NCBI GenBank assembly: GCA_045580085.1
Contig: JAZNND010000018.1
Span: forward strand, 1,783 to 65,782
DNA from: Eubacteriales bacterium
GTDB taxonomy: Bacteria; Bacillota; Clostridia; Oscillospirales; CAG-272
DNA: 64,000 nt
Reading direction: 5' to 3'
Shown: positions 1 to 64,000 of the stretch, piece by piece
Numbering within the stretch: the stretch's first letter is position 1
Layout of the letters: the number at the start of each line of letters is the position of its first letter
Program-made: the position numbers and the translations under genes
The notes under the pieces: generated by a model
Told to the model about the DNA's origin: nothing
The model's database searches: none
What the model saw: the letters and a program-made list of their open reading frames with translations, nothing else

Positions 1-1050
1 TGTCTCAATTCCGCCACGGCGGCACTTGAGCTCATTTTGCGCGTTTTGGGCATCGGCGAAGGAGACGAGGTGATCACCTCCGCTTATACATATACCGCCT
101 CCGCTTCTCCCGCCGTGCACGTGGGCGCGAAGGTTGTTTTTGTTGATACGGCAAAGGATTCTTTCGAGATGGATTACAACGCATTGGAAGCCGCCATCAC
201 CGAAAAAACCAAAGCCGTGATCCCGGTCGATATCGGCGGCGTGGTCTGCGATTACGACCGTATTTTTGAAATTGTCGAGCGCAAAAAGCACCTCTTCCGC
301 CCCGCCAATGAAAGGCAGGCACTGTTCGGCAGAATCCCCGTGATCTCGGACTGTGCGCACGGTTTCGGCGCAACGCGCAACGGCAAAACAACGGGTGAGA
401 TCGCGGACTTCACCTCCTTCTCTTTCCATGCCGTGAAAAACCTGACCACCGCCGAGGGCGGTGCCGCCACCTGGAAGAGCCGCGAGGGGCTTGACAGCGA
501 ACAGCTTTACAAGGAATTCCAGCTTCTCTCTCTCCACGGTCAATCCAAGGATGCACTTGCCAAAACCCAGCTCGGCGCATGGGAATACGATATCGTTTCC
601 CCCGCCTATAAATGCAACATGACAGACGTTTGCGCCGCCATCGGTCTCATTCAGCTTGACCGCTATGCGGGCATGATGGACCGCCGCCATGAGATCATTC
701 GCCGCTATGACGCCGCGCTCCGTCCCTTGGGCGTGATGACGCTTGCGCACGAGAGCGAAAACGCTCGCTCCAGCGGTCACCTGTATCTCACCCGTCTGCC
801 GGGCGCGTCCGACGAACGCCGCCGCGCCGTCATCACCAAGATGGCGGAAATGGGAGTTGCAACCAACGTGCATTACAAGCCCCTCCCCATGATGACGGCT
901 TACAAAAATCTCGGCTTTGATATCAAGGATTTCCCGAACGCTTACGAGCAGTACAAAAACGAGATTTCCCTTCCCCTTCACACCTGCCTGACCGACGAGG
1001 AGGTAGAGTACATTATTGCTTGCTTCAAGGAGTGTATCGCCCATGTATAA
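1..1050 (+). CDS. DegT/DnrJ/EryC1/StrS-family PLP-dependent sugar aminotransferase (5' end outside window)
   Basis: Frame 1 is open from nt 1 (CLNSATAALELILRVLGIGEGDEVITSAYTY...). SFHAVKNLTTAEGG resembles the PLP-lysine region of this family. Stop TAA 1048-1050. Confidence 0.85.
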   Translation, partial: CLNSATAALELILRVLGIGEGDEVITSAYTYTASASPAVHVGAKVVFVDTAKDSFEMDYNALEAAITEKTKAVIPVDIGGVVCDYDRIFEIVERKKHLFRPANERQALFGRIPVISDCAHGFGATRNGKTTGEIADFTSFSFHAVKNLTTAEGGAATWKSREGLDSEQLYKEFQLLSLHGQSKDALAKTQLGAWEYDIVSPAYKCNMTDVCAAIGLIQLDRYAGMMDRRHEIIRRYDAALRPLGVMTLAHESENARSSGHLYLTRLPGASDERRRAVITKMAEMGVATNVHYKPLPMMTAYKNLGFDIKDFPNAYEQYKNEISLPLHTCLTDEEVEYIIACFKECIAHV

Positions 1051-1714
1051 GTATTTTTTCAAACGTCTTTTTGACTTCATTCTCGGGCTTATTGCCCTTC
1101 CCTTTGTCATCCTTGCGATCATCATTTTCGCGCCCATCATCTTTTTGACCGATCGCGGTCCCGTCTTTTACTGTGCCCCCCGCATCGGTAAAAAGGGCAA
1201 GGTCTACAAAATGATCAAATTCCGTTCCATGAAAGTCAATTCCCCCAACATCATCAACTCCGACGGCTCGACCTACAACGGTGCCGACGATCCGCGCGTA
1301 ACCAAAATCGGCAAATTTATGCGCAAGACAAGCATTGATGAAATTCCTCAGTTTTTAAATGTGCTCGTCGGTCACATGAGTCTCATCGGCCCCCGTCCTC
1401 ATCTCACCACGCATTACGAAGGCTATGACAAATTGGACGAACCGCACCGGAAGCGTTTGGAAGTGCGCCCCGGTATCACGGGCTACAGCCAGGCTTATTA
1501 CAGAAACTCCATCACATCCGCCGAGAAGATGGTCAATGACGTATACTACGCTGAGCACATTTCCTTCATCCTTGATATGAAGATTATCTTCAAGACTGCC
1601 GCATCGGTGCTTAAGCGAGAGAACATTTACGTCAAAACCGAAAAGACCAAAGAAGAAATCGCCAAAGAAGCAGCCGGCGAAAATACCGTCGAAGAAAAGA
1701 AGGTTACCAAATGA
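1043..1714 (+). CDS. Small phosphoglycosyl (sugar-1-phosphate) transferase, bacterial sugar transferase family (PglC / WbaP C-terminal type); priming enzyme
   Basis: ATG 1043 overlaps the upstream stop. One N-terminal hydrophobic helix (FILGLIALPFVILAIIIFAPIIF). KFRSM and DEIPQFLNVLVGHMSLIGPRP motifs. Confidence 0.85.
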   Translation: MYKYFFKRLFDFILGLIALPFVILAIIIFAPIIFLTDRGPVFYCAPRIGKKGKVYKMIKFRSMKVNSPNIINSDGSTYNGADDPRVTKIGKFMRKTSIDEIPQFLNVLVGHMSLIGPRPHLTTHYEGYDKLDEPHRKRLEVRPGITGYSQAYYRNSITSAEKMVNDVYYAEHISFILDMKIIFKTAASVLKRENIYVKTEKTKEEIAKEAAGENTVEEKKVTK

Positions 1715-2895
1715 AAAAGCTTCTCATCATCGGCGCATCGGTGCTCCAGCTTCCTGCCATTTTGAAGGCAAAGGAGCTCGGCTTCCACACAGCGGTCGCC
1801 GATTTTAATCCCAACGCGATCGGCATTCCGTATGCCGACGAATACTTCAACGTCAGCACCATCGATATTGAAGGTGTGACGGCATGTGCCAAGGCTTTTA
1901 AGCCCGATGGCATCTTCACTCTTGCTACGGATATGCCGATGCGCTCCATCGCGGCAGCGGCAAAAGCGCTTTCCCTGCCTGCCATCACCCCCGAAACAGC
2001 TGTCAAAGCCACCGATAAAGGCGAAATGATTCGCGCTTTTGAGGCGGCGGGTGTGGAGCACCCTTGGTATTTCATCCTCTCCTCTCCCGAGGAGCTTGAA
2101 AAGGTGCTCTCAAAGATTGATTATCCTTGCATCTCCAAACCTACCGACAATTCGGGCAGCCGCGGTGTTATGCTTATTCACAACGAAGAAGAGTTGCGCG
2201 ATGCCATCCGTTATTCCTCGGAAAACGGCAGAAGCGGCGGCGTGATTGTGGAGGAATATCTAAAGGGAAACGAGGTCAGCGTAGAGGTCGTGGTATTGAA
2301 CGGTGTGCCGCACGTATTGCAAGTCACCGATAAACTGACCACGGGCGCGCCTCACTTTGTGGAGATGGGGCACAGCCAGCCCTCTCGCCTTCCCGAAAAA
2401 GACATTCTCGCCATCAAGGATCTTGCCTCGCGCGCCGCATTGGCGGTCGGTATCCAAAACGGCCCTGCGCACGTGGAGATTATGCTGACCGAAAAAGGTC
2501 CGCGCATGATTGAGCTTGGTGCAAGAATGGGCGGCGACTGTATCACCACTCACTTGGTCCCCCTTTCCACCGGCATTGATATGGTGGCGTCTTGCATCCG
2601 CATCTCTTGCGGTGAGACACCCGATATCACCGAAAAATATCAAAAAGGCAGTGCCATCCGCTTCTTTAACGCGCCTGCGGGCGTAATTGAGAACATCGAG
2701 GGTGCCGAAGAAGCCCGTGCCATCCCCGGCGTCAAAGAAATTTCCTTCACAAAAGGTGTAGGAGACCTGTCGGGCGAGATCGGCTCCAGCACCGACCGTG
2801 TGGGCTTTGTCATCGCGCAAGCAGACACTCCGGAAGAAGCTGTTTCCATTTGTGAAAAGGCACTCGGCACCGTCAAGATCACAGTCAAAAAATGA
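1711..2895 (+). CDS. ATP-grasp carboxylate-amine ligase-like protein (1 of 3)
   Basis: ATGA overlap with the upstream gene. N-terminal Rossmann-like KKLLIIGAS. YPCISKPTDNSGSRGV, VIVEEYLKGNEVSVE and IELGARMGG segments are typical of ATP-grasp folds. Confidence 0.7.
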   Translation: MKKLLIIGASVLQLPAILKAKELGFHTAVADFNPNAIGIPYADEYFNVSTIDIEGVTACAKAFKPDGIFTLATDMPMRSIAAAAKALSLPAITPETAVKATDKGEMIRAFEAAGVEHPWYFILSSPEELEKVLSKIDYPCISKPTDNSGSRGVMLIHNEEELRDAIRYSSENGRSGGVIVEEYLKGNEVSVEVVVLNGVPHVLQVTDKLTTGAPHFVEMGHSQPSRLPEKDILAIKDLASRAALAVGIQNGPAHVEIMLTEKGPRMIELGARMGGDCITTHLVPLSTGIDMVASCIRISCGETPDITEKYQKGSAIRFFNAPAGVIENIEGAEEARAIPGVKEISFTKGVGDLSGEIGSSTDRVGFVIAQADTPEEAVSICEKALGTVKITVKK

Positions 2896-4148
2896 AAAAG
2901 TTGTTGATACTCGGCGCATTTCCGCAAATGATTGATATCATTGCCACAGCGAAAAATATGGGCATTTTCGTCTATGTTGCCGATCAAAATGAAAATGCGC
3001 CCGCCATGCGCTTTGCCGACCGACCTGTGCCCATCAGTACCGCGCGCGTGGACAGCCTCGCGGATTTCTGTCAGAAGGAAGGCATTGACGGCGTTTTCAC
3101 AGGCTTTGAGGATTTCAATATCCACATCGCGTGCGAGCTTTGCCGAAGAACATCGCTCCCCTTCTACGCAACAAAAGAGCAACTTTTTACCGTTACCAAC
3201 AAGGTTGCTTTCAAGGAAGCGTGCCGCCGTCACGGCGTAAAAACCGTAGAGGAATACACACTTGAAGAAGCTCTTGCTGAGGCTAAATATCCCTATATCG
3301 TCAAGCCTGCCGACAGCTACGGTTCGCGCGGCATTACGGTATGCCGAAACCCGAAAGAGCTGAAGGACGGTGTAGAAAAAGCACGGCTCGCTTCTCGCAC
3401 AGCAAGCGTGATTATCGAGCGTTTTATTGGCACCGATCACGGTTGTGAGCTGTTTTATACCGTTGTAAACGGGCACATTCATCTGACCGTCACCGCCGAC
3501 CGTTATGTCGTCAGAGAGGGAGATACCACTGTGCCTTTGCCGGTCGCCGAGATTTTCCCCTCGCGCCATAAGGCAGCCTTAACCGAGGCATTGGATCAGG
3601 CGCTTCGGGACATGTTTGCCGATATGGGGCTTCAAAACGGTCTTTTGCTCGTACAAACACTCTACGACGAAAAAGACGGCGAAGAAGAATTCTTTGTTTA
3701 TGAAATGGCGTATCGCTTGACGGGTGAACAGCACTATCGCCTTTTCGAAAAGCAAAACGGCGTTTGCCTTGGCGAAATGATGATCCGCCTTTCTCTCGGG
3801 GAAGACATTTCCGCCTTTGACACACCGCTTTTGGATGAGAAAGCATGGACAAAACCCGCCATCAATCTCGCCATGATTTTGAAAGAAGGCGAGATTCGAA
3901 CCCTGCGCGGCCTTGAAAATGTCTATAAAATTGATGAGGTTCTTTACTACAATCTCACACACAAAGAGGGTGATACCGTCTATGCCAGCGGCGACTATTC
4001 CCACATGCTCATCCGCGTGGGCATGGTGGCGGAAAGCTATGAAAAGCTTTCGTATGCCGTGAAGCAAGCATCGGACTTTGTGACGGTATTAAACGAAAAG
4101 GGTGAGGATATGCTCGTCTGCCGTTTTACCCTACCGGAGGAAAACTGA
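2892..4148 (+). CDS. ATP-grasp carboxylate-amine ligase-like protein (2 of 3)
   Basis: ATGA overlap. KKLLILGAF, YPYIVKPADSYGSRGI, VIIERFI and FVYEMAYRLTG segments parallel the other two ATP-grasp ORFs. Confidence 0.7.
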   Translation: MKKLLILGAFPQMIDIIATAKNMGIFVYVADQNENAPAMRFADRPVPISTARVDSLADFCQKEGIDGVFTGFEDFNIHIACELCRRTSLPFYATKEQLFTVTNKVAFKEACRRHGVKTVEEYTLEEALAEAKYPYIVKPADSYGSRGITVCRNPKELKDGVEKARLASRTASVIIERFIGTDHGCELFYTVVNGHIHLTVTADRYVVREGDTTVPLPVAEIFPSRHKAALTEALDQALRDMFADMGLQNGLLLVQTLYDEKDGEEEFFVYEMAYRLTGEQHYRLFEKQNGVCLGEMMIRLSLGEDISAFDTPLLDEKAWTKPAINLAMILKEGEIRTLRGLENVYKIDEVLYYNLTHKEGDTVYASGDYSHMLIRVGMVAESYEKLSYAVKQASDFVTVLNEKGEDMLVCRFTLPEEN

Positions 4149-4663
4149 TGCACATCATTAAAATATGGCACGAACGGCTCTTTACGCTGGAGCGCAAAGA
4201 TATGCTTGGTGCGCAAGCACGCGTACCCATCACCTTTGTCCCCATCACAAAAGAAAACGCTCCGCTTGTCAAAGACTTGCGCGGAAAAGAATATGTGGAA
4301 CAATTTTTATCCCAACTGCAAGGCGGCGACTTTGGTTATTACGCCTATGAGGGCGAGACACCGGTCGGATACGGCTGGGCAAAACATGCCCACGCCGATG
4401 ATTTCTTTTTCAAAATCGGAGAGAATACGGTGTATTTATGCCGTTTCTTTGTCAGCGAAAGCATGCGCGGCAAAAACATCTACCCCGCCTTAATCACGGC
4501 ACTTATAGAAAAAGAGGCAGATATAAACCGTTTTTACATCGCCGTTGAACGCGGCAACAACGCCTCGGAAAGAGGTCTTAAAAAAGTAGGCTTCTCTTTT
4601 GTGAAAGAGTATGGCTTTTTAAGAGTTTTAAGAAAAACCGTTCATAAAAAACTGATTTGCTAA
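4148..4663 (+). CDS. GNAT-family N-acetyltransferase (putative)
   Basis: TGATG overlap with the upstream gene. 171 aa. FFVSESMRGKNIYPALITALIE resembles the acetyl-CoA-binding motif A (R/Q-x-x-G-x-G/A). Confidence 0.5.
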   Translation: MHIIKIWHERLFTLERKDMLGAQARVPITFVPITKENAPLVKDLRGKEYVEQFLSQLQGGDFGYYAYEGETPVGYGWAKHAHADDFFFKIGENTVYLCRFFVSESMRGKNIYPALITALIEKEADINRFYIAVERGNNASERGLKKVGFSFVKEYGFLRVLRKTVHKKLIC

Positions 4664-4677
4664 AGGAGATTACGCTA

Positions 4678-5967
4678 ATGAAAAGTTTAAAAGGAAAACG
4701 TCTACTGGTTCTCGGCGGCACCAATAATGCCCCCGACATCAAAAGCTTTGCTGTGAAGGAAGAGGTTGTTTTAATTTTTGCCGGCCTTAGTTTCAGCGAA
4801 GAAATCAAAGCCATCGCAGACGAAATGCATAAAATCAACATTCTTGACAGAGATGAACTGGCAACGCTCGTTAAAGATCAAAAAATAGATGGCATTTTTG
4901 TCGGCGGAAACGAAGATATTATTTCTTGCACGATAGACGTATGCGAAAAGCTCGGCTTGCCTTTTTACGCCTCCCGCGAGGTTTGGGATAACGCCATGAA
5001 CAAACGCGTCTTCAAAAGCACTTGCCGAAAATACGGCGTTCCCACAATGGAAGACTACATCATCGATGAGAGCGATTTGAAGAAAGCCGCGGAACAACTT
5101 TCTTACCCTGTGGTAATCAAGCCTGTAGACTGTTGTGGAAGCAACGGCGTTATGAAATGTGAAAAAGCGGAAGATTTTCCGGATCTTTACAACTACGCAA
5201 AAGGCTGCTCCCGTACGAGCAGTGTCACCGTAGAGGAATTTAACGACGGCTTTGAGATCTGTGTTTATTACACTTTTGTGGACGGAAACGTATCTTTGAG
5301 CTCTATGACCGATAAATATGTCAGAGGGAATGTCAACAGCTTTATTCCGCTTTCCGAAATCTATGCTTATCCCTCTCAGTATTTGCCGCAATACATCAAA
5401 GAAGTGGATGCGAACATGAGAAAAATGCTTTTGGCACTGGGGGTACGTAACGGCATCACCAGCATGCAAGGCTTTTACAAAGACGGAAAATTCAAATTCT
5501 TTGAAATGGGCTTCCGTCTCGGCGGCACGGCACAATACCGCTATACGGAACATATCAACGGCATCAACAGCCTTCACATGATGATGGCTTTCGCCTTGAC
5601 AGGCAAAATGGGTGATTGCGATCAATCTCGTGATAACGCGGCTTTCAAGAAACCCTGTTGCACGCTCACTCTCCTTTCTAAAGGAGGTACGGTTGCGAGA
5701 ATTGAAGGAGTAGAGGAAGCACGCAAAGTGGAAGGTGTGCTTTATATTGAAAACCGTTACAAAGTTGGTGATACCATCAAGGCAAGCCGCACGATCTCTC
5801 AATTCCATGTAAGAATTTATATCGTTGCAAACAACGAAGCGGAAATGAAAGAGAAAATTGAGCATTTGCAAACCTCTATCCAAGCTTATGACACAAACGG
5901 CGATCCCATGCTGATCACGCATTTCGACACGAATAAGCTTTCTTTCGGCGATAACAAATTTGAATAA
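4678..5967 (+). CDS. ATP-grasp carboxylate-amine ligase-like protein (3 of 3)
   Basis: ATG 4678 lies 8 nt after AAAGGAG. KRLLVLGG, YPVVIKPVDCCGSNGV, VTVEEFNDG and FFEMGFRLGG segments. Confidence 0.7.
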   Translation: MKSLKGKRLLVLGGTNNAPDIKSFAVKEEVVLIFAGLSFSEEIKAIADEMHKINILDRDELATLVKDQKIDGIFVGGNEDIISCTIDVCEKLGLPFYASREVWDNAMNKRVFKSTCRKYGVPTMEDYIIDESDLKKAAEQLSYPVVIKPVDCCGSNGVMKCEKAEDFPDLYNYAKGCSRTSSVTVEEFNDGFEICVYYTFVDGNVSLSSMTDKYVRGNVNSFIPLSEIYAYPSQYLPQYIKEVDANMRKMLLALGVRNGITSMQGFYKDGKFKFFEMGFRLGGTAQYRYTEHINGINSLHMMMAFALTGKMGDCDQSRDNAAFKKPCCTLTLLSKGGTVARIEGVEEARKVEGVLYIENRYKVGDTIKASRTISQFHVRIYIVANNEAEMKEKIEHLQTSIQAYDTNGDPMLITHFDTNKLSFGDNKFE

Positions 5968-6098
5968 TTTAACTTTTATAACAAACCATAAAAAGTCACC
6001 ATACCGTCAACACCGTCTCTGCCACGTCAAACAGTTTTTTATTGAACCGGTCAAAGACGCGCCGAAAAAATTCTGACAACAGAAAGGATACGCCTTTT

Positions 6099-7385
6099 AT
6101 GAAGATCTTAAAATTTTCTTCCTACTTTTTTCCCGAGAACGTAGCAAGCTCCCATTTAAGCAAGGATTTGTACGAAACCTACCGTGATGTGGGCATTTGT
6201 ACCGAGAACTACGTTCCTACGCCTTCGCGCGGTATTGACAAAGCCACACGGAAAAAGTACAAAAAGATCCTTTATGAGGAATTCTACGACGGCAGTCTGC
6301 ACATCCGTCGATTTCCGTTGATGCGTGAAGGTAGAAATCCCATTTTGCGCGCATGGCGGTATTTGCTATGCAATCTAAAACAGTATAAATACGGAAAAAA
6401 AGCAAAGGATATTGATCTAATCCTCGGCGCATCCACCCCTCCCACGCAAGGATATCTCTGTGCCAAGCTTAAAAAGAAGCTTTCGAAAAAATACGGACAT
6501 GAAGTCCCCTTTATCTACAGCCTTCAAGATATCTTCCCCGACTCTTTGGTTCATACGGGGCTTACCAAAAAAGGCTCTATCCTTTGGAAGATCGGCCGCA
6601 AGATGGAAGATAAGATCTATGCCGCCGCCGACAAAATCGTCGTGATTTCCGAGGGCTTTAAGCAGAACATCATGGCAAAGGGCGTGCCGGAAGAAAAGAT
6701 CGTGATCATCGAGAACTGGATCGATGTGAATGAGGTGGTTCCCATCCCAAGGGAAGAGAACATTTTGTTTGAAAAATTCGGTTTGGATCCCGAAAAATTC
6801 TACATTTGCTACAGCGGAAACGTTGGCCATACCCAAAACATGGATATGCTTCTTGACACCGCAAAGCGCGTAGCCGAAGCAAACGGCGATATTCATTTCG
6901 TTATCATCGGCGAAGGTGCCGCTAAAGCACACGTTACCGAGAGAGTAGAAAATGAGAAGATTGCCAATATACATATGTTCCCGTTCGAAGATTATAAGAA
7001 CATCGCTCACGTATTCAGCCTCGGCGACATGGGACTGATCATCTCCAAGGCAGGCGTCGGCTCGAACTCTGTGCCTTCTAAGACTTGGAGCATCATGTCG
7101 GCAGGGCGTCCCATTCTCGCTTCTTTCGACAAAGAGGGCGACCTTGACCGTGTGATCACCGCCGAGAACGCAGGCGTTTGCATCGATCCCAAGGATACCG
7201 ACGGTTTTTATCAAGCAATTCTCGATGCCTACGCCAACCGTGAACAGCTCGCCGCATGGGGTAAAAACGGCAGAGCATATGTGGAAACGCATCTGACGCG
7301 TGAGATTGGCACCGGCAACTGGGTGAAGCTTCTCACAAGCTTTGATCCCCAAAAAGAAGAAAAGAAAACGGAAGTACCGGTTTGA
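6099..7385 (+). CDS. Group-1 (GT4) glycosyltransferase, WcaI/WbuB-like
   Basis: ATG 6099 follows GAAAGGA (the listed ORF starts at TTG 6042). N-terminus MKILKFSSYFFPE is typical of WbuB/WcaI enzymes. C-terminal GT-B half (YSGNVGHTQN ... SKTWSIMSAGRPILA). Confidence 0.8.
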   Translation: MKILKFSSYFFPENVASSHLSKDLYETYRDVGICTENYVPTPSRGIDKATRKKYKKILYEEFYDGSLHIRRFPLMREGRNPILRAWRYLLCNLKQYKYGKKAKDIDLILGASTPPTQGYLCAKLKKKLSKKYGHEVPFIYSLQDIFPDSLVHTGLTKKGSILWKIGRKMEDKIYAAADKIVVISEGFKQNIMAKGVPEEKIVIIENWIDVNEVVPIPREENILFEKFGLDPEKFYICYSGNVGHTQNMDMLLDTAKRVAEANGDIHFVIIGEGAAKAHVTERVENEKIANIHMFPFEDYKNIAHVFSLGDMGLIISKAGVGSNSVPSKTWSIMSAGRPILASFDKEGDLDRVITAENAGVCIDPKDTDGFYQAILDAYANREQLAAWGKNGRAYVETHLTREIGTGNWVKLLTSFDPQKEEKKTEVPV

Positions 7386-8704
7386 TGAAATACCTATGGA
7401 TTGGCGTGTGCCTTTCGCACGCGCAAAAGCAAGAGATCATAGCGAAAGGCGGAAAACTTCTTTCCGCCAACGTCTCCCAAGACGCGCTTGTGGCGGGAAT
7501 AGAAGAAAACGGTATCTCTCTCGACACCATCAACGGCCATTCCTTCCCCGCCGCATTCAAAACGGTGAAGGAAGAACGCTGGTCAAGAACCGGCAAAAGC
7601 CGCGATATCGGTGTCGGTTACCGCAACATCAAATACCTTTCCCTGCACTTTAAAGAAAAAGCACTTCGCCGCGCGGCAAAAGAATGGGCAAACGAGCATC
7701 AAGACGAGGACGTTACGGTTCTTATCTATTCCATGCACTCCCCCTTCCTTTCCGCCGCCGCCGAGATCAAAAAGCGCATTCCGAAGGCAAAAATTTGCTT
7801 GATCGTTCCCGATCTTCCGCAGTTTATGGATCTTCACATGTCACGGTTGAAGAAATGCCTCAAGGCGATTGACTGGAAAAAGATCCGCAAGCTCATGAAA
7901 AAAGTGGATCGCTATGTTCTTTACAGCCGCCATATGGCGTCCTTCTTGGGGCTTAAAGACGGCACGTGGACGGTGATGGAAGGCTCTTTTGACACCTCAT
8001 GCGCCATTGACGACATTCCCCAAAAGCCCGAAGGCAAGATGCCCATCATGTATTCGGGCATATTAGACCTGCGTTACGGCATCCCGGAACTTCTCGATGC
8101 CTTCGCGGAGCTTGACGAACGCTTTGAGCTTTGGTTCACCGGCACGGGCAACGCCGTTTCTCTTATCGAAGAAAGAGCGAAAGACGATCCGCGCATTCGG
8201 AATTTCGGATTTCTTCCCTCGCGCCGCGATCTGCTTTTGAAGCAGAAGGAAGCGGCTATGCTCATCAGCACCCGAAGAAGCGACGAAAAAGCAAGCGATT
8301 ACTGCTTCCCCTCCAAGCTCTTTGAGTATATGGTGTCGGGCAATCCCGTTTTATCCGCGCGCATCGGCGGTATTCCCGATGAATATTTCAATTATTTGGT
8401 AGAGATGAAATCCACTTCGGCGTGCGACATCCGCGACGCCATCCTTTCGGTTGCTGCCATGTCCCAAGAGGAGCGCGAAAAAAGAGGCGAAGGCGGCCGC
8501 CGCTTTGTGCTGGAGCAAAAAAATAATAAGAAACAAGGATTCCATATTATGACATTCTCCAACATTACCCCCCCCCCCCCCGTAACTGACAATTATTTCC
8601 ATTTTCTTTCTCGAAATCTTGCTGCTTTTGACGGAAAAGCGGCAGATAGCAAGGCAAAGCGATTAGACGTCTGCTTCCGTAAAACGGAACAGACTGCCGC
8701 TTAA
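7385..8704 (+). CDS. Glycosyltransferase (GT-B C-terminal half), paralogue of 9293-10495, with a 40-codon tail beyond a C14 tract
   Basis: ATG 7385 overlaps the upstream TGA. Collinear protein similarity to 9293-10495 (DLPQFMDLHMSRLKK, DWKKIRKLMK, CFPSK(L/I)FEYMVSGNPV). The tail after codon 395 has no counterpart in the paralogue. Confidence 0.7.
   Translation: MKYLWIGVCLSHAQKQEIIAKGGKLLSANVSQDALVAGIEENGISLDTINGHSFPAAFKTVKEERWSRTGKSRDIGVGYRNIKYLSLHFKEKALRRAAKEWANEHQDEDVTVLIYSMHSPFLSAAAEIKKRIPKAKICLIVPDLPQFMDLHMSRLKKCLKAIDWKKIRKLMKKVDRYVLYSRHMASFLGLKDGTWTVMEGSFDTSCAIDDIPQKPEGKMPIMYSGILDLRYGIPELLDAFAELDERFELWFTGTGNAVSLIEERAKDDPRIRNFGFLPSRRDLLLKQKEAAMLISTRRSDEKASDYCFPSKLFEYMVSGNPVLSARIGGIPDEYFNYLVEMKSTSACDIRDAILSVAAMSQEEREKRGEGGRRFVLEQKNNKKQGFHIMTFSNITPPPPVTDNYFHFLSRNLAAFDGKAADSKAKRLDVCFRKTEQTAA
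8568..8581 (+). repeat. Homopolymeric C14 tract inside the glycosyltransferase ORF
   Basis: Direct count: ACC CCC CCC CCC CCC GTA. It is the only long G/C homopolymer I noticed in the window. Confidence 0.95.
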
Positions 8705-8732
8705 CCTACAATCGCAGAAAGGAAATATAAAA

Positions 8733-9296
8733 ATGCGTATATCAAATCCCTTCGCGAAGCTTTCCGTCAAGCTTCAGCGCATTAAAACAGGAAAAAAATG
8801 CAAATTTTTCGGCATGCCGGTCATTGTAAAAAACAAAACCGCAAGCATCACGCTCGGTGACCGCGTAACGGTCATATCGGGCTTTCTCTCCAATTTGGTC
8901 GGGCTTTATCAACGCTCGGTCATTGTTGCACGCGGCAAAGCAAAAATCGAAATCGGAGATCGCGTGGGCATGTCGGGCGTTACGGTCTACGCCTTTGATT
9001 CCATCAAGATCGGAAGCCATACCATCATTGGAGCCAACACCAAAATCATTGACAGCGATATGCATCCCATCGATCCCGAGATTCGCTTAAATTCTCCCAA
9101 CAACCGAGAACACACCAAACACCGTCCGATTGAGATCGGTGAAAATGTGTTCATCGGGTGCAACGCCTTGATTCTCAAGGGTGCCAAGATCGGCAACAAC
9201 TGCGTGGTCGGTGCCGGAAGCGTGGTAACGGGTACGTTTGAGGACAACTGCATCATTGCCGGAAATCCCGCAAAGGTGGTAAAGAAGCTGTCATGA
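8733..9296 (+). CDS. Hexapeptide-repeat (left-handed beta-helix) O-acetyltransferase
   Basis: Repeated [LIV]-G-x-x-x-x hexapeptides (IGSHTIIGANTKIID, IGENVFIGCNALILKGAKIGNNCVVGAGSVV). RBS AAAGGAA. Confidence 0.8.
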   Translation: MRISNPFAKLSVKLQRIKTGKKCKFFGMPVIVKNKTASITLGDRVTVISGFLSNLVGLYQRSVIVARGKAKIEIGDRVGMSGVTVYAFDSIKIGSHTIIGANTKIIDSDMHPIDPEIRLNSPNNREHTKHRPIEIGENVFIGCNALILKGAKIGNNCVVGAGSVVTGTFEDNCIIAGNPAKVVKKLS

Positions 9297-10495
9297 AAAC
9301 ATTATGGTTAGGTATTCACACCAACGAGGCTCTCAATAAGGATATTTTGGCGCACGGCGGTAAGTTTATGTCGGGCAAGGTGGCGGAAAGCTGCCTTCTT
9401 GAGGGCTTCGATGCCATCATGACCGAAAAGCTTGATACGGTAAACTCCTTCCGCTATCCTCCCTTCCCCAAAGGGCCTTTGGTTGTATCGCGCACCGCAT
9501 GGTCGCGCACCGAGGGCACGCAGGATGTCAGCGTCCGTTATTTGAATCTTCCCTATCTTTCCATTCCTTCACGCGAGCGCGCATTGGTCAAAGAGGCAAA
9601 AAGATGGTGCAAAAGCGTCCCCAAGGATGAACCCATTTGCGTTTTCATCTACTCGATGCATTCCCCTTTTATGAAGGCGGCATCCGCCATCAAAAAGATG
9701 CGCCCCGACGCTAAGATTGCCATGCTGGTGCTCGATCTTCCGCAGTTTATGGATCTTCACATGTCGCGTCTTAAAAAGATGCTCAAAAACATGGACTGGA
9801 AAAAGATCCGCAAGCTCATGAAAAACGTGGATAAGTACATTCTCTACAGCCGCCACATGGCAGATTTTTTGGAGTTGAAGGACGGCACGTGGACGGTGAT
9901 GGAAGGAGCATACGACGCTTCCTTGCTCGTCGAGGACAAGGATGTCCAAAAGGACGAAAGCAAAATTTCCGTGATGTATTCGGGCGTATTAGACCTGCGT
10001 TACGGTGTGAGAGAACTGCTTGATGCCATGGAACTGCTTGACGACCGTTATGAGCTTTGGCTGACGGGCAACGGTAATGCCGTTTCCCTGATTCGGGAAA
10101 GGGCGGAAAAGGATGAGCGCATTCAATTCATGGGCTATCTTCCTTCCCGCTACGACCTTCTCAAAAAGCAACGCGAAGCCACCATGCTGATCAGCACCCG
10201 CGATCCTTCCGAGGAGGCTTCCGCCTATTGCTTCCCCTCTAAGATTTTTGAATATATGGTGTCGGGCAACCCTGTGATTTCCACCGAAATCCGAGGCATT
10301 CCCGAAGAATATTTCAAGTATCTCATTCCGCTTCGCACCATCGCGCCCAAAGAAATTGCGGATACCGTAAAACAGGTGTCAAAGATGGAAGAGGGCGCGC
10401 GCCGCGCCTTGGGTGAATGCGGCAGGCAATATATATTAAAAGAAAAAAACAATGTCGCGCAAGCGAAAAACATGATCGATTTTATGATCAAGTAA
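9293..10495 (+). CDS. Glycosyltransferase, paralogue of 7385-8704
   Basis: ATGA overlap with the acetyltransferase gene. 400 aa. Shares long identical nucleotide patches with 7385-8704. Confidence 0.7.
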   Translation: MKTLWLGIHTNEALNKDILAHGGKFMSGKVAESCLLEGFDAIMTEKLDTVNSFRYPPFPKGPLVVSRTAWSRTEGTQDVSVRYLNLPYLSIPSRERALVKEAKRWCKSVPKDEPICVFIYSMHSPFMKAASAIKKMRPDAKIAMLVLDLPQFMDLHMSRLKKMLKNMDWKKIRKLMKNVDKYILYSRHMADFLELKDGTWTVMEGAYDASLLVEDKDVQKDESKISVMYSGVLDLRYGVRELLDAMELLDDRYELWLTGNGNAVSLIRERAEKDERIQFMGYLPSRYDLLKKQREATMLISTRDPSEEASAYCFPSKIFEYMVSGNPVISTEIRGIPEEYFKYLIPLRTIAPKEIADTVKQVSKMEEGARRALGECGRQYILKEKNNVAQAKNMIDFMIK

Positions 10496-10517
10496 GTAAA
10501 ATTTTAACGGAGTAATC

Positions 10518-11699
10518 ATGATGTCCAAGATTGAACTTAGCACAGCAGTAAAATATGCAATGATTTTTTGTTTCCTCCTTTTTGCTGTGGATGCTTTGGG
10601 GTACGGCTGGTATATTTTCGGCTTAGCCTTTTGCCTTATGGGCTTATATCTGCTGATCTCGCACAAAAACTTGGAGCTCAATGCCCTATTCTTTTGGGTT
10701 GCGCTTTTGGCTTTTTCCAATTTTCTCATCATGTTCGTCCACTCAAACGCAAGCCTCGTCACCAAAATCATCAAGTATTTGATATCCCCCATCGGCGGAT
10801 ATCTCATCGGTTTGACGCTTGCCTCCACAAGAAAAGAAAAAGACAGCATCATCAAGCTATATTTCTTTGCGGTTATTCCCTACTTTATACACGGCGTTTT
10901 GGACCTGCTCATCTTTGACGGTTTTGCCGGCTTCGAAAGAGAGATTGCCGATTTCTGGACGGGTGAATTATGGAAAGCCACCTTGGTTTGCACCTATTTT
11001 GCCATGACAGTTCCCTTGTTCTTCTTGGCTTTCTTCACCAACAAGATCTCCAAAAAGATCGCCTATCTTTTCTTCACCGTAGCATCGGTGTACGCTTGTA
11101 TCGTCACGGCATCCCGAACGGTCATCTTCATCGGTTTGATCGTTACGGCATTGATTATTCTTTTGTGTATCTTCGGCAAGAAAAAGGCAGAGCGCAAAAA
11201 CAGCCGAGGCATCATCATCTTTCAGTTTCTCATCATCGGCGCGATCGTTGCCGTGATCTTATCCGCCAATATCGATGCCCTCGCCTCCACCGATTTCTTC
11301 AACCGTATGTTTGAAAGCGATATGTCGGAGGAGCCGCGTATACAACTCTTCAAAAATATCATCGACAACGCTTGGATGTACCCCTTCGGAAACATGCCCT
11401 ACTTCTATTCGCATAACACGTGGCTTGACTTTTTGCGTGAAAGCGGTTGGATCACCTTTGCCTTCTTCTGCGTAATCACCGTGATAGTCATCAGAGACAT
11501 CATCCGCATTTACAGAGACAAAGAACTCTCGCAAGAGCACAGAATCGCCGTCGTAGCCATGATGACCGCCCTTATGCTCGATATGTTCGTTGAGCCCGTT
11601 ATGGACGGTGCGGCAATCCTTTTCAGCCTATTCTTTTACTTTATCGGCGTAAACAGCCGCTTCGCCCAAGAAGCCAAACGGAGGAAAAAAGATGTCTAA
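10518..11699 (+). CDS. Polytopic membrane protein, O-antigen polymerase/ligase (Wzy)-like
   Basis: About 10 hydrophobic segments throughout. Its position next to the flippase in a Wzx/Wzy locus. No sharper motif recognised. Confidence 0.55.
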   Translation: MMSKIELSTAVKYAMIFCFLLFAVDALGYGWYIFGLAFCLMGLYLLISHKNLELNALFFWVALLAFSNFLIMFVHSNASLVTKIIKYLISPIGGYLIGLTLASTRKEKDSIIKLYFFAVIPYFIHGVLDLLIFDGFAGFEREIADFWTGELWKATLVCTYFAMTVPLFFLAFFTNKISKKIAYLFFTVASVYACIVTASRTVIFIGLIVTALIILLCIFGKKKAERKNSRGIIIFQFLIIGAIVAVILSANIDALASTDFFNRMFESDMSEEPRIQLFKNIIDNAWMYPFGNMPYFYSHNTWLDFLRESGWITFAFFCVITVIVIRDIIRIYRDKELSQEHRIAVVAMMTALMLDMFVEPVMDGAAILFSLFFYFIGVNSRFAQEAKRRKKDV

Positions 11700-13176
11700 A
11701 CTAAGAAGCAACATGATCTATCAGACGATATATCAAGTTCTCGCGATTTGCGTGCCGCTTTTGACATCTCCGTATCTCTCCCGCGTGCTCGGTGCGGAAG
11801 GCTTGGGCATTTATTCTTACAACTATTCCATTGTCAGCTACTTTATGCTCTTTGCCCTTTTGGGTGTTATGCACTACGGTATGCGAACCATCTCGCAAAG
11901 CCGAGATAAAGAGGAAGTCAGCCGAAACTTTTTCGGTATTTACATTTTTCAGTTATTTTCGTCTTTCCTCTCTTTGACGGTTTATACCGTCTTCATCTTG
12001 TTTTTCATCAAAGAAGAGATCGCTCGAATCGTCTCTTTCATACATATTTTGTACTTGGTTGCGGAATGTTTAAATATCAACTGGCTGTTTTTCGGCTTGG
12101 AACGGTATAAGGAAACCGTCATCCGTAACATCATCATCAAACTTTTGACACTCGCCTCAATCTTCCTCTTTGTCAAGAAGAAAGAGGATGTTGTCATCTA
12201 TATTCTGATTCTTGCACTCGGTCATTTGATCAGCAATTTGGTGATGTGGTTCCGCGCAAAATCTTGCTTACAAAGGGTGAAAATCACGCGCGCGGACGTT
12301 ATAAAGCACATCAAACCCAACATCGTATTGTTCATCCCCGCTTTGGCGGCAAGCGTCTATCATATCATGGACAAGACCATTCTCGGTCTTTTCAGCGACA
12401 ACGCCCAAAGCGGATATTATTATAACGCCGACAAGCTGCTCAACATTCCTTTAACGGTGGTCACGGGGTGCAGTACCGTCTTTATGACGCGAACCTGCTC
12501 CTTGTTCGGAAAGGGAGACAGCGAAGGCGTCAAAAAAACGCAAAACGAGTCCATCTTCTTCGGTATGTGCATCATCTCGGCTGTTTCCTTCGGCATATGT
12601 GCCGTCGCAAACGAGTTTGTGCCTTGGTTCTTCGGCCCGGGATATGAGCCATGCATTTCCTTGGTAAAATACTTTGCCATAATCGTTATTCTCAAAACCA
12701 TTTCCACACACACGCGCAGCGTATTCCTCATCCCCGAAAGCAACGACAAATCCTATGCCAAAGCCATTGCCGTCGGTGCTGTGGTCAACCTCGCATCCAA
12801 CTGCCTTTGGGTGGTATATCTCAAGCTCGGTGCTTTTGGTGCAACGCTCTCAACATTGTCTGCCGAGTTTGTCGTCGTGTTCACACAAATCCTATTCATG
12901 AAGAATTCCTCTTCGCGCAAAAACTGCTTGAAAGGCATTTTATACAGCATGGTATACCTTGGCATGGGTGCGGTTATGCTTCTTGTAGTGGAACTGCTTC
13001 CTTTGCATTTCGGCGGCTTGTTTATCACCATTTTGATCAAGGTTGCCATCGGAATGTGTATCTATTTGGCAGAATGCTTGATTGTTTGGCGATGCGTTCC
13101 TTCTCTCATGCCCGATATGATCGGAGAAACCGTTGCGCAAATAAAACGAAAACTGTTTCGAAAAAAGCGAAATTAA
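11692..13176 (+). CDS. wzx: Polysaccharide flippase (MOP/Wzx family)
   Basis: 494 aa, polytopic. N-terminus ...QVLAICVPLLTSPYLSRVLGAEGLGIYSY is typical of Wzx-type polysaccharide biosynthesis proteins. RBS GGAGG. Confidence 0.8.
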   Translation: MSKLRSNMIYQTIYQVLAICVPLLTSPYLSRVLGAEGLGIYSYNYSIVSYFMLFALLGVMHYGMRTISQSRDKEEVSRNFFGIYIFQLFSSFLSLTVYTVFILFFIKEEIARIVSFIHILYLVAECLNINWLFFGLERYKETVIRNIIIKLLTLASIFLFVKKKEDVVIYILILALGHLISNLVMWFRAKSCLQRVKITRADVIKHIKPNIVLFIPALAASVYHIMDKTILGLFSDNAQSGYYYNADKLLNIPLTVVTGCSTVFMTRTCSLFGKGDSEGVKKTQNESIFFGMCIISAVSFGICAVANEFVPWFFGPGYEPCISLVKYFAIIVILKTISTHTRSVFLIPESNDKSYAKAIAVGAVVNLASNCLWVVYLKLGAFGATLSTLSAEFVVVFTQILFMKNSSSRKNCLKGILYSMVYLGMGAVMLLVVELLPLHFGGLFITILIKVAIGMCIYLAECLIVWRCVPSLMPDMIGETVAQIKRKLFRKKRN

Positions 13177-13221
13177 GGATGAATGATACCAAACGGTCAT
13201 CATTTTGAAAAAGGAGCTTAT

Positions 13222-16116
13222 ATGTCATACAAAAATCTTTTCCTCCGTCAATCTTACCTCGACGGATATGATTCCTACGCCCTGTCGCTGACGGAGTCGA
13301 GACACCGCCCCTTGCTTTGGGACTATGTGATCCTCACCGCCTCCAATGAGGCGCAGGCAGAGGCATATCGCTTGCAGATCGACTACCGCCTGGCGCAGAA
13401 TAAATTGCCGCGCGAAACACACTATGCCGTGATCCCCGATGAGGGCGGCAAGCGTGTAGGTTCGGGCGGAGCGACGCTCTCGGTCATGCGCTATATCCGC
13501 GAGCGTGAGGAAAGCTTCACCGGCAAGCGCATTTTGGTCATCCATTCGGGAGGCGATTCCAAGCGCGTGCCCCAATATTCGGCATGCGGCAAAATTTTCT
13601 CTCCCGTGCCCCGTCTTTTGCCGGACGGCAGACGTTCGACGCTTTTTGACGAATTTATCATCGGTATGACAGCGGTTCCCGCCCGTATTGCCGACGGTAT
13701 GCTGGTTTGCTCGGGTGATGTGCTCCTTCTCTTCAATCCTCTGCAAATTGATTTTTACGGCGGCGGTGCCGCGGCACTTTCCATCAAAGAAAACGTGGCG
13801 ACGGGTAAGAACCACGGCGTTTTCTTGGGTGGCGAAAACGGCAATGTAAAAGCCTTTTTGCACAAGCAATCCGAAGAGACTTTGCGCGCTAAAGGTGCAG
13901 TAGATCAAAGGGGCAACGTGGATATTGACACGGGTGCCATCCTCTTCGGCAGTGATATTTTGAACGATCTTTACGCTTTGGTCGAAACGCCCTTAGGCTA
14001 TGCCGCCTATGTTAACGACAAGGTGCGCTTATCCTTCTATGCGGATTTTGTATATCCGCTTGCCGAGGACGCGACGGAAGAGCAGTATTATAAGGAAACC
14101 CCCGAAGGAGATTTTTCGGATGAGCTGACGGCGTGCCGCCGTGAGCTTTGGCGTGTTTTGCACGGCTACAAAATGAAGCTTTTGCGCTTCTCTCCCGCCT
14201 CCTTCATTCATTTCGGCACCACGCGTGAGCTTTTACAGCTTATGACGGAGGAAATGCCCTCTTATGCCTTTCTCGATTGGTCTGCTTTGGTCAGCACCAA
14301 CCGTGTCAAGGGAGACTTTGCCGCCTCACATTCCTACGTCAGCCGCAAGGCAGAGGTAGGCCACGGCTCTTATATTGAGGACAGTTATATCCACAAAGGC
14401 ACCGTAATCGGAAAAGGCTGTGTGATCTCCGGCGTCACGCTTGACGGTGAAACGATACCCGACGGTACGGTGCTTCACGGTTTAAAGCTCCGCGACGGCA
14501 GATTTATCGTGCGTAAATACGCAGTGACAGACAACCCCAAGGAAGCTCTTTGGTTTGGAAAACCCCTGCCCATGCCGCTTTGGGACTGCCCGCTGTTTGC
14601 CGTTTGCGACACCATCCCCGAAGCGGTACGCAAAACCTTGGCGGAAGAGCCGGGAGAGGAAATGCTCTCCTTGAAGGAAAGCTTTGCGCGCGCCGACGTC
14701 ACTCAAATCTTGCCCTGGCAGGAAAAGCTTGACGACCGCATCAAGGCAGAGGCTCTGCTCGCTTCGATTGACAACGGTGTTCCCGCAGAGGATGCCATCC
14801 GCGTATTCCGCGGCAATGTTTCGCCCCGCGCGGCGGAATTCCTTTTGACAAAGGCAAATGCTCTTTCCAATATTGCCCTTGCCGATTTCAGCAAAAAAAT
14901 CCGCATTTATTACTATCTCTCCCGTGCCTCCGTCGGTGCGGAGCGTGAAAAATATCTTTCGCTCTGCTTTGAAACCATTCGCCGTGCCATCACGGACGCA
15001 TCCGGCAAAGCGGCATATTTGACCGACGCGCACATCGCGAAAGACGCTGTCAAGGTTGCGCTTCCCGTGCGCATTAACTTCGGCGGCGGATGGTCGGATA
15101 CCCCTCCTTATTGCTTGGAAAACGGCGGCACGGTGCTCAACGCCGCCATCACCATCAACGGCAAGCTTCCCATTGAAGTGGAAATGAAGCGTCTTCCCGA
15201 GAAAAAAATCGCGCTTGCCAGCACCGATAACGGCTCGTATCATGAGTTTACGAGCACCAAGGAACTCCAAAACTGCTTTAACCCCGCCGATCCCTATGCT
15301 TTACACAAGGCGGCTTTGATCGCGTGCGGCATCATTCCCGAGGAGGAGAATATTCCTCTGTCCGAAATTTTGGATAATCTTGGCGGCGGTATTTATCTCT
15401 CCACCTGCGTATACAACATTCCGCGCGGATCGGGACTTGGCACGAGCTCCATTTTAGCGGGTGCCTGTGTCAAAGCCATTTATGAATTTTTGGGCATTGC
15501 CGCCGATAACGATATGCTCTATGAGCGCGTCATGTGCCTTGAGCAGATCATGTCTACCGGAGGCGGATGGCAAGATCAGGTCGGCGGTATTGCAAAGGGC
15601 ATTAAAATGGTTTCCGCCCCTTCGGGCATGGTTCAAAAATTATCATGCATGCCGCTTCTCTTATCCGATGAGACAAAAGAAGCACTCGACCGCCGTTTCG
15701 CGCTGGTCTACACCGGTCAAAGACGCTTGGCGCGTAACCTTTTGCGCGAGGTCGTCGGCAAATATATCGGTGCCAATCCGCAAACGACCGAGGCACTCTA
15801 CGAAATTCAGCGCACAGCGGTGCTCATGCGCTTTGAGCTCGAAAAAGGCAATCTTAAGGGCTTCGCCGAGCTTTTGAATCGCCATTGGGGGCTTTCCCGT
15901 CAAATTGATGCCGGCTGTACCAACACCTGCATCGACCAGATCTTCGGTTCGATTGAAGACTTGATCGACGGTAAGATGATCTGCGGCGCGGGCGGCGGCG
16001 GCTATTTGCAAGTCCTCATGAAAGAGGGCGTCACCGTCGAAGATCTCCGTGCTCGTCTTGAAAGCGTGTTTGCCGGAAGCGGCGTGGAAGCCGCCAAGTG
16101 TGAATTTGTGTTTTAA
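13222..16116 (+). CDS. fkp: Bifunctional L-fucokinase / fucose-1-phosphate guanylyltransferase (Fkp-like)
   Basis: ATG 13222 after AAAGGAG. About 964 aa. N-terminal pyrophosphorylase-like half (VIHSGGDSKRVPQYS). C-terminal GHMP-kinase half (RINFGGGWSDTPPYCLENGGTVLNAAI, PRGSGLGTSSILAGA). Confidence 0.75.
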   Translation: MSYKNLFLRQSYLDGYDSYALSLTESRHRPLLWDYVILTASNEAQAEAYRLQIDYRLAQNKLPRETHYAVIPDEGGKRVGSGGATLSVMRYIREREESFTGKRILVIHSGGDSKRVPQYSACGKIFSPVPRLLPDGRRSTLFDEFIIGMTAVPARIADGMLVCSGDVLLLFNPLQIDFYGGGAAALSIKENVATGKNHGVFLGGENGNVKAFLHKQSEETLRAKGAVDQRGNVDIDTGAILFGSDILNDLYALVETPLGYAAYVNDKVRLSFYADFVYPLAEDATEEQYYKETPEGDFSDELTACRRELWRVLHGYKMKLLRFSPASFIHFGTTRELLQLMTEEMPSYAFLDWSALVSTNRVKGDFAASHSYVSRKAEVGHGSYIEDSYIHKGTVIGKGCVISGVTLDGETIPDGTVLHGLKLRDGRFIVRKYAVTDNPKEALWFGKPLPMPLWDCPLFAVCDTIPEAVRKTLAEEPGEEMLSLKESFARADVTQILPWQEKLDDRIKAEALLASIDNGVPAEDAIRVFRGNVSPRAAEFLLTKANALSNIALADFSKKIRIYYYLSRASVGAEREKYLSLCFETIRRAITDASGKAAYLTDAHIAKDAVKVALPVRINFGGGWSDTPPYCLENGGTVLNAAITINGKLPIEVEMKRLPEKKIALASTDNGSYHEFTSTKELQNCFNPADPYALHKAALIACGIIPEEENIPLSEILDNLGGGIYLSTCVYNIPRGSGLGTSSILAGACVKAIYEFLGIAADNDMLYERVMCLEQIMSTGGGWQDQVGGIAKGIKMVSAPSGMVQKLSCMPLLLSDETKEALDRRFALVYTGQRRLARNLLREVVGKYIGANPQTTEALYEIQRTAVLMRFELEKGNLKGFAELLNRHWGLSRQIDAGCTNTCIDQIFGSIEDLIDGKMICGAGGGGYLQVLMKEGVTVEDLRARLESVFAGSGVEAAKCEFVF

Positions 16117-16179
16117 CCATTTTATTCCATTTTAAGGAAAGGTGTGGGCTGTCGCATCCGCGGCAGCCCCTATTATCCT

Positions 16180-17334
16180 ATGCAAGAACTGTTTTTCGCT
16201 CTTTTAAGGCAAGAGCTTGACGGCGTTCCGCTTTCAGAGAAGGCTGTGGCATCTTTATCCGACGCACAAACGCAAAGAAGGCTTTATCTTTTTGCCAAAA
16301 ACCATGATTTAGCCCATATGATTGGTGCCGCGTTAGAAAAAAGCGAGCTTCTTTCGGATGAAAAAAGCCAAAAAGCCTTTTCCGAAGTGCGCATCAAGGC
16401 TCTTTACCGCTACACCCGCCTTTGGCACGCCTATGGGCAAATCACGGCTCTTTTTGAGGAAAAAAAGATGCCCTTTATTCCTTTGAAAGGGGCACTTTTG
16501 CGCCATCTCTACCCGGTGCCCGAAATGCGTACCAGTGCCGATATTGATCTTTTGGTGCCGGAAAACCGTCTTAATGAAGCAGTTTCACTGCTGGAAGAGG
16601 CTCTCCATTTCACCAAAAGAGGTACCACCTATCACGATGTAAACCTTGTGCTCGGCGACGCTGTCAATTTAGAGCTTCATTATAATATCACGGAAGACGA
16701 TGAGGCTTTAGACCGCATGCTCTTACGCGCTTGGGAATTTGCCGCACCGCTTGATGTAGGCAAAAGTGAGCACCGTTTTTCCCCTGATTATTTCGCCTAC
16801 CATATTATTTCACACATGTGCAGTCACTTTATACGCGGCGGTTGCGGTGTCAAGCCCTTCATTGACCTTTGGCTTTTGAAGAAAAACAACCTCTTTGATA
16901 TCCAAAAAACACGTGCGCTTTGCGAAAATTCTCAAATTCACATCTTTTTCGACGCGGTTTTAAACCTTTTGGAAGTGTGGTTTGAAGGCAAAGAGCATAC
17001 CGAAACCACACGCGCCATGCAGGATTTTGTGTTCGGAGGCGGCGCATACGGCACCAAAGACAACCGTACCGCCGTTGGAACCGCAAAAAAGAACAGCGGC
17101 AGGTTTAAATATGCGTTTTCCCGTCTTTTTATGCCGAGAAAACAGCTTTCCCGCCTATATCCCATTCTCAAAAAGCATCCCTGGCTTTTACCCGTTTGCC
17201 AAGTGCGCCGCTGGTTCCGTACACTTCTTCGCGGCAGAGGAAAAACCGCTATGCGTGAATTAAGCGGTGCCGCTACCATGCCCAAAGCAAAAAAAGAGGC
17301 TATACACGCGCTTCTCGCTGATCTTGGACTCTAA
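16180..17334 (+). CDS. Uncharacterised nucleotidyltransferase-family protein (NTP_transf_5-like)
   Basis: IPLKGALLRHLYPVPEMRTSADIDLLVPENRLNEAVSLLEE resembles the minimal nucleotidyltransferase motif common in EPS loci. The listed ORF starts at GTG 16144; the first ATG is 16180. Confidence 0.55.
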   Translation: MQELFFALLRQELDGVPLSEKAVASLSDAQTQRRLYLFAKNHDLAHMIGAALEKSELLSDEKSQKAFSEVRIKALYRYTRLWHAYGQITALFEEKKMPFIPLKGALLRHLYPVPEMRTSADIDLLVPENRLNEAVSLLEEALHFTKRGTTYHDVNLVLGDAVNLELHYNITEDDEALDRMLLRAWEFAAPLDVGKSEHRFSPDYFAYHIISHMCSHFIRGGCGVKPFIDLWLLKKNNLFDIQKTRALCENSQIHIFFDAVLNLLEVWFEGKEHTETTRAMQDFVFGGGAYGTKDNRTAVGTAKKNSGRFKYAFSRLFMPRKQLSRLYPILKKHPWLLPVCQVRRWFRTLLRGRGKTAMRELSGAATMPKAKKEAIHALLADLGL

Positions 17335-17344
17335 GCTGTATGTA

Positions 17345-17385
17345 ACGCATGGCATAGTGCACACTGTGCCGTGCGTTTCTTTTTA
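17345..17385 (+). terminator. Rho-independent terminator ending the polysaccharide locus
   Basis: ACGCATGGCA...TGCCGTGCGT stem followed by TTTCTTTTT. Confidence 0.7.
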
Positions 17386-17476
17386 TAAAACCTTACTTTT
17401 CCTATCCTAACAGCAAAACTATCGCGAAAAATAGACATAAATCAGTTTTGATGCCGCGTTTTCCCTGTTTTAAGTG

Positions 17477-17545
17477 GTTTTCAACATAGTTTTCAACATT
17501 TCCATGTTGAAAACTCCCCTCTTTTGTGAAAAACTATGTTGAAAA
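17477..17545. promoter_or_regulatory. Cluster of five DnaA-box-like 9-mers (TTTTCAACA x2, TGTTGAAAA x2, TGTGAAAAA)
   Basis: Boxes at 17478-17486, 17490-17498, 17505-17513, 17525-17533 and 17537-17545. The same 9-mers recur in the dnaA-dnaN spacer. Confidence 0.5.
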
Positions 17546-17931
17546 TTCGGCATATAAACGCCAAAATAAGCTTTCACACCAAATGCGGTCCGTAATGATA
17601 AACCAAAATTATAGGGTAAAATTGCAACCTTTTTACAATACGATGCTAACCGATAACGGTTGCTGAAAAAACATCTATAAAGAATAAAATCGGATCAAAA
17701 AAGACCAAAAGATATCAAATGCATCATAAGGAATGCCAAACGGCGGAAAATTTACTTAAAACAGCAAAATAAAAGCCCGGTAATGCAGAATGAGGGGTGC
17801 AAAATAAGAATTAAGCTTTTATGAAAGATCAAAAGGATAGGAAAAATTATAAATATGAGAAAAAAGTCTGTGTGGCACAACAAAACACAGGCTTTTTCCT
17901 TTACTTACTCAAAACAATGATAAAATTCGAT

Positions 17932-17947
17932 TGTTTCATGTGAAACA
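17932..17947. promoter_or_regulatory. parS site TGTTTCATGTGAAACA
   Basis: 15/16 match to the Firmicute parS consensus TGTTNCACGTGAAACA. Confidence 0.85.
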
Positions 17948-18043
17948 TTTAGTTTACTCTTGCTTTCATAAACTTTTTTCCAAAAGGGTATGGAAAGAGA
18001 AAAATCGGCTTTTTCTATAAGTACCAATCATACCAAAATAGGT

Positions 18044-18059
18044 TGTTTCACGTGAAACA
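18044..18059. promoter_or_regulatory. parS site TGTTTCACGTGAAACA
   Basis: Perfect 16-bp palindrome matching the parS consensus. Confidence 0.9.
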
Positions 18060-18117
18060 GCAAGAGGGTGCCCCATCAATAGATTAACAACAAGCCTGCT
18101 CCCACTCAATCAGCCCA

Positions 18118-18133
18118 TGTTTCACGTGAAACA
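18118..18133. promoter_or_regulatory. parS site TGTTTCACGTGAAACA
   Basis: Perfect 16-bp palindrome matching the parS consensus. Confidence 0.9.
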
Positions 18134-18202
18134 TGGGAAACATGCTTTCTAATGTGATAGATTAGAGCACAAATCACTTTTGGGGACGGAAACACACTAA
18201 AA

Positions 18203-18218
18203 TGTTTCACATGAAACA
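18203..18218. promoter_or_regulatory. parS site TGTTTCACATGAAACA
   Basis: 15/16 match to the parS consensus. Confidence 0.85.
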
Positions 18219-18288
18219 TTCTTTTTCGGGAATTATGTAATGTTTTATAAAAATTTACGGTTGTAGGGTATTTTTCTTGTATTTTTGA

Positions 18289-18317
18289 TTGACATATGGT
18301 TCTCTTTCATGTATAAT
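18289..18317 (+). promoter_or_regulatory. Consensus sigma-A-type promoter of parAB (TTGACA-17-TATAAT)
   Basis: TTGACA 18289-18294, 17-nt spacer, TATAAT 18312-18317. It lies between parS sites 4 and 5. Confidence 0.65.
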
Positions 18318-18354
18318 AGAAGTAATAGAATGAAATACCCATCGAAAGCGGTAT

Positions 18355-18370
18355 TGTTTCATGTGAAACA
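18355..18370. promoter_or_regulatory. parS site TGTTTCATGTGAAACA in the parA 5' UTR
   Basis: 15/16 match to the parS consensus. It sits about 40 nt downstream of the -10 and 45 nt upstream of the parA ATG. Confidence 0.85.
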
Positions 18371-18414
18371 TGCGATCAGCCGCTTTTAGATGGCATAACG
18401 GAGGTATTATTGAT

Positions 18415-19176
18415 ATGGCAGCCATTATTGCCCTTGCCAACCAGAAAGGCGGTGTAGGAAAGACCACTTCTGCCGTTAATCTTGCCGCTTCGCTCGGAAA
18501 ATTGGGAAAAAAGGTTCTTTTGGTGGATATGGATCCCCAGGGAAACGCCACAAGCGGTGTTGGCATTAGTAAAAAAGAAATCAAAAAGACCATTTATGAG
18601 GTTTTGATCGGCACTTCCGAGACGACGGATGCTATTTTGGTAACCAAATATAAGAATTTATCCATTATTCCCTCTAATATTGCTCTGGTGGGTGCTGAAA
18701 TTGATCTTCTTGACATTGAGAAGCGCGAAGAATGCGCCAAAAAGGCTTTGGATGAAGTAAAGGATCAGTACGATTACATATTGATTGACTGCCCTCCCGC
18801 GCTCTCCATGCTGACGGTCAACGCTTTGGTTGCCGCCGATGGCATCATTATTCCCATGCAATGCGAATATTTCGCATTAGAAGGGCTTTCACAGCTTTCC
18901 GTCACCATCAAAAAGGTGCGCCAGCACTATAATCCCCGCTTGTCGATCACGGGTATTCTTTTGACGATGTATAACGGCAGACTCAATCTAACCGCCGGTG
19001 TTGTGCGCGAAATTAAGAAATATTATGCGGACAAGCTCTTTAAACAGCCTATTTCACGCGGTGTAAAGCTTTCCGAGGCACCTTCCTACGGTACTCCCAT
19101 CTGTTATCATGATCCGTACGGCAAGGGTTCTCTCGAATATGCCGCTGTAGCAAAAGAATTGATGCTTCGCATTTAA
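18415..19176 (+). CDS. parA: ParA/Soj chromosome-partitioning ATPase
   Basis: ATG 18415 after GGAGG. Deviant Walker A NQKGGVGKTT. Soj-like sequence throughout. Confidence 0.92.
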   Translation: MAAIIALANQKGGVGKTTSAVNLAASLGKLGKKVLLVDMDPQGNATSGVGISKKEIKKTIYEVLIGTSETTDAILVTKYKNLSIIPSNIALVGAEIDLLDIEKREECAKKALDEVKDQYDYILIDCPPALSMLTVNALVAADGIIIPMQCEYFALEGLSQLSVTIKKVRQHYNPRLSITGILLTMYNGRLNLTAGVVREIKKYYADKLFKQPISRGVKLSEAPSYGTPICYHDPYGKGSLEYAAVAKELMLRI

Positions 19177-19189
19177 TGAATTACAATTT

Positions 19190-19209
19190 AATGTATACAT
19201 GTATACATT
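19190..19209. repeat. Perfect 20-bp palindrome AATGTATACATGTATACATT between parA and parB
   Basis: The sequence is self-complementary over all 20 nt. It lies 14 nt after the parA stop and 24 nt before the parB ATG. Confidence 0.9.
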
Positions 19210-19232
19210 GCAAATAGAAAGGAAATAAGGAC

Positions 19233-20123
19233 ATGGCAAAGAAATCAGGACTCGGACGAGGCATTGACTCGATCTTTTTAGATAATGACTTTGAAGAAGA
19301 GGTAAAAGGCGGTCAAACCACGTTGCGCCTTTCTCAAATCGATCCCACCCTCGGACAACCGAGAAAACATTTTGATCAAGAGGCTTTGGCACAGCTTGCC
19401 GATTCCATTGCGGCGCACGGTGTTTTACAGCCTATTTTGGTGCGCGAGGTCGGTCCCGAACGCTATCAGATCGTCGCCGGTGAACGACGTTGGCGCGCCT
19501 CAAAATTAGCGGGACTTTCAGAGATTCCGGCCATCATCGTGGAAATGACCGAACGGGAAGCGGCAGAGGTCGCGCTTATTGAAAATATACAGCGCGAGGA
19601 TCTCAATCCCATCGAAGAAGCACTCGGATATGAAACACTCAAAAACGAATACGGTCTTACCCAAGAAGAAATCTCCGCCAAAGTAGGCAAAAGCCGTTCC
19701 GCGATTGCCAACACCCTGCGCCTTTTGGCATTGCCCGAGGGCGTACGCGATCTTCTTATAAAGGGAAAGCTCAGCGAAGGGCACGCGCGTGCGCTGCTCG
19801 GTTTGCGCACCGAAACACTCATGCTTCCGCTTGCCGAAAAGATCATGATCGCCGATCTTTCGGTGCGCGATGCCGAAAACGAAGTGCGCCGTATGAACCG
19901 TTTGGCGGATGCACCTGTGGTGGAAGATACCGAAGAAAAGACTATTACGGTAGACTATGTAAAAGAGCTCGAGCGCAAAATGACCACCCATCTTTCCCGC
20001 CGCGTTAAGGTTAGCGCAAAGGGCGCAAAAAAATCCGTTACCCTCTTTTTTGAGGACAACGAGGACTTGGAAGAGCTTCTTATCAGCATTTGCGGCAAAG
20101 ACTTTTTGAAAGAGCTTTTGTAA
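19233..20123 (+). CDS. parB: ParB/Spo0J partition protein
   Basis: LQPILVR, IVAGERRWRA (ParB box) and an HTH (EEISAKVGKSRSAIANTLRLL). Confidence 0.92.
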   Translation: MAKKSGLGRGIDSIFLDNDFEEEVKGGQTTLRLSQIDPTLGQPRKHFDQEALAQLADSIAAHGVLQPILVREVGPERYQIVAGERRWRASKLAGLSEIPAIIVEMTEREAAEVALIENIQREDLNPIEEALGYETLKNEYGLTQEEISAKVGKSRSAIANTLRLLALPEGVRDLLIKGKLSEGHARALLGLRTETLMLPLAEKIMIADLSVRDAENEVRRMNRLADAPVVEDTEEKTITVDYVKELERKMTTHLSRRVKVSAKGAKKSVTLFFEDNEDLEELLISICGKDFLKELL

Positions 20124-20280
20124 GTAAAAAATATAAACGCACGGGAGCGTGTGCAAATATGTACTTACAAAAACCGATTTTTGCAAATTATTATTTACTT
20201 TTTAGCTGTTTTTGACCGTAAACAACCAAAAACACACCGATCCATGCGTTTCTTTATGGATCAAAGAAAGGCAATTCCCT

Positions 20281-21195
20281 ATGTATTTATTTGAACTTCT
20301 ATACCAATATTTCGATGAGATCTATCTTTCGGCATCTCTATCGGGAAATTATCAATATTTGAATTTTACCAAAACCTCGACCACACTTTTGATGATCGTA
20401 GGGGGCTTGTGCCTTGGCATGCTCATTGCCTCCGCATTTGCCATTTATCAAAAAAAGCATGTGGGCAAAGTGATCCGTGCCTTGCTTGCCGCCGAAGCCT
20501 TTGACGAAGAACACGCAAAAACCTTAGAAGAATTGGGACTTGAAAAAAGTGCCATCACCAAGCACGCGCTTTCCACCCCCTCCGCGGCAAGAAAGCTTTT
20601 AACCATCATCGATCGGGGAGACGTCTTTTCTTATAAAGACGAGCTTGCCGCCGCCTTTCCCGAATACGCCGCCTACTTAAAAGAAGAGGAAGAAAAAGCC
20701 AAAGCGGAGGCAGAAGCGAAAGCAGAAGGTGAAGCGGAAGCTGCAGCGGAAGACGTGGCTGAAGCGGAAGGCGTAGCTGAAGCGGAAGGCGCAGAGGAAG
20801 CAACAGCGGAGGCGACAACGGAAGTTGAAGCCACAGCGGAAGCCCCCCAAGAAGAAAAAGGCGAGGGCGAAACGGCACCCGAAGAAAAAGCAGAGGAAAG
20901 AGAAGAGAAGGAAGGCGAAATTAAAAAATCCGACAAACTCAAAAATTTCTTTTTTGAAAAGCGTTTCCGTGTGCGCAAGCTTGATTTTGCCACCGCCAAA
21001 TTCTTTATTTCGGATGAATTGCGCTACCGCGCGGAATTCCGCTTTAAGGAAAAGGGCAACTCTTGGTGGGGGCTCATCATCGCCTTTGTGCTTTTATGCG
21101 CGGTATTTTTGGTTTGCCTGCGCTTTATCCCCGTCTTTGTTAATATGTTGGATTCTGCCATCGTCAACGTCATCGGCAACAATGTGAAAAAATAA
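20281..21195 (+). CDS. Membrane protein with central Glu/Ala-rich low-complexity region
   Basis: ATG 20281 after AAAGAAAGG. One TM near the N-terminus (LLMIVGGLCLGMLIASAFAI) and one near the C-terminus. EAEAKAEGEAEAAAEDVAEAEGVAEAEG repeats. Confidence 0.5.
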   Translation: MYLFELLYQYFDEIYLSASLSGNYQYLNFTKTSTTLLMIVGGLCLGMLIASAFAIYQKKHVGKVIRALLAAEAFDEEHAKTLEELGLEKSAITKHALSTPSAARKLLTIIDRGDVFSYKDELAAAFPEYAAYLKEEEEKAKAEAEAKAEGEAEAAAEDVAEAEGVAEAEGAEEATAEATTEVEATAEAPQEEKGEGETAPEEKAEEREEKEGEIKKSDKLKNFFFEKRFRVRKLDFATAKFFISDELRYRAEFRFKEKGNSWWGLIIAFVLLCAVFLVCLRFIPVFVNMLDSAIVNVIGNNVKK

Positions 21196-21223
21196 TTTTT
21201 CTCCTTCAGAAAGGATTTCTCCC

Positions 21224-21973
21224 ATGAAAAGGGTGCTCTACTCGCACTTTACACCTCTTTGCCGCGTGTGGATTTTATGCGTAGCATTGGCTGTTATCGC
21301 GGCGACTATATGGACAAACGCATCACTCTGGCTTTTGATCGCATGCTATGTTTTTTTGGGGCTTTTGCCGCCCGCACTTTTTACTTTAAATGTCAGAAAC
21401 GAACAGCGTGCCGCTTTGGAAGCCTTGAAGGGCGGCAATCCCGAACCCCTTTACCGTTTTACAAGTCTGTTTAAGAATCCTTCGCTCGATATCACTATGA
21501 ATCACGCCTTATCTCTGTACGAGCTCGGCAAAAAGAAGCAAGCGTTTGAGACGCTTCGCGCGGCAGAACCAAAGCATTTTAAAAACCGTATACAAGCGGT
21601 CGGCTATTATCATAACCTTTGCCTTTTTTCGGAAAATCTTGACGATATGCGTCTCTATTTTGAAAAAGAAAAAACGGCACTTTCGCTTTTGGATAATCGA
21701 AAATTTTTTGCCTATAAAGAGCGTCTTTTAAAAATGGCACAAGCGCATCTTTTGTGTGCCGAAGGGAAATACGAACAAACGCTCACAATTTTAAACGGCA
21801 TTTTAGAGAATTATCCCAAATCTTATCCCTTTTTGCTCCTCAAAGCCAAATGTCTTTTGGCAATCGAAAAAGATCCGACGGAAGCAAAAGAGATTCTTTC
21901 CTACATCTTTTTTCACGCGCCGTGCATGGCAGCCGGCAGAGAAGCGGAAACACTTTTATCTACTTTAGAATAA
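21224..21973 (+). CDS. Hypothetical membrane-anchored helical-repeat (TPR-like) protein
   Basis: Two N-terminal hydrophobic helices followed by helical repeats. No catalytic motif recognised. Confidence 0.4.
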   Translation: MKRVLYSHFTPLCRVWILCVALAVIAATIWTNASLWLLIACYVFLGLLPPALFTLNVRNEQRAALEALKGGNPEPLYRFTSLFKNPSLDITMNHALSLYELGKKKQAFETLRAAEPKHFKNRIQAVGYYHNLCLFSENLDDMRLYFEKEKTALSLLDNRKFFAYKERLLKMAQAHLLCAEGKYEQTLTILNGILENYPKSYPFLLLKAKCLLAIEKDPTEAKEILSYIFFHAPCMAAGREAETLLSTLE

Positions 21974-21978
21974 AAACG

Positions 21979-22008
21979 GGGGCTGTGTCACAATCGGTGA
22001 ACAGCCCC
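21979..22008. terminator. Bidirectional hairpin terminator between convergent genes
   Basis: GGGGCTGT (21979-21986) pairs with ACAGCCCC (22001-22008). A/T runs on both sides. Confidence 0.6.
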
Positions 22009-22024
22009 TTCATCATTTATTATA

Positions 22025-23071
22025 TTAAATCAATACTTCCTTCTTTTCGGCGGAAGAACGGTAGATACCGTCTAGGATGCGCTGCATCGTGAGTGCATCG
22101 TCCAAAGAAGAGATCGGTGTTTCGCCGCTTTCCAAGCAATCGAGGAAATGAGCAATCTCATTGTAGAAATAATCGCCCGTTTTTTTGTTGAGATCGATGG
22201 AAACCTTTTCATCCGCCAAATATCCCTCGTTGTTTTCGCCGTAGACGGTCAAAGGCTCAAAGGTCATACCCGCTTTACTTCCGTAAAGCTGAATATAGTT
22301 CTGCCCTTCGCCGTTCTGTGCCCAAGCCACATCCGCCATCATAACGGCACCGTTTTCAAAACGGATGTATGCGGTTGCGCTGTCCTCGGTGTCAAAAGTA
22401 CCGTCGCCCTTATCAAAGGCACTCCATCTTTCCACACCCTTGGTTTCAAAATTGCCGATGGCATACGAGCAAGAAGCACTCACACTGACAGGGCGCGGAC
22501 GGCCCATCAAATACCACGCGCGGTCAATGCAATGCACGCCAAGGTCAATCACGGGACCACCGCCCGAACGCTTTTTATCGGTGAACCAACCGATCGGCGT
22601 ACCGCGGCGGCGGGTATAGACGGCTTTGGCAAGATAAATATCACCGAATCTGCCTGCTTCGCGCATTTTTTCGGCGGTTTGTACGTCTACACCGTAACGT
22701 GTTACCACGGCAAGCATAAAGGGCACGTTATTTTCGCGGATGGCTTTCTCCATCGCCAAAGAATTCTCAAGAGAATTGGACATGGGCTTTTCGCAAAGAA
22801 TTGCCTTTTTTGCTTTTGCGGCAGCGATGGCTACCGAAGCGTGCTCACGGTTCCAAGTGCAGATATCCACGTAATCGATATCCTCTTTTTCGAGCATTTC
22901 CTCCACAGAACCGTACGCCGCGCAACCGATCTTTTCAGCGGCAGCCTTAGCACGGTCCAAATTGATGTCCGCGACAGCAACGATTTTAACGCGATCCTCG
23001 AGTTTTTGATAAGCGGGAACATGACAAGACATGGCAATATTACCCGCACCGACAATACCGACTTTAAACAT
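22025..23071 (-). CDS. Gfo/Idh/MocA-family NAD(P)-dependent oxidoreductase
   Basis: N-terminal MFKVGIVGAGNIA Rossmann motif. EKPM segment (ILCEKPMS). Confidence 0.85.
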   Translation of the reverse strand: MFKVGIVGAGNIAMSCHVPAYQKLEDRVKIVAVADINLDRAKAAAEKIGCAAYGSVEEMLEKEDIDYVDICTWNREHASVAIAAAKAKKAILCEKPMSNSLENSLAMEKAIRENNVPFMLAVVTRYGVDVQTAEKMREAGRFGDIYLAKAVYTRRRGTPIGWFTDKKRSGGGPVIDLGVHCIDRAWYLMGRPRPVSVSASCSYAIGNFETKGVERWSAFDKGDGTFDTEDSATAYIRFENGAVMMADVAWAQNGEGQNYIQLYGSKAGMTFEPLTVYGENNEGYLADEKVSIDLNKKTGDYFYNEIAHFLDCLESGETPISSLDDALTMQRILDGIYRSSAEKKEVLI

Positions 23072-23100
23072 ATTTTTATTTTCCTTTCCTATATAATAAA

Positions 23101-23952
23101 TCAGTCCTCAATTAGGCTTCGCATATATTTCAACCCGTTTTCAAGCGCGGGAATATTGTCCTCCGCCCCCTCAAACTCCAAAGAAACGGTGCCTTGATAT
23201 CCGCTTTTCTTTAAAAACGCGAAGGTTTCTTTCACGGGGATATCACCGTGCCCAAGCACGGTTCCGCGCCAAAGATTGCCGCCGCGGCTTTTTGAAAAAC
23301 CGAAGGGCTCCTTTTCGGAAGCTTTCTTTAAAATCATGTCCTTGGCATGCACATGAAAAATGTAGGGAAGTGCCATATCGTATGCCTCCCTCGCGTCTCT
23401 GTCAGCCACGGAGAAATTGCCCATATCAAAAAGCCACCCGTAGTTTTGATGACCGACCGCTTGAATCAAAGCAAGCATTCTTTCGGGATCCTGATAAATC
23501 TTACCGTGATTTTCGCTTCCGGTTTTGATACCCTTGCTTTCGGCATATTCCGCCACACGGCGAATATAGGGTGCCATATCGCGCACACCGTCTTCCCAGG
23601 TATAGCCATCCTCATTTTTTAAAGCAAAGGAAGCATCGTGCCGCATAAAAGGCACACCGAGAATGGCGGCAATATCAACCTCTTCCATCACTTTTTTTGT
23701 TTCCTCTTCGATGTCATCAGCCAAAAAATTGGCACCGACGGCATAAGAAACAATCGGAAGAGAGAGCTCCGCGCAAATTTTTTTCAAACGCCGCGCGCAC
23801 TCCTCGCGGCTTTCATTCCCTTCGGGGGTTAGAGTAGTAAATTCAATTCCGTCAAAACCGATCTCTTTGGCAAGACGGCAAATCTCTTCATAAGAAGCTC
23901 CGCTTTTTCTTTGATGAGAAGAAAAGCTGTAGGAGCTGACACAAAGAAGCAT
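23101..23952 (-). CDS. Sugar phosphate isomerase/epimerase (xylose-isomerase-like TIM barrel)
   Basis: ATG at 23952 after AGGAGG (the listed ORF extends to 24030). LAKEIGFDGIEF, ENHG and HVHAKD segments. Confidence 0.75.
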   Translation of the reverse strand: MLLCVSSYSFSSHQRKSGASYEEICRLAKEIGFDGIEFTTLTPEGNESREECARRLKKICAELSLPIVSYAVGANFLADDIEEETKKVMEEVDIAAILGVPFMRHDASFALKNEDGYTWEDGVRDMAPYIRRVAEYAESKGIKTGSENHGKIYQDPERMLALIQAVGHQNYGWLFDMGNFSVADRDAREAYDMALPYIFHVHAKDMILKKASEKEPFGFSKSRGGNLWRGTVLGHGDIPVKETFAFLKKSGYQGTVSLEFEGAEDNIPALENGLKYMRSLIED

Positions 23953-24203
23953 GTTAAATCCTCCTTTTTTCTTTGCTACCGTTTTCATTGTAACATCATC
24001 TATGACCGAAATCAACAATAATATTGCCATTTCATAACATTATATTGTTTTAATTTGTTTTTTTTGTTCTCTTTTTGGGTTTTATATTGCTTTTTATTGC
24101 TTTTTGTGCTATACTATTTACGATATTTGAAGATGTTTTTTCTAATTTAAGTTTTCATTTTAAAAAATAAAATTAATTTTTATAAAGAAAGGAAACACGT
24201 GTG

Positions 24204-25925
24204 ATGATGAAAAAGAAAGCAATAAAGTATACTATTGTTTATATTTTAGAGCTTATTTTGGTAGGTTTGGTTTACTATATAACCCTTCCTCCTCTCAATC
24301 CGCAATCCACAAGCTTTTGGATTTTTCTTGCTTTTGTTGTTTTTCTCGGCATTTTGCCTTTCGGTTTTCAATCAAACAAAGCGGATGCGCCGAACCGAGA
24401 GAGAAACGAAAAAAACACTTCTCCCATGAATGCTCTTTTATCAAAATGGATGTCAAACGGTGAAAACAAAAAATATAAGGCAAAAAAAATTCTCCTTATT
24501 GCGCTTTTGCCCGTCTTGGTAATCATCGTCGGCAGTATCATTTCTTCCACCTTTTTCAACGCCACGAAATATGCAAACATTATTACCGTAACCGAGGCTG
24601 ACTTCAGCAAAGATATGCCCGAGAGCGATACCGTCACAAACATTGCTTTGATGGATTCCGAAACTGCCGCCATCGTCGGCAACCGCACCCTCGGCTCTCT
24701 TTCCCACGTGGTATCGCAGTATGAAATAGCAGACACTTATACCCAAATCAATTACAAGTACACGCCCAAGAAGGTGGCTAATCTCGAATACGCAGGCTTC
24801 TTTAAATGGCTCGGCAACCGCGCAAACGGTATTCCCGGCTACGTTATGGTCGATCCCGTTCTCAATACCGCCGAATACCGCGAACTCAAAAATCCCATGA
24901 AATACGTAGACAGCGGATTTTTAGGGGATGACTTGATGAGAAAGCTTCGCTTTGATTATCCCACCAAAATTTTCGGTACCGTTCGCTATGAAGTGGATGA
25001 CGAAGGGAATCCCATTTATATCGTTCCTTGCATGAAGGCAAGCGTCGGCATTTTCGGTGCTTACGATGTCAAGGAAGTGATTCTCTTTGATCCTTGCACG
25101 GGAGAATCTCAACTCTATGATATCAAAGATACACCCGCATGGATCGATGCCGTGTACGACGGCGATCTCGCCACCGAAAAATACAACTGGAAGGGTATGT
25201 ATTCGGGCGGCTTTTGGAACAGCGTTATCGGAAACCGTGATTGTAAAGTAACTACCGACGATTACGGCTATATCGTTATCGGAGACGACGTTTGGTATTT
25301 TACCGGTGTCACTTCCGTCAACAACGACCGCAGTAACATCGGATTTATCATCACCAATGCCCGTACGGGTGAATATAAATTTTACCCCGTTATCGGTGCG
25401 GAAGAGCATTCGGCTATGAGTGCCGCCGAAGGTGAAGTGCAAGAAAAAGGATACGTTGCTTCTTTCCCCGTCTTAATTAATGTGGAAGGCAAAGCCACTT
25501 ATATCATGGTTTTGAAGGACGCCGGCGGCCTTGTGAAGCTTTACGCGCTCGTCAATGTCGAAAAATACAGCATTGTTGCCACCGCCTCCACCCAAGAGGA
25601 AGCCATGGCGGCTTATAAAGAACTCTTGAAGGAAGAGGGCATCATCAAAGATCAAGAAGAAGAAAACGGCGGCGGAGAACAACCTCCCTTAGATCTTGAA
25701 GCCACGGTCCTGATCGAAGGCAAAGAAGTTTATACCGTAAACGGAGAAAGCGTATTCTACTTTAAGGTGAAAATAAACGGACAAAGCGTGCTTCTCGAAA
25801 AGAAATTGGCGGATGATAAAAACATTCTCTTTATTTCGGTTTCCGACACCTTGACGGTCACCTACCGCACCACCGAAAACGAACAAATTTACGAGCTTAT
25901 TTCCTACAAAACCGTAACCGAATGA
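24204..25925 (+). CDS. Conserved membrane protein with large extracytoplasmic domain (function unknown)
   Basis: Three N-terminal TM segments followed by about 450 aa that are soluble-looking and beta-rich. No motif recognised. Confidence 0.45.
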   Translation: MMKKKAIKYTIVYILELILVGLVYYITLPPLNPQSTSFWIFLAFVVFLGILPFGFQSNKADAPNRERNEKNTSPMNALLSKWMSNGENKKYKAKKILLIALLPVLVIIVGSIISSTFFNATKYANIITVTEADFSKDMPESDTVTNIALMDSETAAIVGNRTLGSLSHVVSQYEIADTYTQINYKYTPKKVANLEYAGFFKWLGNRANGIPGYVMVDPVLNTAEYRELKNPMKYVDSGFLGDDLMRKLRFDYPTKIFGTVRYEVDDEGNPIYIVPCMKASVGIFGAYDVKEVILFDPCTGESQLYDIKDTPAWIDAVYDGDLATEKYNWKGMYSGGFWNSVIGNRDCKVTTDDYGYIVIGDDVWYFTGVTSVNNDRSNIGFIITNARTGEYKFYPVIGAEEHSAMSAAEGEVQEKGYVASFPVLINVEGKATYIMVLKDAGGLVKLYALVNVEKYSIVATASTQEEAMAAYKELLKEEGIIKDQEEENGGGEQPPLDLEATVLIEGKEVYTVNGESVFYFKVKINGQSVLLEKKLADDKNILFISVSDTLTVTYRTTENEQIYELISYKTVTE

Positions 25926-25941
25926 TCTTATTTTTCATAGC

Positions 25942-25973
25942 GGGCTGTCTTTAAAAAGGCAGCCCCTTTTTTT
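25942..25973 (+). terminator. Rho-independent terminator
   Basis: GGGCTG...CAGCCC stem followed by a T7 run. Confidence 0.75.
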
Positions 25974-26124
25974 GCTTTTATTAACTAAAAATTTACAATT
26001 TAAGATACTCTTAAAACACCCCTTTTTATGCCCTTTTATGCTATAATAGACGTAGTTATATTTATATAATAATTTGAAGATTTTTTTGATAAATCCACAC
26101 GGAAAAACCAAAGAAAGGACACTT

Positions 26125-27513
26125 ATGGACGAGTTAAAAAGCATTTGTGACATGGTGCTTCAAAACCTATCGGAAAAGTATGCGCGCACGGTTTATCAAC
26201 TCTGGTTTGAGGATATGAAACTGCGCGAACTGACCGAAACCGAAGCCACCTTTACCATCAATACAAATTTCAAGTGCAAAACCTTGGAAAAGCATTATAA
26301 AGCCCCCATCACGCAAGCACTGAGTGAAGTGCTCGGTTTCGAGATTGAGGTTAAATTCGCCTCCACCGAAGGGGAGGACGGAGAGAGCACCGTTTTTGAT
26401 ATGATCCGCAAAAAGGGCGAGGAAGAAGAGAAAGCCCAGCGTCTTGCCGAAGCGGAACATGAAAAAGAGGTTATTTCCAAGCTCGTCTCACAAGCCATCG
26501 TGGAGGAATACAACTTCGGCAACTTCGTTGTGGGCGAATCCAATAAATTTGCTTTTGCCGCTTGCTTCGCCGTTGCCAGCGATGACGGCAGTAATTATAA
26601 CCCCCTCTTTATCCACGGTCCCAGCGGCCTCGGCAAAACCCACCTTTTGTTTGCCATCACCAATGAGATTAAAAAGAGAAAACCCAACGTCCGCATCGTT
26701 TATAAAAAGGGTGAGGAATTTACCAATGAGCTGATCACGAGCTTAAAAGACGGTACCATGATCGAATTCCGCAACAAATACCGCTATGCGGATCTTCTGT
26801 TGATCGACGATATTCAGTTTATTGCCGGCAAAACCTCCACTCAAGAGGAATTTTTCCATACCTTCTCCACGCTTTACGAAAACGGAAAGCAAATCATCAT
26901 CACCTCCGACCGTCCGCCGAAGGAAATCAATCCCTTGGAAGAAAGGCTCCGTTCGCGTTTTGAATGGGGTGTGCTTGCGGATATCCAACCGCCGAGTGAG
27001 GAATTGCGCATTGCCATCATCCGCCAAAAAACCGAACAGCTCGGTGCCGTTATTCCGGAGGACGCGGTGGAGTTTTTGGCAAACAGCTTGCAGAAAAACA
27101 TCCGTCAGATCGAAGGTGCCATCAAAAAGATCGTGGCAATCTCGGATATCACCAATACGCCCATTTCTCTTGATATGTGCCGCCGCGCCATTGCGGATAT
27201 CGTTTCGGGCATCGAACCTTCTCCCGTCACGGTAGACCGTATTTTAAAGGTTGTCAGCGACCATTACGGCGTATCCATTGAGGATATCAAGGGAACCAAG
27301 CGCATCGCCAACATCGCGCAAGCGCGCCATATGTGCATTTATTTAATGCGTTATAATACCGAGATGTCTTTCGCGGAGATCGGCAAGATTTTCTCCCGCG
27401 ATTATTCTACCACAATAAGCTCGGTTAAAAAGATCGAAACCGACCGTTCCGACGATCCCTTTTTACACGCCGTTATCGGAGAGCTCACCAATAAAATCAA
27501 GGCGGAAAACTGA
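26125..27513 (+). CDS. dnaA: Chromosomal replication initiator DnaA
   Basis: ATG 26125 after AAAGGA. Walker A GPSGLGKTHLL. C-terminal DNA-binding domain (IANIAQARHMCIYLMR...SFAEIGKIFSRDYSTTISSVKKI). Confidence 0.95.
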   Translation: MDELKSICDMVLQNLSEKYARTVYQLWFEDMKLRELTETEATFTINTNFKCKTLEKHYKAPITQALSEVLGFEIEVKFASTEGEDGESTVFDMIRKKGEEEEKAQRLAEAEHEKEVISKLVSQAIVEEYNFGNFVVGESNKFAFAACFAVASDDGSNYNPLFIHGPSGLGKTHLLFAITNEIKKRKPNVRIVYKKGEEFTNELITSLKDGTMIEFRNKYRYADLLLIDDIQFIAGKTSTQEEFFHTFSTLYENGKQIIITSDRPPKEINPLEERLRSRFEWGVLADIQPPSEELRIAIIRQKTEQLGAVIPEDAVEFLANSLQKNIRQIEGAIKKIVAISDITNTPISLDMCRRAIADIVSGIEPSPVTVDRILKVVSDHYGVSIEDIKGTKRIANIAQARHMCIYLMRYNTEMSFAEIGKIFSRDYSTTISSVKKIETDRSDDPFLHAVIGELTNKIKAEN

Positions 27514-27534
27514 TTTTTTCTCCCTTTTTGTGAG

Positions 27535-27639
27535 TTTTCAACATTTTAATGTGTAAAACCCCTGTTTTTCCCTAACCTAGTTTTACACATGAGTTTTCAA
27601 CAATATATGTGGAAAACTGTGTTGAAAACTTTTTCAACA
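27535..27639. promoter_or_regulatory. oriC DnaA-box cluster (seven 9-mers) in the dnaA-dnaN spacer
   Basis: TTTTCAACA 27535, TGTGTAAAA 27550, TTTTACACA 27581, TTTTCAACA 27594, TGTGGAAAA 27608, TGTTGAAAA 27620, TTTTCAACA 27631. These are relaxed matches to TTWTNCACA. Confidence 0.7.
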
Positions 27640-27738
27640 CCTTTTAAACATGTTTTAAGATAAGAAATAAACATATAAAAAATCCCAAAAGCGGCATGGG
27701 GTGTGGCTTTTGAAGCTTTTCCCTTCTCTTAACACCCC

Positions 27739-27762
27739 CTACTACTCCTACTTCTTCTACTA
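27739..27762. repeat. DnaA-trio-like array: eight CTN trinucleotides (CTA CTA CTC CTA CTT CTT CTA CTA)
   Basis: Preceded by a short C-run (CACCCCC) and followed by the AT-rich TAATATATTAAACAAT. The bottom strand reads TAG repeats. Confidence 0.5.
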
Positions 27763-27829
27763 CCTAATATATTAAACAATCTCGCTTTTTCCGCTTCGCG
27801 GTGAGAATAAAGGCGGATACGAAAGGAAT

Positions 27830-28999
27830 ATGAGCATGATCGTTACATTTCAAAAAGAAGCATTTTTAGAAAAGCTTTATCCTGCTATGGGTGCTATCTC
27901 CACCAAGAATATGACAGCCACCTTGGAAGGCGTTTTGTTAGACGCTATGGAAGACGGTACGCTTCGCATCACCACCTACGATATGATCAAGGGTGTGCGC
28001 AGTTATTTAAAAGAAGGTGTAACCGTTACCGAGCCCGGCAGTTATATCATCGGTGCTGCCCGTCTTTTACAGATCATTAAGGTTCTTCCCGACGGTCATG
28101 ATATCACCATTGAAGTTGATGAAAAGCTGACGGTGAAGGTTAAGAGTGACAACTCTTCCTTCTCTTTGTTTGCCATTCGCGGTTCGGAATATCCTTCCTT
28201 GCCGGAGCTTTCGGACGAAAGAGGATTTTCCATCACCTCCTCGGTATTAAAAAGAATGATCAATAAGACCATTCATTCGGTTGCCGTTCAGGATAACCGT
28301 CCGCAGCTTTGCGGTGCCTTTTTCACTTTTGAAAAGGACCGTCTGGAGGTTGTCTCTTGCGACAGCTATACTTTGGCAAAATGCTCCGTCAAATGCTCCT
28401 TGACCGACATCGGAGAAAAGGAGATTTTGGATAAGCCCTTGAAGATGATCATTCCGGGACATGCTTTGAATGAGCTTGTACGTCTTTTGGGAGATAACGA
28501 TTCCGAGATTAAGGTTTATACCGGCTATCGCCACGTTATTTTCCATGTAGACGGCGTTCTCTTCTTTACGCGTTTGATCGACGGGGAATACATCGATTAC
28601 GAGCGCATCATTCCCAAGGAGCAAACCATTTTCTTAAAGCTCAACCGCGAAAGATTTCTTTCGGGCCTTGAGCGTGCTATTTTGGTGGCGGACGAAAAAT
28701 ACGCCAACAGCGGAAGAAGCTACGTTAAGCTGACGGTGGGCGGCGAGAATTTCGTGATGACATCCTCTTCCCCCAGCGGTAAAATTTATGATGAAATGGC
28801 ATACGAGCATGAGGGAGACGATCTTGTGATTGGCTTTAACTGCCGTTATTTGATCAACAGTGTACGTGCGGCAGACAGTGAGAATATCATTGTCACCATG
28901 AAAAAAGAAAATACCTCCATCACCATCGAGCCGTTTGAGAAGTCGGACGAAAAAGACTTTTTCTATCTTGTTCTTCCGCTTCGTATGAACGATAAATAA
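27830..28999 (+). CDS. dnaN: DNA polymerase III beta sliding clamp
   Basis: Position after dnaA and beta-clamp-like sequence throughout. ATG 27836 is an equally good start. Confidence 0.9.
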   Translation: MSMIVTFQKEAFLEKLYPAMGAISTKNMTATLEGVLLDAMEDGTLRITTYDMIKGVRSYLKEGVTVTEPGSYIIGAARLLQIIKVLPDGHDITIEVDEKLTVKVKSDNSSFSLFAIRGSEYPSLPELSDERGFSITSSVLKRMINKTIHSVAVQDNRPQLCGAFFTFEKDRLEVVSCDSYTLAKCSVKCSLTDIGEKEILDKPLKMIIPGHALNELVRLLGDNDSEIKVYTGYRHVIFHVDGVLFFTRLIDGEYIDYERIIPKEQTIFLKLNRERFLSGLERAILVADEKYANSGRSYVKLTVGGENFVMTSSSPSGKIYDEMAYEHEGDDLVIGFNCRYLINSVRAADSENIIVTMKKENTSITIEPFEKSDEKDFFYLVLPLRMNDK

Positions 29000-30141
29000 T
29001 GTACGCAAAAAAATTAAAGCTGTTTTCCTTCCGCAATATTCCATATGCGGAGATTGAGTTTTCGGAAGGCATCAATTTCTTTTTGGGCGACAATGCCCAA
29101 GGGAAAACCAACGCGCTTGAGGCGGTGTATCTCTTTGCCAGAGGAAAAAGTTTTCGCGGCGCAAAGGACAGTGAGATGGTTTCGTTTGGAGAAAACTGTT
29201 TTTCTGCGGAACTCACCTACGGCAAGAAAGACAGAAACGAAACACTCTTTTATGCCTATTCCCCGAAAGAAAAGGTTCGTAAAAGAAACGGTGTTCTTTT
29301 AGAGAAGCAATCCGAGCTTTTGGGGCATTTCAGGGCAGTGCTTTTCAGCCCCGATCATTTACAAATGATCAAAGGAGCACCGAGTGAAAGGCGTCGCTTT
29401 CTCGATATTGCCATTTCCCAGTGCTATCCCGTCTATCTTGGGATCTATGCGAAGTATTTAAAAATATTAGAGCATAGAAACGCCTTATTAAAAGACATGC
29501 AAAAAGGGAAAAAAGCAGATTTGGATGCTTTGTCCGTTTTCAGCGAAAAATTGGCGGAGGAGGCGGCGGAAATTTATCTTTACCGCCGTAAATACATCGC
29601 AAGGCTTTCCTTTTACGCGAGAGAGATTATGAAAGAGCTTTCTCTCGGCAAGGAAGAAATGCGCATCGGATATGAAAGCGACATCGGTTTTTTAAACGAG
29701 GTGCGCGAAAATGAGGCGGAAGATCTTGCCTCTCTTCCCGAAAAAGATCTTTTGATACAGGCTTATTCCTCTGTTTTCGGTTGTGCGCGGGAAAAAGAGG
29801 CACAAGCGGGAACCACCCTTTTCGGTGTGCACCGTGACGAGCTTCCCATTTCGCTTTGCGGCATATCCACCAGAGATTATGGAAGCCAAGGGCAGCAAAG
29901 AAGTGCCGTTTTGGCTTTAAAGATGGCGGAAGGGCAGATCTCGCGTGAGATTTGCGGGGAAAATCCCGTTTATCTGTTTGACGACGTTTTGAGCGAGCTT
30001 GACGAAGGGCGAAGGGGATTTCTTCTTTCGGGCATGAAGGGCTGCCAATTTATTGTAACGGGATGTGAAAAGAGCGTGCTCGGTTCTTACACCGACGGGG
30101 TGCGTTTTATTACGGTAAAGAACGGTGTGTTCAACGGTTAA
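28999..30141 (+). CDS. recF: DNA replication/repair protein RecF
   Basis: TAATG overlap with dnaN. Walker A GDNAQGKTNALEAV. C-terminal signature region (SQGQQRSAVLALKMAE, LFDDVLSELD). Confidence 0.92.
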   Translation: MYAKKLKLFSFRNIPYAEIEFSEGINFFLGDNAQGKTNALEAVYLFARGKSFRGAKDSEMVSFGENCFSAELTYGKKDRNETLFYAYSPKEKVRKRNGVLLEKQSELLGHFRAVLFSPDHLQMIKGAPSERRRFLDIAISQCYPVYLGIYAKYLKILEHRNALLKDMQKGKKADLDALSVFSEKLAEEAAEIYLYRRKYIARLSFYAREIMKELSLGKEEMRIGYESDIGFLNEVRENEAEDLASLPEKDLLIQAYSSVFGCAREKEAQAGTTLFGVHRDELPISLCGISTRDYGSQGQQRSAVLALKMAEGQISREICGENPVYLFDDVLSELDEGRRGFLLSGMKGCQFIVTGCEKSVLGSYTDGVRFITVKNGVFNG

Positions 30142-30146
30142 AAAAG

Positions 30147-30479
30147 ATGTATTTAAAAATTTCTCATCATCAATACATTCATCCTTCGCGTATCGTCGGT
30201 ATTTTTGATATGGATACCGCTACGATATGCGTGAGCACGAGAAAATTTCTTTCGAAAGCGCAAAAGGAAGGTAAGGTTTCGGTTGCGGATGACGATATTC
30301 CGAAATCCTTTCTTTTGACCGATCAAAAAATTAAAAAAAATAAAAAATATGTCCGTAAAGACAGAAAAAAAGAAAAAAGCGCACTTGGCGCGGAAGTGAT
30401 CCTTTGCAAGCTTTCTTCTACGGTTCTTTATGGCAGACTTTGTGCTTCCGTCGGTGATATTACCGCCGAGGAAGAATAA
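30147..30479 (+). CDS. DUF370-like small protein (RemB-type) with Lys-rich insert
   Basis: Conserved position between recF and gyrB. HPSRIVGIFDMDTATI resembles the DUF370 core. Confidence 0.5.
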   Translation: MYLKISHHQYIHPSRIVGIFDMDTATICVSTRKFLSKAQKEGKVSVADDDIPKSFLLTDQKIKKNKKYVRKDRKKEKSALGAEVILCKLSSTVLYGRLCASVGDITAEEE

Positions 30480-32468
<1,989 letters not shown>

Positions 32469-32482
32469 AGGAATGATGAAAC

Positions 32483-35044
32483 ATGGCAGTGGAACACGAT
32501 AAGAATACAAGTATTGAATATCCCGATCAAAAAATAGAAGATCGCAACATGGAAAAGGAGGTTAAAAAATCCTTCCTTGAATATTCCATGAGCGTTATCA
32601 CCAGCCGTGCGCTCCCCGATGTGCGCGACGGTATGAAACCCGGTCAAAGAAGAATTCTTTACGCAATGTATGAGGATCATTTGACTTATGATAAACCCTT
32701 CCGCAAATCCGCGACGACCGTCGGTAACGTGCTCGGTCGGTATCATCCGCACGGTGACGCCGCTGTATATCAAACCATGGTTAGAATGGCGCAATCTTTT
32801 TCTTTGCGCTATCCTTTGATCGAAGGCCACGGTAACTTCGGTAATGTCGACGGTGACGGTGCCGCCGCATACCGTTATACCGAGGCGAGAATGTCCAAGA
32901 TCGCGGACTATATGTTGGTGGACATTGAGAAAAAGATCGTTCCCATGACGCGAAACTTTGATAACACGAGAGATGAGCCTGTGGTACTCCCCTCGCGTTT
33001 TCCGAATGTTTTGGTGAACGGTTCGGTGGGTATTGCCGTCGGTATGGCGACTAATATTCCCCAACACAACCTCGGTGAGGTCATTGACGGTACCATCTAC
33101 CGCATGGATCATCCCGATTGCTCACTTGATGAGCTTATGATGTATATCAAAGGTCCCGATTTTCCGACACGCGGTTTGATTTACGGCTCGCGCGGCATTC
33201 GTGACGCGTACGCCACCGGTCACGGCAAGGTTATCGTTCGCGCGCGCGCAAACATCGAGCAGGAAAATCACCGGATCGTTATCACCGAGATTCCCTATGC
33301 GGTCAACAAATCCATGCTCGTTTCCGCGATTGCGGACCTTCACCGCGATAAGAGAGTGGAGGGCATTACGGCACTCAGAGATGAATCTGGCAGAGCCGGC
33401 ATGCGCATTGTGATCGAATATCGCCGCGATGCCAACGGCGAAGTTATCTTGAATCAGCTTTATAAATATACCCAGTTGCAAGACACCTGCGCTGTCAATA
33501 TGCTTGCGCTGGTAAACGGTGAGCCGAAGGTTCTTTCGCTTTTCGCGATTTTGGATGAATATATCAAATTCCAGCGTGAAGTTATCACCAATCGCACGCG
33601 TTATGAGCTTGAAAAGGCACTCGCGGAGATGCATATTTACGAGGGATATAAGATTGCTATCGATCACATCGACGAGGTGATCGCTATCATCAAATCGAGC
33701 GACTCCATCCCGAACGCCAAGGAAAAACTGATGGAACGCTTTGGTCTTTCGGATACGCAAGCCCAAGCCATCGTGGAAATGACACTCGGTAAGCTTTCGG
33801 GACTTGAAAGACAAAAGATTGAAGAGAGACTTGCAAAACTTGAAGCTTTGGTAGCCGAGTTGCGCGGTATTCTTGCCGATCCCGCCAAGATTGATGAGAT
33901 CATCAAGAATGAAATGAACGAGATCCGCCGCAAGTTTGCCGATGCTCGCCGCACCGAGCTTGTGGAAGCGTATGACGATATCGATATTGAAGATCTGATT
34001 CCGAGAACCACCGCTGTCGTCACCGTAACGCATGCAGGCTATATGAAGAGACAAAAGGTTTCGGATTATAATGCGCAAGCCAGAGGCGGTATGGGCAAAG
34101 CGGGACTTTCCATGAAGGAAGAGGATTTTGTCGAAAACGTTCTCGTTGTCGGCAGCCATGATTATCTTTTGATGTTCACCAACTTCGGTAAGGTTCATAC
34201 CTCCAAAGTATACCGCATTCCCGAAGCATCGAGAACGGCAAAGGGCACAAACGTTGCCAATATCATTGAGCTTGCCGAGGGTGAAAAGCTGACCGCTTTC
34301 ATTGCCATCAAGGAATTTGATGCGGAATCTTATCTGACGATGGTAACGAAAAACGGTATCATCAAGAGAACCCTTCTTTCGGAATACGAGTATCAAAGAA
34401 AGGGCGGTAAGATCGCGCTTTCGCTCGATGAAGGAGATGAACTTCTCTTTGTGAAGCATACTTCAGGTCATGGCGAATTGCTTCTCGCAACCAGAAACGC
34501 GCAAGCCGTCCGTTTTGAAGAACAAAACGTTCGCGCCATGGGCAGAACCGCGCGCGGCGTAATCGGTATTCGTATGGATGAGGACGACGAGGTTGTCGGG
34601 CTTGTGGACGTGGACGAAAGCAAAACGCTTTTAACCATCACCGAAAACGGTATGGGCAAACGTTCGCCGTTTGAGGATTTCCGCACCATGAAGAACCGCG
34701 GCGGAAGCGGTGTTGCCGCCCACAAGATGACGGATAAGACCGGTAAGCTTGCTTCCATTGCCGCTGTGGATGAAGAGGATGATATCATGCTCATCACTAA
34801 TGAGGGAACCGTGATTCGTACTCATGTTTCGTCCATTCCCGTTCACGGCAGAGCCACGGGCGGTGTGATCGTCATGCGTCTGTCCGACGGTGCCAAGATC
34901 GTTACTTTTGCTCGCATTGAAAAGGAAGAAGAGATTGTTTGTGACGAAGAAGAGACACAAAACGACGAAGAAAAAGCTCCTGTTGAAATCTCTGAAAATG
35001 TAACGGAAAATATACAAAGTGACGATGAAACTGATAGTGAATAA
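32483..35044 (+). CDS. gyrA: DNA gyrase subunit A
   Basis: DGMKPGQRRILYAM, HPHGD and AAAYRYTEARM (active-site Tyr) motifs. Acidic C-terminal tail. Confidence 0.97.
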   Translation: MAVEHDKNTSIEYPDQKIEDRNMEKEVKKSFLEYSMSVITSRALPDVRDGMKPGQRRILYAMYEDHLTYDKPFRKSATTVGNVLGRYHPHGDAAVYQTMVRMAQSFSLRYPLIEGHGNFGNVDGDGAAAYRYTEARMSKIADYMLVDIEKKIVPMTRNFDNTRDEPVVLPSRFPNVLVNGSVGIAVGMATNIPQHNLGEVIDGTIYRMDHPDCSLDELMMYIKGPDFPTRGLIYGSRGIRDAYATGHGKVIVRARANIEQENHRIVITEIPYAVNKSMLVSAIADLHRDKRVEGITALRDESGRAGMRIVIEYRRDANGEVILNQLYKYTQLQDTCAVNMLALVNGEPKVLSLFAILDEYIKFQREVITNRTRYELEKALAEMHIYEGYKIAIDHIDEVIAIIKSSDSIPNAKEKLMERFGLSDTQAQAIVEMTLGKLSGLERQKIEERLAKLEALVAELRGILADPAKIDEIIKNEMNEIRRKFADARRTELVEAYDDIDIEDLIPRTTAVVTVTHAGYMKRQKVSDYNAQARGGMGKAGLSMKEEDFVENVLVVGSHDYLLMFTNFGKVHTSKVYRIPEASRTAKGTNVANIIELAEGEKLTAFIAIKEFDAESYLTMVTKNGIIKRTLLSEYEYQRKGGKIALSLDEGDELLFVKHTSGHGELLLATRNAQAVRFEEQNVRAMGRTARGVIGIRMDEDDEVVGLVDVDESKTLLTITENGMGKRSPFEDFRTMKNRGGSGVAAHKMTDKTGKLASIAAVDEEDDIMLITNEGTVIRTHVSSIPVHGRATGGVIVMRLSDGAKIVTFARIEKEEEIVCDEEETQNDEEKAPVEISENVTENIQSDDETDSE

Positions 35045-35084
35045 TTGATTTTGTAAACTTTTATTAGAAAAAGGAAATATATCG

Positions 35085-35714
35085 ATGCAAAGAAAAATGA
35101 GAATTTTTGCATTTTTGCTTGCGCTCCTTTTGGGTGTTTCCTCTCTTGCCTCTTGCGCGGCGGACGAAAGCGAAGAAGAGCTTTTAACCATCGCGCAAGC
35201 GTTGACGGAGAGTTCCGTTTTGGTCAATGAATTGATTTTCGGCGAAGGGATTCTCTCTTTGGAAGATGGCTACAGTATCAGCTCTTACAGCGAAGCCGAT
35301 CCGATTTATTTGGAAAAATACGGTGTTTCGAGTTTAGCGGATATTGAAGCCAAGATCAGCAGTGTTTATGCCGCCGCTACCGCGTCATGGATCAAAACAA
35401 CGGTTCTTTCTTCCGTCAAGCAGGACGGTCAAGTGCTCACCTATGCCAGGTATTATGACGGCACCAAAACGGTAAACGAAGAAGAGGTGCCTGTGCTTAT
35501 GGTAAAAAATAATCATGAGCGCATGATGTACGGCACGCCGAGCTACTCGAATTATAAGATCGTCAAATCGAGAAAAGAAGAGGTTATTTTTACCGTGGAT
35601 ATCACCGTTTCGGACGGTGAGACGGTCAAGAACTTCAAGGAATCCAAAATCACGATGCGCAAGGAAAACGACGTATGGCGTCTTGACAGCACCACCTATG
35701 CCAGCGTCAAATAA
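35085..35714 (+). CDS. Lipoprotein (function unknown)
   Basis: Signal peptide with lipobox LASC (MRIFAFLLALLLGVSSLASCAAD). Confidence 0.6.
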   Translation: MQRKMRIFAFLLALLLGVSSLASCAADESEEELLTIAQALTESSVLVNELIFGEGILSLEDGYSISSYSEADPIYLEKYGVSSLADIEAKISSVYAAATASWIKTTVLSSVKQDGQVLTYARYYDGTKTVNEEEVPVLMVKNNHERMMYGTPSYSNYKIVKSRKEEVIFTVDITVSDGETVKNFKESKITMRKENDVWRLDSTTYASVK

Positions 35715-35770
35715 GTCAAATGAAAAAGATATTAAAAAAGGCGTATGCCAAAGAAAGGAAGGATAAAAGA

Positions 35771-36349
35771 ATGTCTTTTCACTCCAAGATGATCAAACTC
35801 CGTAAAATCAAAGGATTCACCCAGGAAACCTTTGCCGCTGAAGTCGGCGTTTCCAGACAGTCTGTTTATAAGTGGGAATCCGGTCAGTCTTATCCCGAGG
35901 TAGAAAAGCTTTTGAAGGTTGCCCGTACCTTCGGTGTCACCGTTGACGACATGCTCAACGACGATATGGAAGTGGGCAGAAACGGCGAAATGATGACAAA
36001 AGCAGACTACCTTGCCGAGGAAGAGAGACTTGCTAAGGAAGCGGAAGAAAAACGCGCGCGCCGTGCGGCTGCCAAAGCGAAGAGAGAGCAACGCGAGCTT
36101 GCTAAGGCAAAAGAAGCCGAGGCGGCAAAGGAAGAAGCTCCCGCCGTCAAGGAAGAGGCAGCAGCGCAAGAGACGGTTGAAGAAAAGACCGAAGCTGTCG
36201 AAGCGGAAAAGAAGCAAGATAAAGCAGATGAGGTGAAGGAGACGGTAAAGAAGCCCGTGATCGCTACCCTCCCCGAAAAGAAGAACACCGATAAAGCCGA
36301 CGATAAGAAGAAAAAAGGCGGTTTCTTCGGACTTTTCCGCAGAAAATAA
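35771..36349 (+). CDS. XRE-family HTH protein with Lys/Glu/Ala-rich tail
   Basis: ATG 35771 after AGGAAGGA. KIKGFTQETFAAEVGVSRQSVYKWESGQSYPEVEKLLKVARTFGV is a Cro/C1-type HTH. Confidence 0.75.
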   Translation: MSFHSKMIKLRKIKGFTQETFAAEVGVSRQSVYKWESGQSYPEVEKLLKVARTFGVTVDDMLNDDMEVGRNGEMMTKADYLAEEERLAKEAEEKRARRAAAKAKREQRELAKAKEAEAAKEEAPAVKEEAAAQETVEEKTEAVEAEKKQDKADEVKETVKKPVIATLPEKKNTDKADDKKKKGGFFGLFRRK

Positions 36350-36760
36350 GGAAAGATTCGCATCAATCTTTAAATTTTTCTTTCCAAAGCTAAAATAATT
36401 TCCAACTCTTGCATAAAATATAACATACACGTCTATTCTTGATACGAGGTGTGTGACAGGCTCTCCTCTCTCCCATTTCAAAAAAAGAAAAAAGGGGAGG
36501 GGTGGGGTTTTTGCGCCTATTTTGCTTTTTTAAGTGAAACAAAAAGCAAAAAGTAAAGAGAAGATAGCATATTGTGTTTTTTTCACCGACGAAGCGTTAG
36601 GGCGGAAGGAATAGAAAAAAACGGCATAATGCGTGAAAAAGAAAAAGAATATTTACATGGTAGGTTTTTAAAACCGTTGATTGCCATCAATTCTTTACAA
36701 AATTCTCTTTATCCTTGTCCGCACCGACGTTTAGAAATCGGAGAAAGGATAGTCGTGAAA

Positions 36761-37021
36761 ATGAAGGCATGTGAAAAAAAGGTATGGCATCTTCGCCATC
36801 CCGAAAGCGGGATTTTTGATGAGGTTTATTTTGTGTTGCGCGAAGATGCGGAAGGATGCGCCGCGCCCGGCGATATGATCGCGGAGGCAGAACGAATCAT
36901 CCGAAAAGAAACGGCGGAAAAGGTCCTTCCCAAGAAGAAAAAGAAAAAAGGAATGATTTTGTCTTTTTTGGTGGGTGCCGCAGTGTCCGCGACGGTGACG
37001 GTTTTCATATGTTTTTTATAA
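36761..37021 (+). CDS. Small hypothetical protein with C-terminal TM anchor
   Basis: ATG 36761 after GGAGAAAGGA. 86 aa. Lys-rich stretch followed by ILSFLVGAAVSATVTVFICFL. The start choice is uncertain. Confidence 0.35.
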   Translation: MKACEKKVWHLRHPESGIFDEVYFVLREDAEGCAAPGDMIAEAERIIRKETAEKVLPKKKKKKGMILSFLVGAAVSATVTVFICFL

Positions 37022-37067
37022 GAGATTATCATCTCTTGACGGGATAACCCCCTCTTATTCAGAAAGG

Positions 37068-39134
37068 ATGCCTAAAAAGGCAACGGTATATATAATAATG
37101 ACAGAAAAAGAACTCGATCGTTTGCTCGAGCAAATGGGAATCAAGGAAAAGCCCGCCCCCAAAAAAAGAAAAGGGGCACCCAAAAAATCAGTTTCCCATG
37201 ATTCGAGCGTAAAAGAAGGCACCGAAAAGAAGGGTGCCGCGCTTTCATCTGACGCTAAGATTTCCGAGCGTACTTATTCCGAAAAGAGAACCAAGGCAAA
37301 ACCGCCCGTCAAGGCGGCTATAGCGGAAAAAGCGGCAACGAAAGCACCAAAAGGAACAGCAAAAAATCAAAAAAAGGAAAAACTTTCTCCCATAGCGCAA
37401 GTCGCACCCGTCTCGGACGAAAAGAAGGGAAAGGGCGCGAAAAAAGCAAAGCCCGGCAAAAAGCAGTTTCCGAAAAGCCGTTTGCGCGTGATGATGCTCG
37501 GCGGTCTTTCGGAGGTTGGTAAAAATATCACCGTTCTTGAATACGGAAACGATATCATCGTGATTGATTGCGGTATGGGCTTCCCGGACGAGGATATGCC
37601 GGGAGTTGATCTCGTGATTCCCGATTTTACCTATCTTGTGCAGAACGCAGACCGCGTGCGCGCGGTGCTTCTTACCCACGGGCATGAAGATCATATCGGC
37701 GGTGTGCCTTACATGCTGCAGTCGCTTTCGGTACCGGTTTACGGTACGCGTTTGACACTCGGCATTCTTGAAAAAAAGCTGGAAGAATTTAAATTTGTAA
37801 AAAAACCCGTCTTAAAGACGGTCGAAGCGGGAGATACCGTTTATCTCGGTGCTTTTTCGGTGGAATTTATCCATGTCAATCACTCCATTGCGGATTCCTG
37901 CGCCTTGGCTGTGTACACACCTGTGGGTACGGTACTTCATTCGGGTGACTTTAAGTTAGACGTCTCTCCCATCGACGGAAAAATGATGGATTTAACGCGC
38001 CTCGGTGAGATCGGCAATGCGGGCGTAGAGCTTTTGCTTTGCGAATCCACCAATGCCGAGCGCGGCGGTTTTACGCCCAGCGAGCGTATCGTCGGCGGAT
38101 CCTTGGAGCAGATTTTTTTGGCACATAAGAAAAACAGGCTTGTGATAGCAACCTTTTCTTCCAACGTGCACCGCGTACAGCAAGTCATCGATGCCAGCGC
38201 GCGCCACGGCAGACGCGTGGCGGTTCTCGGCAGAAGCATGGTTAACGTCATCGGTGCGGCGCATGAGCTTGGATATATGGATCTTCCCGACGGTGTTTTG
38301 ATCGACGTTAGTGAAATCAAGCGTTTCCGTCCCGAAGAGATCACGCTTGTAACCACGGGCAGCCAAGGCGAGCCCATGAGTGCGCTTTACCGCATGGCAT
38401 TCGGGGAGCATGATAAGGTCAAACTCACGTCGAATGACGTGGTCGTCATCAGTGCTTCCGCTATCCCCGGCAATGAAAAATATGTCGGCAAAATCGTCAA
38501 TGCTTTGGTGAAAAACGGCATCGGGGTTATCAACGATCACGATATGAATGTGCACGTTTCGGGGCATGCTTGCAAAGAAGAGCTCAAGCTCATGCACGCC
38601 TTGATTCGCCCGAAATATTTCATGCCCATCCATGGCGAGCACCGCCATTTGTATGCGCATAAGGAGATTGCCGAATATATGGGCATGCCCTCCGACCGTA
38701 TTTTCGTTTCCGAGATCGGCAAGGTCTTTGAAATGGATGAAGAGTTTGCCGGCTTTACGGGTGCTCTTATTCCTGCGGGCAATGTCCTCGTGGACGGCTC
38801 CGGCATCGGAGACGTAGGAAGCGTGGTGCTTCGCGATCGCAAGCATCTGGCGGAGGACGGACTCATCGTTACCGTTGTGGTGATCGATACCTATTCGAAA
38901 TCCATTCTTTCGGGTCCCGATATCGTTACGCGCGGTTTTGTTTACGTCAAGGAATCGAGCGATCTCATCGATGAGGCAAAAGAGACGGTTCACCGCGCCA
39001 TCGAAAACGCACTCAGAAACAATATAGCGGATTTCATGGAGATCAAAAATATTGCCAAGGATGCACTTTCGCGCTATATCTTCAAAAAAACCAAACGCCG
39101 TCCGATGGTTCTGCCCGTCGTGACGGAAATATAA
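37068..39134 (+). CDS. rnj: Ribonuclease J with about 130-aa Lys-rich N-terminal extension
   Basis: Metallo-beta-lactamase HGHEDHIGG, beta-CASP and C-terminal domains. The catalytic core begins near LRVMMLGGLSEVGKN. The start codon is uncertain (37068 or 37098). Confidence 0.9.
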   Translation: MPKKATVYIIMTEKELDRLLEQMGIKEKPAPKKRKGAPKKSVSHDSSVKEGTEKKGAALSSDAKISERTYSEKRTKAKPPVKAAIAEKAATKAPKGTAKNQKKEKLSPIAQVAPVSDEKKGKGAKKAKPGKKQFPKSRLRVMMLGGLSEVGKNITVLEYGNDIIVIDCGMGFPDEDMPGVDLVIPDFTYLVQNADRVRAVLLTHGHEDHIGGVPYMLQSLSVPVYGTRLTLGILEKKLEEFKFVKKPVLKTVEAGDTVYLGAFSVEFIHVNHSIADSCALAVYTPVGTVLHSGDFKLDVSPIDGKMMDLTRLGEIGNAGVELLLCESTNAERGGFTPSERIVGGSLEQIFLAHKKNRLVIATFSSNVHRVQQVIDASARHGRRVAVLGRSMVNVIGAAHELGYMDLPDGVLIDVSEIKRFRPEEITLVTTGSQGEPMSALYRMAFGEHDKVKLTSNDVVVISASAIPGNEKYVGKIVNALVKNGIGVINDHDMNVHVSGHACKEELKLMHALIRPKYFMPIHGEHRHLYAHKEIAEYMGMPSDRIFVSEIGKVFEMDEEFAGFTGALIPAGNVLVDGSGIGDVGSVVLRDRKHLAEDGLIVTVVVIDTYSKSILSGPDIVTRGFVYVKESSDLIDEAKETVHRAIENALRNNIADFMEIKNIAKDALSRYIFKKTKRRPMVLPVVTEI

Positions 39135-39187
39135 TAGTGTAGAAATTATTATATAAAACAGCATAGAAATGCATCAAGGAGTACATT

Positions 39188-39814
39188 ATGAAAAAGTTTA
39201 TTTTTAGCCTTGTTTCCATTCTTTTGGCGTTTTCGATGGTCTTTTCCTTCGTAGCTTGCGATCAAGAAAAGAATGACGATGCCTCGCAGAACGAAAAGCC
39301 CGGCGGGGATGATGATTCCGCAAAGAACCCCGATGACGAAAATGCCGATGAGGGCGGGTTGAACAACGGCAATCCCGAAAAGATAGAAATTGTCGGCACC
39401 GAGGGACTTGCGTATAAATTAACCACTGACGGTACGGGATATGTCGTTATGGGTATCGGTACTGCTACGGCAACGGACATTGTTATTGGAAATACCTACA
39501 AGGGAAAACCGGTGGTTGCTATTATCTCATTCGCGTTTTTGGGTTGCACGAGTCTTACGTCGGTTACTGTTTCCGACGGTGTGATGAGTATTGCTCTTTC
39601 TGCGTTTTGGGGTTGCATAAATCTTACGTCGGTTGTGATTCCTAACAGTGTGACGCGTATTGGCGGTGCTGCATTCGACGGCTGCGAAAGCCTTTCATCC
39701 ATCACCTACCTTGGCACCAAGGCGGAGTGGGAGGCAACCGAAAAAGGTTCGAATTGGGATAATGAAATGCCTGTATACACCGTCCATTGCATCGACGGCG
39801 ATATTACAAAATAA
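39188..39814 (+). CDS. Lipoprotein with BspA-type leucine-rich repeats
   Basis: Lipobox FVAC. Repeats of the type F.GC.SLTSV.IP.SV..IG..AF. Confidence 0.7.
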   Translation: MKKFIFSLVSILLAFSMVFSFVACDQEKNDDASQNEKPGGDDDSAKNPDDENADEGGLNNGNPEKIEIVGTEGLAYKLTTDGTGYVVMGIGTATATDIVIGNTYKGKPVVAIISFAFLGCTSLTSVTVSDGVMSIALSAFWGCINLTSVVIPNSVTRIGGAAFDGCESLSSITYLGTKAEWEATEKGSNWDNEMPVYTVHCIDGDITK

Positions 39815-39836
39815 TTTTTGCTTATTTCTATAAAAT

Positions 39837-39880
39837 AAAAACCTGCCCTTTGGCTTTTGGCTTTCGGGCAGGTTTTTATT
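39837..39880. terminator. Bidirectional rho-independent terminator (left border of island)
   Basis: AAAACCTGCCC...GGGCAGGTTTTT. An A-run lies 5' and a T-run 3' of the stem. Confidence 0.8.
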
Positions 39881-39892
39881 TTAAATGTAAAT

Positions 39893-40378
39893 TTAAGTTT
39901 TCAAATCATTGATTTGTAAAAGAGATTTTTCGTCTACAATTACCACAAGTGTTTTTTCATATTGGGTGAGCACACCCATTTGAATCATGGTATAAAAACC
40001 TTTTTTCTCTTTGATGGCAGAAAAGAAGAGGGGGGAATCTTTTTTTCTCTCTTCTACGGCTTGGTTCATATCAATGCCGTCCTCGTCTTTCACGTGGCGC
40101 AAAAGAAAGTTTATTTGTTGGGAGGAAAGATTCTCGGCTAAATCAATGATTTCTTGCTCCGAGAGTGATTTTTGGGAAAGCGGGGGAGCAAGAAAGGCGC
40201 GGTCAAAGGAAAGATTGCTCTCCTCCTCTACCCAACCGCGCGTGACGGCGTAGCGAAGCATTTCCGTGGCTTCCTCAAAAGGAATGCCGTAAATATGTTG
40301 CAACAGTGGGGTAGAAACATACGGATATTTTTGGTACACTTCGCACAGTATTTGATGAAATTCATGGATGGTTTTCAT
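39893..40378 (-). CDS. Small hypothetical protein, N-terminal winged-helix resembling FtsK-gamma (tentative)
   Basis: YPYVSTPLLQHIYGIPFEEATEMLRYAVTRGWVEE resembles the FtsK gamma-domain pattern (ST..LQR...IGY.RA.R.....E..G.V). Last gene of the minus operon. Confidence 0.35.
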   Translation of the reverse strand: MKTIHEFHQILCEVYQKYPYVSTPLLQHIYGIPFEEATEMLRYAVTRGWVEEESNLSFDRAFLAPPLSQKSLSEQEIIDLAENLSSQQINFLLRHVKDEDGIDMNQAVEERKKDSPLFFSAIKEKKGFYTMIQMGVLTQYEKTLVVIVDEKSLLQINDLKT

Positions 40379-40432
40379 AGGTGTACCTTTCTGAATGGTT
40401 GATTCCCTTGGAAATGAACCCCTATTTGGTGT

Positions 40433-42178
40433 TTATCTTGCCCAAGAGAGATCGTATTTATAGCGCGCGTCCGAAAAATCAACGGGTGCTTTGCGGAATG
40501 CCGCGTTGTCACCTTGGTAAAACTCGGGGCAAAGATAGCTTCTCTCGGCAAAGGAGAGAAGAACATCGCCGCGCATTTGGGTGACGAAAAATTCTCCGAT
40601 GGCAAGCTTACCGAGCTTGCTGACGGGCACCAAAGGAACCTCAACCGATTGATAGTTTTCGATTTGGCCCGATCTGCCGTTGAGGGCGGAAAGGGGAGAG
40701 AGCACGGTGTGTCTGCCGCATTCCTTGGAAAAGGCTTCCTTCGTTTCATGGTTGTTGGAGCCGAAATAAAGGTGCATGTTGAGGTTGTCGATGATAATTT
40801 CCGCCGTCTCTTTGCCGTATACGCGATAGAGCTGGGCGTAAGACTGCACCACAAGCATAAACCAGATGTTTCGGCTTCCGCATGCCGAGATGACGTTTTC
40901 GAAGCTCGAAAATTTCGGGAAGTTACCGAACTCATCCAGCAAGAAATAGAAGGGGCGTTCGAGTCTGCCGTCTTTCTTACGCGCCGAGTCGATCAATCCG
41001 AGATAAAGATCGGAGAAGAAGAGGCTTATGACTTGATAGTGAAGCGCGTCCTCATCCTTATAGGAAACGTAAATGACCGTCGGACGCTCGTCATCCGCCA
41101 AAGAAGGGATATCGAAGGTGTTCGCGCAGGTCAAACGGCTGACGCATGCATCCTTAAAGGGTTTCATTTTGGCGAGGAAGGAAGAAATGATACAGCTTCT
41201 CGTGACGTTGGCGGAAAGCTTGACGATGCTGGTCTCCACCAAACGGCGTGCCTTGGAGGTGTTGATGTTGCGCCCCACGAAATAATCGTGGTCGTCGAGT
41301 TCGTTGTTCGAGGATGTGAAGGAGGCGAAAATAGCGGAAACCGTTTCAAAGGAATAAGTATCCTCCGTGATCAAAGGTCTGCCGCCGCGATCGGCTTTGG
41401 GATCGCTGTCCTCAAGCATTGCCCAAAGGAAGCCCTCAAGCATGGTTGCCGCCATTTGTTCCCAATAAGGATCGCTGTCTTTCAAAACGGGGCAAACTGC
41501 CTCGCCGATGGAGATGATGGCGTTATCCACCTCGGTATAAAGCGCGTCGCGCACCTCATCGATGGCGCGTGTAAGAGCCGGGCGGCTGTTGTAGCGTTCG
41601 CCGCGGAATACGTGGAAATAGCTGCCGTTTTCCTCTTCGGTCTTGACTTCTTTGGAGACGTTCAGGTATTCTTGGTACTTGCGGTAAATCTTAGTCAACG
41701 GATTCCAACAGTCCGAACGCAGATAATTGATAAAATCGAGTACGATCACGCGATAGCCGTTGTCCTCAAAGGTTTTGTGCGTGCCGCGGTAGAGCTCACC
41801 CTTGGGATCGCTGAGCACGATGGAGGGTTTGTTTTTCTTTAGCGGCATCAGGTTGAGGAAGGGAAGCACGAAACCGGTGCTTTTGCCCGAGCGCGTCGCG
41901 CCCACAACGAGGGCGTGAATATCATCCGTAAAGGTGGCGCAAAGCTCGCCTTCCGTGTTACGCTTGACGCAAATGGGAAAACCATTGATCTCTTTGCCCT
42001 TAAGCTCGGAATAACGGTAGGTGCGCTCGGCGTTTTTGATCTGGTAATCGTTTGCCGTGATCAGCTTCGCGTTTTCCTGGTCCTCATAAAGCGGCACGTA
42101 ATTGCCGAGCACCGTTACAAAATCCTGTTCCTTTTTGGGCGTTTTATCGACGTATTGATTTAAAAGTTTATTTAACAT
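40433..42178 (-). CDS. VirD4/TraG/TraD-type (type IV coupling protein-like) P-loop ATPase without TM segments
   Basis: ATG 42178 lies 8 nt after GGAGG and overlaps the upstream stop by 11 nt. Walker A VVGATRSGKST. Walker B YFLLDEFGNFPKF followed by FMLVVQSYAQLYRVYG. No hydrophobic helix in the first 100 aa. Confidence 0.75.
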   Translation of the reverse strand: MLNKLLNQYVDKTPKKEQDFVTVLGNYVPLYEDQENAKLITANDYQIKNAERTYRYSELKGKEINGFPICVKRNTEGELCATFTDDIHALVVGATRSGKSTGFVLPFLNLMPLKKNKPSIVLSDPKGELYRGTHKTFEDNGYRVIVLDFINYLRSDCWNPLTKIYRKYQEYLNVSKEVKTEEENGSYFHVFRGERYNSRPALTRAIDEVRDALYTEVDNAIISIGEAVCPVLKDSDPYWEQMAATMLEGFLWAMLEDSDPKADRGGRPLITEDTYSFETVSAIFASFTSSNNELDDHDYFVGRNINTSKARRLVETSIVKLSANVTRSCIISSFLAKMKPFKDACVSRLTCANTFDIPSLADDERPTVIYVSYKDEDALHYQVISLFFSDLYLGLIDSARKKDGRLERPFYFLLDEFGNFPKFSSFENVISACGSRNIWFMLVVQSYAQLYRVYGKETAEIIIDNLNMHLYFGSNNHETKEAFSKECGRHTVLSPLSALNGRSGQIENYQSVEVPLVPVSKLGKLAIGEFFVTQMRGDVLLSFAERSYLCPEFYQGDNAAFRKAPVDFSDARYKYDLSWAR

Positions 42179-43772
42179 TGCCAAAGCCTCCCCATATACC
42201 GATCTTGGTTTCCGAGCTCTTCGCTGTGTCCTCAAGCATCTTTTCCGTGATAACAAAGCGGTCCTCGCCCGCACGGTGCGCGAGCAGAGCATGCTCGATC
42301 ATTTGTTCCGCCGCGCTTGCCGTTTGTTTCAGCAAAAGCTTGCGCGCGGCAGCGTTCAGTTCTACGGCACTTAAGGAGAAGAAACGCGCGGTGTCCGTGA
42401 GAATCTTATCAAGTGCCGCTTCGGCTTCCGATTCCTTGATGCTTTCCAAGATAACCGTATCCGAAATGAGGGTAAGCTTATGATCGGGTTTTTCATGCGC
42501 AAGCATCACCGTGACAACGTTTCCGAGGTCCAGCGTGTAGCCGGAGGCGGTGACGTAACGCTTTGCCGTATCGCTTTTGAGGATGGTGGAGAGAGACATA
42601 ACCTCATTTTCGCCGAGTGCTTCGCATTTTTCAAAAAAGAGCAGGGGCGCGTTTTCTCCGATGCCGTCCAAGGTGCGTAATACCGCATCCTCTAAATGAA
42701 TGCCGCCGTGCCCGGAAAGGTCGATGGAGCCGTGGCCGCGTTCGCTGTAAGCGCGGATGATGCGGTCCTTATATTCACGCAGCATCACATCGTCCTTGGC
42801 GATCAGCAAAAGCGGGCGTTTGCGCGCCGAAAGGCGGTAAAGCAGGTTGTTTTCGATCAAGCTTTCCTCTCTTTCGCGTACAAAAGTACCGGTCGGAAGC
42901 TTTTTGGCGCAAAGCGGAACGCTTTGCTTGGTGATACCGAGGGGCAGGTTGCGGGGGTATTGCTTGGGATCGGTGAGAATCAGCTCACGCTTGGAGTCCT
43001 CGGTCAAAACGGTGGAGTCAATGATGGAGAGCGTGCTGGCGGTCAAAGAGGCGCGGTCAAGCACCTTTCTTTCGAAGGCATCCTCCAAAGCTTCCACCAC
43101 AGGGGAAGTTTGCACGGCGGGAAGCTCGTAGACGGTTTGCAAATATGTATATACCTCTTTTTCGCCGCGGTGCGAGAGCATCGAGCAAAGGCGAACGGCA
43201 CACTCTTCTTTTTTCTCGGGGAAATGGGAGATGGCAAGAAGGATCGCCATGGGAGAGTTCCAGCGCACGGCATTCCAAAGCTTGGCTTCGCTCTCTTCCT
43301 GTTCGGTTTCGGAGAGAAAGCCCTCCAAGGAGAGAAACGCCAGCAAATCGGAGGCGGCGATATGCCCTTCGGCACCGGCTTTTTCGAGACTGTAAAGCGT
43401 ATAGGTGATCTCAAAGGGCGAGTCCTTCTCAAAAATAGGATCGCGCTTGAGAATGGCTTGCTGTTTGAAGGAAAGAATGCCCGAAAGGGTAGAGGTGATG
43501 CCGTCGTAAAGCTCGGCGCAGCGCAAAAGGCGGTTCATGTCCTCTCCCGTAATGGCACTTCTGGCAAGATCGTGCTCGGCGGCGGTGAAGCAGGCATCAA
43601 GAAAATCCTCTTCGGTTACGGTAAATAAGCGCGCGTAGCGGTCAAAAACCTCGCGTCTGCCTTCACGCGTCAGCGAGACACCGACCGTTGCGTCAAAGAA
43701 AAAGTATTCGTATAAGAATTCGCGCTTTAAAAATTCAGGTGTTTTTTCCGCGCGGATGTTTCGTTGTTTCAT
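42168..43772 (-). CDS. Hypothetical 534-aa protein, translationally coupled to the T4CP-like ATPase
   Basis: Long ORF with coding-like composition. No Walker motifs or other signature recognised. Confidence 0.5.
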   Translation of the reverse strand: MKQRNIRAEKTPEFLKREFLYEYFFFDATVGVSLTREGRREVFDRYARLFTVTEEDFLDACFTAAEHDLARSAITGEDMNRLLRCAELYDGITSTLSGILSFKQQAILKRDPIFEKDSPFEITYTLYSLEKAGAEGHIAASDLLAFLSLEGFLSETEQEESEAKLWNAVRWNSPMAILLAISHFPEKKEECAVRLCSMLSHRGEKEVYTYLQTVYELPAVQTSPVVEALEDAFERKVLDRASLTASTLSIIDSTVLTEDSKRELILTDPKQYPRNLPLGITKQSVPLCAKKLPTGTFVREREESLIENNLLYRLSARKRPLLLIAKDDVMLREYKDRIIRAYSERGHGSIDLSGHGGIHLEDAVLRTLDGIGENAPLLFFEKCEALGENEVMSLSTILKSDTAKRYVTASGYTLDLGNVVTVMLAHEKPDHKLTLISDTVILESIKESEAEAALDKILTDTARFFSLSAVELNAAARKLLLKQTASAAEQMIEHALLAHRAGEDRFVITEKMLEDTAKSSETKIGIWGGFGNVK

Positions 43773-43816
43773 TGGCGTTAATTCCTTTCGTTTTAGGATG
43801 TTATGTAAACAATGGT

Positions 43817-44419
43817 TTACGAATTTTCATATTTTGAGATGTCATACGCCTTCGGATTGGCATCAATCACACGGTCAATCAAACCGTAGGCGCAGGCATC
43901 GGCGGCACTCATGCGGTTGTCGCGGTCGGTGTCGATGCGGATGGTTTCAATGGGTTTGTCGGTGTTGCGGGAGAGAATGGTGTTGAGCTGTTCTCTCGTG
44001 CGGCGAATGCTTTCGGCGTAATTGAGAATATCGCTTGCCTGCCCTTGGGTGCCGCCGAGGGGCTGATGGATGAGCACCTCGCTGTTGGGAAGTGCCTCAC
44101 GCTTGCCGCGCGTTCCGGAGGAAAGGAGAAACGCGCCCATGCTCGCCGCCATACCCATGCAGACGGTGCGGATATCCGCTTCCACCAAATTCATGGTGTC
44201 GTAGATGGCAAGCCCTGCCGAAACCGATCCGCCGGGGGAATTGATGAACATGGTGATCTCGCGCTGTTCTCTCGGAATACCGTCCTTTTTAAAGCGGTAA
44301 TCAAGGAATAAGAGCTGTTTGATGATGAGATTGGCTACCTCGTCATCGATGGGCCCGAGCAGGGTAATGATATTGTTTTCCACAAAAAAGCTTTCGGAAA
44401 GTTTTTCGGACGTTTTCAT
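43817..44419 (-). CDS. clpP: ClpP-family serine protease paralogue (S14)
   Basis: INSPGGSVSAGLAIYDTM, catalytic Ser in GMAASMGAFLL, His in LIHQPLGG and Asp region DTDRDNRMSA. The N-terminal axial-loop segment is not recognisable. Confidence 0.85.
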   Translation of the reverse strand: MKTSEKLSESFFVENNIITLLGPIDDEVANLIIKQLLFLDYRFKKDGIPREQREITMFINSPGGSVSAGLAIYDTMNLVEADIRTVCMGMAASMGAFLLSSGTRGKREALPNSEVLIHQPLGGTQGQASDILNYAESIRRTREQLNTILSRNTDKPIETIRIDTDRDNRMSAADACAYGLIDRVIDANPKAYDISKYENS

Positions 44420-44451
44420 GGTTGTATCTCCTTTGTTCTTTTTACATTTTA

Positions 44452-44481
44452 ATTATACAGCAAAAATAAGGTTTTTGGCAA
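44452..44481 (-). promoter_or_regulatory. Candidate internal promoter for clpP and downstream genes (TTGCCA-18-TATAAT on minus strand)
   Basis: Minus-strand TTGCCA = 44476-44481. TATAAT = 44452-44457. Confidence 0.5.
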
Positions 44482-44516
44482 GAAAAACAGATTATTTTTC
44501 CGACTTTTGTTTTTTT

Positions 44517-44538
44517 ATTTTTCAAGTTTTCTTGAAAA
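44517..44538. promoter_or_regulatory. 22-nt element ATTTTTCAAGTTTTCTTGAAAA (palindrome TTTTCAAG-N4-CTTGAAAA), copy 1
   Basis: Identical over all 22 nt to 52835-52856. It lies just downstream of the Doc-like stop and about 75 nt upstream of the clpP -10. Confidence 0.8.
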
Positions 44539-44550
44539 CGGTAAGCAAAC

Positions 44551-44916
44551 TTACCTCGCGTTGCTTTCAAGCCATTCGCCCAAGGCGAAAATCCCCTCCT
44601 CCGTGGGTGAAAAAGAGAGCATCTCTTTGGTGTTTTGTTCGGTAGGGGGCAGGCTTAAGCCGTTGAGTTCAAGCAGTGTCAAGGCGCAAAGCACCGCCAT
44701 GGCACGGTTATGGGTGGCAAAGGGCTTTTTTTCCGCGATGTCCGCGCACAGTTTTGCGGCGCGCAAAAACACGGTGCGGTAGTAAAGATGCTCTCCGTCC
44801 TTGGTGGACCATGCGGCGGAAAAAATATCCTTCAAAAGAGAAAGATTTGTTTTTCCCGACTGCCCGTGCAACGTTTCGTATAAAGAGGCGGCTTGCAAAT
44901 AGGTGATCTTGTTCAT
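44551..44916 (-). CDS. Degenerate Doc/Fic-fold protein (death-on-curing-like, catalytic motif substituted)
   Basis: VFLRAAKLCADIAEKKPFATHNRAMAVLCALTLLELNGLSL aligns by eye with Doc ...ATARGHIFNDANKRTALNSALLFLRRNGV. KPFATHNRA replaces HIFNDANKR. Confidence 0.45.
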   Translation of the reverse strand: MNKITYLQAASLYETLHGQSGKTNLSLLKDIFSAAWSTKDGEHLYYRTVFLRAAKLCADIAEKKPFATHNRAMAVLCALTLLELNGLSLPPTEQNTKEMLSFSPTEEGIFALGEWLESNAR

Positions 44917-44926
44917 AGGCTTTCCC

Positions 44927-47035
44927 TTAATTCAGTTTTTTAAGATAGCCGTCGGCGTTTTCGTAGACCGAGGCGGCGGTTGCGGCAAAAATATCGTTGC
45001 GAATGACCGTTTCGGCGCACAGCGCGTCTCCCGATAAAAGCTTTTCAAAATAGCGGATGAGCGCATCGCGGCTCTTATTTGTTTCCACATCCGCAAACCA
45101 ACCGAGGCGCGCACGCGGCAGCGGCGGCGCGTTGCCGCCTGCGGTATAAACAACCGAAACGCTGTCGCCTGCTTGTAGTTTATGCGAGAAGGGAACCTCC
45201 TTGCCGTTGACCGAGATGCGGTAGGTTGTGAGTGCCGCTTTGGAGCTGACAGCGAAGGAAAGATCGAGTGCCGTCGCACCGACGGGAAGGCTGTATACAT
45301 CCCCCGCATCGGTCGTCACACGGATCATTTTTCTTTCGTCAAGCAAAACGGAAGAATCCGAAAGCGACTCGCCGAAGCGCGCGTACATGTAGCTTTTTAA
45401 GGTGGTGACGAAAAGCTCCACGCGGTTTTCGTAGGCATCGGCAAACAGCAAGCGGTACTGACCGAGGGGGCTGTCATAGCGGATGTCCTCGATCAAAAAG
45501 GCGGGGGAAAGCTCCGCGGCGTAGGCATCCATAAACAGACGCATGAATTTGCCGATGTTCTCTTCGGGAGAGTCGGTTTTGGGTGTCAGAATAAGATAGA
45601 GCTTTTTTAACATCACCGTGCGCTTAGTGATGGGTGTTTCGTAGCTCTTGCGCTCACTTTCGGTAAATCCCATGCGCTCAAAATACGCCTCTTTGGCAAA
45701 GGAGGAACGCTCCTTGTAGGCATCGAGGATTTCGATGAGCTCTTTTACGGAATAGTCCGCCGTGCGGTAATCCACCGAAAAGCCGTGTCCGCGCAGAGCT
45801 CCCACCGCCGTCTTTAACGCGTCAAAAAACGAGGTAAATTCAATGCTGTTGCGGTGCACGAGCTTGCGGTAAGCATTGTGAATGGCGTGGTAACGGGTGG
45901 GTTCTTCGATTTTTAGAATCTCGCTTTCGATGGCGTAGGAAAGATCCTCTAATCGGAAGGATCGGAAAAGGGGCAGGTAGATTTCTTTGGTTTGGCTTAT
46001 CTTGGTATACTTGGCGGTGCGGTCGAGCGCGTCAAGCGTGCGCAGGTTAACCAATCGGTCCGCCGCCTTGATATAGAGCCCTGCGATCAGGCTCGGACGG
46101 GATTCGATGCTTTGCCTTAAAGCGTCGGCATAGATTTTTTCAAGCTCCCCCTCCGCGCCCGATGTGATGATTTCTCTGCCCGAAAGGGGCGAGATATCGC
46201 TTTTCATGGAGCTGATGTGGGTAACAGCTCCCACATAATCACGGATGTTTTCGGTAAAATCACGCCCAACGTCCGAAAGGGTGTAATCGGTTTGCTCAAT
46301 GGTGTCGTGCAAAAGTGCGGCGGCAAGGGTTTCGGCGTTAACCTTGTATCCGAGCAGTAAAAGCGCGACCGACAGCGGATGGAAAATATAAGGCTCGCCG
46401 GAGCGACGCTTGACGTCGCCGTGCAAAGCAAGCACTTTTTCATAAGCATGCTTGACGTGAACGGCGTTTTCACCGCCGAGTTCGGAGCGCACATGGCGCG
46501 TCAGATGTTCGAAAAGCCGTTCCGCCGCATGGCGAAAAATGCGGTTGTCGATGCGCTCACAGCATTCTTCGCAAGTGCTTGCGGATTTTTCGGCTCCAAA
46601 GAGCTCCGCCATGCCGCTTCCGTACGCTTCTTCGAGATCCTCTTTGCTCAGCGTATAGCGGAAGGTGCCCGCAGGAGCTTCGCACAAGGGCAAAAGCAGA
46701 GCCGCCGCGATCTCTTCAAAGGTGCCATAGGCGCGCGTGGCGATGAGAAATGCCATTTGTGCGCGGTAAACGGAATACGGTACGGGATGCGCCGCGAGGC
46801 TTGGCGCGTACATGCGCTCTTTGGGTACGGTTTTGTCGGTATAATATTCTTCGAGAGAGGCGAAAAGGGAAGCGAGTGCCTCACGCTTGCGCGCGATATC
46901 GGTGCTGACGTGAAAAATATCCTCTGCGTGCTCGGCATGCTCGGTCAAGCGCGTAAATTCGTTTTCGGTGAAGGCGGCGAGAATTCTTTCCTCATACTCC
47001 GCCCGATCTTCGGACAAAAAATAGGATTGTGGCAT
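44927..47035 (-). CDS. Rel/SpoT-homologue-like protein: intact-looking HD hydrolase domain, degenerate synthetase-like region, TGS domain, novel N-terminus
   Basis: RRSGEPYIFHPLSVALLL...AALLHDTIEQT...KAADRLVNLRTL (HD domain). TGS: IRVTTDAGDVYSLPVGATALDLSFAV...ISVNGKEVPFSHKLQAGDSVSVVYT. The synthetase EVQIRT motif reads ELFVTT. Confidence 0.7.
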   Translation of the reverse strand: MPQSYFLSEDRAEYEERILAAFTENEFTRLTEHAEHAEDIFHVSTDIARKREALASLFASLEEYYTDKTVPKERMYAPSLAAHPVPYSVYRAQMAFLIATRAYGTFEEIAAALLLPLCEAPAGTFRYTLSKEDLEEAYGSGMAELFGAEKSASTCEECCERIDNRIFRHAAERLFEHLTRHVRSELGGENAVHVKHAYEKVLALHGDVKRRSGEPYIFHPLSVALLLLGYKVNAETLAAALLHDTIEQTDYTLSDVGRDFTENIRDYVGAVTHISSMKSDISPLSGREIITSGAEGELEKIYADALRQSIESRPSLIAGLYIKAADRLVNLRTLDALDRTAKYTKISQTKEIYLPLFRSFRLEDLSYAIESEILKIEEPTRYHAIHNAYRKLVHRNSIEFTSFFDALKTAVGALRGHGFSVDYRTADYSVKELIEILDAYKERSSFAKEAYFERMGFTESERKSYETPITKRTVMLKKLYLILTPKTDSPEENIGKFMRLFMDAYAAELSPAFLIEDIRYDSPLGQYRLLFADAYENRVELFVTTLKSYMYARFGESLSDSSVLLDERKMIRVTTDAGDVYSLPVGATALDLSFAVSSKAALTTYRISVNGKEVPFSHKLQAGDSVSVVYTAGGNAPPLPRARLGWFADVETNKSRDALIRYFEKLLSGDALCAETVIRNDIFAATAASVYENADGYLKKLN

Positions 47036-47047
47036 TTTATCACCCCG

Positions 47048-48154
47048 TTAAACGTCGCTCCGGATGTGATTTCGGAGCATGTGATAAATGTTTTGGTATT
47101 CCTCATTGGTGGCGTCTAAGCGGAAATGGCTGAAGGCAACCTGCGAGAGGGCGTTTTTGTAAAGCTTCATGATACGGTGCACCAAAATGCCGTCGGTGTC
47201 CTCCTCCGCGAGTCCCGCACCGGTGAGCTTGTCACGCATATCGCGATAAGAAGCAACCGCATCGGAGAGCTCATTCTCTAAGTCTGGGATCACAAAATCC
47301 ACATCAAGATACCGCGCGATGCGCTCATCACTGCGTTCAAGAATACCCCTTGCCACAATGACCTCTTGCGCCGTCGGACAGCTTTTGGAGCCGCGCGAGA
47401 TGGATGCCATAAGCCCAAGGCCGCCGATGTAGACGGATTCGCGATTGCTCGGGCGCACCAAGTACAGCGTTACGTAATCGAGGCAGGGCTCGTTTTCCAA
47501 AGTGATGGCGAAATAATCATCCTTTAATAAATGCACCTCACCCACGTAGAGATTTTTGAGATTCTCTCCGAGGAAGGTGTCGTGGAAGAGCATGTCGGAG
47601 CTGCGGTACTGTTCTCTGAGATCCTGCAAAGCCTCAAAGGATTTGAGCTTGGAGTAAAAGGCGAGTGCTTTATCCTTTTCCTTAAAAGGGGCGGCGTATA
47701 CCGCAGGGCGCGAGGCGAGAATGCCGTCGGCGTCATACCGCGGCAAAACCGAAAGCACAATGTAGCGCAATCCGCGCGCCAAGGATGCCTCGGGAGAAGG
47801 ATCGGTGCGAGAGGTGTCGTAGGCGTACATAAAGTAATTGCCGAGGATGTTTTTGTGGTCCTCCGCTACTTCATAATACTGTTCCTTATCCACCGCCATG
47901 ACCGTAGAATAAAACTGATCGAGCGAAAAATTGCGCAAAGGATGGCTCGGATGCAAGCGTATAAGGCTCTCGCGGAGCGTCAGAATGCGGTCCACGGGCG
48001 GTACGGCACTGCCGCTTTCCCAAGAACGGAGCGTTTGGTGAGAGACGCCTGCCTCCTCGGCAAACACCGCGATGCTGACGGGGGGATCGATGGCTTCTCG
48101 AATGGTTTTTAGGTTTAAGCTGGTATAGGGAGCAATATCAAAAGTGCTTGCCAT
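47048..48154 (-). CDS. XRE-family HTH protein with about 290-aa uncharacterised C-terminal domain (first gene of minus operon)
   Basis: VSIAVFAEEAGVSHQTLRSWESGSAVPPVDRILTLRESL is a Cro/C1-type HTH. The rest is unassigned. Confidence 0.6.
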   Translation of the reverse strand: MASTFDIAPYTSLNLKTIREAIDPPVSIAVFAEEAGVSHQTLRSWESGSAVPPVDRILTLRESLIRLHPSHPLRNFSLDQFYSTVMAVDKEQYYEVAEDHKNILGNYFMYAYDTSRTDPSPEASLARGLRYIVLSVLPRYDADGILASRPAVYAAPFKEKDKALAFYSKLKSFEALQDLREQYRSSDMLFHDTFLGENLKNLYVGEVHLLKDDYFAITLENEPCLDYVTLYLVRPSNRESVYIGGLGLMASISRGSKSCPTAQEVIVARGILERSDERIARYLDVDFVIPDLENELSDAVASYRDMRDKLTGAGLAEEDTDGILVHRIMKLYKNALSQVAFSHFRLDATNEEYQNIYHMLRNHIRSDV

Positions 48155-48205
48155 AGCAGGTTCCTCGTTTCAACATTTTTTGACAAAAGACAAGAATACA
48201 GTATG

Positions 48206-48234
48206 ATTATAACAGTCAATCGGATGTTTGTCAA
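48206..48234 (-). promoter_or_regulatory. Perfect consensus promoter for the minus operon (TTGACA-17-TATAAT)
   Basis: Minus-strand TTGACA = 48229-48234, 17-nt spacer, TATAAT = 48206-48211. About 50 nt upstream of the ATG at 48154. Confidence 0.7.
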
Positions 48235-48347
48235 GGCGTTTTTTCAAGAAAATTATAAAAATCAAGCTTTTTTAAACATTAAGAGATCTAAAGCTCGTCT
48301 CTGAAAAGAAAAACAAAAGGAAAAATCGTCTTTTTCTCCCAAGTCTC

Positions 48348-48376
48348 TTGACAAGTAAGGAATGCGGTGATATAAT
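48348..48376 (+). promoter_or_regulatory. Perfect consensus promoter, plus strand (TTGACA-17-TATAAT), distal P1
   Basis: TTGACA 48348-48353. TATAAT 48371-48376. The CTTGAAAA half-site at 48380-48387 overlaps the expected transcription start. Confidence 0.65.
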
Positions 48377-48572
48377 TTTCTTGAAAAACGATAATTTTTA
48401 TTTACCTAATCAATTTTTGCTGTTGGAAAAAGAAGGTGAAAAAGGCAAAAAAACCGCCGCTTTTCCCTTATATAATAAAAAGGAAGAAAATTGATTTCAA
48501 AAAAATTTGATAACAGTAAAGAAAAATTACCTTCTTTTCAAGTCTTTTTACTTAAATTAAAGCAAACGGTGA

Positions 48573-48601
48573 TTGCACTCGGTGCATAAGCGGAGTACAA
48601 T
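48573..48601 (+). promoter_or_regulatory. Candidate proximal promoter P2 for the Ubl operon (TTGCAC-17-TACAAT)
   Basis: TTGCAC 48573-48578. TACAAT 48596-48601. About 30 nt upstream of the JAB ATG. Confidence 0.5.
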
Positions 48602-48630
48602 AAGTACAGTAAAAGGAAAGGAGCTATGCG

Positions 48631-49245
48631 ATGGAAGAGATCAAGGAAACCGCAGAGCCGCAAGAACAAGAGCTTTTGGTGCCTTCCGCGGGGATCCGTG
48701 TCACACGCATACGGCGGTATGAGCCGACCTACACCGAGGACGAAACCCTCTTGCCCGAAGGGGACGGCGATCACCAACTGCTGTTTACGCCGCATGCGGC
48801 GGAGCTTTTACGGGGCTTAACCGATTGGGGAACCGAAAGCGAGCGTAATGTGATCGAACAGCAAGGCATCATGCTCGGAAAAGTATACCGCACGCCGCGC
48901 GGCTTTACAGGTGTGGTGGAAGAGCTTGTGCTTTCTTCCGCTGTCGGAAACGCGGTTTACGTCGAGTCCTCTCACAGCGAGTGGAGCGAGATGGATCGCC
49001 GCATGGACGAGTTGAACGAACAAAGAGAAGAAAAACTCGTCAAGGTTGGTTGGTGGCACACCCATCCCAATATGTCGATCTTCATGTCGGGCACCGATCG
49101 CCGCACGCAAGCCGATTATTTTTATCAGCCTTGGCAGTTTGCCGCCGTTTTTAATCCCCAGGCCGAGCTTTGGGGAGCCTACATCGGAGAATGCGCCCAA
49201 GCCTGCACGGGCAAATGGATCACGGAAGGAACCGAAACAGAATGA
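48631..49245 (+). CDS. JAB/MPN (JAMM) metallopeptidase, deubiquitinase-like
   Basis: ATG 48631 lies 8-9 nt after AAAGGAG. JAMM motif GWWHTHPNMSIFMSGTD with an upstream Glu (VIEQQG). Confidence 0.85.
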   Translation: MEEIKETAEPQEQELLVPSAGIRVTRIRRYEPTYTEDETLLPEGDGDHQLLFTPHAAELLRGLTDWGTESERNVIEQQGIMLGKVYRTPRGFTGVVEELVLSSAVGNAVYVESSHSEWSEMDRRMDELNEQREEKLVKVGWWHTHPNMSIFMSGTDRRTQADYFYQPWQFAAVFNPQAELWGAYIGECAQACTGKWITEGTETE

Positions 49246-49760
49246 CAGAAACAAGAAAAAGACGTCTCGCGAACGACTACCGCGAGCTTTGCAGTATGAA
49301 AGGGCCGATCATGGATTTTCGCCCTCTGGTGGGTACACCGCCCTATGTCGAGCAGTATGAGCTGACCTTTCATATCCGCAGTATCATCGGTCCCGAACCC
49401 TCCTACCGCAGTGTGCATGTGGTGCGTTTGGCACTGCCTGCCGGCTATCCTCTGGACGGTTTTCCGCAGGTGACCATGGTCACGCGCCCCTTTGTGTACC
49501 ACCCCAACTGGTTCCGCAACGGCAACTGGTGCTTCGGCGGTGCTTCCAAGCACACCGAGGGCTTAGGCAATTTTGTGGTGCGTCTGATGCAGACTTTGCA
49601 ATACTGCGAGAGCATCATCAACGTCGGCAGTCCCGCCAACGGAGACGCCACCAGCTGGTATTTGCGCTATAAGCGCAGCGGCATTTTCCCTACCGACACC
49701 CAAAAGCTGCCCCAACCCAACATCGGCGGCATCATCATCAACAAAAGAAACGATCAATAA
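49242..49760 (+). CDS. E2 ubiquitin-conjugating-enzyme-like protein
   Basis: ATGA overlap with the JAB gene. N-terminal RLANDYRELCS. HPN motif followed by a Cys (FVYHPNWFRNGNWCFGG). Confidence 0.75.
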   Translation: MTETRKRRLANDYRELCSMKGPIMDFRPLVGTPPYVEQYELTFHIRSIIGPEPSYRSVHVVRLALPAGYPLDGFPQVTMVTRPFVYHPNWFRNGNWCFGGASKHTEGLGNFVVRLMQTLQYCESIINVGSPANGDATSWYLRYKRSGIFPTDTQKLPQPNIGGIIINKRNDQ

Positions 49761-49781
49761 TTTATTTTAAGGAGAACGATT

Positions 49782-50060
49782 ATGAACCTTCATCTTACTT
49801 TTATGCATCATTCCGACAACAGCTCCATCGACGTTACCATTGAGGACAACTGGAGTGCCAACTACGCCATCGAAGAACTCATCCGCGAAAACTTCCTCAA
49901 GCCCCTCGGCGATGCCGAAGAATACCGTCTCGTCTACAAAGAAGACCAAACCGAGTTTGGCGGCTCTACCACCTTTGCGCAAGCAGGTGTGCAAGACGGA
50001 AAGGTAATATCCGTCGTCGTCCGTCCTAAAGCGGGCTTCGGTGGGGCTATTTTGGCGTAA
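49782..50060 (+). CDS. Ubiquitin-like (beta-grasp) protein with internal di-Gly and 4-residue C-terminal tail (…GFGG-AILA)
   Basis: 92 aa. Position between E2 and E1. Ends ...VISVVVRPKAGFGGAILA. RBS AAGGAG 7 nt upstream. Confidence 0.65.
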   Translation: MNLHLTFMHHSDNSSIDVTIEDNWSANYAIEELIRENFLKPLGDAEEYRLVYKEDQTEFGGSTTFAQAGVQDGKVISVVVRPKAGFGGAILA

Positions 50061-50107
50061 AGAGCCGTTCGCTCCCCTCGCAGTAGATATCTACAGCTTC
50101 AGGTCGC

Positions 50108-50164
50108 GAACGACACTTTCCATCCAAAATCCCCCACACCGAAGGAACTTTTAAAAGAAACTTT
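50108..50164. repeat. 57-bp direct repeat, copy 1 (inverted partial copy of the Ubl gene 3' end)
   Basis: 56/57 identical to 50179-50235. Its 5' part (50106-50143) is about 77% complementary to 50037-50072. Confidence 0.9.
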
Positions 50165-50178
50165 GCCGAAGGGAAAAA

Positions 50179-50235
50179 GAACGACGCTTTCCATCCAAAA
50201 TCCCCCACACCGAAGGAACTTTTAAAAGAAACTTT
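50179..50235. repeat. 57-bp direct repeat, copy 2
   Basis: 56/57 identical to copy 1. Period 71 bp. Confidence 0.9.
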
Positions 50236-50277
50236 TAAAATGCAAAGTTAAAAACCGAGCAAAACAAAGGAGGCACT

Positions 50278-51579
50278 ATGCCTATCATCATTCATAAACG
50301 GACAGATGCGGACGGCAAGACCGTGGAGGCATCGGAAATCAAAGCACCCATAGACGAAAAGAACGATCCTTTTGCCAGACAAAAGCTGGTTTCTTGGTGG
50401 GATCAGGATAAGATCTCCAAGGCGCGCGTGCTGGTGATGGGGGCGGGTGCCATCGGCAACGAGACCTTAAAAAATTTGGCGTTGCTCGGCTTCAAGCATC
50501 TTTTTATCTGCGATATGGATACCATAGAGCTCTCCAATCTCAGCCGCACGCTCCTTTTTCGCCCGTCGGATGAGGGCAAGGAAAAAGCCGCGGTAGCGGC
50601 GGAGCGTGTGCGTGAGATGTGCCTTGCACCCGACGCGCGCGTGGATTATTTTACGGCGGACGTGATGTTCGGGCTCGGCATCGGCATTTTCCGTTATTTT
50701 GATCTGATTCTCGGTTGCCTTGACAACGATGCCACGCGTTTTTACATCGACCGTTGCGCTACGGTGTTCGGCAAACCTTGGATCAATGCGGGTATATCCA
50801 ATCTGCAAGTGGGATTGCAAGCCTTTTTTTGCGATCAAAACGACGTTTGCTTTCATTGCGGTATGGATGAAGATGTCATCACGCGCGTGATGAGCCGCAA
50901 GGCGTCTTGCGGTAAGACCGTGATCAGCGATCTTTCCGGCGGCAAGGTGCCGACGGTGCAGGTGGCAAGTGCCATCGTTTCGGGCATGCAGACGCAAGAA
51001 GCGGTCAAGTATCTTTCGGGCAAGCAGGTCGCCTTCGGTCAGAATTATTATTTTGAGGGCGTGGGCAATTCCTTCACTGTCTCACGCAACCGCCCCGACA
51101 GCAACTGCCGCCACCATTTGTTCCCGCGCATTCGCGAGGTGAAGGAGCTATATGATATCACAAACGCTTCCACTCTGCGTGAGCTTTTGGAAGCGGCATC
51201 CAAGGCAATCGGGCGCGAGGTAACACTCGATCTTTCGGAAGAATCGGGGCGCGATTTTATCACCCACGCCGATTGCATTTACTGCGGCGCGTCGGTTCCC
51301 ATCGGTTTGCCCCGTTTCCGCTTCCGCGAGGAAATGGCGGTATGCCAAGCATGCCGCACGTCTGCCCCCGATGTTTTCCCGAGCGAGCCTTGGGTTTATC
51401 CCGTATCGGAATACAGTCTTCAAAGCGACGAGTCGCTTTTATCCATGCCCTTATCCTCTCTCGGTATTCCGCCGCTGCATGTGATGCGTGTTTTTGACAG
51501 TGAAGAGAATGTTTATTATATCGAGACTTCGGGTGATTTACCCCTCATTTGCCCCGAAAATTACGGAAAATGCAAATAA
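50278..51579 (+). CDS. E1-like ThiF/MoeB-family activating enzyme
   Basis: VLVMGAGAIGNETLKNLALLG, ICDMDTIELSNLSRT, and CxxC pairs (CFHC, CIYC...CQAC). RBS AAGGAGG. Confidence 0.85.
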   Translation: MPIIIHKRTDADGKTVEASEIKAPIDEKNDPFARQKLVSWWDQDKISKARVLVMGAGAIGNETLKNLALLGFKHLFICDMDTIELSNLSRTLLFRPSDEGKEKAAVAAERVREMCLAPDARVDYFTADVMFGLGIGIFRYFDLILGCLDNDATRFYIDRCATVFGKPWINAGISNLQVGLQAFFCDQNDVCFHCGMDEDVITRVMSRKASCGKTVISDLSGGKVPTVQVASAIVSGMQTQEAVKYLSGKQVAFGQNYYFEGVGNSFTVSRNRPDSNCRHHLFPRIREVKELYDITNASTLRELLEAASKAIGREVTLDLSEESGRDFITHADCIYCGASVPIGLPRFRFREEMAVCQACRTSAPDVFPSEPWVYPVSEYSLQSDESLLSMPLSSLGIPPLHVMRVFDSEENVYYIETSGDLPLICPENYGKCK

Positions 51580-51624
51580 TACTTTGCATTATTCCTGCTT
51601 TTATAGAAAGGAAAAGTCATAAAC

Positions 51625-52143
51625 ATGGCTGATACCGAATTTGAACTTGACGAATCCAAGCGATGGTTTGTGGAGCTTGGTCGCATCGATCCCATGACGC
51701 GTGAGGCGTTTGCGATGGGAGACCGTGTGATTATATGCCGTTCTTGCAAGATTGTTCACAAGGACTATACCTGGAAGGACAACGGCGGCTGTTGCTCGCC
51801 CGGATGCAACTGCAAGACGAGCGCCAAGCGATTTTTGGCACCGCCCTCTTCCGCCACGCCTGCCTCGCCGACACCTGCGCCGCGCATGGTGGTGCGCGGC
51901 AACCGAACGCCGCCCGAGAATCACGGCCGCATTCAGATTCGTGCGCGGACGGGTGCGGACGGCATTCGCATTGAATCGGCACCGCCTCCCGTGCCGTCGC
52001 CCATTGCGCCGCGCCGTTCGCGCAGCCGAACAGTGACACCGCCTGCGGATGCGGGGCAAAACCGCCGTATCGTGCTCGGCAACGCCGCGCCGCCCGAGCA
52101 TCGCACACCCATCATCATTCGTTCGAGGCATGACGATGACTGA
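51625..52143 (+). CDS. Hypothetical protein: N-terminal Cys-rich Zn-ribbon-like module plus Pro/Arg-rich tail with an internal repeat
   Basis: CRSC-x14-CCSPGCNC. Repeats RMVVRGNRTPPENHGRIQIR and RRIVLGNAAPPEHRTPIIIR. This frame links the flanking genes; other ORFs here are by-products of high GC. Confidence 0.5.
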   Translation: MADTEFELDESKRWFVELGRIDPMTREAFAMGDRVIICRSCKIVHKDYTWKDNGGCCSPGCNCKTSAKRFLAPPSSATPASPTPAPRMVVRGNRTPPENHGRIQIRARTGADGIRIESAPPPVPSPIAPRRSRSRTVTPPADAGQNRRIVLGNAAPPEHRTPIIIRSRHDDD

Positions 52144-52825
52144 CCTTTCGGTGTATTATAAAAACGCGCTGGCACCCTCCGAGCGTCGGACCTACGATGC
52201 TCTTAAGGAGGGGCTTTTGGCGCATAAAAAGGAGATCGTTTGCCCTTTTTCTCCGCAATTCACCCGTGCCGTGCGCGCCATCAACTACGACTGCCCCGAG
52301 CTCTTTTATATCAACTGGGTGGAATCCTACCGCTGTGCGAGTGAAGGGGATCGCTTGATTTTTTCCTTTCCCTATCTTTATGAAAAAGAGCAAACCGCCG
52401 CTTTGCGGGCGGAGCTTTGCGCTTACGCGCGCGAGGTAGCGGGCATCAGCGTATACGGTAAGGTGCGCACCTTGCATGACAAACTGACTTCAAGCCTTTT
52501 ATATGACAGCGAAGGGCTTGCCGCCGCGATCCGTTCGCCCGCGATGTTCAGTGCCTTGGGGCCTTTGCGCCACCGCCGCGCGGTGTGCGAGGGAATCAGC
52601 AAATTTGCTTGCTTTGTGCTCAGGCGCATGGGGGTTTCTGCCGCCGTAGCCGTAGGTTCGCACGAGGGCGTAGGGCATGCATGGAATTTTTATCGCCATG
52701 AAAACGGCAGAGTAGCGTATACCGACATCACCTTTGACATTGCCTTCAAAAATACGCCTGCCGCCTATCGCTATTTTGATCTTGACCGAGCGCAAATGGC
52801 GTACGATCATCGGTTTGATTGTTAG
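52130..52825 (+). CDS. Transglutaminase-like (papain-fold) cysteine peptidase/transamidase
   Basis: Putative Cys-His-Asp triad in CEGISKFACFVLRRMGVSAAVAVG...GHAWNFY...YTDITFD. The ATG (52130 or 52136) overlaps the upstream ORF. Confidence 0.65.
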   Translation: MTMTDLSVYYKNALAPSERRTYDALKEGLLAHKKEIVCPFSPQFTRAVRAINYDCPELFYINWVESYRCASEGDRLIFSFPYLYEKEQTAALRAELCAYAREVAGISVYGKVRTLHDKLTSSLLYDSEGLAAAIRSPAMFSALGPLRHRRAVCEGISKFACFVLRRMGVSAAVAVGSHEGVGHAWNFYRHENGRVAYTDITFDIAFKNTPAAYRYFDLDRAQMAYDHRFDC

Positions 52826-52834
52826 CGAATTCAC

Positions 52835-52856
52835 ATTTTTCAAGTTTTCTTGAAAA
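52835..52856. promoter_or_regulatory. 22-nt element ATTTTTCAAGTTTTCTTGAAAA, copy 2
   Basis: Identical to 44517-44538. It lies 12 nt after the transglutaminase-like stop, about 76 nt upstream of a TACAAT (52920-52925) and about 100 nt upstream of the helicase ATG. Confidence 0.8.
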
Positions 52857-52953
52857 AATAATTTTGTAAATTTCGGAAAGTTTACCGTTTCCCCTCTTAA
52901 AAAAACGAGGAGAATGCGATACAATAGAGACAGAAAAGGAAAGGGGTGCCAAG

Positions 52954-55900
52954 ATGACCGTTCGAGATTATATTCTTTCACAAGTGAAGAAAACCAGAGA
53001 CACCATGCGAAGCGACAGCTTCAGCGATCTTTGCGGCTTGACGGTCGCTTTGCGCGGCAAGACGGTTTCTTCGGTTCTTTCCATCCTCTCCTCCTCTCTC
53101 AAAGCGGCGGTGGAGCTGGTGGATCCCGCACTGGTGACCTCGGGTGCCGCCGATTATGGGGCGGGAGAGATCGTCAGTGCCGCACACGCTTTCTGTGCGG
53201 ACGATCCCGTGGTATGGGTGGACGGCAAGATCTTTTTTGCCACGGAGGACGGCAGCTATTGCACCCCCGATGAATATCATTATCTGAAGGAAAACACCTT
53301 GGTGGAGCGCGCCGTGTTCGGCGCGTCGCGCCATCCGATCTACGGTCTTGCCGCCACCTTCAAACGTTTGATCCGCGCGGCTTCCGAAGCGCAGGCGGAT
53401 AAAGCCAAGGAGATTTTATACCTGACCGTCGGCTCGGCGCAGTGGACGGACAAGAAGAAAAGCACCAAGACGCGTATCCACAAGAGCCTCGCGCCGCTGT
53501 TTACCATGCATATCGAGCCTGCCGGAAAAGGCACGCTTGCCTTCCGCGCGACCGCGGCGGGGGTGTTTTTCCGCATCAATACCGTTTTTCGCCGCGATCT
53601 TATTGGGCAATACGAGGCGGATATTTACGAAGGGATTCCCGATGAACCCCTTTCTCCCGAGGCACTTCTCTCGGCATTGGAGCAGGTTTGCCGCCGCGCC
53701 GAGGAACTGCTCGGCGACCGTATACGCATGGATAAGGACGCGCTTTTCTTGACCTTGCTCGATTCTCAATACGAGGCGATCTGTCAAAAGATCGAGGCGA
53801 ATATCGACGCGCTCGCCGCCTCTCCCTTGGCTTGCCTTTTAGCGGGAGAAAAAAGCGGATTTCGGGCGCAAGAGCCGCAGGACGGGCTTAGTGTGATCTA
53901 CCCCTTGACGGCGGATGAAAGCCAAAGAGCCGTAATCGGTGCCTCCCTTTCGGGCAAAAGCGTGTTTGCCTCGGCTCCTGCCGGTACGGGTAAATCCCAA
54001 ACTGCTGTCAACATTGCCGCCAACACCGTTTTGCGCGGCGGAAATGTTTTCGTGCTCAGCGAAAAGCTTGCCGCGAACGATGTCTTTTTGCATTACAGCG
54101 AACGCATCGGGCTCTCGCCTTTTTGCCTGAGTGTTGACAATAAAATGAGCATCGACAGCCTCATCCGCGCCGTAGAGCGCGTGGCGGCACTTCCGTCCCG
54201 CTATGTCAAGAGCGATACGGCAAAGCTTGCCGTGGATGCCTATCACCGTTCTTGCGCCGCGTATGAACGCTTGAATGCCAAACTCTACTTTCCCATAGAA
54301 GAGCTCGGCGGCGTTTCTCTTTACGACTTGATCGCGCTCTCCTCCTCTTCGCCCGCGCTCTCCCACACCGAAGGGCTTTTCGCCGGCAAAGAGCAATACG
54401 AAAGCGCGCTTTCTCTCCTTTCGGAGCTTGAAGAGGGGCTTCTCTCCCAAATGACCGACGCGGAATTTGATGCCTACTTCTCTACGGGCGAAAGCGGCGA
54501 CGGCGAGCTGGATATGCTTTTAGGGCATTTATGCCAAAGAATGCTTGAAAAAGGGATAAATTGCAAAGAACTTTTTGCAAATAATCGACTTTCCCGTCAG
54601 AATGCCGTGCCCTCCGTTCGCGCGGAAATGGCAAGGGCGCAGGCTCTTTCCTACACCGAGATGTGGGGGCTTTCGGACACGGGCGAGAGATGTGTGCGCA
54701 AGATCTTCCGCGAGCTTTTGGAAAACGCCCTCAAAATGGAACAGCTGTATGCCGATCTTTTGACGCAAACGCTTTCTTTGCGTGCAAAACAGGCACCGAC
54801 GGCGAAACTGCTTTCTTTGCTCTCGGATGCCAAGAAAGCCAAAATTCCCGTGGGTGAATTTTTCAAACAAAACGCCGAAGCATTACGAGAGGTCTTTCCC
54901 GTGATCGTTTCCACCCCCATGCCCGCCGTCAACTATTTACACGGTACGGGGCTTGACCGCTTTACGGTCATGACGGTGGACGAGGCATCCCAAATGCCCA
55001 TCGTTGCCGTTTTGCCCTTCCTTGACCGTGTGGAGCGTTTGGTGGTGTTCGGCGACGAAAAACAGCTTGCCATCATCAACACCTTTGCCAAGGCGGAGAA
55101 AACCGTCTCCACCGATTACGACGAACGCGTTGCTGCCGCCAAAAACTCGGTGCTTGACGCGGTGCGCGGCAAGGAGAGCGAAGAGGGCTTCTTTGCGGGG
55201 GCACTTCGCTACCACTACCGTTCCAAAACCGAAATGCTGGTGCATGTTTCGAATGAAAGATGCTATAACGGCTCTTTGCAAGTCGTTCCCGACGTGGCGA
55301 CCTCAAGGCGTTATCTTGCGCCTTACATGGGGCTTTCTCTCATCGAGGTTGCCGACCGCGCCCATCCGCCCGTTTTGCTCCGCGACGGAGAGAACGTGAC
55401 CGAGGCGCAAGCCATCGTGCGCGACGTCGGAGAGATGAAACGGCAATATCCCGAACGCTCCGTGGGTATTATCACCCTCAATGAAAAACAGCAAAACCTG
55501 ATTTTGGACCGATTGGAGGAGGCGCATCTTGAGCCTTCCGCGGATCTTTGGGTGCGCTCGCTCGACAACGCGCAAGGAAAGGAAGCGGATTTCGTTTTTA
55601 TCAGCATCGCTCATGCCGAGCGCAAGGATAACGGGGAGCTTCGCCTTGCCGTTTCGACCTTCAACCGTGAGGGCGGAGAGAACCGACTCAACGTGCTTTT
55701 CACCCGTGCCGCTTACCGCGCCGCGGTTTACATTTCTTTTGATCACAAGGAGCTTTTGAAGAGCGACAACCCGCGCATCCGTCTGCTTTACGAGTATTTG
55801 CACTATGCGAAAGAAGGGGAACTCAACGAGCGTCCTTCTTTAAGCCTGCCGTCGGCGGACGAGGCGTTGGTTTCGGCGGTTTCGGGCATGGTTTCTTCGC

Positions 55901-56613
55901 TCCTTCCCACCTTGGAGGGCTCCGCGCGCATCGGAAGCGAGAGCGTTTCGGTCGACATTGCCGTGAAGGAAAAGGACGCGGAGCGTTATGCTTTGGGGCT
56001 TCTCATGCCTTCGGGCGGACAGTCAGCCGCCGCCGCCGTCACCAAGATGATGACGTTAGAGCGCGCGGGGTGGAGCCTTTTACCTCTTTCTCCCACCTAT
56101 TTTCTGGCGCGTCATGCGCAGTTTGCGACACAGCTCAAAAAGAGCTTGCAAGCCGAAAAGACGGAAAAAAAGGAAAGCGAGGTTTCCTTTTTGACCTGCC
56201 GCGCACCCAAAGAGCTTTTTGTGCCCGCTATGTTGGAGGACTTCCTCTTTTCCGATAAACCCATCGATGACGCCGCCGTCTTGAAGCTTCCGCTTAAGGA
56301 GATTTACACCCGCGTGTTGCGGGAGAATTTGATCTCGATGGAGGAACATGAGCTTGCCGCTTTGGTGCGCCGCGGCGACAAGGAGGCACTTCTCGCCTCT
56401 TTCGTGCGTTACGTGCCTTATTACATTAAGCAAGGCAGCTTGCAAAAGATAGTCAGCGGTGTCAACAGCCTTTACGTGGCAAGCAAGGAATACCGCGCAG
56501 GGCTTCTTTTGGCGGTGCTTTTGCGCAACGGTCCTAACGCCGAGGAACCCATCACCAAGCGCATCATACAAGACCTGATTGCCGAAGCCAAGGACCTTGG
56601 GCTCGGCTATTAA
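52954..56613 (+). CDS. Large SF1B (Upf1/DNA2-like, AAA_11/AAA_12) helicase, 1219 aa
   Basis: Walker A SAPAGTGKSQT, Walker B VMTVDEASQM, FGDEKQL, SLDNAQGKEADFVFIS and motif VI RLNVLFTRAAYR. About 330-aa N-terminal and about 300-aa C-terminal regions are unassigned. Confidence 0.8.
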   Translation: MTVRDYILSQVKKTRDTMRSDSFSDLCGLTVALRGKTVSSVLSILSSSLKAAVELVDPALVTSGAADYGAGEIVSAAHAFCADDPVVWVDGKIFFATEDGSYCTPDEYHYLKENTLVERAVFGASRHPIYGLAATFKRLIRAASEAQADKAKEILYLTVGSAQWTDKKKSTKTRIHKSLAPLFTMHIEPAGKGTLAFRATAAGVFFRINTVFRRDLIGQYEADIYEGIPDEPLSPEALLSALEQVCRRAEELLGDRIRMDKDALFLTLLDSQYEAICQKIEANIDALAASPLACLLAGEKSGFRAQEPQDGLSVIYPLTADESQRAVIGASLSGKSVFASAPAGTGKSQTAVNIAANTVLRGGNVFVLSEKLAANDVFLHYSERIGLSPFCLSVDNKMSIDSLIRAVERVAALPSRYVKSDTAKLAVDAYHRSCAAYERLNAKLYFPIEELGGVSLYDLIALSSSSPALSHTEGLFAGKEQYESALSLLSELEEGLLSQMTDAEFDAYFSTGESGDGELDMLLGHLCQRMLEKGINCKELFANNRLSRQNAVPSVRAEMARAQALSYTEMWGLSDTGERCVRKIFRELLENALKMEQLYADLLTQTLSLRAKQAPTAKLLSLLSDAKKAKIPVGEFFKQNAEALREVFPVIVSTPMPAVNYLHGTGLDRFTVMTVDEASQMPIVAVLPFLDRVERLVVFGDEKQLAIINTFAKAEKTVSTDYDERVAAAKNSVLDAVRGKESEEGFFAGALRYHYRSKTEMLVHVSNERCYNGSLQVVPDVATSRRYLAPYMGLSLIEVADRAHPPVLLRDGENVTEAQAIVRDVGEMKRQYPERSVGIITLNEKQQNLILDRLEEAHLEPSADLWVRSLDNAQGKEADFVFISIAHAERKDNGELRLAVSTFNREGGENRLNVLFTRAAYRAAVYISFDHKELLKSDNPRIRLLYEYLHYAKEGELNERPSLSLPSADEALVSAVSGMVSSLLPTLEGSARIGSESVSVDIAVKEKDAERYALGLLMPSGGQSAAAAVTKMMTLERAGWSLLPLSPTYFLARHAQFATQLKKSLQAEKTEKKESEVSFLTCRAPKELFVPAMLEDFLFSDKPIDDAAVLKLPLKEIYTRVLRENLISMEEHELAALVRRGDKEALLASFVRYVPYYIKQGSLQKIVSGVNSLYVASKEYRAGLLLAVLLRNGPNAEEPITKRIIQDLIAEAKDLGLGY

Positions 56614-56628
56614 AGAAAGGAGTTGCTT

Positions 56629-57960
56629 ATGTTATCGTTACATGAATCCGATGCTGCGCGCGCCGAACGCAATTATATTTTGCCCGAGGGCACGCGTGTG
56701 GCGGGAACGGGCGGCTCCTTTTATACCGTGCGCTCTCTTTTGAGCAACGACACGGGGCAAGCCAATGTCTACACCGTTGAAAAGGACGGAGAGACTTATG
56801 TTTTGAAGCTTTTCTTCCGCAAGGGGGAGGAGGAGAATCGCGCGATTCTCTCCCAAATTGCCATATTGATGCGCCGCGGCGAGGCGAGCGATGCTTTTGT
56901 TACGCCTTTGGAGACTGTGGAGCATGAGGGAAGAGTCGGATATGTGATGGAATACGTCGGAGAAGAGTACATCGATGGCATCTTCTTGATCAACGGCATC
57001 GGCGGCGATATTCAAAATCAAGTGCCCTTTGCCGTTAAGCTGACGGTTTTGTACGGACTTTCCGAGGCGGTGAGTGCTTTGTTTAACGCCGGGCTTGCCT
57101 TGATGGATCTCAAACCCGAAAATGTGAAATTCAATCCCTATACGGGTGCTGTGAAGATTCTCGACACCGACACCATCGTTGCCAGCGGTTCTAGGGGCTT
57201 TGTGTTTGGCACGCCGGGGTATATGCCTCCCGCCGTGATGCGCGGCGAGGAGGAGCCTGACCGATATGCCGATTGCTATGCTTTGGCGGTGATTATCTTT
57301 TTGACGCTTTTCCGTTTTCATCCCTTGGAGGGCAAGGCGGACGAAAAAGAGCTTGACTCGGACCGCTATGAATATTTGTACGCCACGCATCCCGTGTATG
57401 TTTTTCATCCGAGCGATTTTTCCAACCGACCGACCGACGCGTGCGCCATGTATGAAAGGCGGTATTTGCGCTATCCCACCTTTTTTACCGACGGTTTTTT
57501 ACGTACCTTTGTGTATGGGCTTTCGGAGAGAAAGGAGGAACGCACCACCCCCGAGGAATGGTGCGGACTGATCGAAAGGCTTTACGAAGCCTCCTTTCTG
57601 TGCACGGTGTGCGCAGAGGAGCAGTTTATCGAGAGAGAGGATACGGTTTTTTGCGAGGTGTGCGGAGAGCCTTTGGTCAAGCCTCTTCTTTTGGAAGGGG
57701 ATAAGGCGGTGCCTTTATATCTCGAAAGTGAGATCAAGGAGAGCGATCTTTGCTTTGCCCCTTTGACCGACCGCACGCTTTTCCGCGTGGTTAAGACCGA
57801 GTACAGCGGAAAGTTCGGGCTTATGACACTGCATTCGGCCTTGCGCCTCTTATTCGATGACGGCAAAATCGTTTCCTTTGAAAAAGGAACGGTGGCACCC
57901 TTGTTTTTGGGGGTGCGCTACCTCTTTGAGGATAAAGAATTGATATTGCGACAGATATAG
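56629..57960 (+). CDS. Ser/Thr protein kinase (non-RD) with C-terminal Zn-ribbon and beta-rich domain
   Basis: ATG 56629 lies 6 nt after AAAGGAG. GTGGSFYTV loop, YVLKLF Lys, catalytic loop MDLKPENV, ILDTDT, GTPGYMPP. CTVC-x14-CEVC ribbon. Confidence 0.8.
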   Translation: MLSLHESDAARAERNYILPEGTRVAGTGGSFYTVRSLLSNDTGQANVYTVEKDGETYVLKLFFRKGEEENRAILSQIAILMRRGEASDAFVTPLETVEHEGRVGYVMEYVGEEYIDGIFLINGIGGDIQNQVPFAVKLTVLYGLSEAVSALFNAGLALMDLKPENVKFNPYTGAVKILDTDTIVASGSRGFVFGTPGYMPPAVMRGEEEPDRYADCYALAVIIFLTLFRFHPLEGKADEKELDSDRYEYLYATHPVYVFHPSDFSNRPTDACAMYERRYLRYPTFFTDGFLRTFVYGLSERKEERTTPEEWCGLIERLYEASFLCTVCAEEQFIEREDTVFCEVCGEPLVKPLLLEGDKAVPLYLESEIKESDLCFAPLTDRTLFRVVKTEYSGKFGLMTLHSALRLLFDDGKIVSFEKGTVAPLFLGVRYLFEDKELILRQI

Positions 57961-57978
57961 AAAGTGAGGAAATGAATC

Positions 57979-59007
57979 ATGAAAACCTTTGTGACACGCG
58001 GCTCAACCGTTACCCGTCCGAGAGAAAACGTCAGACGGGAAAGTGAGGTCAGAAAACCGCTTTATTTTGCCTTCATCGTTGACACCTCGGGCAGCATGGG
58101 AGACCGTGTGCAGGTGGCAAGCGAGAAAGCGGGCAGTTATGAAACCACCAAAATCGCCGAGCTCAACGAAGGCTTGACGAAAGCAATTGAGAGCTTGCGC
58201 GAATTTGAGACCAAAAACAGCCAGTTCAAGGTGTATTTTGAGGTCATCGAGCTCAATTCCTACGGCAAAGCGCTTTTTCCCGAGGGCTTCATTCCCCTTG
58301 CCGACCGCGATGTGAGCGTGGAGCTTACCGCAAAAGGTGCGACCTGCCTTGAAAACTCGCTCAATACCTTGATGAAATATCTGACGCCAAACTACATGCC
58401 GGGGTGCAACCGCGCGGTCAACGTGATTTTGATGTCCGACGGTCAGCCCACCGATGTGGACGGCTATTTCCTCACACCCGAGCAATACACCGACACCCTC
58501 AAAAAGTTCAAGAATTACCTCGCACAAAAGAACCTCAAACGCAATGTGGATCTTTATTCCATCGGTGTCAGCGGTGCATGCGAGGAAATGTTGACGCTTT
58601 TCGCGGACGAGGGAAAATATTATAAGGTAGAAAAAAGCGACTCTTTGGCGAGCTGGATCGATCATGTGACGCGTGTCAGCTTCAAGCGTTCCTCCGCGCC
58701 CGAAGGACTCTTCCGTCCGTACGGCGGCGCGGCATCGGCAACGCCGAGTGCGGTTCGTTCCATCCCCTCGGCACCTGCTCCGCAGCCTGCCGCACCTTCC
58801 GCTTCCGGCATTAAAAAGACGGTGGATCTTACCCGTTGCGCCAAGGGAGAATGCCTTGCTTGCATGGATGCCTGCCCGAAACACGCCATTTGCTACGCCA
58901 ACGGCTTGGTGGCGGTGGATGAATCGCTTTGCGACGGATGCGATGTCTGTCTTTCCTCTTGCGCACAAGGCGCGATTGTGGATATCGCGGCGCTTCCGTT
59001 CGGTTGA
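57979..59007 (+). CDS. von Willebrand factor A (vWA) domain protein fused to a 2x[4Fe-4S] ferredoxin-type domain
   Basis: MIDAS motif FIVDTSGSMGD and ILMSDGQPTD. C-terminus CAKGECLACMDACP...CDGCDVCLSSC. A Pro/Ala-rich linker lies between the two domains. Confidence 0.8.
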   Translation: MKTFVTRGSTVTRPRENVRRESEVRKPLYFAFIVDTSGSMGDRVQVASEKAGSYETTKIAELNEGLTKAIESLREFETKNSQFKVYFEVIELNSYGKALFPEGFIPLADRDVSVELTAKGATCLENSLNTLMKYLTPNYMPGCNRAVNVILMSDGQPTDVDGYFLTPEQYTDTLKKFKNYLAQKNLKRNVDLYSIGVSGACEEMLTLFADEGKYYKVEKSDSLASWIDHVTRVSFKRSSAPEGLFRPYGGAASATPSAVRSIPSAPAPQPAAPSASGIKKTVDLTRCAKGECLACMDACPKHAICYANGLVAVDESLCDGCDVCLSSCAQGAIVDIAALPFG

Positions 59008-59042
59008 TTTGGGGCTTTTGCACAGAAAGGAATCTTAGATTT

Positions 59043-59969
59043 ATGGAACATATCACCGTAAACGCTTTGAAGGTCACGGGCTTTCGTAAAAAAGAGACGG
59101 GAGGCGGATGCGAGGATGCCTTGAAGGTTCTTCCGTTTTCGAAAGGGCAGATTCTTGCCGCCGCCGACGGGCATGGAGACTTGCGCTGTAAATACGCGTC
59201 TGTCGGGGCGGCGTTGGCGTGCGAAAGTGCTGTGAGGGTGCTTGCTTCCTATGCCGCACGGCTGGGGCGTCGCTCCCCGTCGGAATTTTGGAATGAGAAC
59301 CGAAATGCCATCGCGAAAGAGATTATGCTTTCCTTCCGCCATGCCGTTTTGGATGATTTTACCGCGCGATACCCCGATTACGCTTCCGAAAAAGAACGCT
59401 TGCACGGGCTCATCGATGCCTCTTTTGAGAGGGAAAAGGTGGTTCTCGGCGCGGAAAACGCCGAAAGGGAAGCCAAGCGCGCCGATAGAGACCGTTTATC
59501 CAAAATCGTTTTTCTCTACGGCACCACGCTCAGAGCTTCGGTTTTGAGCGAAGGCTATGTTTTTAATCTCGCCGTCGGAGACGGCGATACCGTGGCACTC
59601 CTTGCAAACGGCGAAGCGGTTTGGCTGATTCCCAAGGGCGAAGCCTTTGATACCCGTACGGAATCCATGTGCGAAGAGCCGCGTACGCTCCTTGAATGTT
59701 TTTATTTTTCCTTTTTGCCTTTAAAGAGCCGCAAGAAAACGGAGGACTCTTTTGACTTATGCACCCTCGTGCTTTGCACCGATGGGTTGCGCAATTCCTT
59801 TTTCTCGGATACGGGCTATACCGATTTCCTCTTTTCGGCATCGAAAAGGCTTAAGGAACGGGGCAAGAGCTACACGCGCACCTTGAGACGGCGTTTGGAG
59901 ACTCTGACGCGTAACAGCTGTTATGGGGACGACATCACTCTTTTGATGGCTTATAAGGAAGAAATGTAA
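59043..59969 (+). CDS. PP2C-family Ser/Thr phosphatase
   Basis: ATG 59043 (the listed ORF starts at 58929). AADGHGD, LVLCTDGL and YGDDITLLM motifs. Confidence 0.75.
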   Translation: MEHITVNALKVTGFRKKETGGGCEDALKVLPFSKGQILAAADGHGDLRCKYASVGAALACESAVRVLASYAARLGRRSPSEFWNENRNAIAKEIMLSFRHAVLDDFTARYPDYASEKERLHGLIDASFEREKVVLGAENAEREAKRADRDRLSKIVFLYGTTLRASVLSEGYVFNLAVGDGDTVALLANGEAVWLIPKGEAFDTRTESMCEEPRTLLECFYFSFLPLKSRKKTEDSFDLCTLVLCTDGLRNSFFSDTGYTDFLFSASKRLKERGKSYTRTLRRRLETLTRNSCYGDDITLLMAYKEEM

Positions 59970-60001
59970 ACAAATATGTGCAAAACGCGTGAAAATGACT
60001 C

Positions 60002-60030
60002 TTGCACTTTTGATTTTCCTGTGGTACAAT
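60002..60030 (+). promoter_or_regulatory. Promoter TTGCAC-17-TACAAT (extended -10 TGG) at the right border of the island
   Basis: TTGCAC 60002-60007. TACAAT 60025-60030, preceded by TGTGG. Confidence 0.55.
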
Positions 60031-60060
60031 AGAGATATCAAACCGAAAGGAATTTTCAAA

Positions 60061-60450
60061 ATGTCAAGAAGCCGTTTTTCACGCGTTTTTGCTTTTTTGC
60101 TTGGCGCGGTGTTGCTTTTTTCGCTTTTTTCCTGCGCGCCCGATTATACGGCAGATGCAAGGATTGGTACTTATACCGACGAAAGCGGAGCTTATACCCT
60201 CGTTTTCCGTGCCGACGGAACGGGAATGGCGAGCCATAGCTCGGTGAACGGATTCGAGAATCAAGAAGAATTTGTGTTTGAGATCAACGGAGACGCGCTT
60301 GAGGTGCTCGGTAAGAGCGAGGGCGGCGGCGTTTTGGGCAGAAATGAGTACAGAGCGACCTTTGCCGAAGAAAACGGCGTTTTCACCTTCACCCTCAAAA
60401 ATGCCGACAGCGGCAATCTTTTCGGCGTTTTTTATCAAAAGGGAAACTGA
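60061..60450 (+). CDS. Small lipoprotein
   Basis: MSRSRFSRVFAFLLGAVLLFSLFSCAPD has lipobox LFSC. Confidence 0.6.
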   Translation: MSRSRFSRVFAFLLGAVLLFSLFSCAPDYTADARIGTYTDESGAYTLVFRADGTGMASHSSVNGFENQEEFVFEINGDALEVLGKSEGGGVLGRNEYRATFAEENGVFTFTLKNADSGNLFGVFYQKGN

Positions 60451-60451
60451 T

Positions 60452-60946
60452 ATGCAAAACACCACGCTTTGTTATTTGGAAAAAGACGGGTGCTTTCTGA
60501 TGCTCCACCGCGTCAAAAAAGAGGGAGATATGAACCGCGATAAATGGATCGGTGTCGGCGGTCATTTCGAGGAGGGGGAAAGCCCTTATGATTGCGTCAT
60601 CCGTGAGGTGTTTGAAGAGACGGGGCTTGCCCTCGCCCAAGCGGAATATCGCGCGGTTATCACCTTCGTTTCTGACATGTGGGAGAGCGAGCAGATGCAT
60701 CTTTTTACCTCGCGCGCCTTTGTGGGAGATATGACGGTTTGCGACGAGGGAGAACTTTGCTGGGTAAAGAAAGAGGATATCCCCGCTTTGCCGTTATGGG
60801 AGGGAGACAAGATTTTTCTTTCTCTTTTGGAAACGAGCCGTTCCTTCTTCTCCTTGAAACTTTCCTATCGCGGCGACGATCTTGTCGGCGCGGTACTGGA
60901 CGGTGTGCCGCTTTTAAGGCGTGCGGATGGGAGTTTTGAGATATGA
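60452..60946 (+). CDS. NUDIX hydrolase (MutT-like)
   Basis: Nudix box GGHFEEGESPYDCVIREVFEETGL. Confidence 0.85.
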   Translation: MQNTTLCYLEKDGCFLMLHRVKKEGDMNRDKWIGVGGHFEEGESPYDCVIREVFEETGLALAQAEYRAVITFVSDMWESEQMHLFTSRAFVGDMTVCDEGELCWVKKEDIPALPLWEGDKIFLSLLETSRSFFSLKLSYRGDDLVGAVLDGVPLLRRADGSFEI

Positions 60947-61374
60947 TATTTTTGGTCAGTGCTTGCCTTCTCGGCTGTGCCTGCCGTTATGACGGAAAAA
61001 GCAAGCCCGATGAGAGGGTGCTCTCGCTCTTAGCGTCGCATACCTTGATTCCCGTTTGCCCCGAGGTGCTCGGCGGACTTCCGACACCGCGCCTTGCGTC
61101 CGAGCGCGTGGGTGAGCGTGTTGTGCGCGCCGATGGCGCGGATGTGACCGCGTGTTATGAAAAAGGCGCGCGCGAGGTTTTGCGTCTTGCGCGTTTATAC
61201 GGGGCGGCGGGGGCGATTCTCAAAGCCAAAAGCCCCGCTTGCGGATCGGGCAAAATTTACGACGGCACGTTCAGCCGCACATTGACGGACGGTGACGGTG
61301 TTCTTGCCGCACTGCTAAAGCAGAACGGCATTCTTGTGATATGTGAGAACGATATAGGAAAGGAATTCATTTAG
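60943..61374 (+). CDS. DUF523-family protein (2-thiouracil desulfurase-like)
   Basis: N-terminus VSACLLGCACRYDG and a later KSPACGS segment are typical of DUF523. Confidence 0.65.
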   Translation: MIFLVSACLLGCACRYDGKSKPDERVLSLLASHTLIPVCPEVLGGLPTPRLASERVGERVVRADGADVTACYEKGAREVLRLARLYGAAGAILKAKSPACGSGKIYDGTFSRTLTDGDGVLAALLKQNGILVICENDIGKEFI

Positions 61375-61375
61375 T

Positions 61376-61843
61376 ATGGAAAAAATCGCAAGCTTTACCA
61401 TTGATCATACCCGACTTTTACCGGGGCTTTACGTTTCGCGCACCGATGAAAGAGACGGGGTGGGGGTGACAACCTTTGATCTGCGCTTTTCCGCCCCCGG
61501 CAGAGAGCCTGTGATGGATATGCCCGCCATTCATACCGTGGAGCATTTGGGCGCGACCTATTTGCGCAACAGCGAAAGAAAAGAGGACATCGTGTATTTC
61601 GGCCCCATGGGGTGCAGAACCGGCTTTTATCTGTTGCTTTTCGGCAGACATACTTCGAAAGAAGTTTTGCCGCTTGTGCTTTCGATGTGCGATTTTATTT
61701 TGGGCTTTGAGGGTGAGATTCCCGGTGCCACAGCTGTGGAGTGCGGCAACTACAGCGAACAGAATCTTTCTATGGCAAAGTATTATATTCGCCGCTACCG
61801 CGAGGCACTTTTGCGTTCGCCGTCGCTTGTTTATCCCGATTGA
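61376..61843 (+). CDS. luxS: S-ribosylhomocysteine lyase LuxS
   Basis: FTIDHTRL, HTVEHL metal motif and GPMGCRTGFY. Confidence 0.92.
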   Translation: MEKIASFTIDHTRLLPGLYVSRTDERDGVGVTTFDLRFSAPGREPVMDMPAIHTVEHLGATYLRNSERKEDIVYFGPMGCRTGFYLLLFGRHTSKEVLPLVLSMCDFILGFEGEIPGATAVECGNYSEQNLSMAKYYIRRYREALLRSPSLVYPD

Positions 61844-61868
61844 TTTATAAGTAGGAGAAAATAATAAA

Positions 61869-62846
61869 ATGAAAAAGAAACTTTTGCTTGTTTTGTTTGC
61901 TGTTTTGTTGATGGGTGCTTTGCTTTTGCTTTCGGCTTGTGAGAAGCCTGAAAAACCGGCTGACGGAGAAGAAGAGTCTGCCCTCGTTCCCACGGAAGGG
62001 CTCTATTACGAACTGAACGAAGCCGGAACGGCATATAGCCTCAAAGGCATCGGTATTGCCACCGATACCGATATTGTGGTTCCCTCGGAGTATGAAGGAA
62101 AACCGGTAACGGAGATTGCCGCGGGCGCTTTCCGGGAGAATGAAACCGTCACTTCGCTGACGATTTCCAACGGCATTGCCAAGATTGGCACGAATGCCTT
62201 TTCGCGCTGTCCGAATCTTACCTCTGTTTCCTTCCCGAAAACCTTGACTTCGATCGGTAACGGTGTTTGGGGAGCGTTTTACGGTTGCCCGAAGCTCACG
62301 TCCATTACGGTAGAGGAGGGAAATCCCGTTTACTGTTCGGACGGTAAGTGCGTGATTCACAGAGAGAACAAAGAGCTGGTGCTTTGCGCTGTCGGCGCGC
62401 AGATTCCCACGGATGGCAGTGTAACGCGCCTTGGCAACCATGTTTTTGCTTACCGCGACGATATCACCGCGCTTGATTTACCCGCCGTGATTACCAAAAT
62501 CGGATATTATTCTTACGAAGGATGCAAGAATTTAAAAGAGATCGTCATTCCCTCCACGGTGGAAGAGATCGGCATGTATGCGTTCTCAAGGTGCACGGGG
62601 CTTGAGACAGTAAGGGTGAGCGAGGGTGTAACAAGCATCGGCGACGGTGCCTTCGAAAGTTGTACCTCCCTTACGGCGGCATATTTACCCAAAGGTATTT
62701 ATTATTTGTGCTCGGGGGTTTTTAATAATGTCGAAAACGCCACGATTTATTTGGCGGAACAAGAGAAACCGACCGAAGGCATTTGGTCGGTTTGGAACCC
62801 CGAAAATCTGCCCGTCGTTTGGGGATATACCGAGACGGAAGAGTAA
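61869..62846 (+). CDS. Lipoprotein with BspA-type leucine-rich repeats (paralogue of 39188-39814)
   Basis: Lipobox LSAC. Repeats of the type AF..C..LTS..IP..V..IG..AF. Confidence 0.7.
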   Translation: MKKKLLLVLFAVLLMGALLLLSACEKPEKPADGEEESALVPTEGLYYELNEAGTAYSLKGIGIATDTDIVVPSEYEGKPVTEIAAGAFRENETVTSLTISNGIAKIGTNAFSRCPNLTSVSFPKTLTSIGNGVWGAFYGCPKLTSITVEEGNPVYCSDGKCVIHRENKELVLCAVGAQIPTDGSVTRLGNHVFAYRDDITALDLPAVITKIGYYSYEGCKNLKEIVIPSTVEEIGMYAFSRCTGLETVRVSEGVTSIGDGAFESCTSLTAAYLPKGIYYLCSGVFNNVENATIYLAEQEKPTEGIWSVWNPENLPVVWGYTETEE

Positions 62847-62883
62847 GCGGTTTTCCCCTATCGCCTTATTTTCTGTTCGGGGG

Positions 62884-62912
62884 TTGACAAATTCAAAAAA
62901 CTGTGATATACT
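62884..62912 (+). promoter_or_regulatory. Promoter TTGACA-17-TATACT
   Basis: TTGACA 62884-62889. TATACT 62907-62912. Confidence 0.6.
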
Positions 62913-62955
62913 GTAGTAACTATATTCGGAAAGCCGAATAAATTTTGGAGGAGTC

Positions 62956-63033
62956 ATGGACGACGGCGCGGACGGGGACACTTGTCTTTGTTTCCCATGC
63001 AACATAGAATACACAGCCCGAACCACACGTTAA
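62956..63033 (+). CDS. Candidate 25-aa leader peptide MDDGADGDTCLCFPCNIEYTARTTR
   Basis: GGAGG lies 5 nt upstream of ATG 62956. The stop TAA 63031-63033 sits in the loop of the following terminator hairpin. Confidence 0.4.
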   Translation: MDDGADGDTCLCFPCNIEYTARTTR

Positions 63034-63055
63034 AAGGTGTGGTTGGGGCTTTTTT
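63021..63055 (+). terminator. Rho-independent terminator / attenuator upstream of the CNNM gene
   Basis: AACCACAC (63021-63028) pairs with GTGTGGTT (63037-63044), followed by GGGGC and T6. Confidence 0.7.
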
Positions 63056-63105
63056 GCCGTTTTCCTAACACCCTCACATAAACGAAAGGAAAAAACATAA
63101 ATCTC

Positions 63106-64000
63106 ATGGACAGTACCAGTACGGTGCAGCTGATCGTTATTATCATCTGCATTATTTTGTCGGCGTATTTCTCCGCGACCGAGACCGCGTTTACCACGCT
63201 TAACCGCATTCGTGTGAAGAATCTTGCCGAAAAAGGAAACAAAAAGGCGGCACTTACCCTCCGCTTGGCAGATCAATACGATAAGCTGCTTACTACGATT
63301 CTGATCGGTAACAACATCGTTAACATTTTGAGCGCGTCTTTGAGCACGTTGCTTTTCATCCGCATGTTAAGCGGCACGGCGTTTGCAAGCGCGGCAAGCG
63401 GTGTCTCAACCGCCATCCTCACGGTGGTCGTGCTTATTTTCGGTGAGATCACTCCCAAAACGGTGGCGAAAAAGCTGCCCGAGCGTTTTGCAATGTTCTC
63501 CGCGCCCATCATTCACTTGTTCTGCGTAATCTTCACCCCTTTCAGCTTCTTGTTCAAGAAATGGCAGGATTTGATTTCGCGCCTCTTCCGCAAAAAGGAG
63601 GACGACGCGGGCATGACCGAAGAGGAGCTGGTTTCCATCATTGAAGAGGCAGAGGAATCGGGCGATATCGATAAAGAGGAGAGCACGCTCATTAAGAGTG
63701 CCATCGAATTTAACGATCTTGAGGTCGGCGATATCTATACCCCCCGCGTGGATGTTACGGCGATCGCGTCGGACGCCACCAAGGAAGAGGTTGCCGCCAT
63801 GTTCTCGGAATCGGGCTATTCCCGCTTGCCCGTGTTTGAGGACGATTTGGATAACGTCATCGGTATTCTCTATTATAAGGATTTTTATCATTCCGTTTAC
63901 ACCACCGAGCTTGAGGTGCAGAGCATCATCAAACCCGTCATCTACGTAGCAAAGAGCCAGAAGATCAGCGATCTTCTCAAAGAGCTTCAAAAAAAGCAGC
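63106..64000 (+). CDS. CNNM/DUF21-CBS (CorB/TlyC hemolysin-family) membrane protein, 3' end outside window
   Basis: My translation from ATG 63106: MDSTSTVQLIVIIICIILSAYFSATETAFTTLNRIRVKNLAEKGNKKA...ILIGNNIVNI (DUF21). It continues with CBS-like ...IEFNDLEVGDIYTPRVDV...GYSRLPVFEDDLDNVIGILYYKD. The frame is open to the window end. Confidence 0.85.
   Translation, partial: MDSTSTVQLIVIIICIILSAYFSATETAFTTLNRIRVKNLAEKGNKKAALTLRLADQYDKLLTTILIGNNIVNILSASLSTLLFIRMLSGTAFASAASGVSTAILTVVVLIFGEITPKTVAKKLPERFAMFSAPIIHLFCVIFTPFSFLFKKWQDLISRLFRKKEDDAGMTEEELVSIIEEAEESGDIDKEESTLIKSAIEFNDLEVGDIYTPRVDVTAIASDATKEEVAAMFSESGYSRLPVFEDDLDNVIGILYYKDFYHSVYTTELEVQSIIKPVIYVAKSQKISDLLKELQKKQ

Follow-up and report, generated by a model that had tools for sequence, protein, structure and literature searches.

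The block of about 20 kb described here lies in a 64-kb window (the whole stretch of DNA analysed) from the genome of an uncultured gut Clostridia and holds 17 genes for soluble proteins in two divergent arms; on balance, it is best read as a composite in which four separable modules (A to D, Table 1) are co-regulated rather than as one obligate 17-gene machine. This reading follows from the modularity seen in other loci, where module B alone, modules A and B alone, and module C alone each occur. Modules A and B appear to form a conserved core of seven genes here (seven to eight elsewhere) that would constitute a previously undescribed system, which in this lineage lies together with module D (a helicase with a TerY-P phospho-switch) and module C (a ubiquitin-like, Ubl, cassette).

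Table 1. Genes and sites of the island, in window coordinates.
Feature	Module	Coordinates	Strand	Description
Left border		39831-39848 / 39866-39883		18-bp perfect inverted repeat, A/T runs on either side
m1	B	39893..40378	-	161 aa, last gene of the module; N-terminal wHTH of FtsK gamma type
m2	B	40433..42178	-	581 aa; soluble VirD4/TraG-type coupling-protein (T4CP) ATPase, FtsK/HerA superfamily
m3	B	42168..43772	-	534 aa; helical Sel1-like N-domain, disordered linker, Lon/Clp-type AAA+ fold
m4	B	43817..44419	-	200 aa; ClpP paralogue; PF00574 8e-67
Internal promoter-like site		44481..44452	-	TTGCCA-18-TATAAT, downstream of a palindrome copy
m5	A	44551..44916	-	121 aa; degenerate Doc/Fic-like
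m6	A	44927..47035	-	702 aa; RelA/SpoT homologue; HD_4 2.6e-18, TGS 2.4e-8
m7	A	47048..48154	-	368 aa; XRE-type HTH, then about 300 aa; HTH_3 6.7e-5
Divergent control region		48155-48630		476 bp between the arms
p1	C	48631..49245	+	JAB/JAMM peptidase; PF01398 5e-7
p2	C	49242..49760	+	172 aa; E2, classical HPN motif and catalytic Cys (YHPNWFRNGNWC); PDB UBC 4.5e-4
p3	C	49782..50060	+	92 aa; Ubl; YukD 6e-4
Ubl-E1 spacer repeat	C	50108..50235		57-nt unit, two copies, 71 bp apart
p4	C	50278..51579	+	433 aa; E1, single ThiF adenylation domain and Cys-rich C-terminal part; ThiF 2.4e-46
p5	C	51625..52143	+	172 aa; N-terminal Prok-RING_1, then Pro/Arg-rich tail
p6	C	52130..52825	+	Transglutaminase-like Cys peptidase fold; Transglut_core 8.6e-6
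Pre-helicase promoter-like site		52897-52925	+	TTAAAA-17-TACAAT, after a palindrome copy
p7	D	52954..56613	+	1219 aa; UPF1-like SF1 helicase; AAA_12 4e-16, AAA_11 and DUF4011 weaker
p8	D	56623..57960	+	Ser/Thr kinase of TerY-P type, C-terminal CxxC..CxxC Zn ribbon
p9	D	57979..59007	+	vWA (MIDAS DTSGS) fused to 2x[4Fe-4S] ferredoxin-like C-terminus
p10	D	59043..59969	+	PP2C phosphatase; PP2C_2 2.6e-20

The minus arm comprises seven ORFs (39893-48154) and the plus arm ten (48631-59969), as in the gene inventory and two-arm layout of an earlier note on this DNA, whose domain calls were likewise borne out by Pfam, NCBIfam and PADLOC, some of them needing refinement. No transmembrane (TM) segment was predicted in any of the 17 proteins. 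The bidirectional terminator proposed at the left border was recovered as the inverted repeat of Table 1, which looks like such an element. Of the promoters proposed earlier, the control-region pair stood in full, both being perfect, and the right-border site at 60002-60030 (TTGCAC-17-TGgTACAAT) is a plausible promoter by eye that fell under the threshold of the promoter scan. The GC richness previously judged by eye was borne out by computation as a modest difference of about 5 points (52.3% for the island vs. 47.4% for the remaining window). As the earlier note had it, mobility genes are lacking: no integrase is present in the island, no border repeats were found around it, and neither a tRNA nor an Rfam match was found in the 64-kb window. 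Overall, the observations in that note were confirmed, and its interpretation, discussed below, was partly supported.

Co-regulation of the modules in the window's lineage is supported by a repeated operator-like sequence. The control region carries two promoters that match TTGACA-17-TATAAT perfectly and have TG extensions (48234..48206 on the minus strand and 48348..48376 on the plus strand). The identical 22-nt palindrome noted previously in each operon (44517-44538 and 52835-52856) is real, and its 12-mer core, TTTTCAAGAAAA, additionally adjoins the -10 boxes of both divergent promoters (48241-48252 and 48376-48387). The 64 kb hold four exact copies of this core where 0.04 would be expected, and a count of four was reached in 0 of 100 shuffles; all four are intergenic and lie in promoter-bearing regions of the island, one per region. 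Copies with at most one mismatch are found at equivalent positions in four related loci (L001-L004), and it is these equivalents, together with the four exact copies, that argue for co-regulation. The position of the internal promoter/operator site (44452..44538) is kept in L001-L004, and that of the pre-helicase palindrome and promoter (52835..52925) in L001. The two palindromes sit about 40 nt upstream of -35 boxes and the divergent-promoter copies abut -10 boxes, so readings other than simple repression by a single protein also fit. A single regulator, for which the XRE protein m7 is the most likely candidate, would bind TTTTCAAGAAAA at all four promoter regions and thereby switch all modules together, the assignment of m7 as the operator-binding protein being circumstantial.

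The separability of the modules was evident from their distribution. A survey of T4CP relatives across 185,579 species gave 131 confirmed relatives, from which 80 loci were kept, about 35 of them carrying the ClpP cassette. About 30 gut Clostridia species in GTDB have the ClpP, m3-like and T4CP genes without genes of modules A, C or D within 10 kb. Modules A and B recur together as seven to eight genes in at least six other loci (L009, L010, L151, L152/153, L154 and L155/156), which have a different, divergent layout and unrelated flanks, with T4CP identities of 53-58% and XRE and HD-TGS identities of 22-28%. At L151, where no Ubl genes are found, a p7-type helicase (41% identical) directly follows the Doc-like gene beside modules A and B; the recurrent unit is the minus arm itself, with the helicase sometimes included. 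Ubl genes were absent from all ClpP-cassette loci outside the clade (about 40). The JAB/E2/Ubl/E1/Prok-RING cassette was found in about 40 environmental loci, never with modules A, B or D, and no ClpP, T4CP, HD-TGS, helicase or TerY-P gene was detected at any of the 57 metagenomic E2 loci, 11 of which span at least 15 kb. Only loci of the window's own clade, four besides the window, combine all four modules: L001 has the entire 17-gene set and L002-L004 have it as far as the retrieved sequence or the contig extends, the full block being kept in L004 at 40-70% protein identity. On the earlier note's question of whether the two operons co-occur in other genomes, co-occurrence is confined to these four loci of close relatives.

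For the ClpP, T4CP-type ATPase and Rel-like set, neither a PADLOC model nor a described system in the literature searched was found, in line with the earlier statement that no described system was known to link the Ubl and vWA-kinase-PP2C conflict modules to a dedicated ClpP and a ring-translocase-type ATPase. The Ser-His-Asp motifs of m4 are in place; it scores slightly under the cut-offs of the NCBIfam ClpP models (phage head-maturation protease models score far lower), and a score below the equivalog cut-off is what would be expected of a paralogue. The protein m3, formerly a 534-aa unknown, could be refined to Sel1 repeats with a Lon-type AAA+ fold: its family profile matches Sel1 (3e-7) and Lon AAA+ (3e-6) structures in the PDB, and its AF2 model (pLDDT 67) best matches Lon (1.8e-5), ClpX, HslU and RuvB in Foldseek. 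Walker A and Walker B are lost as read by eye, suggesting a pseudo-ATPase, and the C-terminal tail holds a conserved hydrophobic-Gly-x-x-G-G motif. Matching the earlier description of m2 as a TM-less VirD4/TraG-type ATPase, PF02534 (1e-51) and TraG-D_C (4e-28) were detected, with the start moved to 42178, which is more likely than 42292 given the called genes in relatives. Like conjugative T4CPs (VirD4/TraG, CD1115), m2 has T4SS-DNA_transf, TrwB and TraG-D_C domains and intact Walker motifs (GATRSGKS and LLDEFGN by eye); unlike them, it has no membrane anchor or T4SS or relaxase neighbours, is at most 30% identical to plasmid T4CPs, scores 236 bits against the CD1115 family of NCBIfam (cut-off 250) and is always coupled with ClpP and the pseudo-AAA+ protein. 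The wHTH-like call for m1 was upheld and narrowed to the FtsK gamma type; m1 has no Pfam match, and its family profile (m1/c15) finds FtsK gamma (2j5p, E 9.5e-4) and four further FtsK chains. The m2 motor with a separate gamma-like wHTH protein therefore resembles a split FtsK.

As in ClpXP, ClpAP, Lon and the Pup-proteasome, a ClpP-family peptidase stands beside a Lon/Clp-type AAA+ fold with a flexible hydrophobic-Gly tail. Unlike in ClpXP, ClpAP and Lon, the AAA+ protein lacks both Walker motifs, and the cassette's only active NTPase, judging by motifs, is the RecA-fold VirD4/FtsK-family protein; unlike in ClpXP and ClpAP, ClpX, ClpA and ClpC are not adjacent. In module A, the candidate island regulator m7 has only three homologues among 5.8e9 proteins. 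The HD hydrolase and TGS domains of m6 are present, no synthetase domain is detectable, an N-terminal stretch of about 195 aa lies outside assigned domains, and the score against TIGR00691 is 145 bits (cut-off 499). The Doc-like m5 (Fic 0.039; DOC_P1 3e-4, under its cut-off; PHROG Doc-like 3e-6) reads KPFATHNRAMA at the Fic motif, where the catalytic His and GNG are lost, and is probably inactive.

The Ubl cassette had been typed as ISG15-like/Bil, an assignment that was rejected because of its JAB-E2-Ubl-E1 order, HPN E2, Prok-RING_1 gene and eukaryote/Caldiarchaeum-like E1 and JAB. It instead resembles the eukaryote-like class of Caldiarchaeum subterraneum-type E1-E2-RING-JAB-Ub operons, sharing separate genes for E1, E2, Ubl and JAB, a small RING-like protein and an E2 in which the classical HPN motif and the Cys are present (HPNW..G.WC here; only a few of 40 aligned members lack the motif, in a family of 424 representative clusters). 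The E1 is nearest to eukaryotic Uba1 and SAE2 (4e-26; Cap2 just 2e-6), and p1, with an HTHPx6SGTD motif read by eye, is nearest to AMSH-LP (1.9e-5) and the Rpn11-like chains 6fjv/6fju (3.5e-5), which we take to be Caldiarchaeum CsRpn11. The p3 profile spans the full length of ubiquitin, and the family has a single invariant Gly with tails of 0-14 residues; in the window it is G85 (..RPKAG|FGGAILA), and the seven-residue tail beyond it, a likeness to Caldiarchaeum precursors, would need removal. A role in processing of the Ubl and in its removal is predicted for the JAB protein. The p5 protein, correctly described before as a Zn-ribbon/Pro-Arg protein, is more precisely a Prok-RING_1 member (PF14446 in 10 of 11 family members, best 1.7e-6; 0.019 for the window protein by itself) and a candidate E3. 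By eye, p6 has Cys, His and Asp, and a p6-type gene also accompanies the Ubl cassette in L120. The spacer repeat between p3 and p4 appears to be a local, window-specific duplication.

Unlike the Caldiarchaeum type, the host here is a gut Clostridia genome. The RING protein has a Pro/Arg-rich tail in place of TM segments, a transglutaminase-like gene is added, and the order in the window's clade is JAB-E2-Ubl-E1-RING-TGL vs. Zn ribbon-E1-Ubl-E2-JAB-RING in most relatives. We take the eukaryote-like class to be also that of the mobile bacterial 'tri-ligase' Ubl systems, which Burroughs, Iyer and Aravind are said to have linked to Prok-RING_1 in 2011. No characterised bacterial member of the class was found in the literature searched. 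The 6d operons are presumably those later named Type I Bil; their E2 lacks the classical histidine (Iyer et al. 2006). Like Type I/II BilABCD (Millman 2022, Chambers 2023/24, Hör 2024), the cassette has four separate Ubl, E2, JAB DUB and E1 genes and a single beta-grasp Ubl with a conserved Gly and removable tail, and CapH, an XRE-type regulator encoded divergently, accompanies some Bil operons. Bil differs, however, in its invariant Ubl-E2-DUB-E1 order and CEHH-type E2 (10.1101/2023.09.26.559546) and its multidomain E1 (IAD, AAD and CYS domains); the PADLOC Bil models leave p1-p3 unrecognised, and the BilD match to p4 covers about 60 residues (6e-6).

Module D joins adjacent vWA (p9: VWA 4.4e-4, Fer4_6 1.9e-6, TerY 0.0045), PP2C and Ser/Thr kinase genes (p8: Pkinase 2.5e-14, PD-T4-6 4e-11, with weak Zn-ribbon matches at 321-354), as in TerY-P triads, whose kinase likewise has a Zn ribbon at its C-terminus (Anantharaman 2012; Gao 2020). 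The triad stands beside a UPF1-like SF1 helicase, as in the corresponding part of Type II/III-A CoCoNuT (PMC10542128), whose McrB/McrC-type CnuB/CnuC and CnuE genes are absent here. Also unlike these systems, the vWA protein carries a fused ferredoxin-like domain, and the helicase matches PDC-S37 (2.8e-89) and Hhe (1.9e-47) over the helicase core only.

The earlier interpretation was of a single tag-and-degrade system, in which Ubl-conjugated targets would be recognised by an assembly of m3, the T4CP and ClpP and then degraded; if true, bacteria would here have a counterpart of the ubiquitin- or Pup-proteasome pathways. The same operator on both arms, the presence of both arms in five loci and the conservation of the full block down to 40-70% identity would fit an integrated system within the clade, and the m3 fold with its conserved disordered tail, which could dock on ClpP, and the beta-grasp TGS domain of m6 point the same way. 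However, a ClpP cassette that evidently functions without Ubl in most genomes, and a Ubl cassette found without ClpP, leave this unsupported as an obligate design. Unlike in the Pup-proteasome pathway, the tagging system is here in one lineage only, no Ubl-binding domain was detected in m1-m7 by Pfam, PADLOC and NCBIfam searches, and m3, lacking Walker A, could not unfold substrates alone; we therefore consider the integrated scheme quite improbable. Anti-conjugation or plasmid exclusion as the core mechanism, reached purely by inference, is unlikely but deserves mention: the soluble T4CP would be an exapted coupling protein that, guided by the gamma-like wHTH protein, captures relaxase-DNA or T4SS substrates and passes them via m3 to ClpP. 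Outside the cassettes, m2 has its closest relatives among the CD1115-family VirD4-like proteins encoded on conjugative plasmids of Firmicutes (27-30% identity); its membrane anchor is lost, it usually has the wHTH protein beside it as well, and relaxase and T4SS genes are absent nearby. Against this, no relaxase-recognition element was found, and T4CP-like ATPases are also known in phage-defence candidates (a weak mad8 match).

A housekeeping or stress proteostasis regulon of the clade, in which the link would be with DNA segregation and the stringent response and not with mobile-element conflict, has a similarly low probability. The island holds a stable site by rnj/gyrBA, adjoining rnj in the window, L003 and L004 (in L011, the cassette is a few genes away from gyrB/gyrA), and this adjacency, with no integrase, tRNA or border repeats, means that the locus could be a vertically inherited physiological one; its parts also include Rel-like, ClpP and FtsK-like proteins. 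The sparse spread surveyed above, flanks that differ among genomes, defence-like neighbours, the extreme rarity of m7 and of close m3 relatives, and the paralogue-like score of m4 speak against it. Least probable by far is a decayed integrative conjugative element with the T4CP as its surviving transfer gene and the remainder as cargo. The T4CP homology, the elevated GC and a second T4CP paralogue in L004 would suit such an origin, but relaxase, VirB4, integrase, tRNA and repeats are all absent from the island, and the T4CP is intact; over 40 loci retain it beside the same three partners (41-60% identity), with conjugative T4CPs set off by a gap at about 30%.

Under the preferred composite reading, the activities, targets and role that we infer are as follows. 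Trimming of the Ubl tail by JAB would expose Gly85, and attachment of the Ubl to target proteins would fall to E1, E2 and the RING protein; DNA or DNA-linked proteins may be engaged by the T4CP-like motor together with its gamma-like wHTH partner, ClpP and its pseudo-AAA+ partner may degrade some target, and the helicase, kinase, vWA protein and PP2C may serve as a nucleic-acid-sensing branch. TerY-P-like triads with an OB-fold kinase (PMC10542128) and Bil-type Ubl systems (PMC11601603) are reported phage defences. Elsewhere, cassette B neighbours a CARF4-PD-DExK nuclease (2.8e-33), an IetA-like AAA+/M41 protein (3e-45) and RyR-domain proteins. From these defence-like neighbours and the match of p7 to the PADLOC candidate PDC-S37, and by analogy, the most likely role of the block would be defence or conflict against phages or conjugative elements.

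Of the readings considered, a co-regulated composite fits the island best. At its evolutionary core would be the combination of module A (m7, m6 and m5, encoding XRE, HD-TGS and Doc-like proteins) with module B (m4, m3, m2 and m1, encoding ClpP, a pseudo-AAA+ protein, a coupling-protein-like ATPase, hereafter T4CP, and a wHTH protein), sometimes accompanied by a helicase. The ubiquitin-like (Ubl) cassette of the plus arm (module C, p1-p6) is best taken, from comparative gene content, as an independently mobile module that would have joined in the window's lineage only; module D comprises the helicase p7 and the TerY-P triad p8-p10. ORF listing and translation returned the same two divergent arms of seven and ten genes that the earlier note had read from the sequence, with gaps that are short or overlapping, and the consensus promoters it had placed on both strands of the intervening region were borne out as well (see table). 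None of the 17 island proteins has a TM segment.

Features of the island (m, minus-arm genes; p, plus-arm genes), its surroundings and related loci (L numbers)
Feature	Position	Description	Details
Minus arm, m1-m7	39893-48154	7 ORFs, minus strand	
Plus arm, p1-p10	48631-59969	10 ORFs, plus strand	
Divergent control region		476 bp between arms	Two perfect TTGACA-17-TATAAT promoters, one per strand, TG extension on each
Left border of island		18-bp perfect inverted repeat	Inside A/T runs
Palindrome, two copies	44517-44538; 52835-52856	22 nt	
m7		XRE HTH	Followed by ~300 residues of unknown fold
m6		RelA/SpoT HD hydrolase and TGS domains	
m5		Doc-like	Degenerate Fic motif KPFATHNRAMA; family matches below cut-offs
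m4		ClpP paralogue	PF00574 8e-67; ClpP fold present, triad motifs present by eye
m2		VirD4/TraG-type ATPase	PF02534 1e-51; Walker motifs intact by eye; membrane anchor absent
m1 and relatives		N-terminal wHTH	Homologous to FtsK gamma domain
p1		JAMM peptidase	Closest to AMSH and Rpn11; matches include chains 6fjv/6fju
p2		E2	Classical HPN motif and catalytic Cys; p2 and family carry HPNW..G.WC
p3		Single-domain Ubl	Family profile and ubiquitin align over their full length
Ubl-E1 spacer	50108-50235	57-nt unit in two copies, 98% identical	71 bp apart
p4		E1, 433 aa	One ThiF domain; eukaryotic Uba1 and SAE2 closest (4e-26), far above Cap2
p5		N-terminal domain Pfam Prok-RING_1	10/11 family N-domains match PF14446, best 1.7e-6
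p6		Transglutaminase-like core	
p7		UPF1-like SF1 helicase	PADLOC PDC-S37 2.8e-89, helicase core only
p8		Ser/Thr kinase	Pkinase 2.5e-14; C-terminal CxxC..CxxC at residues 326-351, weak Zn-ribbon matches
p9	57979-59007	vWA fused to 2x[4Fe-4S] domain	VWA 4.4e-4; PADLOC TerY 0.0045
p10		PP2C	PP2C_2 2.6e-20
BspA-type LRR lipoprotein genes	39188-39814; 61869-62846	Left and right of island	
Tandem repeat in left LRR gene	39533-39670	69-bp internal repeat	
Second T4CP paralogue	L004 12124-13869	P0016, 581 aa	66% identical to m2
AAA/M41 protein	L023 10660-14130	~1160 aa, also in six other loci	ClpB-like AAA_2, FtsH-like AAA, M41 peptidase; PADLOC IetA 3e-45
HETRH gene	L152 2003-3364; L154 1862-3229; L155 1662-3035	~455 aa	
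Tandem E2 paralogues	L138, L139 around 10001	Three E2 genes	Followed by three small paralogous ORFs

The 22-nt palindrome that had been reported once in each operon is identical at both sites, and its 12-mer core, TTTTCAAGAAAA, a candidate operator, recurs directly beside the -10 box of each divergent promoter. Four exact copies of the core occur in the window against 0.04 expected, a number reached in 0 of 100 shuffles, and all four lie within promoter-bearing intergenic regions of the island. Promoter-like sites for clpP and the helicase gene lie ~40 nt downstream of the palindromes; therefore, what had been described as two operons are probably four transcription units. At equivalent intergenic positions in relatives of the window's own clade (L001-L003, NCBI MAGs; L004, a metagenome contig), the 12-mer was found with at most one mismatch at all four sites of L001, within the divergent region as well as ahead of clpP in L002 and L003, and ahead of clpP in L004. 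This conserved footprint supports a putative common regulator in the clade, which we infer to be m7 because it is the sole DNA-binding regulator travelling with the island. The AF2 model of m7 was uninformative (pLDDT 43), and a word-index search of 5.8e9 proteins returned only three homologues. In L151 (contig JAZPGP010000142.1), a related locus carrying modules A and B, no convincing second shared operator emerged from a search.

The higher GC content noted by eye was confirmed on computation (52.3% for the island and 47.4% elsewhere in the window, ~1.6 SD of 2-kb windows). The tRNA scan of the window was empty, the Rfam scan of the window returned no families and no repeats were found at the island borders, in agreement with the absence of tRNA and border repeats recorded previously. 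The promoter proposed at the right-hand border, TTGCAC-17-TGgTACAAT, is plausible in sequence, and it falls below the scan threshold. Additionally, BspA-type LRR lipoprotein genes bracket the island and three housekeeping genes; these were rejected as border repeats, having no DNA similarity and a protein identity of only 48% over 113 residues. Contigs of relatives stop at most 140 bp past m1 (L001) or within the T4CP gene (L002), and the repeat-rich LRR gene adjoining the m1 end may be the cause of these assembly breaks.

Within the clade, both arms are complete in L001, and the island is present in L002 and L003 as far as the fetched stretch or contig reaches. The L004 contig, which stops inside E1, encodes T4CP, m3, HD-TGS and XRE proteins that are 70%, 58%, 44% and 40% identical to those of the window, respectively, and the m1 end adjoins rnj in L003, L004 and the window. 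The second T4CP paralogue of L004 lies two genes past the cassette, just before rnj. The T4CP family is sizeable, with 1493 matches, of which the 120 listed were 48-100% identical. Scanning one genome per GTDB species gave at least 80 T4CP loci, and tblastn with gene-order clustering of the 80 taken forward placed ClpP, m3-like and T4CP genes together in ~35 gut Clostridia species (including Oscillospiraceae, Acutalibacteraceae, Faecousia and Christensenella), usually with a gamma-like wHTH gene next in order. No gene of modules A, C or D lies within 10 kb in ~30 of these ~35 species. ClpP is absent alongside T4CPs of ~30% identity. ClpP is likewise absent from a sister T4CP clade (L046, L047 and L075; 41-42% identical), whose T4CP gene is preceded by one for a ~585-aa protein and followed by one for a ~340-aa protein; here the cassette may take a form that lacks ClpP.

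Modules A and B occur together in L009, L010, L151, L152/153, L154 and L155/156, in a divergent layout unlike that of the window: XRE, HD-TGS, Doc-like and a variable fourth gene are on one strand and ClpP, pseudo-AAA+, T4CP and wHTH on the other, with unrelated flanks at each locus. In L151, which has no Ubl genes, the variable gene encodes a helicase that shares 41% identity with p7 across 1089 residues; therefore A, B and the helicase stay linked through rearrangement, and this linkage is the strongest comparative signal pointing to a functional connection. Most A+B loci have, directly following the Doc-like gene, one for a ~455-aa protein in which several segments are hydrophobic and the C-terminal part bears the HExxH motif HETRH. 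This position, held by the helicase in L151, looks like a variable effector slot.

The E2 family of the Ubl cassette comprises 424 clusters among 1.84e9 representatives. A locus scan with a profile from a 6-sequence alignment gave 57 metagenomic E2 loci; ~40 carry JAB, Ubl and/or E1 genes, often also a Prok-RING_1 gene, and none of the 57, among them 11 of at least 15 kb, contains genes of modules A, B or D. Near the tandem E2 paralogues of L138 and L139 no JAB was recognised, and the gene-order window contains no E1-sized ORF; tblastn gives an E1-like stretch in L138. The closest Ubl cassettes outside the clade, L091 and L093, have two tandem Ubl genes each, and L091 has two E2-like ORFs. A phage origin was rejected, as IMG/VR viral contigs hold no E2 relatives and T4CP relatives at most 35% identical; T4CP relatives on PLSDB plasmids are at most 30% identical, and neither cassette has close relatives in either database.

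Several minus-arm proteins depart from the families that they resemble. HD and TGS domains are common to m6 and long RelA/SpoT homologues, but a (p)ppGpp synthetase domain was not detected in m6 (no RelA_SpoT match at E<=0.1), and the degenerate motif of m5 replaces the HxFx(D/E)GNGRxxR of Doc/Fic toxins. The m4 protein scores just under the NCBIfam ClpP cut-offs (TIGR00493, 218 vs 308.6; PRK00277, 231 vs 249) and, unlike a housekeeping ClpP equivalog, neighbours a pseudo-AAA+ protein instead of ClpX, ClpA or ClpC. Assignment of m4 as a phage head-maturation protease was discarded, as ClpP models score ~3x higher than head-protease models. For m3 there was no Pfam match; the profile of its family (34 members) matched both Sel1 repeats (3e-7) and, from Lon, the AAA+ module (3e-6). 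In its AF2 model (pLDDT 67) a disordered linker joins a helical N-domain to an alpha/beta domain, and the best PDB matches were Lon, ClpX, HslU and RuvB. The AAA+ fold of Lon/Clp-clade unfoldases is combined with the loss of Walker A (GxxxxGK[ST]) and Walker B (hhhhDE), the corresponding strands reading ..PLLLIAKDD.. and ..LLFFEKCE.., and because both motifs are replaced, as read by eye, m3 is a predicted pseudo-ATPase. At the C-terminus of m3 lies a disordered tail in which a hydrophobic-Gly-x-x-Gly-Gly motif is near-invariant, and only seven homologues were found among 5.8e9 proteins by word-index search. The m2 protein shares the VirD4/TraG NTPase domain with conjugative type IV coupling proteins but lacks their N-terminal membrane anchor, having no TM segment; relaxase and T4SS neighbours are absent from the window and more than 40 related loci, and its CD1115 score is below the model cut-off.

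The Ubl cassette had been assigned to the Bil (ISG15-like) type, an assignment that failed on two defining features, gene order and E2 type. Separate Ubl, E2, JAB deubiquitinase and E1 genes in one operon are common to both; however, the order in the window is JAB-E2-Ubl-E1, whereas that of Bil is invariantly Ubl-E2-DUB-E1, and the motif of the p2 family differs from the CEHH type of the Bil E2 (10.1101/2023.09.26.559546). The E2 of 6d operons is without the classical histidine (Iyer et al. 2006). The Bil E1 is multidomain (IAD + AAD + CYS); in p4 one ThiF domain was recognised, PADLOC BilD matched ~60 residues (6e-6), and PADLOC Bil models gave no match for p1, p2 or p3. Judged by its sequences, the cassette matches the eukaryote-like E1-E2-RING-JAB class in having an HPN E2 with catalytic Cys (p2), an Rpn11/AMSH-type JAMM and a Uba-type E1 (p1 and p4), and an operon-encoded Prok-RING_1 protein (p5). 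The Ubl p3, which would be conjugated to proteins, has an invariant C-terminal Gly and a ubiquitin-like profile. On its own p5 scores 0.019 against PF14446, under the gathering score; its family belongs to Prok-RING_1, and therefore the cassette has an E3 candidate. In a 28-sequence alignment of the p3 family, Gly85 is the only invariant C-terminal residue and is followed by 0-14 variable residues; because of this, the conjugating Gly in the window (..RPKAG|FGGAILA) is probably G85 and not the later GG. The Rpn11-like chains 6fjv/6fju matched by p1 are presumably the Caldiarchaeum enzyme. On the strength of the Prok-RING_1 Pfam matches and of citing papers, the cassette is probably akin to the 'tri-ligase' systems of Burroughs et al. 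(2011, 2012). As for the repeat-bearing Ubl-E1 spacer, only its first ~70 nt are in common with L001, the gap is 4 bp in L002 and L003, and most other E2 loci have a small Zn-ribbon gene upstream of E1 at this place; RNA folding of the spacer was not significant (z = -1.9).

At the end of the plus arm, only residues 585-1076 of p7 align with the single-gene helicase defences PDC-S37 (854-1349 of 1550) and Hhe (1339-1786 of 1911), whose non-helicase parts p7 does not match. The adjacent kinase, vWA (TerY-like) and PP2C genes p8-p10 form a TerY-P triad, in which the kinase partner carries either a Zn ribbon (CoCoNuT-type) or an OB fold (Gao-type) (PMC10542128); p8 has a C-terminal Zn ribbon. A helicase combined with TerY-P has been described for Type II/III-A CoCoNuTs (PMC10542128), but their defining McrBC-type genes are missing, CnuB/McrB GTPase, CnuC/McrC and CnuE nuclease domains being absent from all 17 island proteins, and by domain content p7-p10 fit TerY-P and not CoCoNuT. 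No mention of the C-terminal ferredoxin-like fusion of p9 was found in the TerY-P descriptions consulted; this domain might provide a redox input.

Three observations suggest that the island may act in defence or conflict. In other genomes cassette B is found beside genes for a CARF4-PD-DExK nuclease, RyR-domain proteins and an IetA-like AAA+/M41 protein; p7 and p8 match PADLOC defence or candidate models; and, as precedent, TerY-P-like triads (PMC10542128) and Bil-type Ubl systems (PMC11601603) are reported phage defences. The ~1160-aa AAA/M41 protein recurs downstream of the ClpP cassette, near the nuclease and RyR-domain genes and a YbjN-like pair.

The earlier note had proposed a tag-and-degrade logic in which Ubl tagging feeds ClpP. 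As a general account this is not supported, for the tagging enzymes and the protease are not co-inherited across lineages. In a narrower form the coupling may apply within the window's clade, where both sets share the putative operator, although most genomes evidently run the ClpP cassette with no Ubl, and the Ubl cassette works with no ClpP. No Ubl-binding domain that might serve as a tag receptor on the protease was recognised. The earlier note knew of no described system joining its Ubl and kinase-phosphatase modules to a dedicated ClpP and a ring-translocase-type ATPase; for A+B likewise, no description was found in PADLOC or the published literature searched. An unlikely, more ambitious reading takes cassette B as the first of a novel type of ClpP machine; in the window's lineage it would also degrade Ubl-tagged proteins and so amount to an independently evolved bacterial ubiquitin-protease pathway. 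An FtsK/T4CP-family translocase, and not a Clp/Hsp100 AAA+ unfoldase, would pick substrates, namely DNA-bound or relaxase-type proteins of invading elements, and feed them to ClpP; the m3-type pseudo-AAA+ would dock on ClpP via its C-terminal hydrophobic-Gly tail, and the common operator would wire the machine to the eukaryote-like E1-E2-RING Ubl system in the window's lineage.

Overall, the A+B set is a recurrent, undescribed candidate system of 7-8 genes around ClpP and a soluble coupling-protein-type ATPase that is common in gut Clostridia metagenomes. Should it prove to act in defence or against conjugation, bacterial immunity would gain a mechanism based on ClpP. The Ubl cassette represents a rare bacterial HPN-E2 ubiquitin system with a RING-like E3 candidate in a gut Firmicute, a class outside the Bil and Bub work that bears on the origin of eukaryotic ubiquitination. 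With both sets under one putative operator, the island may serve as a natural experiment on coupling Ubl tagging to ClpP degradation in bacteria.

Follow-up and report, generated by a model that had tools for sequence, protein, structure and literature searches.

Dedicated transcription factors, for example CapW/BrxR and CapH+CapP, are common companions of bacterial ubiquitin-like (Ubl) and CBASS operons, and are thought to silence the operon until a stress signal (PMC11601596). In these systems an HTH regulator lies divergent from the ubiquitin-like or defence operon (PMC11601596), an arrangement that is shared by the island described here. However, the island carries neither a CapP-type metallopeptidase partner nor a WYL domain, and the partner gene of its regulator instead encodes an HD_4+TGS protein, which is RelA/SpoT-hydrolase-like. 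The regulator belongs to neither the CapH+CapP nor the CapW/BrxR family. Together with its HD/TGS alarmone-hydrolase-like partner, it is part of a previously undescribed regulator-plus-Bil-like module.

At the level of DNA sites, the closest comparison is with the operators of Xre/Cro-CI regulators (lambda and 434 OR, PBSX Xre and ICEBs1 ImmR). The likeness extends to an A/T-rich inverted repeat whose half-sites are separated by about one helical turn, to graded multiple copies around divergent promoters beside the regulator gene, to one copy over a -10/+1 region, and to conservation at the level of sequence. The two differ in that the regulator here is 368 aa long, has a large uncharacterised C-terminal part and forms a family of its own, and in that the two best putative operators lie 4 kb from the regulator promoter, at operon junctions. 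As a control element the palindrome is conventional; more unusual are the system around it and the family to which the regulator belongs.

Here we analyse this palindrome in the window, by which we mean the whole 64-kb stretch of DNA. We propose, with a probability of roughly 0.55, that the 22-mer serves as operator for the XRE-family regulator (368 aa) of the island, whose binding we infer from sequence. The island combines a Bil-like Ubl module with a helicase/kinase/PP2C/ClpP/TraG-like system in a gut Clostridia-type genome, and an XRE operator would provide a concrete handle on how such a composite island is switched as one unit. It would also give a first testable function to a family of ~370-aa HTH proteins. 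The value of the cis-element lies in its use as a probe for an otherwise uncharacterised system.

Organization of the island

The island is centred on a divergent region of 476 bp between the XRE gene and JAB. On the minus strand, the candidate binder, a 368-aa XRE-family HTH protein with an HTH_3 match (47048-48154), is followed directly downstream by the genes of a 702-aa HD_4+TGS protein and a 121-aa weakly Fic/Doc-like protein (44551-47035). The Bil-like ubiquitin-like conjugation operon occupies the plus strand (48631-52825) and encodes, in order, JAB, an E2-like protein (196 aa, weak), a Ubl-like protein (92 aa, weak YukD match), ThiF/E1, a 172-aa protein and a transglutaminase-like protein. 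Two further blocks flank this module. Downstream of the first full palindrome, the minus strand encodes ClpP (43817-44419), a 534-aa unknown protein, a TraG/VirD4-like ATPase (40433-42292) and a 161-aa protein, the block spanning 39893-44419. Downstream of the second, the plus strand encodes an SF1 helicase (52954-56613), a Ser/Thr kinase, a vWA/4Fe-4S protein and a PP2C phosphatase (52954-59969). The XRE protein is the sole HTH protein found in the island.

Copies of the palindrome and spacing to downstream promoters

The 22-mer ATTTTTCAAGTTTTCTTGAAAA occurs exactly at 44517-44538 (S1) and 52835-52856 (S2). Both copies read on the plus strand, in direct orientation and 8,318 bp apart, and in both (2/2) the inverted repeat TTTTCAAG-N4-CTTGAAAA is perfect, with half-site centres 12 bp apart. 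Allowing three or fewer mismatches, the window contains three matches to the 22-mer against 0.01 expected from dinucleotide shuffles, the third being a 19/22 match on the minus strand at 48241-48262. S1 lies between the stop codon of the 121-aa gene and the clpP promoter candidate, and S2 between the stop codon of the transglutaminase-like gene and the helicase promoter candidate, so that the two bracket the 8.3-kb XRE, HD/TGS and Bil-like module, each lying directly before the block that comes next. Behind the 12-mer, S1 and S2 share a second motif, GTAAR...TTTACC, which has the same polarity in both. The 12-mer core, TTTTCTTGAAAA, is found exactly four times, at 44527 (+), 52845 (+), 48376-48387 (+) and 48241-48252 (-). 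These copies are confined to the three intergenic regions of the island, and there is no exact copy in the remaining 55 kb of the window, many promoters included. For the half-site 8-mer CTTGAAAA, we count 17 copies in the window where 6.4 are expected, and seven of the 17 fall within the 735 nt of the same three intergenic regions.

These results bear on the original prediction, which had described an identical 22-nt palindrome at the two places, and indeed the sequence is exact in both and the coordinates are correct. Its statement that each copy lies 12-13 nt past a stop codon applies to S1, which is 12 nt from the stop at 44551 of the 121-aa ORF, and not to S2, which begins 9 nt after the TAG at 52823-52825 (11 nt if counted to the inverted repeat). 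The two -10 boxes that it named, TATAAT at 44452-44457 (-) and TACAAT at 52920-52925 (+), are both present, and its distance of 74-76 nt to the -10 centre corresponds to the 71.5 and 73.5 nt that we measure to the first -10 base. The degenerate copies it had noted in the divergent region are real and more sharply defined than claimed, as they comprise exact 12-mers and an 18-nt inverted repeat.

All promoters discussed here are predictions that rest on sigma-70 consensus matches only. Among them, the clpP-block candidate is TTGCCA-18-TATAAT (44452-44481, minus strand), the -10 of which is kept in the related contigs L001 and L002 and absent in L003 together with S1. The helicase-block candidate is TTAAAA-17-TACAAT (52897-52925, plus strand), also a consensus match, with a conserved -10. 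The distance from the centre of S1 to the first -10 base is 71.5 nt in the window, 72.5 nt in L001 and 73.5 nt in L002; that from S2 is 73.5 nt in the window, 73.5 nt in L001, 72.5 nt in L002 and 73.5 nt in L024. At seven sites, at two promoters and in four lineages, the palindrome centre is therefore found 71.5-73.5 nt upstream of the -10, and the 61-63 nt between palindrome and -10 are strongly diverged. If transcription begins ~7 nt beyond the predicted -10, the centres of S1 and S2 fall near -84 relative to the presumed starts. The constant spacing favours a coupling of the full palindromes to the downstream predicted promoters. Part of it may be inherited from duplicated promoter cassettes rather than selected. 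The clpP, helicase and proximal JAB promoters have similar leaders (AAAATGTAAAAAG for clpP and helicase; TACAATA..ACAG.AAAGGAAAGG), and because the leaders of S1 and S2 share AAAATGTAAAAAG, the two are possibly paralogous promoter cassettes. We also considered S1 and S2 as promoters themselves, with TTGAAA as the -35, and rejected this, as no -10 lies at 16-18 nt on either strand.

Sites in the divergent control region

The divergent region contains two predicted promoters of consensus strength. P_xre, TTGACA-17-TATAAT (48206-48234, minus strand), and the distal JAB-ward promoter, TTGACA-17-TATAAT (48348-48376, plus strand), each match the consensus at 12/12 positions and carry a TG before the -10. 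A proximal JAB promoter candidate, TTGCAC-17-TACAAT (48573-48601, plus strand), was read from the sequence; its -10 is invariant in the alignment and its leader resembles that of the helicase.

Each of the two consensus promoters is associated with a copy of the motif. S3, the 19/22 copy ATTTTTATAATTTTCTTGAAAA (48241-48262, minus strand), lies directly upstream of the P_xre -35, with its 12-mer 6 nt away. Only its right half-site is conserved, the stretch TCTTGAA.AA being invariant in four islands. S4, TATAATTTTCTTGAAAAA (48371-48388, plus strand), lies at the consensus promoter that faces the JAB operon, and its half-site begins on the last base of that predicted promoter's -10; here TATAAT.TT.TTGAA is invariant in four islands. 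S3 and S4 fall within an 18-nt perfect inverted repeat of TATAATTTTCTTGAAAAA, the arms of which (48240-48257 and 48371-48388) are 113 nt apart. Two weaker sites lie closer to JAB. S5 (48494-48513) is a degenerate palindrome that reads ATCAAATTTTTTTGAAAT on the minus strand and is nearly full in L003, as GTTTTTCAAGTTTTTTTGAAAT. S6 (48535-48543) is a lone half-site, CTTTTCAAG, upstream of the proximal JAB promoter candidate.

In the divergent region, the blocks invariant in four islands are the half-site next to P_xre, the -35 and -10 of P_xre, the JAB-ward -10 with its half-site, and the start codon region. In the alignments of the intergenic regions, the half-site is one of the few blocks in which at least 8 of 10 columns do not vary.

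Conservation in related islands

A search of 5.8 billion proteins gives only three close homologs of the XRE protein, with identities of 92, 85 and 79%. The island is found with unchanged gene order on contigs L001, L002 and L003, and also on L024, which was obtained from the sample that gave L003. Both palindromes are retained in L001, with 0 and 1 mismatch (S1 being exact) and in direct orientation, and S2 is exact in L024. In L002, S1 has one mismatch and a 4-nt spacer that runs the opposite way from that in the window and L001, and S2 has a decayed left arm (AAATCAAA) next to an intact CTTGAAAAA. In L003, clpP begins 30 nt after the 121-aa gene, and S1 and the clpP promoter are both gone. 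The half-site and the promoter hexamers are the most conserved intergenic blocks in the three related islands, and the XRE HTH and recognition-helix region is invariant in the four orthologs.

More distant versions of the system were disclosed by helicase homologs with 53% (L029), 40% (L030) and 58% (L025) identity. In L029, clpP and the helicase gene are directly divergent over 242 bp with no XRE/Bil module, and no palindrome occurs at the clpP/helicase junction. In L030, the helicase, kinase, Fe-S protein, PP2C, TraG-like and ClpP genes form one co-directional cluster, and in L031 an HD_4 protein precedes the helicase. Because they are directly divergent in L029 and co-operonic in L030, the clpP and helicase blocks appear to belong together functionally. 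A reading of the TraG-like gene as part of ICE conjugation was set aside, as the TraG-like and ClpP genes belong to the helicase/kinase system in L029 and L030. The motif was not found in L029, L030 or L031, which have no XRE gene, and L025 shows merely a degenerate arrangement upstream of the helicase gene. Within this small sample, the motif is present in all four XRE-bearing islands (the window, L001, L002 and L003/L024). Since it is absent where L029, L030 and L031 lack the module, the palindrome seems to travel with the XRE module.

The original prediction had called for a look at homologous islands, and in three of them the half-site is kept while the flanks diverge. This comparative evidence favours its common operator over its RNA-hairpin alternative, with the amendment that the conserved unit is the half-site and not the whole 22-mer. 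Its view that the two blocks belong together gains independent support from the distant relatives, in which the clpP and helicase blocks are co-operonic or directly divergent.

Searches of global collections returned isolated sequences. The 20-mer has 20 isolated matches in 185,579 species genomes, spread over unrelated phyla and never more than one per genome or stretch, and the lone match in Clostridia falls inside a CDS. The 21-mer has 18 isolated matches in JGI metagenomes, again in unrelated taxa. No island proteins occur at the loci of these genome and metagenome matches, which we take as chance. The specificity for the island applies to the 64-kb window, as the global collections apparently do not include this host species. 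A search of RNA and DNA sequencing runs gave one gut-metagenome run with 6% of the words and no RNA run.

Alternative explanations

The palindrome could act in RNA rather than DNA, as an operon-end hairpin that serves as a weak terminator, a 3'-end stabiliser or an RNase processing site. We regard this as unlikely. Both copies do lie at an operon end, 9-12 nt past the stop codon, and the S1 and S2 hairpins (-6.0 and -7.4 kcal/mol, z about -3.5 to -3.9) are better than shuffles. The S2 ortholog of L001 even reaches -9.8 kcal/mol, and a T-run follows S2 in L001 and L002 only. A hairpin soon after the stop, with a T-run behind some orthologs, resembles a Rho-independent terminator. However, the stem of the palindrome contains only two G-C pairs out of 8-9, its -6 to -7 kcal/mol and unconserved structure are unlike such terminators, and the sense strand past S1 reads ...CTTGAAAAATAAAAAAACAAAAG, with an A-run instead of a U-run (for S2 of the window, the corresponding sequence is AATAATTTTG). 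For the S2 ortholog of L002, the most stable fold, at -1.5 kcal/mol, lacks the palindrome pairing, yet the right half-site is kept. Over 15 site instances, 76% of cells are paired and 411 of 500 column shuffles do equally well or better; one pair is altered on both sides versus 1.8 in shuffles, which gives no support from covariation. The right half (T14 T15 G16 A17, A18 A19) is invariant or nearly so, and the left arm varies through uncompensated changes. In addition, the same 12-mer is present at S3 and S4, where a hairpin is impossible, and S1 and S2 are transcribed in opposite polarity, so that the two RNAs would differ in loop and flanks. An Rfam search gave no match, and a terminator scan flagged neither S1 nor S2. 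The conservation is that of a DNA word and not of a helix.

If the word is read in DNA, it could still be bound by a host factor, namely the RNA polymerase alpha-CTD (as a UP element), sigma region 4 (through the -35-like CTTGAAA) or a global regulator, which we judge slightly less probable still than the RNA element. S3 fits this description, as it lies roughly at -40 to -60 of P_xre, has a UP-like A/T composition and by inspection matches 15/17 positions of the UP consensus, AAAWWTWTTTTnnAAAA; moreover, CTTGAAAA is one base off the invariant CTTGACAA -35 blocks. A UP- or -35-like reading fits S3 only: S1, S2 and S4 do not have the position and composition of a UP element, S1 and S2, near -84, being beyond its range, and neither TTGAAA is followed by a -10 at 16-18 nt. 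As a global regulator, CodY has a box-like match of 12/15 beside S2 (52868-52882), which is at chance level, and its box, AATTTTCWGAAAATT, has no match at S1 or S2 within three mismatches. The exact 12-mer does not recur in the 55 kb of host DNA that make up the rest of the window, and in the related hosts of islands without the XRE module the motif is degenerate (L025) or absent (L029), all of which speaks against a general host site. The copies might also have no function, being recent paralogous duplicates of one promoter fragment that have not yet diverged. The alike leaders of the clpP, helicase and JAB promoters show that regulatory fragments were duplicated within the island; we nevertheless consider this improbable, as the flanks are near-random and the half-site is invariant in four lineages whose proteins differ by 8-34%. 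Short intergenic palindromes past stop codons also recall REP/BIME and MITE elements, which differ from the present case of only two full copies in 64 kb and none outside the island in the window. Finally, S1 and S2 could be cassette boundaries, that is, att-like or duplication scars of module insertion, or substrates for deletion. They are direct repeats in the window and L001, the GTAAR...TTTACC motif has the same polarity at both, and they enclose exactly the XRE-HD/TGS-Bil-like module, which stands alone in L033 and L035 and has no counterpart in L029, where clpP lies next to the helicase gene. Despite this, gene annotation found no recombinase, transposase or integrase in the module, and the 'empty' L029 site has no copy of the palindrome. 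The repeats are not direct in L002, where the spacer is inverted and one arm decayed, and L003 has the module but no S1. The copies at the central promoters and the constant spacing to the -10 would be left unexplained as well, and of the explanations weighed here we find this one the hardest to believe.

A putative operator for the XRE-family protein

We prefer an operator over a hairpin because of the conservation of sequence, the half-sites at promoters, the co-occurrence with XRE and the constant spacing to the -10. What we observe directly is the motif, where it occurs, how it is conserved and how it is spaced. As is characteristic of operators, it is an inverted repeat, it overlaps or abuts predicted promoters, it is conserved in sequence and, in a small sample, it tracks with the regulator gene. 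The identity of the binder and the sign of regulation are, like all the promoters, what we infer. The 22-mer would be a two-half-site DNA operator, TTTTCAAG-N4-CTTGAAAA, for an island-encoded sequence-specific regulator, most likely the 368-aa XRE-family HTH protein. The unit that is really conserved would be the half-site CTTGAAAA with its T-rich spacer, rather than the whole 22-mer.

In such a mechanism, the half-site CTTGAAAA behind a T-tract sits on both consensus-strength divergent predicted promoters beside the XRE gene. At the JAB-ward promoter, a site over the -10/+1 would lead to repression, and at P_xre, a site against the -35 would lead to autoregulation. Of these steps, repression of the JAB-ward consensus promoter has the firmest footing, since the site there covers the -10/+1; its sign is predicted from position. 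At S1 and S2, the site would be the first thing that RNA polymerase reaches after the last gene of each module operon. A regulator on these sites could control the promoter downstream from a fixed upstream position, or could roadblock read-through from the strong central promoters. The role of the full palindromes is less certain than that of the promoter half-sites, and they could act as an upstream site at -84, as a read-through roadblock, or as both. Their place right behind the last stop codon is consistent with an insulator joined to a promoter, as is the fact that S1 and the promoter are lost together in L003. Auxiliary upstream operators such as lac O3, near -82, and the roadblocks of CcpA, CodY and PurR act by looping or by blocking elongation. 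By analogy, the likeness would lie in a high-affinity palindrome far upstream of a promoter or in a transcribed region. Unlike in those cases, the clpP and helicase promoter candidates show no partner operator close by. Taken together, four units would come under one protein: XRE-HD/TGS, the Bil-like Ubl operon, ClpP/TraG-like and helicase/kinase/PP2C.

Several observations count against an operator. A centre near -84 is far for direct repression, and the single conserved half-site at S3 and S4 is unusual for a dimeric XRE operator. The half-site CTTGAAAA also resembles an extended -35 (CTTGACA), so part of its conservation may be promoter-related, and the motif is carried by only four closely related islands.

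It is tempting to speculate that S1 and S2 are conditional insulators bound by XRE, a scenario that we think doubtful. Bound XRE would stop read-through from the two central consensus promoters and hold the clpP/TraG-like and helicase/kinase/PP2C blocks at a basal level, and its release on a signal sensed by XRE-HD/TGS would fire all four units at once. If true, Ubl conjugation and helicase/kinase/protease systems would be wired into one inducible immune regulon.

The regulator family

An HMMER scan of 1.84 billion representatives places the XRE protein in a family of ~115 representatives, most of them ~370 aa long, whose members match HTH_3/HTH_31. PADLOC and NCBIfam models do not recognise the regulator, a PDB sequence search gave nothing significant, and an exact lookup of the window's protein gave no record. 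No relatives of the XRE protein were found in IMG/VR or the JGI metagenomes, and none of the HD/TGS and 534-aa proteins in IMG/VR; the 8.6-kb module had no match in a plasmid megablast. An AlphaFold2 model of XRE built from four sequences has a pLDDT of 43, too low for it to be used.

Members of this ~370-aa HTH family always travel with an HD/TGS protein and Ubl-conjugation genes. The pairing of XRE with HD_4/TGS is conserved down to 27-29% identity, at which level the homologs are also found with E1/JAB/transglutaminase genes. As a component of XRE-HD/TGS-Ubl loci that is conserved down to 27% identity, XRE may do more than regulate transcription. At 48% identity, the homolog in L032 is divergent from a JAB gene, and there a JAB-ward consensus promoter is followed by the same CTTGAAAAG that is found at S6 in the window. 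At 27% identity, the equivalent region contains a different repeated word, GCGACAA.

Gene linkage within the island

In the window (44551-52825) and at the loci of its distant homologs (L032, L033 and L035), the approximately 370-aa XRE-family protein in every case precedes an HD_4+TGS (RelA/SpoT-hydrolase-like) protein, and genes of the JAB, E2-like, Ubl-like, E1 and transglutaminase-like types are without exception linked to it. Given that this linkage persists down to 27% XRE identity, the XRE, HD_4/TGS and Ubl-conjugation genes appear to form a conserved, autonomous Bil-like module. Beyond its HTH, the XRE-family regulator matched no curated model in Pfam, NCBIfam or PADLOC. Just upstream of the E1 gene, an intergenic 57-nt stretch is duplicated (50108-50235), with copies that are 71 nt apart, 98% identical and each carry a small hairpin and T-run on the minus strand; the equivalent spacer in L001, a close relative with the same island, is shorter.

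A second set of genes, encoding an SF1 helicase, a Ser/Thr kinase, a vWA/4Fe-4S protein and PP2C, recurs with a TraG/VirD4-like ATPase and ClpP in the window (39893-44419 and 52954-59969) and in three more distant loci found through helicase homologs (L029, L030 and L031). In L030 the helicase-kinase-PP2C and TraG-like/ClpP genes all run in one direction as a single cluster; in L029 the two groups are divergent. Because it recurs with the helicase, kinase, PP2C and ClpP genes, the TraG-like gene is probably part of a helicase/kinase conflict system and not of a conjugation apparatus. PADLOC returned only partial matches for these blocks (PDC-S37/Hhe, PD-T4-6/mad6 and mad8). When the clpP junction of an 85%-identical island (L003 4190-4260) is compared with window 44420-44550, clpP begins 30 nt past the 121-aa gene, and neither the palindrome nor the clpP promoter is present at this junction. 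With both absent, clpP in L003 would be co-transcribed with the XRE operon.

Promoters and short motifs

Two predicted consensus promoters (TTGACA-17-TATAAT, 12/12 each, with a TG before each -10) stand back to back within 170 bp, at 48206-48234 on the minus strand and 48348-48376 on the plus strand. Both pairs of hexamers are unchanged in four islands, and similar consensus promoters also lie beside the XRE homologs of L032 and L033. The clpP, proximal JAB and helicase promoter leaders have the strings TACAATA..ACAG.AAAGGAAAGG and AAAATGTAAAAAG in common (window 44420-44452, 48596-48630 and 52920-52953; L024 1601-1640), which suggests duplication or exchange of promoter-leader cassettes inside the island.

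Near the 12-mer core of the palindrome lies a second short motif, (GTA)AATTTACC, which in many cases makes up a small palindrome, GTAAR...YTTAC. The motif occurs at 44540-44555, 52866-52886 and 48399-48409, and also in the close relatives L001 and L024, 1-21 nt past the 12-mer of the two identical palindromes (S1 and S2), the central half-site copy (S4) and the L001/L024 copies, with constant polarity to the 12-mer. The S2 copy overlaps a CodY-box-like match at 52868-52882 that is at chance level. Just upstream of the start of the 29%-identical XRE homolog, L035 carries a perfect 8-6-8 palindrome, CTTGACAA-ATTGAC-TTGTCAAG (7945-7966), whose half-site differs from CTTGAAAA by one base and is identical to CTTGACAA, the -35 block that is invariant in the window promoters.

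Island edges

The BspA-like LRR gene and the 161-aa gene converge on an 18-bp perfect inverted repeat (TAAAATAAAAACCTGCCC / GGGCAGGTTTTTATTTTA, 39831-39883), likely a bidirectional terminator marking the left island edge. To the right of the island, the genes at 60272-62846 (NUDIX, 2-thiouracil desulfurase-like, LuxS and the gene after it) correspond to those following PP2C in L025 (10020-12995), another of the helicase-homolog loci, and this correspondence suggests a shared chromosomal neighborhood in a related host.

Follow-up and report, generated by a model that had tools for sequence, protein, structure and literature searches.

A long hairpin at the 3' end of a bacterial Ubl gene is probably an inserted copy of a dispersed, strand-oriented repeat

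REP/BIME and ERIC (IRU) sequences are non-coding, dispersed imperfect palindromes. They are transcribed, being located between genes or downstream of them, sometimes in clusters, and form RNA hairpins. REPs within operons reportedly stabilise the upstream mRNA segment (a finding attributed to Newbury et al. 1987), and REPs near stop codons are said to be able to lower translation of the upstream gene (attributed to Liang, Rudd and Deutscher 2015). Roles in mRNA turnover are described in reviews of such repeats (PMC3184786, PMC3479197). In-frame fusions to chromosomal open reading frames are known for many repeats, and some repeats lengthen the 3' ends of protein genes (PMC3184786). The gene concerned here codes for a Ubl precursor of a kind that is cleaved by JAB peptidases in related systems (PMC11601596).

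The window (the whole stretch of DNA that was analysed, 64,000 nt) carries a candidate Bil-type cassette on its plus strand. The gene for a JAB/MPN peptidase (48631-49245; Pfam JAB PF01398, 5e-07, and also Prok-JAB) is followed by an E2-like gene (49170-49760, based on its open reading frame and translation, with the motif YHPN...NGNWC), the gene for the Ubl precursor (49782-50060, 92 codons) and the gene for an E1 of the ThiF family (50278-51579; Pfam ThiF, 2.4e-46). While the JAB and ThiF domains are thus present, the PADLOC match to BilD is weak (6e-06). The E2-like gene has neither a Pfam nor a PADLOC family match, and Ubl is likewise without a family match. By analogy with work on Bil/Bub systems (PMC11601596), the JAB peptidase is presumed to remove the Ubl tail.

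Ubl and E1 are separated by a spacer of 217 nt (50061-50277), at the end of which E1 has its own Shine-Dalgarno sequence, AAAGGAGG (50267-50274), as read from the sequence. A promoter was not found in the spacer on either strand, nor was a terminator on the plus strand, so that E1 would have to rely on read-through transcription. In some copies of the repeat described below, the left arm contains TTGACA- and TATAAT-like words. With a spacing of only 12-14 nt, they were not taken for a promoter. The Ubl-E1 locus is the only one in the genome, and a BLAST-level search with the spacer matched the spacer alone. On the minus strand, a 53-codon open reading frame with a GTG start covers 50047-50208. 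It is almost certainly spurious, but the original prediction had described the repeats as being without an open reading frame on either strand.

The prediction had placed in this spacer two direct repeats, each of which mirrors the 3' end of the Ubl gene, and a short palindrome, and all of these features, including the length of the spacer, were found at the positions given. The direct repeats (copy 1, 50108-50164; copy 2, 50179-50235) are identical at 56 of 57 positions (98%) with a period of 71 bp, and the Ubl 3' end is complementary to each of them. Copy 1 consists of the right arm of a long hairpin plus a 19-nt tail. The left arm extends over 50036-50072 and the right arm over 50106-50144. 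Ungapped complementarity is 72% between 50041-50072 and 50106-50137, and reaches 91% in the outer block (50036-50046 and 50134-50144). The apex is the stem-loop GTAG-ATAT-CTAC (50083-50094), which corresponds to the palindrome GTAGATATCTAC and is indicated by the fold as well as by alignments. The proposed fold was also borne out: as RNA, 50030-50150 forms a stable long hairpin of -47.1 kcal/mol (z -4.5), which none of 200 shuffles equalled. The minimum-energy hairpin consists of about 30 arm pairs and a nine-pair apex, spanning 50036-50144. The whole spacer folds with -70.8 kcal/mol (z -3.2). The seven codons of the Ubl C-terminus FGGAILA and the stop codon (50037-50060) all lie within the left arm.

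Homologous cassettes were found via nine Ubl homologues; a search with E1 yielded one locus only, which is distant and has no Ubl gene next to it. In the closest element-free loci (L046-L049, Ubl 84% identical), the gap between Ubl and E1 is 9 nt. It is 59 nt in three loci with a more distant Ubl (L051-L053) and 2 nt in L003, which is from the same taxonomic order but distant, as compared to 217 nt in the window. A search of these loci (gaps of 9, 59 and 2 nt) with R1, a covariance model that is described below, gave zero matches. The view that the hairpin is a device of the Ubl locus did not survive this comparison: its arms are absent from these homologous loci. Only one homologous Ubl-E1 locus contains the element, that of the close relative L050 (Ubl 96% identical). 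There, the left half is tandemly doubled (54-bp period), and both outer arms differ from those of the window while complementarity is retained. When element-bearing and element-free loci are compared, homology stops after the GGC of Gly-85 and resumes near the E1 ribosome-binding site.

This breakpoint coincides with the end of the conserved part of Ubl, a core that extends up to RPKAG. In an alignment of the nine homologues and the Ubl from L003, RPKAG is conserved, Ala-84 and Gly-85 are invariant, and the tails beyond are variable. The Ubl from L003 terminates exactly at the AG that is aligned to the end of RPKAG. The tail is FGGAILA in the window, GHILA in the 96% identical relative, AREA or AKEA in relatives with 82-84% identity, and up to about 60 residues long, with CxxC pairs, in other homologues. 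The GG of FGGAILA may look like the conserved C-terminal glycine of the family, but the alignment points to Gly-85 in RPKAG instead. Judging from this alignment, the conjugating glycine is most likely Gly-85 (50034-50036), and everything beyond would be a tail to be removed. The codons ATT TTG GCG TAA (Ile-Leu-Ala-stop) fit the conserved core of the repeat element, and in L031 an unrelated gene of 365 codons likewise ends with ILA-stop where it runs into a copy of the element. By sequence comparison, what the element contributes to Ubl would thus include at least ILA and the stop codon. The FGG codons, and perhaps that for the following Ala, fall in the locus-specific outer stem.

The repeat family was traced through genomes of the same genus. 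All of the 36 congeneric genomes sampled first lack the E1 gene, and a DNA search with the spacer gave hairpin-centred matches in 4 of these. When aligned, the congeneric hairpins have a common apex (CTCGCAGTAG-loop-CTACAGCTTCRGGTCGCG); the flanking arms differ yet stay complementary. The covariance model R1 was built from similar hairpins and matches the window copy at 50035-50139 with 98.7 bits (E 3e-21), so that the complete copy, with its stem at 50036-50144, can be placed at 50035-50144. R1 has matches in 86 of the 101 genomes of the genus. There are at least about 1,400 of them, with some sites counted on both strands. Individual congeners have between 0 and at least 37 copies, and head-to-tail arrays are frequent. 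Of the four R1 sites in the genome of the window, one follows rplL and another groEL. Such copies are visible solely by a profile or covariance model, BLAST-level searches being insufficient. Among 150 further genomes from the order, 8 have R1 matches. They represent five other genera, and their matches usually are near-identical multi-copy sets. In G137, near-identical copies are found at contig ends, and the assembly is broken there. In G160, the same apical motif is embedded in another repeat, which has about 270 nt. A search of Rfam 15, with its riboswitches and the Gut-1 motif, gave no relevant match in 49500-50600 at E-values up to 10. Among 20 copy-bearing loci searched at E-values up to 0.1, the only Rfam matches were L10 leaders, located elsewhere in two of the loci.

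The core of the element has about 106 nt, and the element has about 110-120 nt when the AT-rich outer stem, which is locus-specific, is included. Its most conserved part is the GTAG/CTAC stem with the flanks CTCG...CTTCRGG. The apical pairs (alignment columns 55-58 and 63-66) are paired in 97.8% of cases. The family consensus, ATTTTGGCnTAA, contains the ATT TTG GCG TAA that encodes the end of Ubl. All copies tested fold into the same long hairpin. When the structure is taken to include the outer stems, 81.6% of the cells in the model alignment (56 rows) are standard pairs, a figure that leans towards the structure because the alignment was fitted to part of it and the rows are related. Column shuffles are 65.6% paired, with 0 of 500 reaching the observed value, and slid controls are clearly below it (32-51%). 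Changes on both sides were seen in 26 of the 32 pairs of the family structure. A shared family fold is supported by this covariation in the alignment. The element at the Ubl end thus occurs at unrelated loci, has a shared fold, and is present or absent at a given site even between relatives, as is characteristic of a generic dispersed intergenic stem-loop repeat.

At 33 element sites, genes were called with a codon log-odds model trained on the genome of the window. A co-oriented gene is found on the 5' side of the element at 31 of these, which for sites between convergent genes is partly so by construction. The informative class is that of sites between tandem genes, where 16 elements are co-oriented and one is anti-oriented. 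The orientation statistics overstate independence, as about 10 sampled sites are the orthologous pgk-tpiA junction, and the ratio is about 7:1 when these are collapsed. At about 24 of the 33 sites, the upstream stop codon is located in the 5' arm, 2-26 nt into the element; at none of the 33 does the 3' end of the element abut a stop codon. Only one of the 33 is located between divergent genes. Several copies follow the stop codon and are in turn followed by a distinct canonical terminator, so that the plus-strand hairpin is part of the 3'-UTR of the gene upstream. A T-run (U-tract) is missing from most copies of the family. The groEL copy has one and looks like the groEL terminator. The window copy does not have the layout of an intrinsic terminator: AACTTTTAAAAG comes after the right arm, and no terminator-like site was found on the plus strand of the spacer.

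The pgk-tpiA junction allows the comparison of sites with and without the element. In four element-free congeners, pgk ends with L-(Q/L)-(N/D)-K-TAA, and tpiA starts 12-17 nt further on. A fifth congener, G083, has no R1 match at this junction and has a different hairpin in a gap of 113 nt. Element-bearing genomes keep the native pgk codons, e.g. CTT GAC AAG TAA. In these copies, the right arm ends with ...CCATTGTCAA, which is the complement of the native pgk codons. As the native codons are kept and yet complemented, the right arm can come to mirror host codons. The mirroring of the Ubl 3' end described in the original prediction was therefore confirmed, with the outer right arm complementing the last codons of the gene as it does at pgk. 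Comparison of the copies indicates that it is a trait of the repeat family and not of the Ubl gene. The idea of a pre-existing host hairpin with an invaded loop was discarded, as there is no such hairpin at four of the five element-free pgk-tpiA sites. Template-switch mutagenesis at quasipalindromes would explain right arms that mirror the LDK codons of pgk and the Ubl tail, and might also account for recurrent arm duplications. Based on the sequences compared, it is a plausible cause of the mirrored host codons. It is, however, a mutational mechanism and not an element family.

Taken together, we regard the hairpin at the Ubl end as an inserted copy of a hairpin repeat that is dispersed, non-coding and strand-oriented, rather than as a purpose-built operon switch (probability about 0.85). 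A copy would have inserted between Ubl and E1, immediately behind the conserved RPKAG codons, giving the Ubl precursor at least its last three tail codons and its stop codon. The tail after the conserved glycine is presumably removed by the JAB peptidase, and the insertion would thus have been tolerated. A tight Ubl-E1 junction (2-59 nt; 9 nt in the closest loci) would have become a structured spacer of 217 nt, with tight coupling being replaced by the ribosome-binding site of E1 itself. If so, a tempting regulatory story for this spacer is removed, and the locus is a clean example of a stop-codon repeat that is tolerated since only dispensable sequence was rewritten. Processing of Ubl after RPKAG, and not at the GG of the tail, would matter when the cassette is expressed or assayed. 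The element also matters for genomics, as it breaks metagenome-derived assemblies in its group.

The prediction of a structured switch or processing site stands in part. A stable hairpin does exist and is part of the Ubl-E1 transcript, which makes a generic effect on mRNA stability or processing plausible. The part that did not stand is a switch dedicated to Ubl, given a dispersed repeat and homologues that are free of it. By analogy with REP and ERIC sequences, the hairpin (39 pairs, including the Ubl stop codon) probably acts as a barrier to 3' exonucleases or as a site for a double-strand RNase. Such a barrier or site would tend to raise JAB-E2-Ubl relative to E1. On this analogy, an effect on the mRNA would plausibly be an incidental outcome of the insertion and not the work of a dedicated switch.

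As RNA, the antisense strand of the window copy folds with -62.7 kcal/mol (z -7.2), as compared to the -47.1 kcal/mol of the mRNA strand. As DNA, the values are -32.5 kcal/mol for the bottom and -26.2 kcal/mol for the top strand. Among 47 copies, the mean RNA energy is -45.6 kcal/mol for the antisense and -37.4 kcal/mol for the mRNA strand, with the antisense strand being more stable in 42 of the 47 (Wilcoxon p 3e-8, with rows that are not independent). In the modelled top-strand pairs, A.C mismatches (98) outnumber G.T (G.U) pairs (35), and an A.C on the top strand is a G.T on the bottom strand; other top-strand mismatches are pyrimidine-rich. The better antisense fold is not predicted by a simple mRNA-stabiliser model. 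It is conceivable, though on balance unlikely, that the element is a strand-specific mobile hairpin of an undescribed kind. It would be propagated or maintained via its bottom strand, dock at stop codons and lengthen its stem by templated copying of host codons, with the conserved apex, which recurs in several families of the order, as the recognition site for an enzyme. If this is true, the disposable tail of the Ubl precursor was rewritten by such an element here.

Strong strand polarity and the conservation of the apex across genera would fit a host-functional element, too. The family would then be a 3'-UTR module, the apex of which (CTCG-NN-GTAG-loop-CTAC-NN-CTTCRGG) is bound by a protein or RNase, thereby controlling mRNA decay or termination for the preceding gene, which is Ubl at this locus. 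We are doubtful about this explanation and rate its chances as low. That the apex is more conserved than the stems, is common across genera and is found even within the 270-nt repeat of G160 speaks for it, as do the covariation of the stems and the strict, co-oriented placement 3' of genes. Copies follow the highly expressed rplL and groEL genes, and the terminator-like groEL copy has a T-run. Most copies have no U-tract, however, and it is the antisense and not the mRNA strand that forms the more stable fold. Copy number varies from 0 to at least 37 among congeners (with four sites in the genome of the window), orthologous sites vary in the presence of the element, and near-identical copies break the G137 assembly.

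The strand asymmetry may also be read in terms of DNA. Single-stranded DNA of the bottom strand would be the substrate for recombination or transposition, similar to attC sites or to REP/IS200-like elements, and gene polarity would reflect the direction of replication. The bottom strand does fold better, as DNA (-32.5 versus -26.2 kcal/mol) and as RNA (42 of 47 copies), the excess of A.C over G.T on the top strand (98 to 35) points in the same direction, and copies that are docked at stop codons, co-oriented with genes and arranged in head-to-tail arrays would be accounted for. Enzymes for this process were looked for. An integron integrase (TIGR02249) was found in 0 of the 101 genomes above the cut-off of 265 bits, the best matches (78 bits) being generic tyrosine recombinases. 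Among the 47 copies, four have an R''-like site (RYYYAAC), none has an R'-like site (GTTRRRY) and none has both, so that identity with integron attC sites was rejected for want of IntI as well as of paired core sites. Moreover, the apex is conserved here and the ends are conserved in attC, and the copies are dispersed after housekeeping genes rather than arranged in cassette arrays. The Y1 (RAYT-type) transposase PF01797 is found in 26 of the 101 genomes of the genus, many of which are incomplete metagenome assemblies. It is absent from the genome of the window and from several high-copy genomes (G020, G023, G025, G027), and is present in G022 and G084, which have zero copies. No R1 match adjoins the Y1 gene at six Y1 loci. 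A link to RAYT/Y1 transposases was rejected, as the presence of these does not track copy number (by inspection) and there is no adjacency at the six loci. The short GC-rich palindrome after a GTAG-type tetranucleotide that typifies REPs was not seen either, GTAG occurring only as part of the apical stem. With regard to MITEs, the element is a palindrome throughout, with outer ends that vary from locus to locus. Between element-bearing and element-free sites at Ubl-E1 and pgk-tpiA, no clear direct duplication of a target site was found. We judge this single-stranded DNA scenario to be very unlikely.

The dedicated switch of the original prediction would have the Ubl 3' end pair alternately with copy 1 and copy 2, setting the Ubl:E1 stoichiometry or triggering processing. 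There are indeed two near-identical right arms, and an isolated hairpin of the left arm with copy 2 is nearly as stable as that with copy 1 (-44.2 versus -47.1 kcal/mol). If copy 1 is blocked, the left arm pairs with copy 2 (30 pairs). This has its cost (-56.4 versus -70.8 kcal/mol), and the penalty of 14.4 kcal/mol leaves the alternative long hairpin disfavoured at equilibrium: across the ensemble, 29.9 pairs of the left arm are expected to involve copy 1, as compared to 0.03 for copy 2. The minimum-energy fold likewise pairs the left arm with copy 1, and copy 2 is a spare right half-element that is not preferred by the left arm. In addition, homologous cassettes are entirely without the spacer, the same hairpin follows pgk, rplL, groEL and other unrelated genes, and the close relative L050 has its left half doubled and has no second right arm. 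As far as the sequences of homologous loci can tell, the element-free ones largely refute a dedicated switch, and it must be considered most improbable.

Half-elements are tandemly duplicated at other sites of the family, too (C42, L050, L018, L036). The rplL copy in the genome of the window has one left arm and three right arms (period about 73 bp), and L050, L018 and L036 have two left arms and one right arm (period 53-55 bp). Given the 56 of 57 identical positions, copy 2 is read as a recent rearrangement, a duplicated right half and not one half of a switch. It probably arose as a by-product, by slippage or template switching at a long quasi-palindrome. The notion that recombination or inversion among Ubl 3' ends left the arms behind as relics, with the resemblance of the reverse-complemented repeat to the Ubl 3' end as its sole support, is refuted by the family distribution, for there is one Ubl-E1 locus in the genome without a further copy of that DNA, Ubl homologues have different ends, and the arms match the repeat consensus seen at unrelated genes and not other Ubl genes.

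REP/BIME and ERIC sequences are among the closest known systems, and the R1 element shares with them the dispersal, the palindromic build, the location and the hairpin fold described at the outset. ERIC sequences are of similar size (about 127 bp). REPs have 20-40 nt and are linked to RAYT; no such link was found for the R1 element, and the sequences are unrelated. The R1 element further differs from REP and ERIC sequences by its strict polarity, by docking at stop codons, by a conserved apex (rather than conserved ends) and by its better antisense fold. For the extension of 3' ends of genes, the comparison set consists of enterobacterial and pneumococcal MITE-like repeats and the palindromic elements of Rickettsia. 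The latter lie inside genes and are translated throughout, whereas only 3-7 tail codons are translated from the element at the Ubl end. A clear signature of MITEs, terminal inverted repeats with a target-site duplication, was not apparent for the R1 element at the two junctions compared, and no parent insertion sequence was encountered. MIRUs from mycobacteria lie within operons, have ends that overlap the adjacent genes and occur as tandem copies; unlike the R1 element, they are not long hairpins. SPRITE elements have a bias towards the 3' ends of genes, as has the R1 element. Sites of the attC type (about 60-140 nt, e.g. the VCRs of Vibrio with 123-126 bp) are of similar size, are imperfect palindromes located 3' of co-oriented ORFs and are conserved in structure more than in sequence. 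Their bottom strand is reportedly the better-folding or active one (attributed to Bouvier et al. 2005 and Escudero et al. 2015). They differ in having the R''/R' core pair (0 of 47 copies here), an integrase and conserved ends, and R1 copies follow housekeeping genes. Three traits find no explanation in the standard REP, MITE and attC models and could point the way to a new mechanism of mobilisation: the strand polarity, the more stable antisense fold and the mirroring of host codons by the stems.

The antisense strand (relative to the upstream gene) folds clearly better than the mRNA strand in 42 of the 47 copies of the hairpin family; for the copy at the Ubl/E1 junction, the better-folding strand is the minus strand of the window (50030-50150). 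Among the modelled pairs of the family, A.C mismatches number 98 versus 35 for G.U.

The same hairpin repeat is found at the pgk-tpiA junction in many species of the genus (e.g. at loci L016, L024 and L032). The element is absent from this junction in four other species (L091-L094), where the gap between the two genes is 12-17 nt. At the same spot, genome G083 (L090) carries a hairpin of another type, which is about 113 nt in size, has the arms ATTTTCAA/TTGAAAAT and is devoid of the conserved apex. This hairpin is not matched by R1, the covariance model of the repeat, and the family is therefore probably larger than R1 reveals.

The second-best copy of the element in the genome that contains the window (G000) is located on C42 (1780-2080, L013), downstream of rplL and the rplL terminator. 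In this copy, two left arms are combined with three right-arm units, with a period of about 73 bp. In another species, the element occurs at the same position, after rplJ-rplL (L029). In G160, a genome from a different family within the order, a dispersed repeat some 270 nt long contains the conserved apical motif (L079, about 1879-2148, reverse strand; also in L056 and L080-L083); copies of this repeat are 92-97% identical. This repeat begins with AAAGGGGATGTAAAAAAAG, and the terminator-like hairpin at its end holds nearly the same word.

Directly 3' of E1, the window has an ORF of 172 codons (51625-52143, plus strand), which is retained in the homologous cassette L048 (2146-2721). The two ORFs have a common N-terminal stretch (...DESKRWF.EL.RIDPMTRE.F..GD.V..CR.CK.VHKDYTW.DNGGCCSPGCNC). 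The window ORF has no Pfam match, shows a weak likeness to the ORF after E1 in L045 (E 0.13) and is rich in cysteine and histidine. It could encode a small zinc-binding protein that acts as a partner of the cassette.

Among the 60 relatives first sampled, only one other Ubl-E1 locus was found (L003, in G046 of the same order). At this locus (2-1462, minus strand), the E2-like domain continues into a long C-terminal extension (487+ residues), in which a proline-rich linker occurs along with predicted membrane segments. The Ubl of L003 terminates exactly at AG. The Ubl homologues P0004, P0005, P0007 and P0009 have tails of 25-65 residues beyond the conserved RPKAG. These homologues are putative Ubl precursors, from which a sizeable domain would be cleaved off. 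Several of the long tails contain two CxxC pairs and, by this sequence pattern, look like zinc ribbons.
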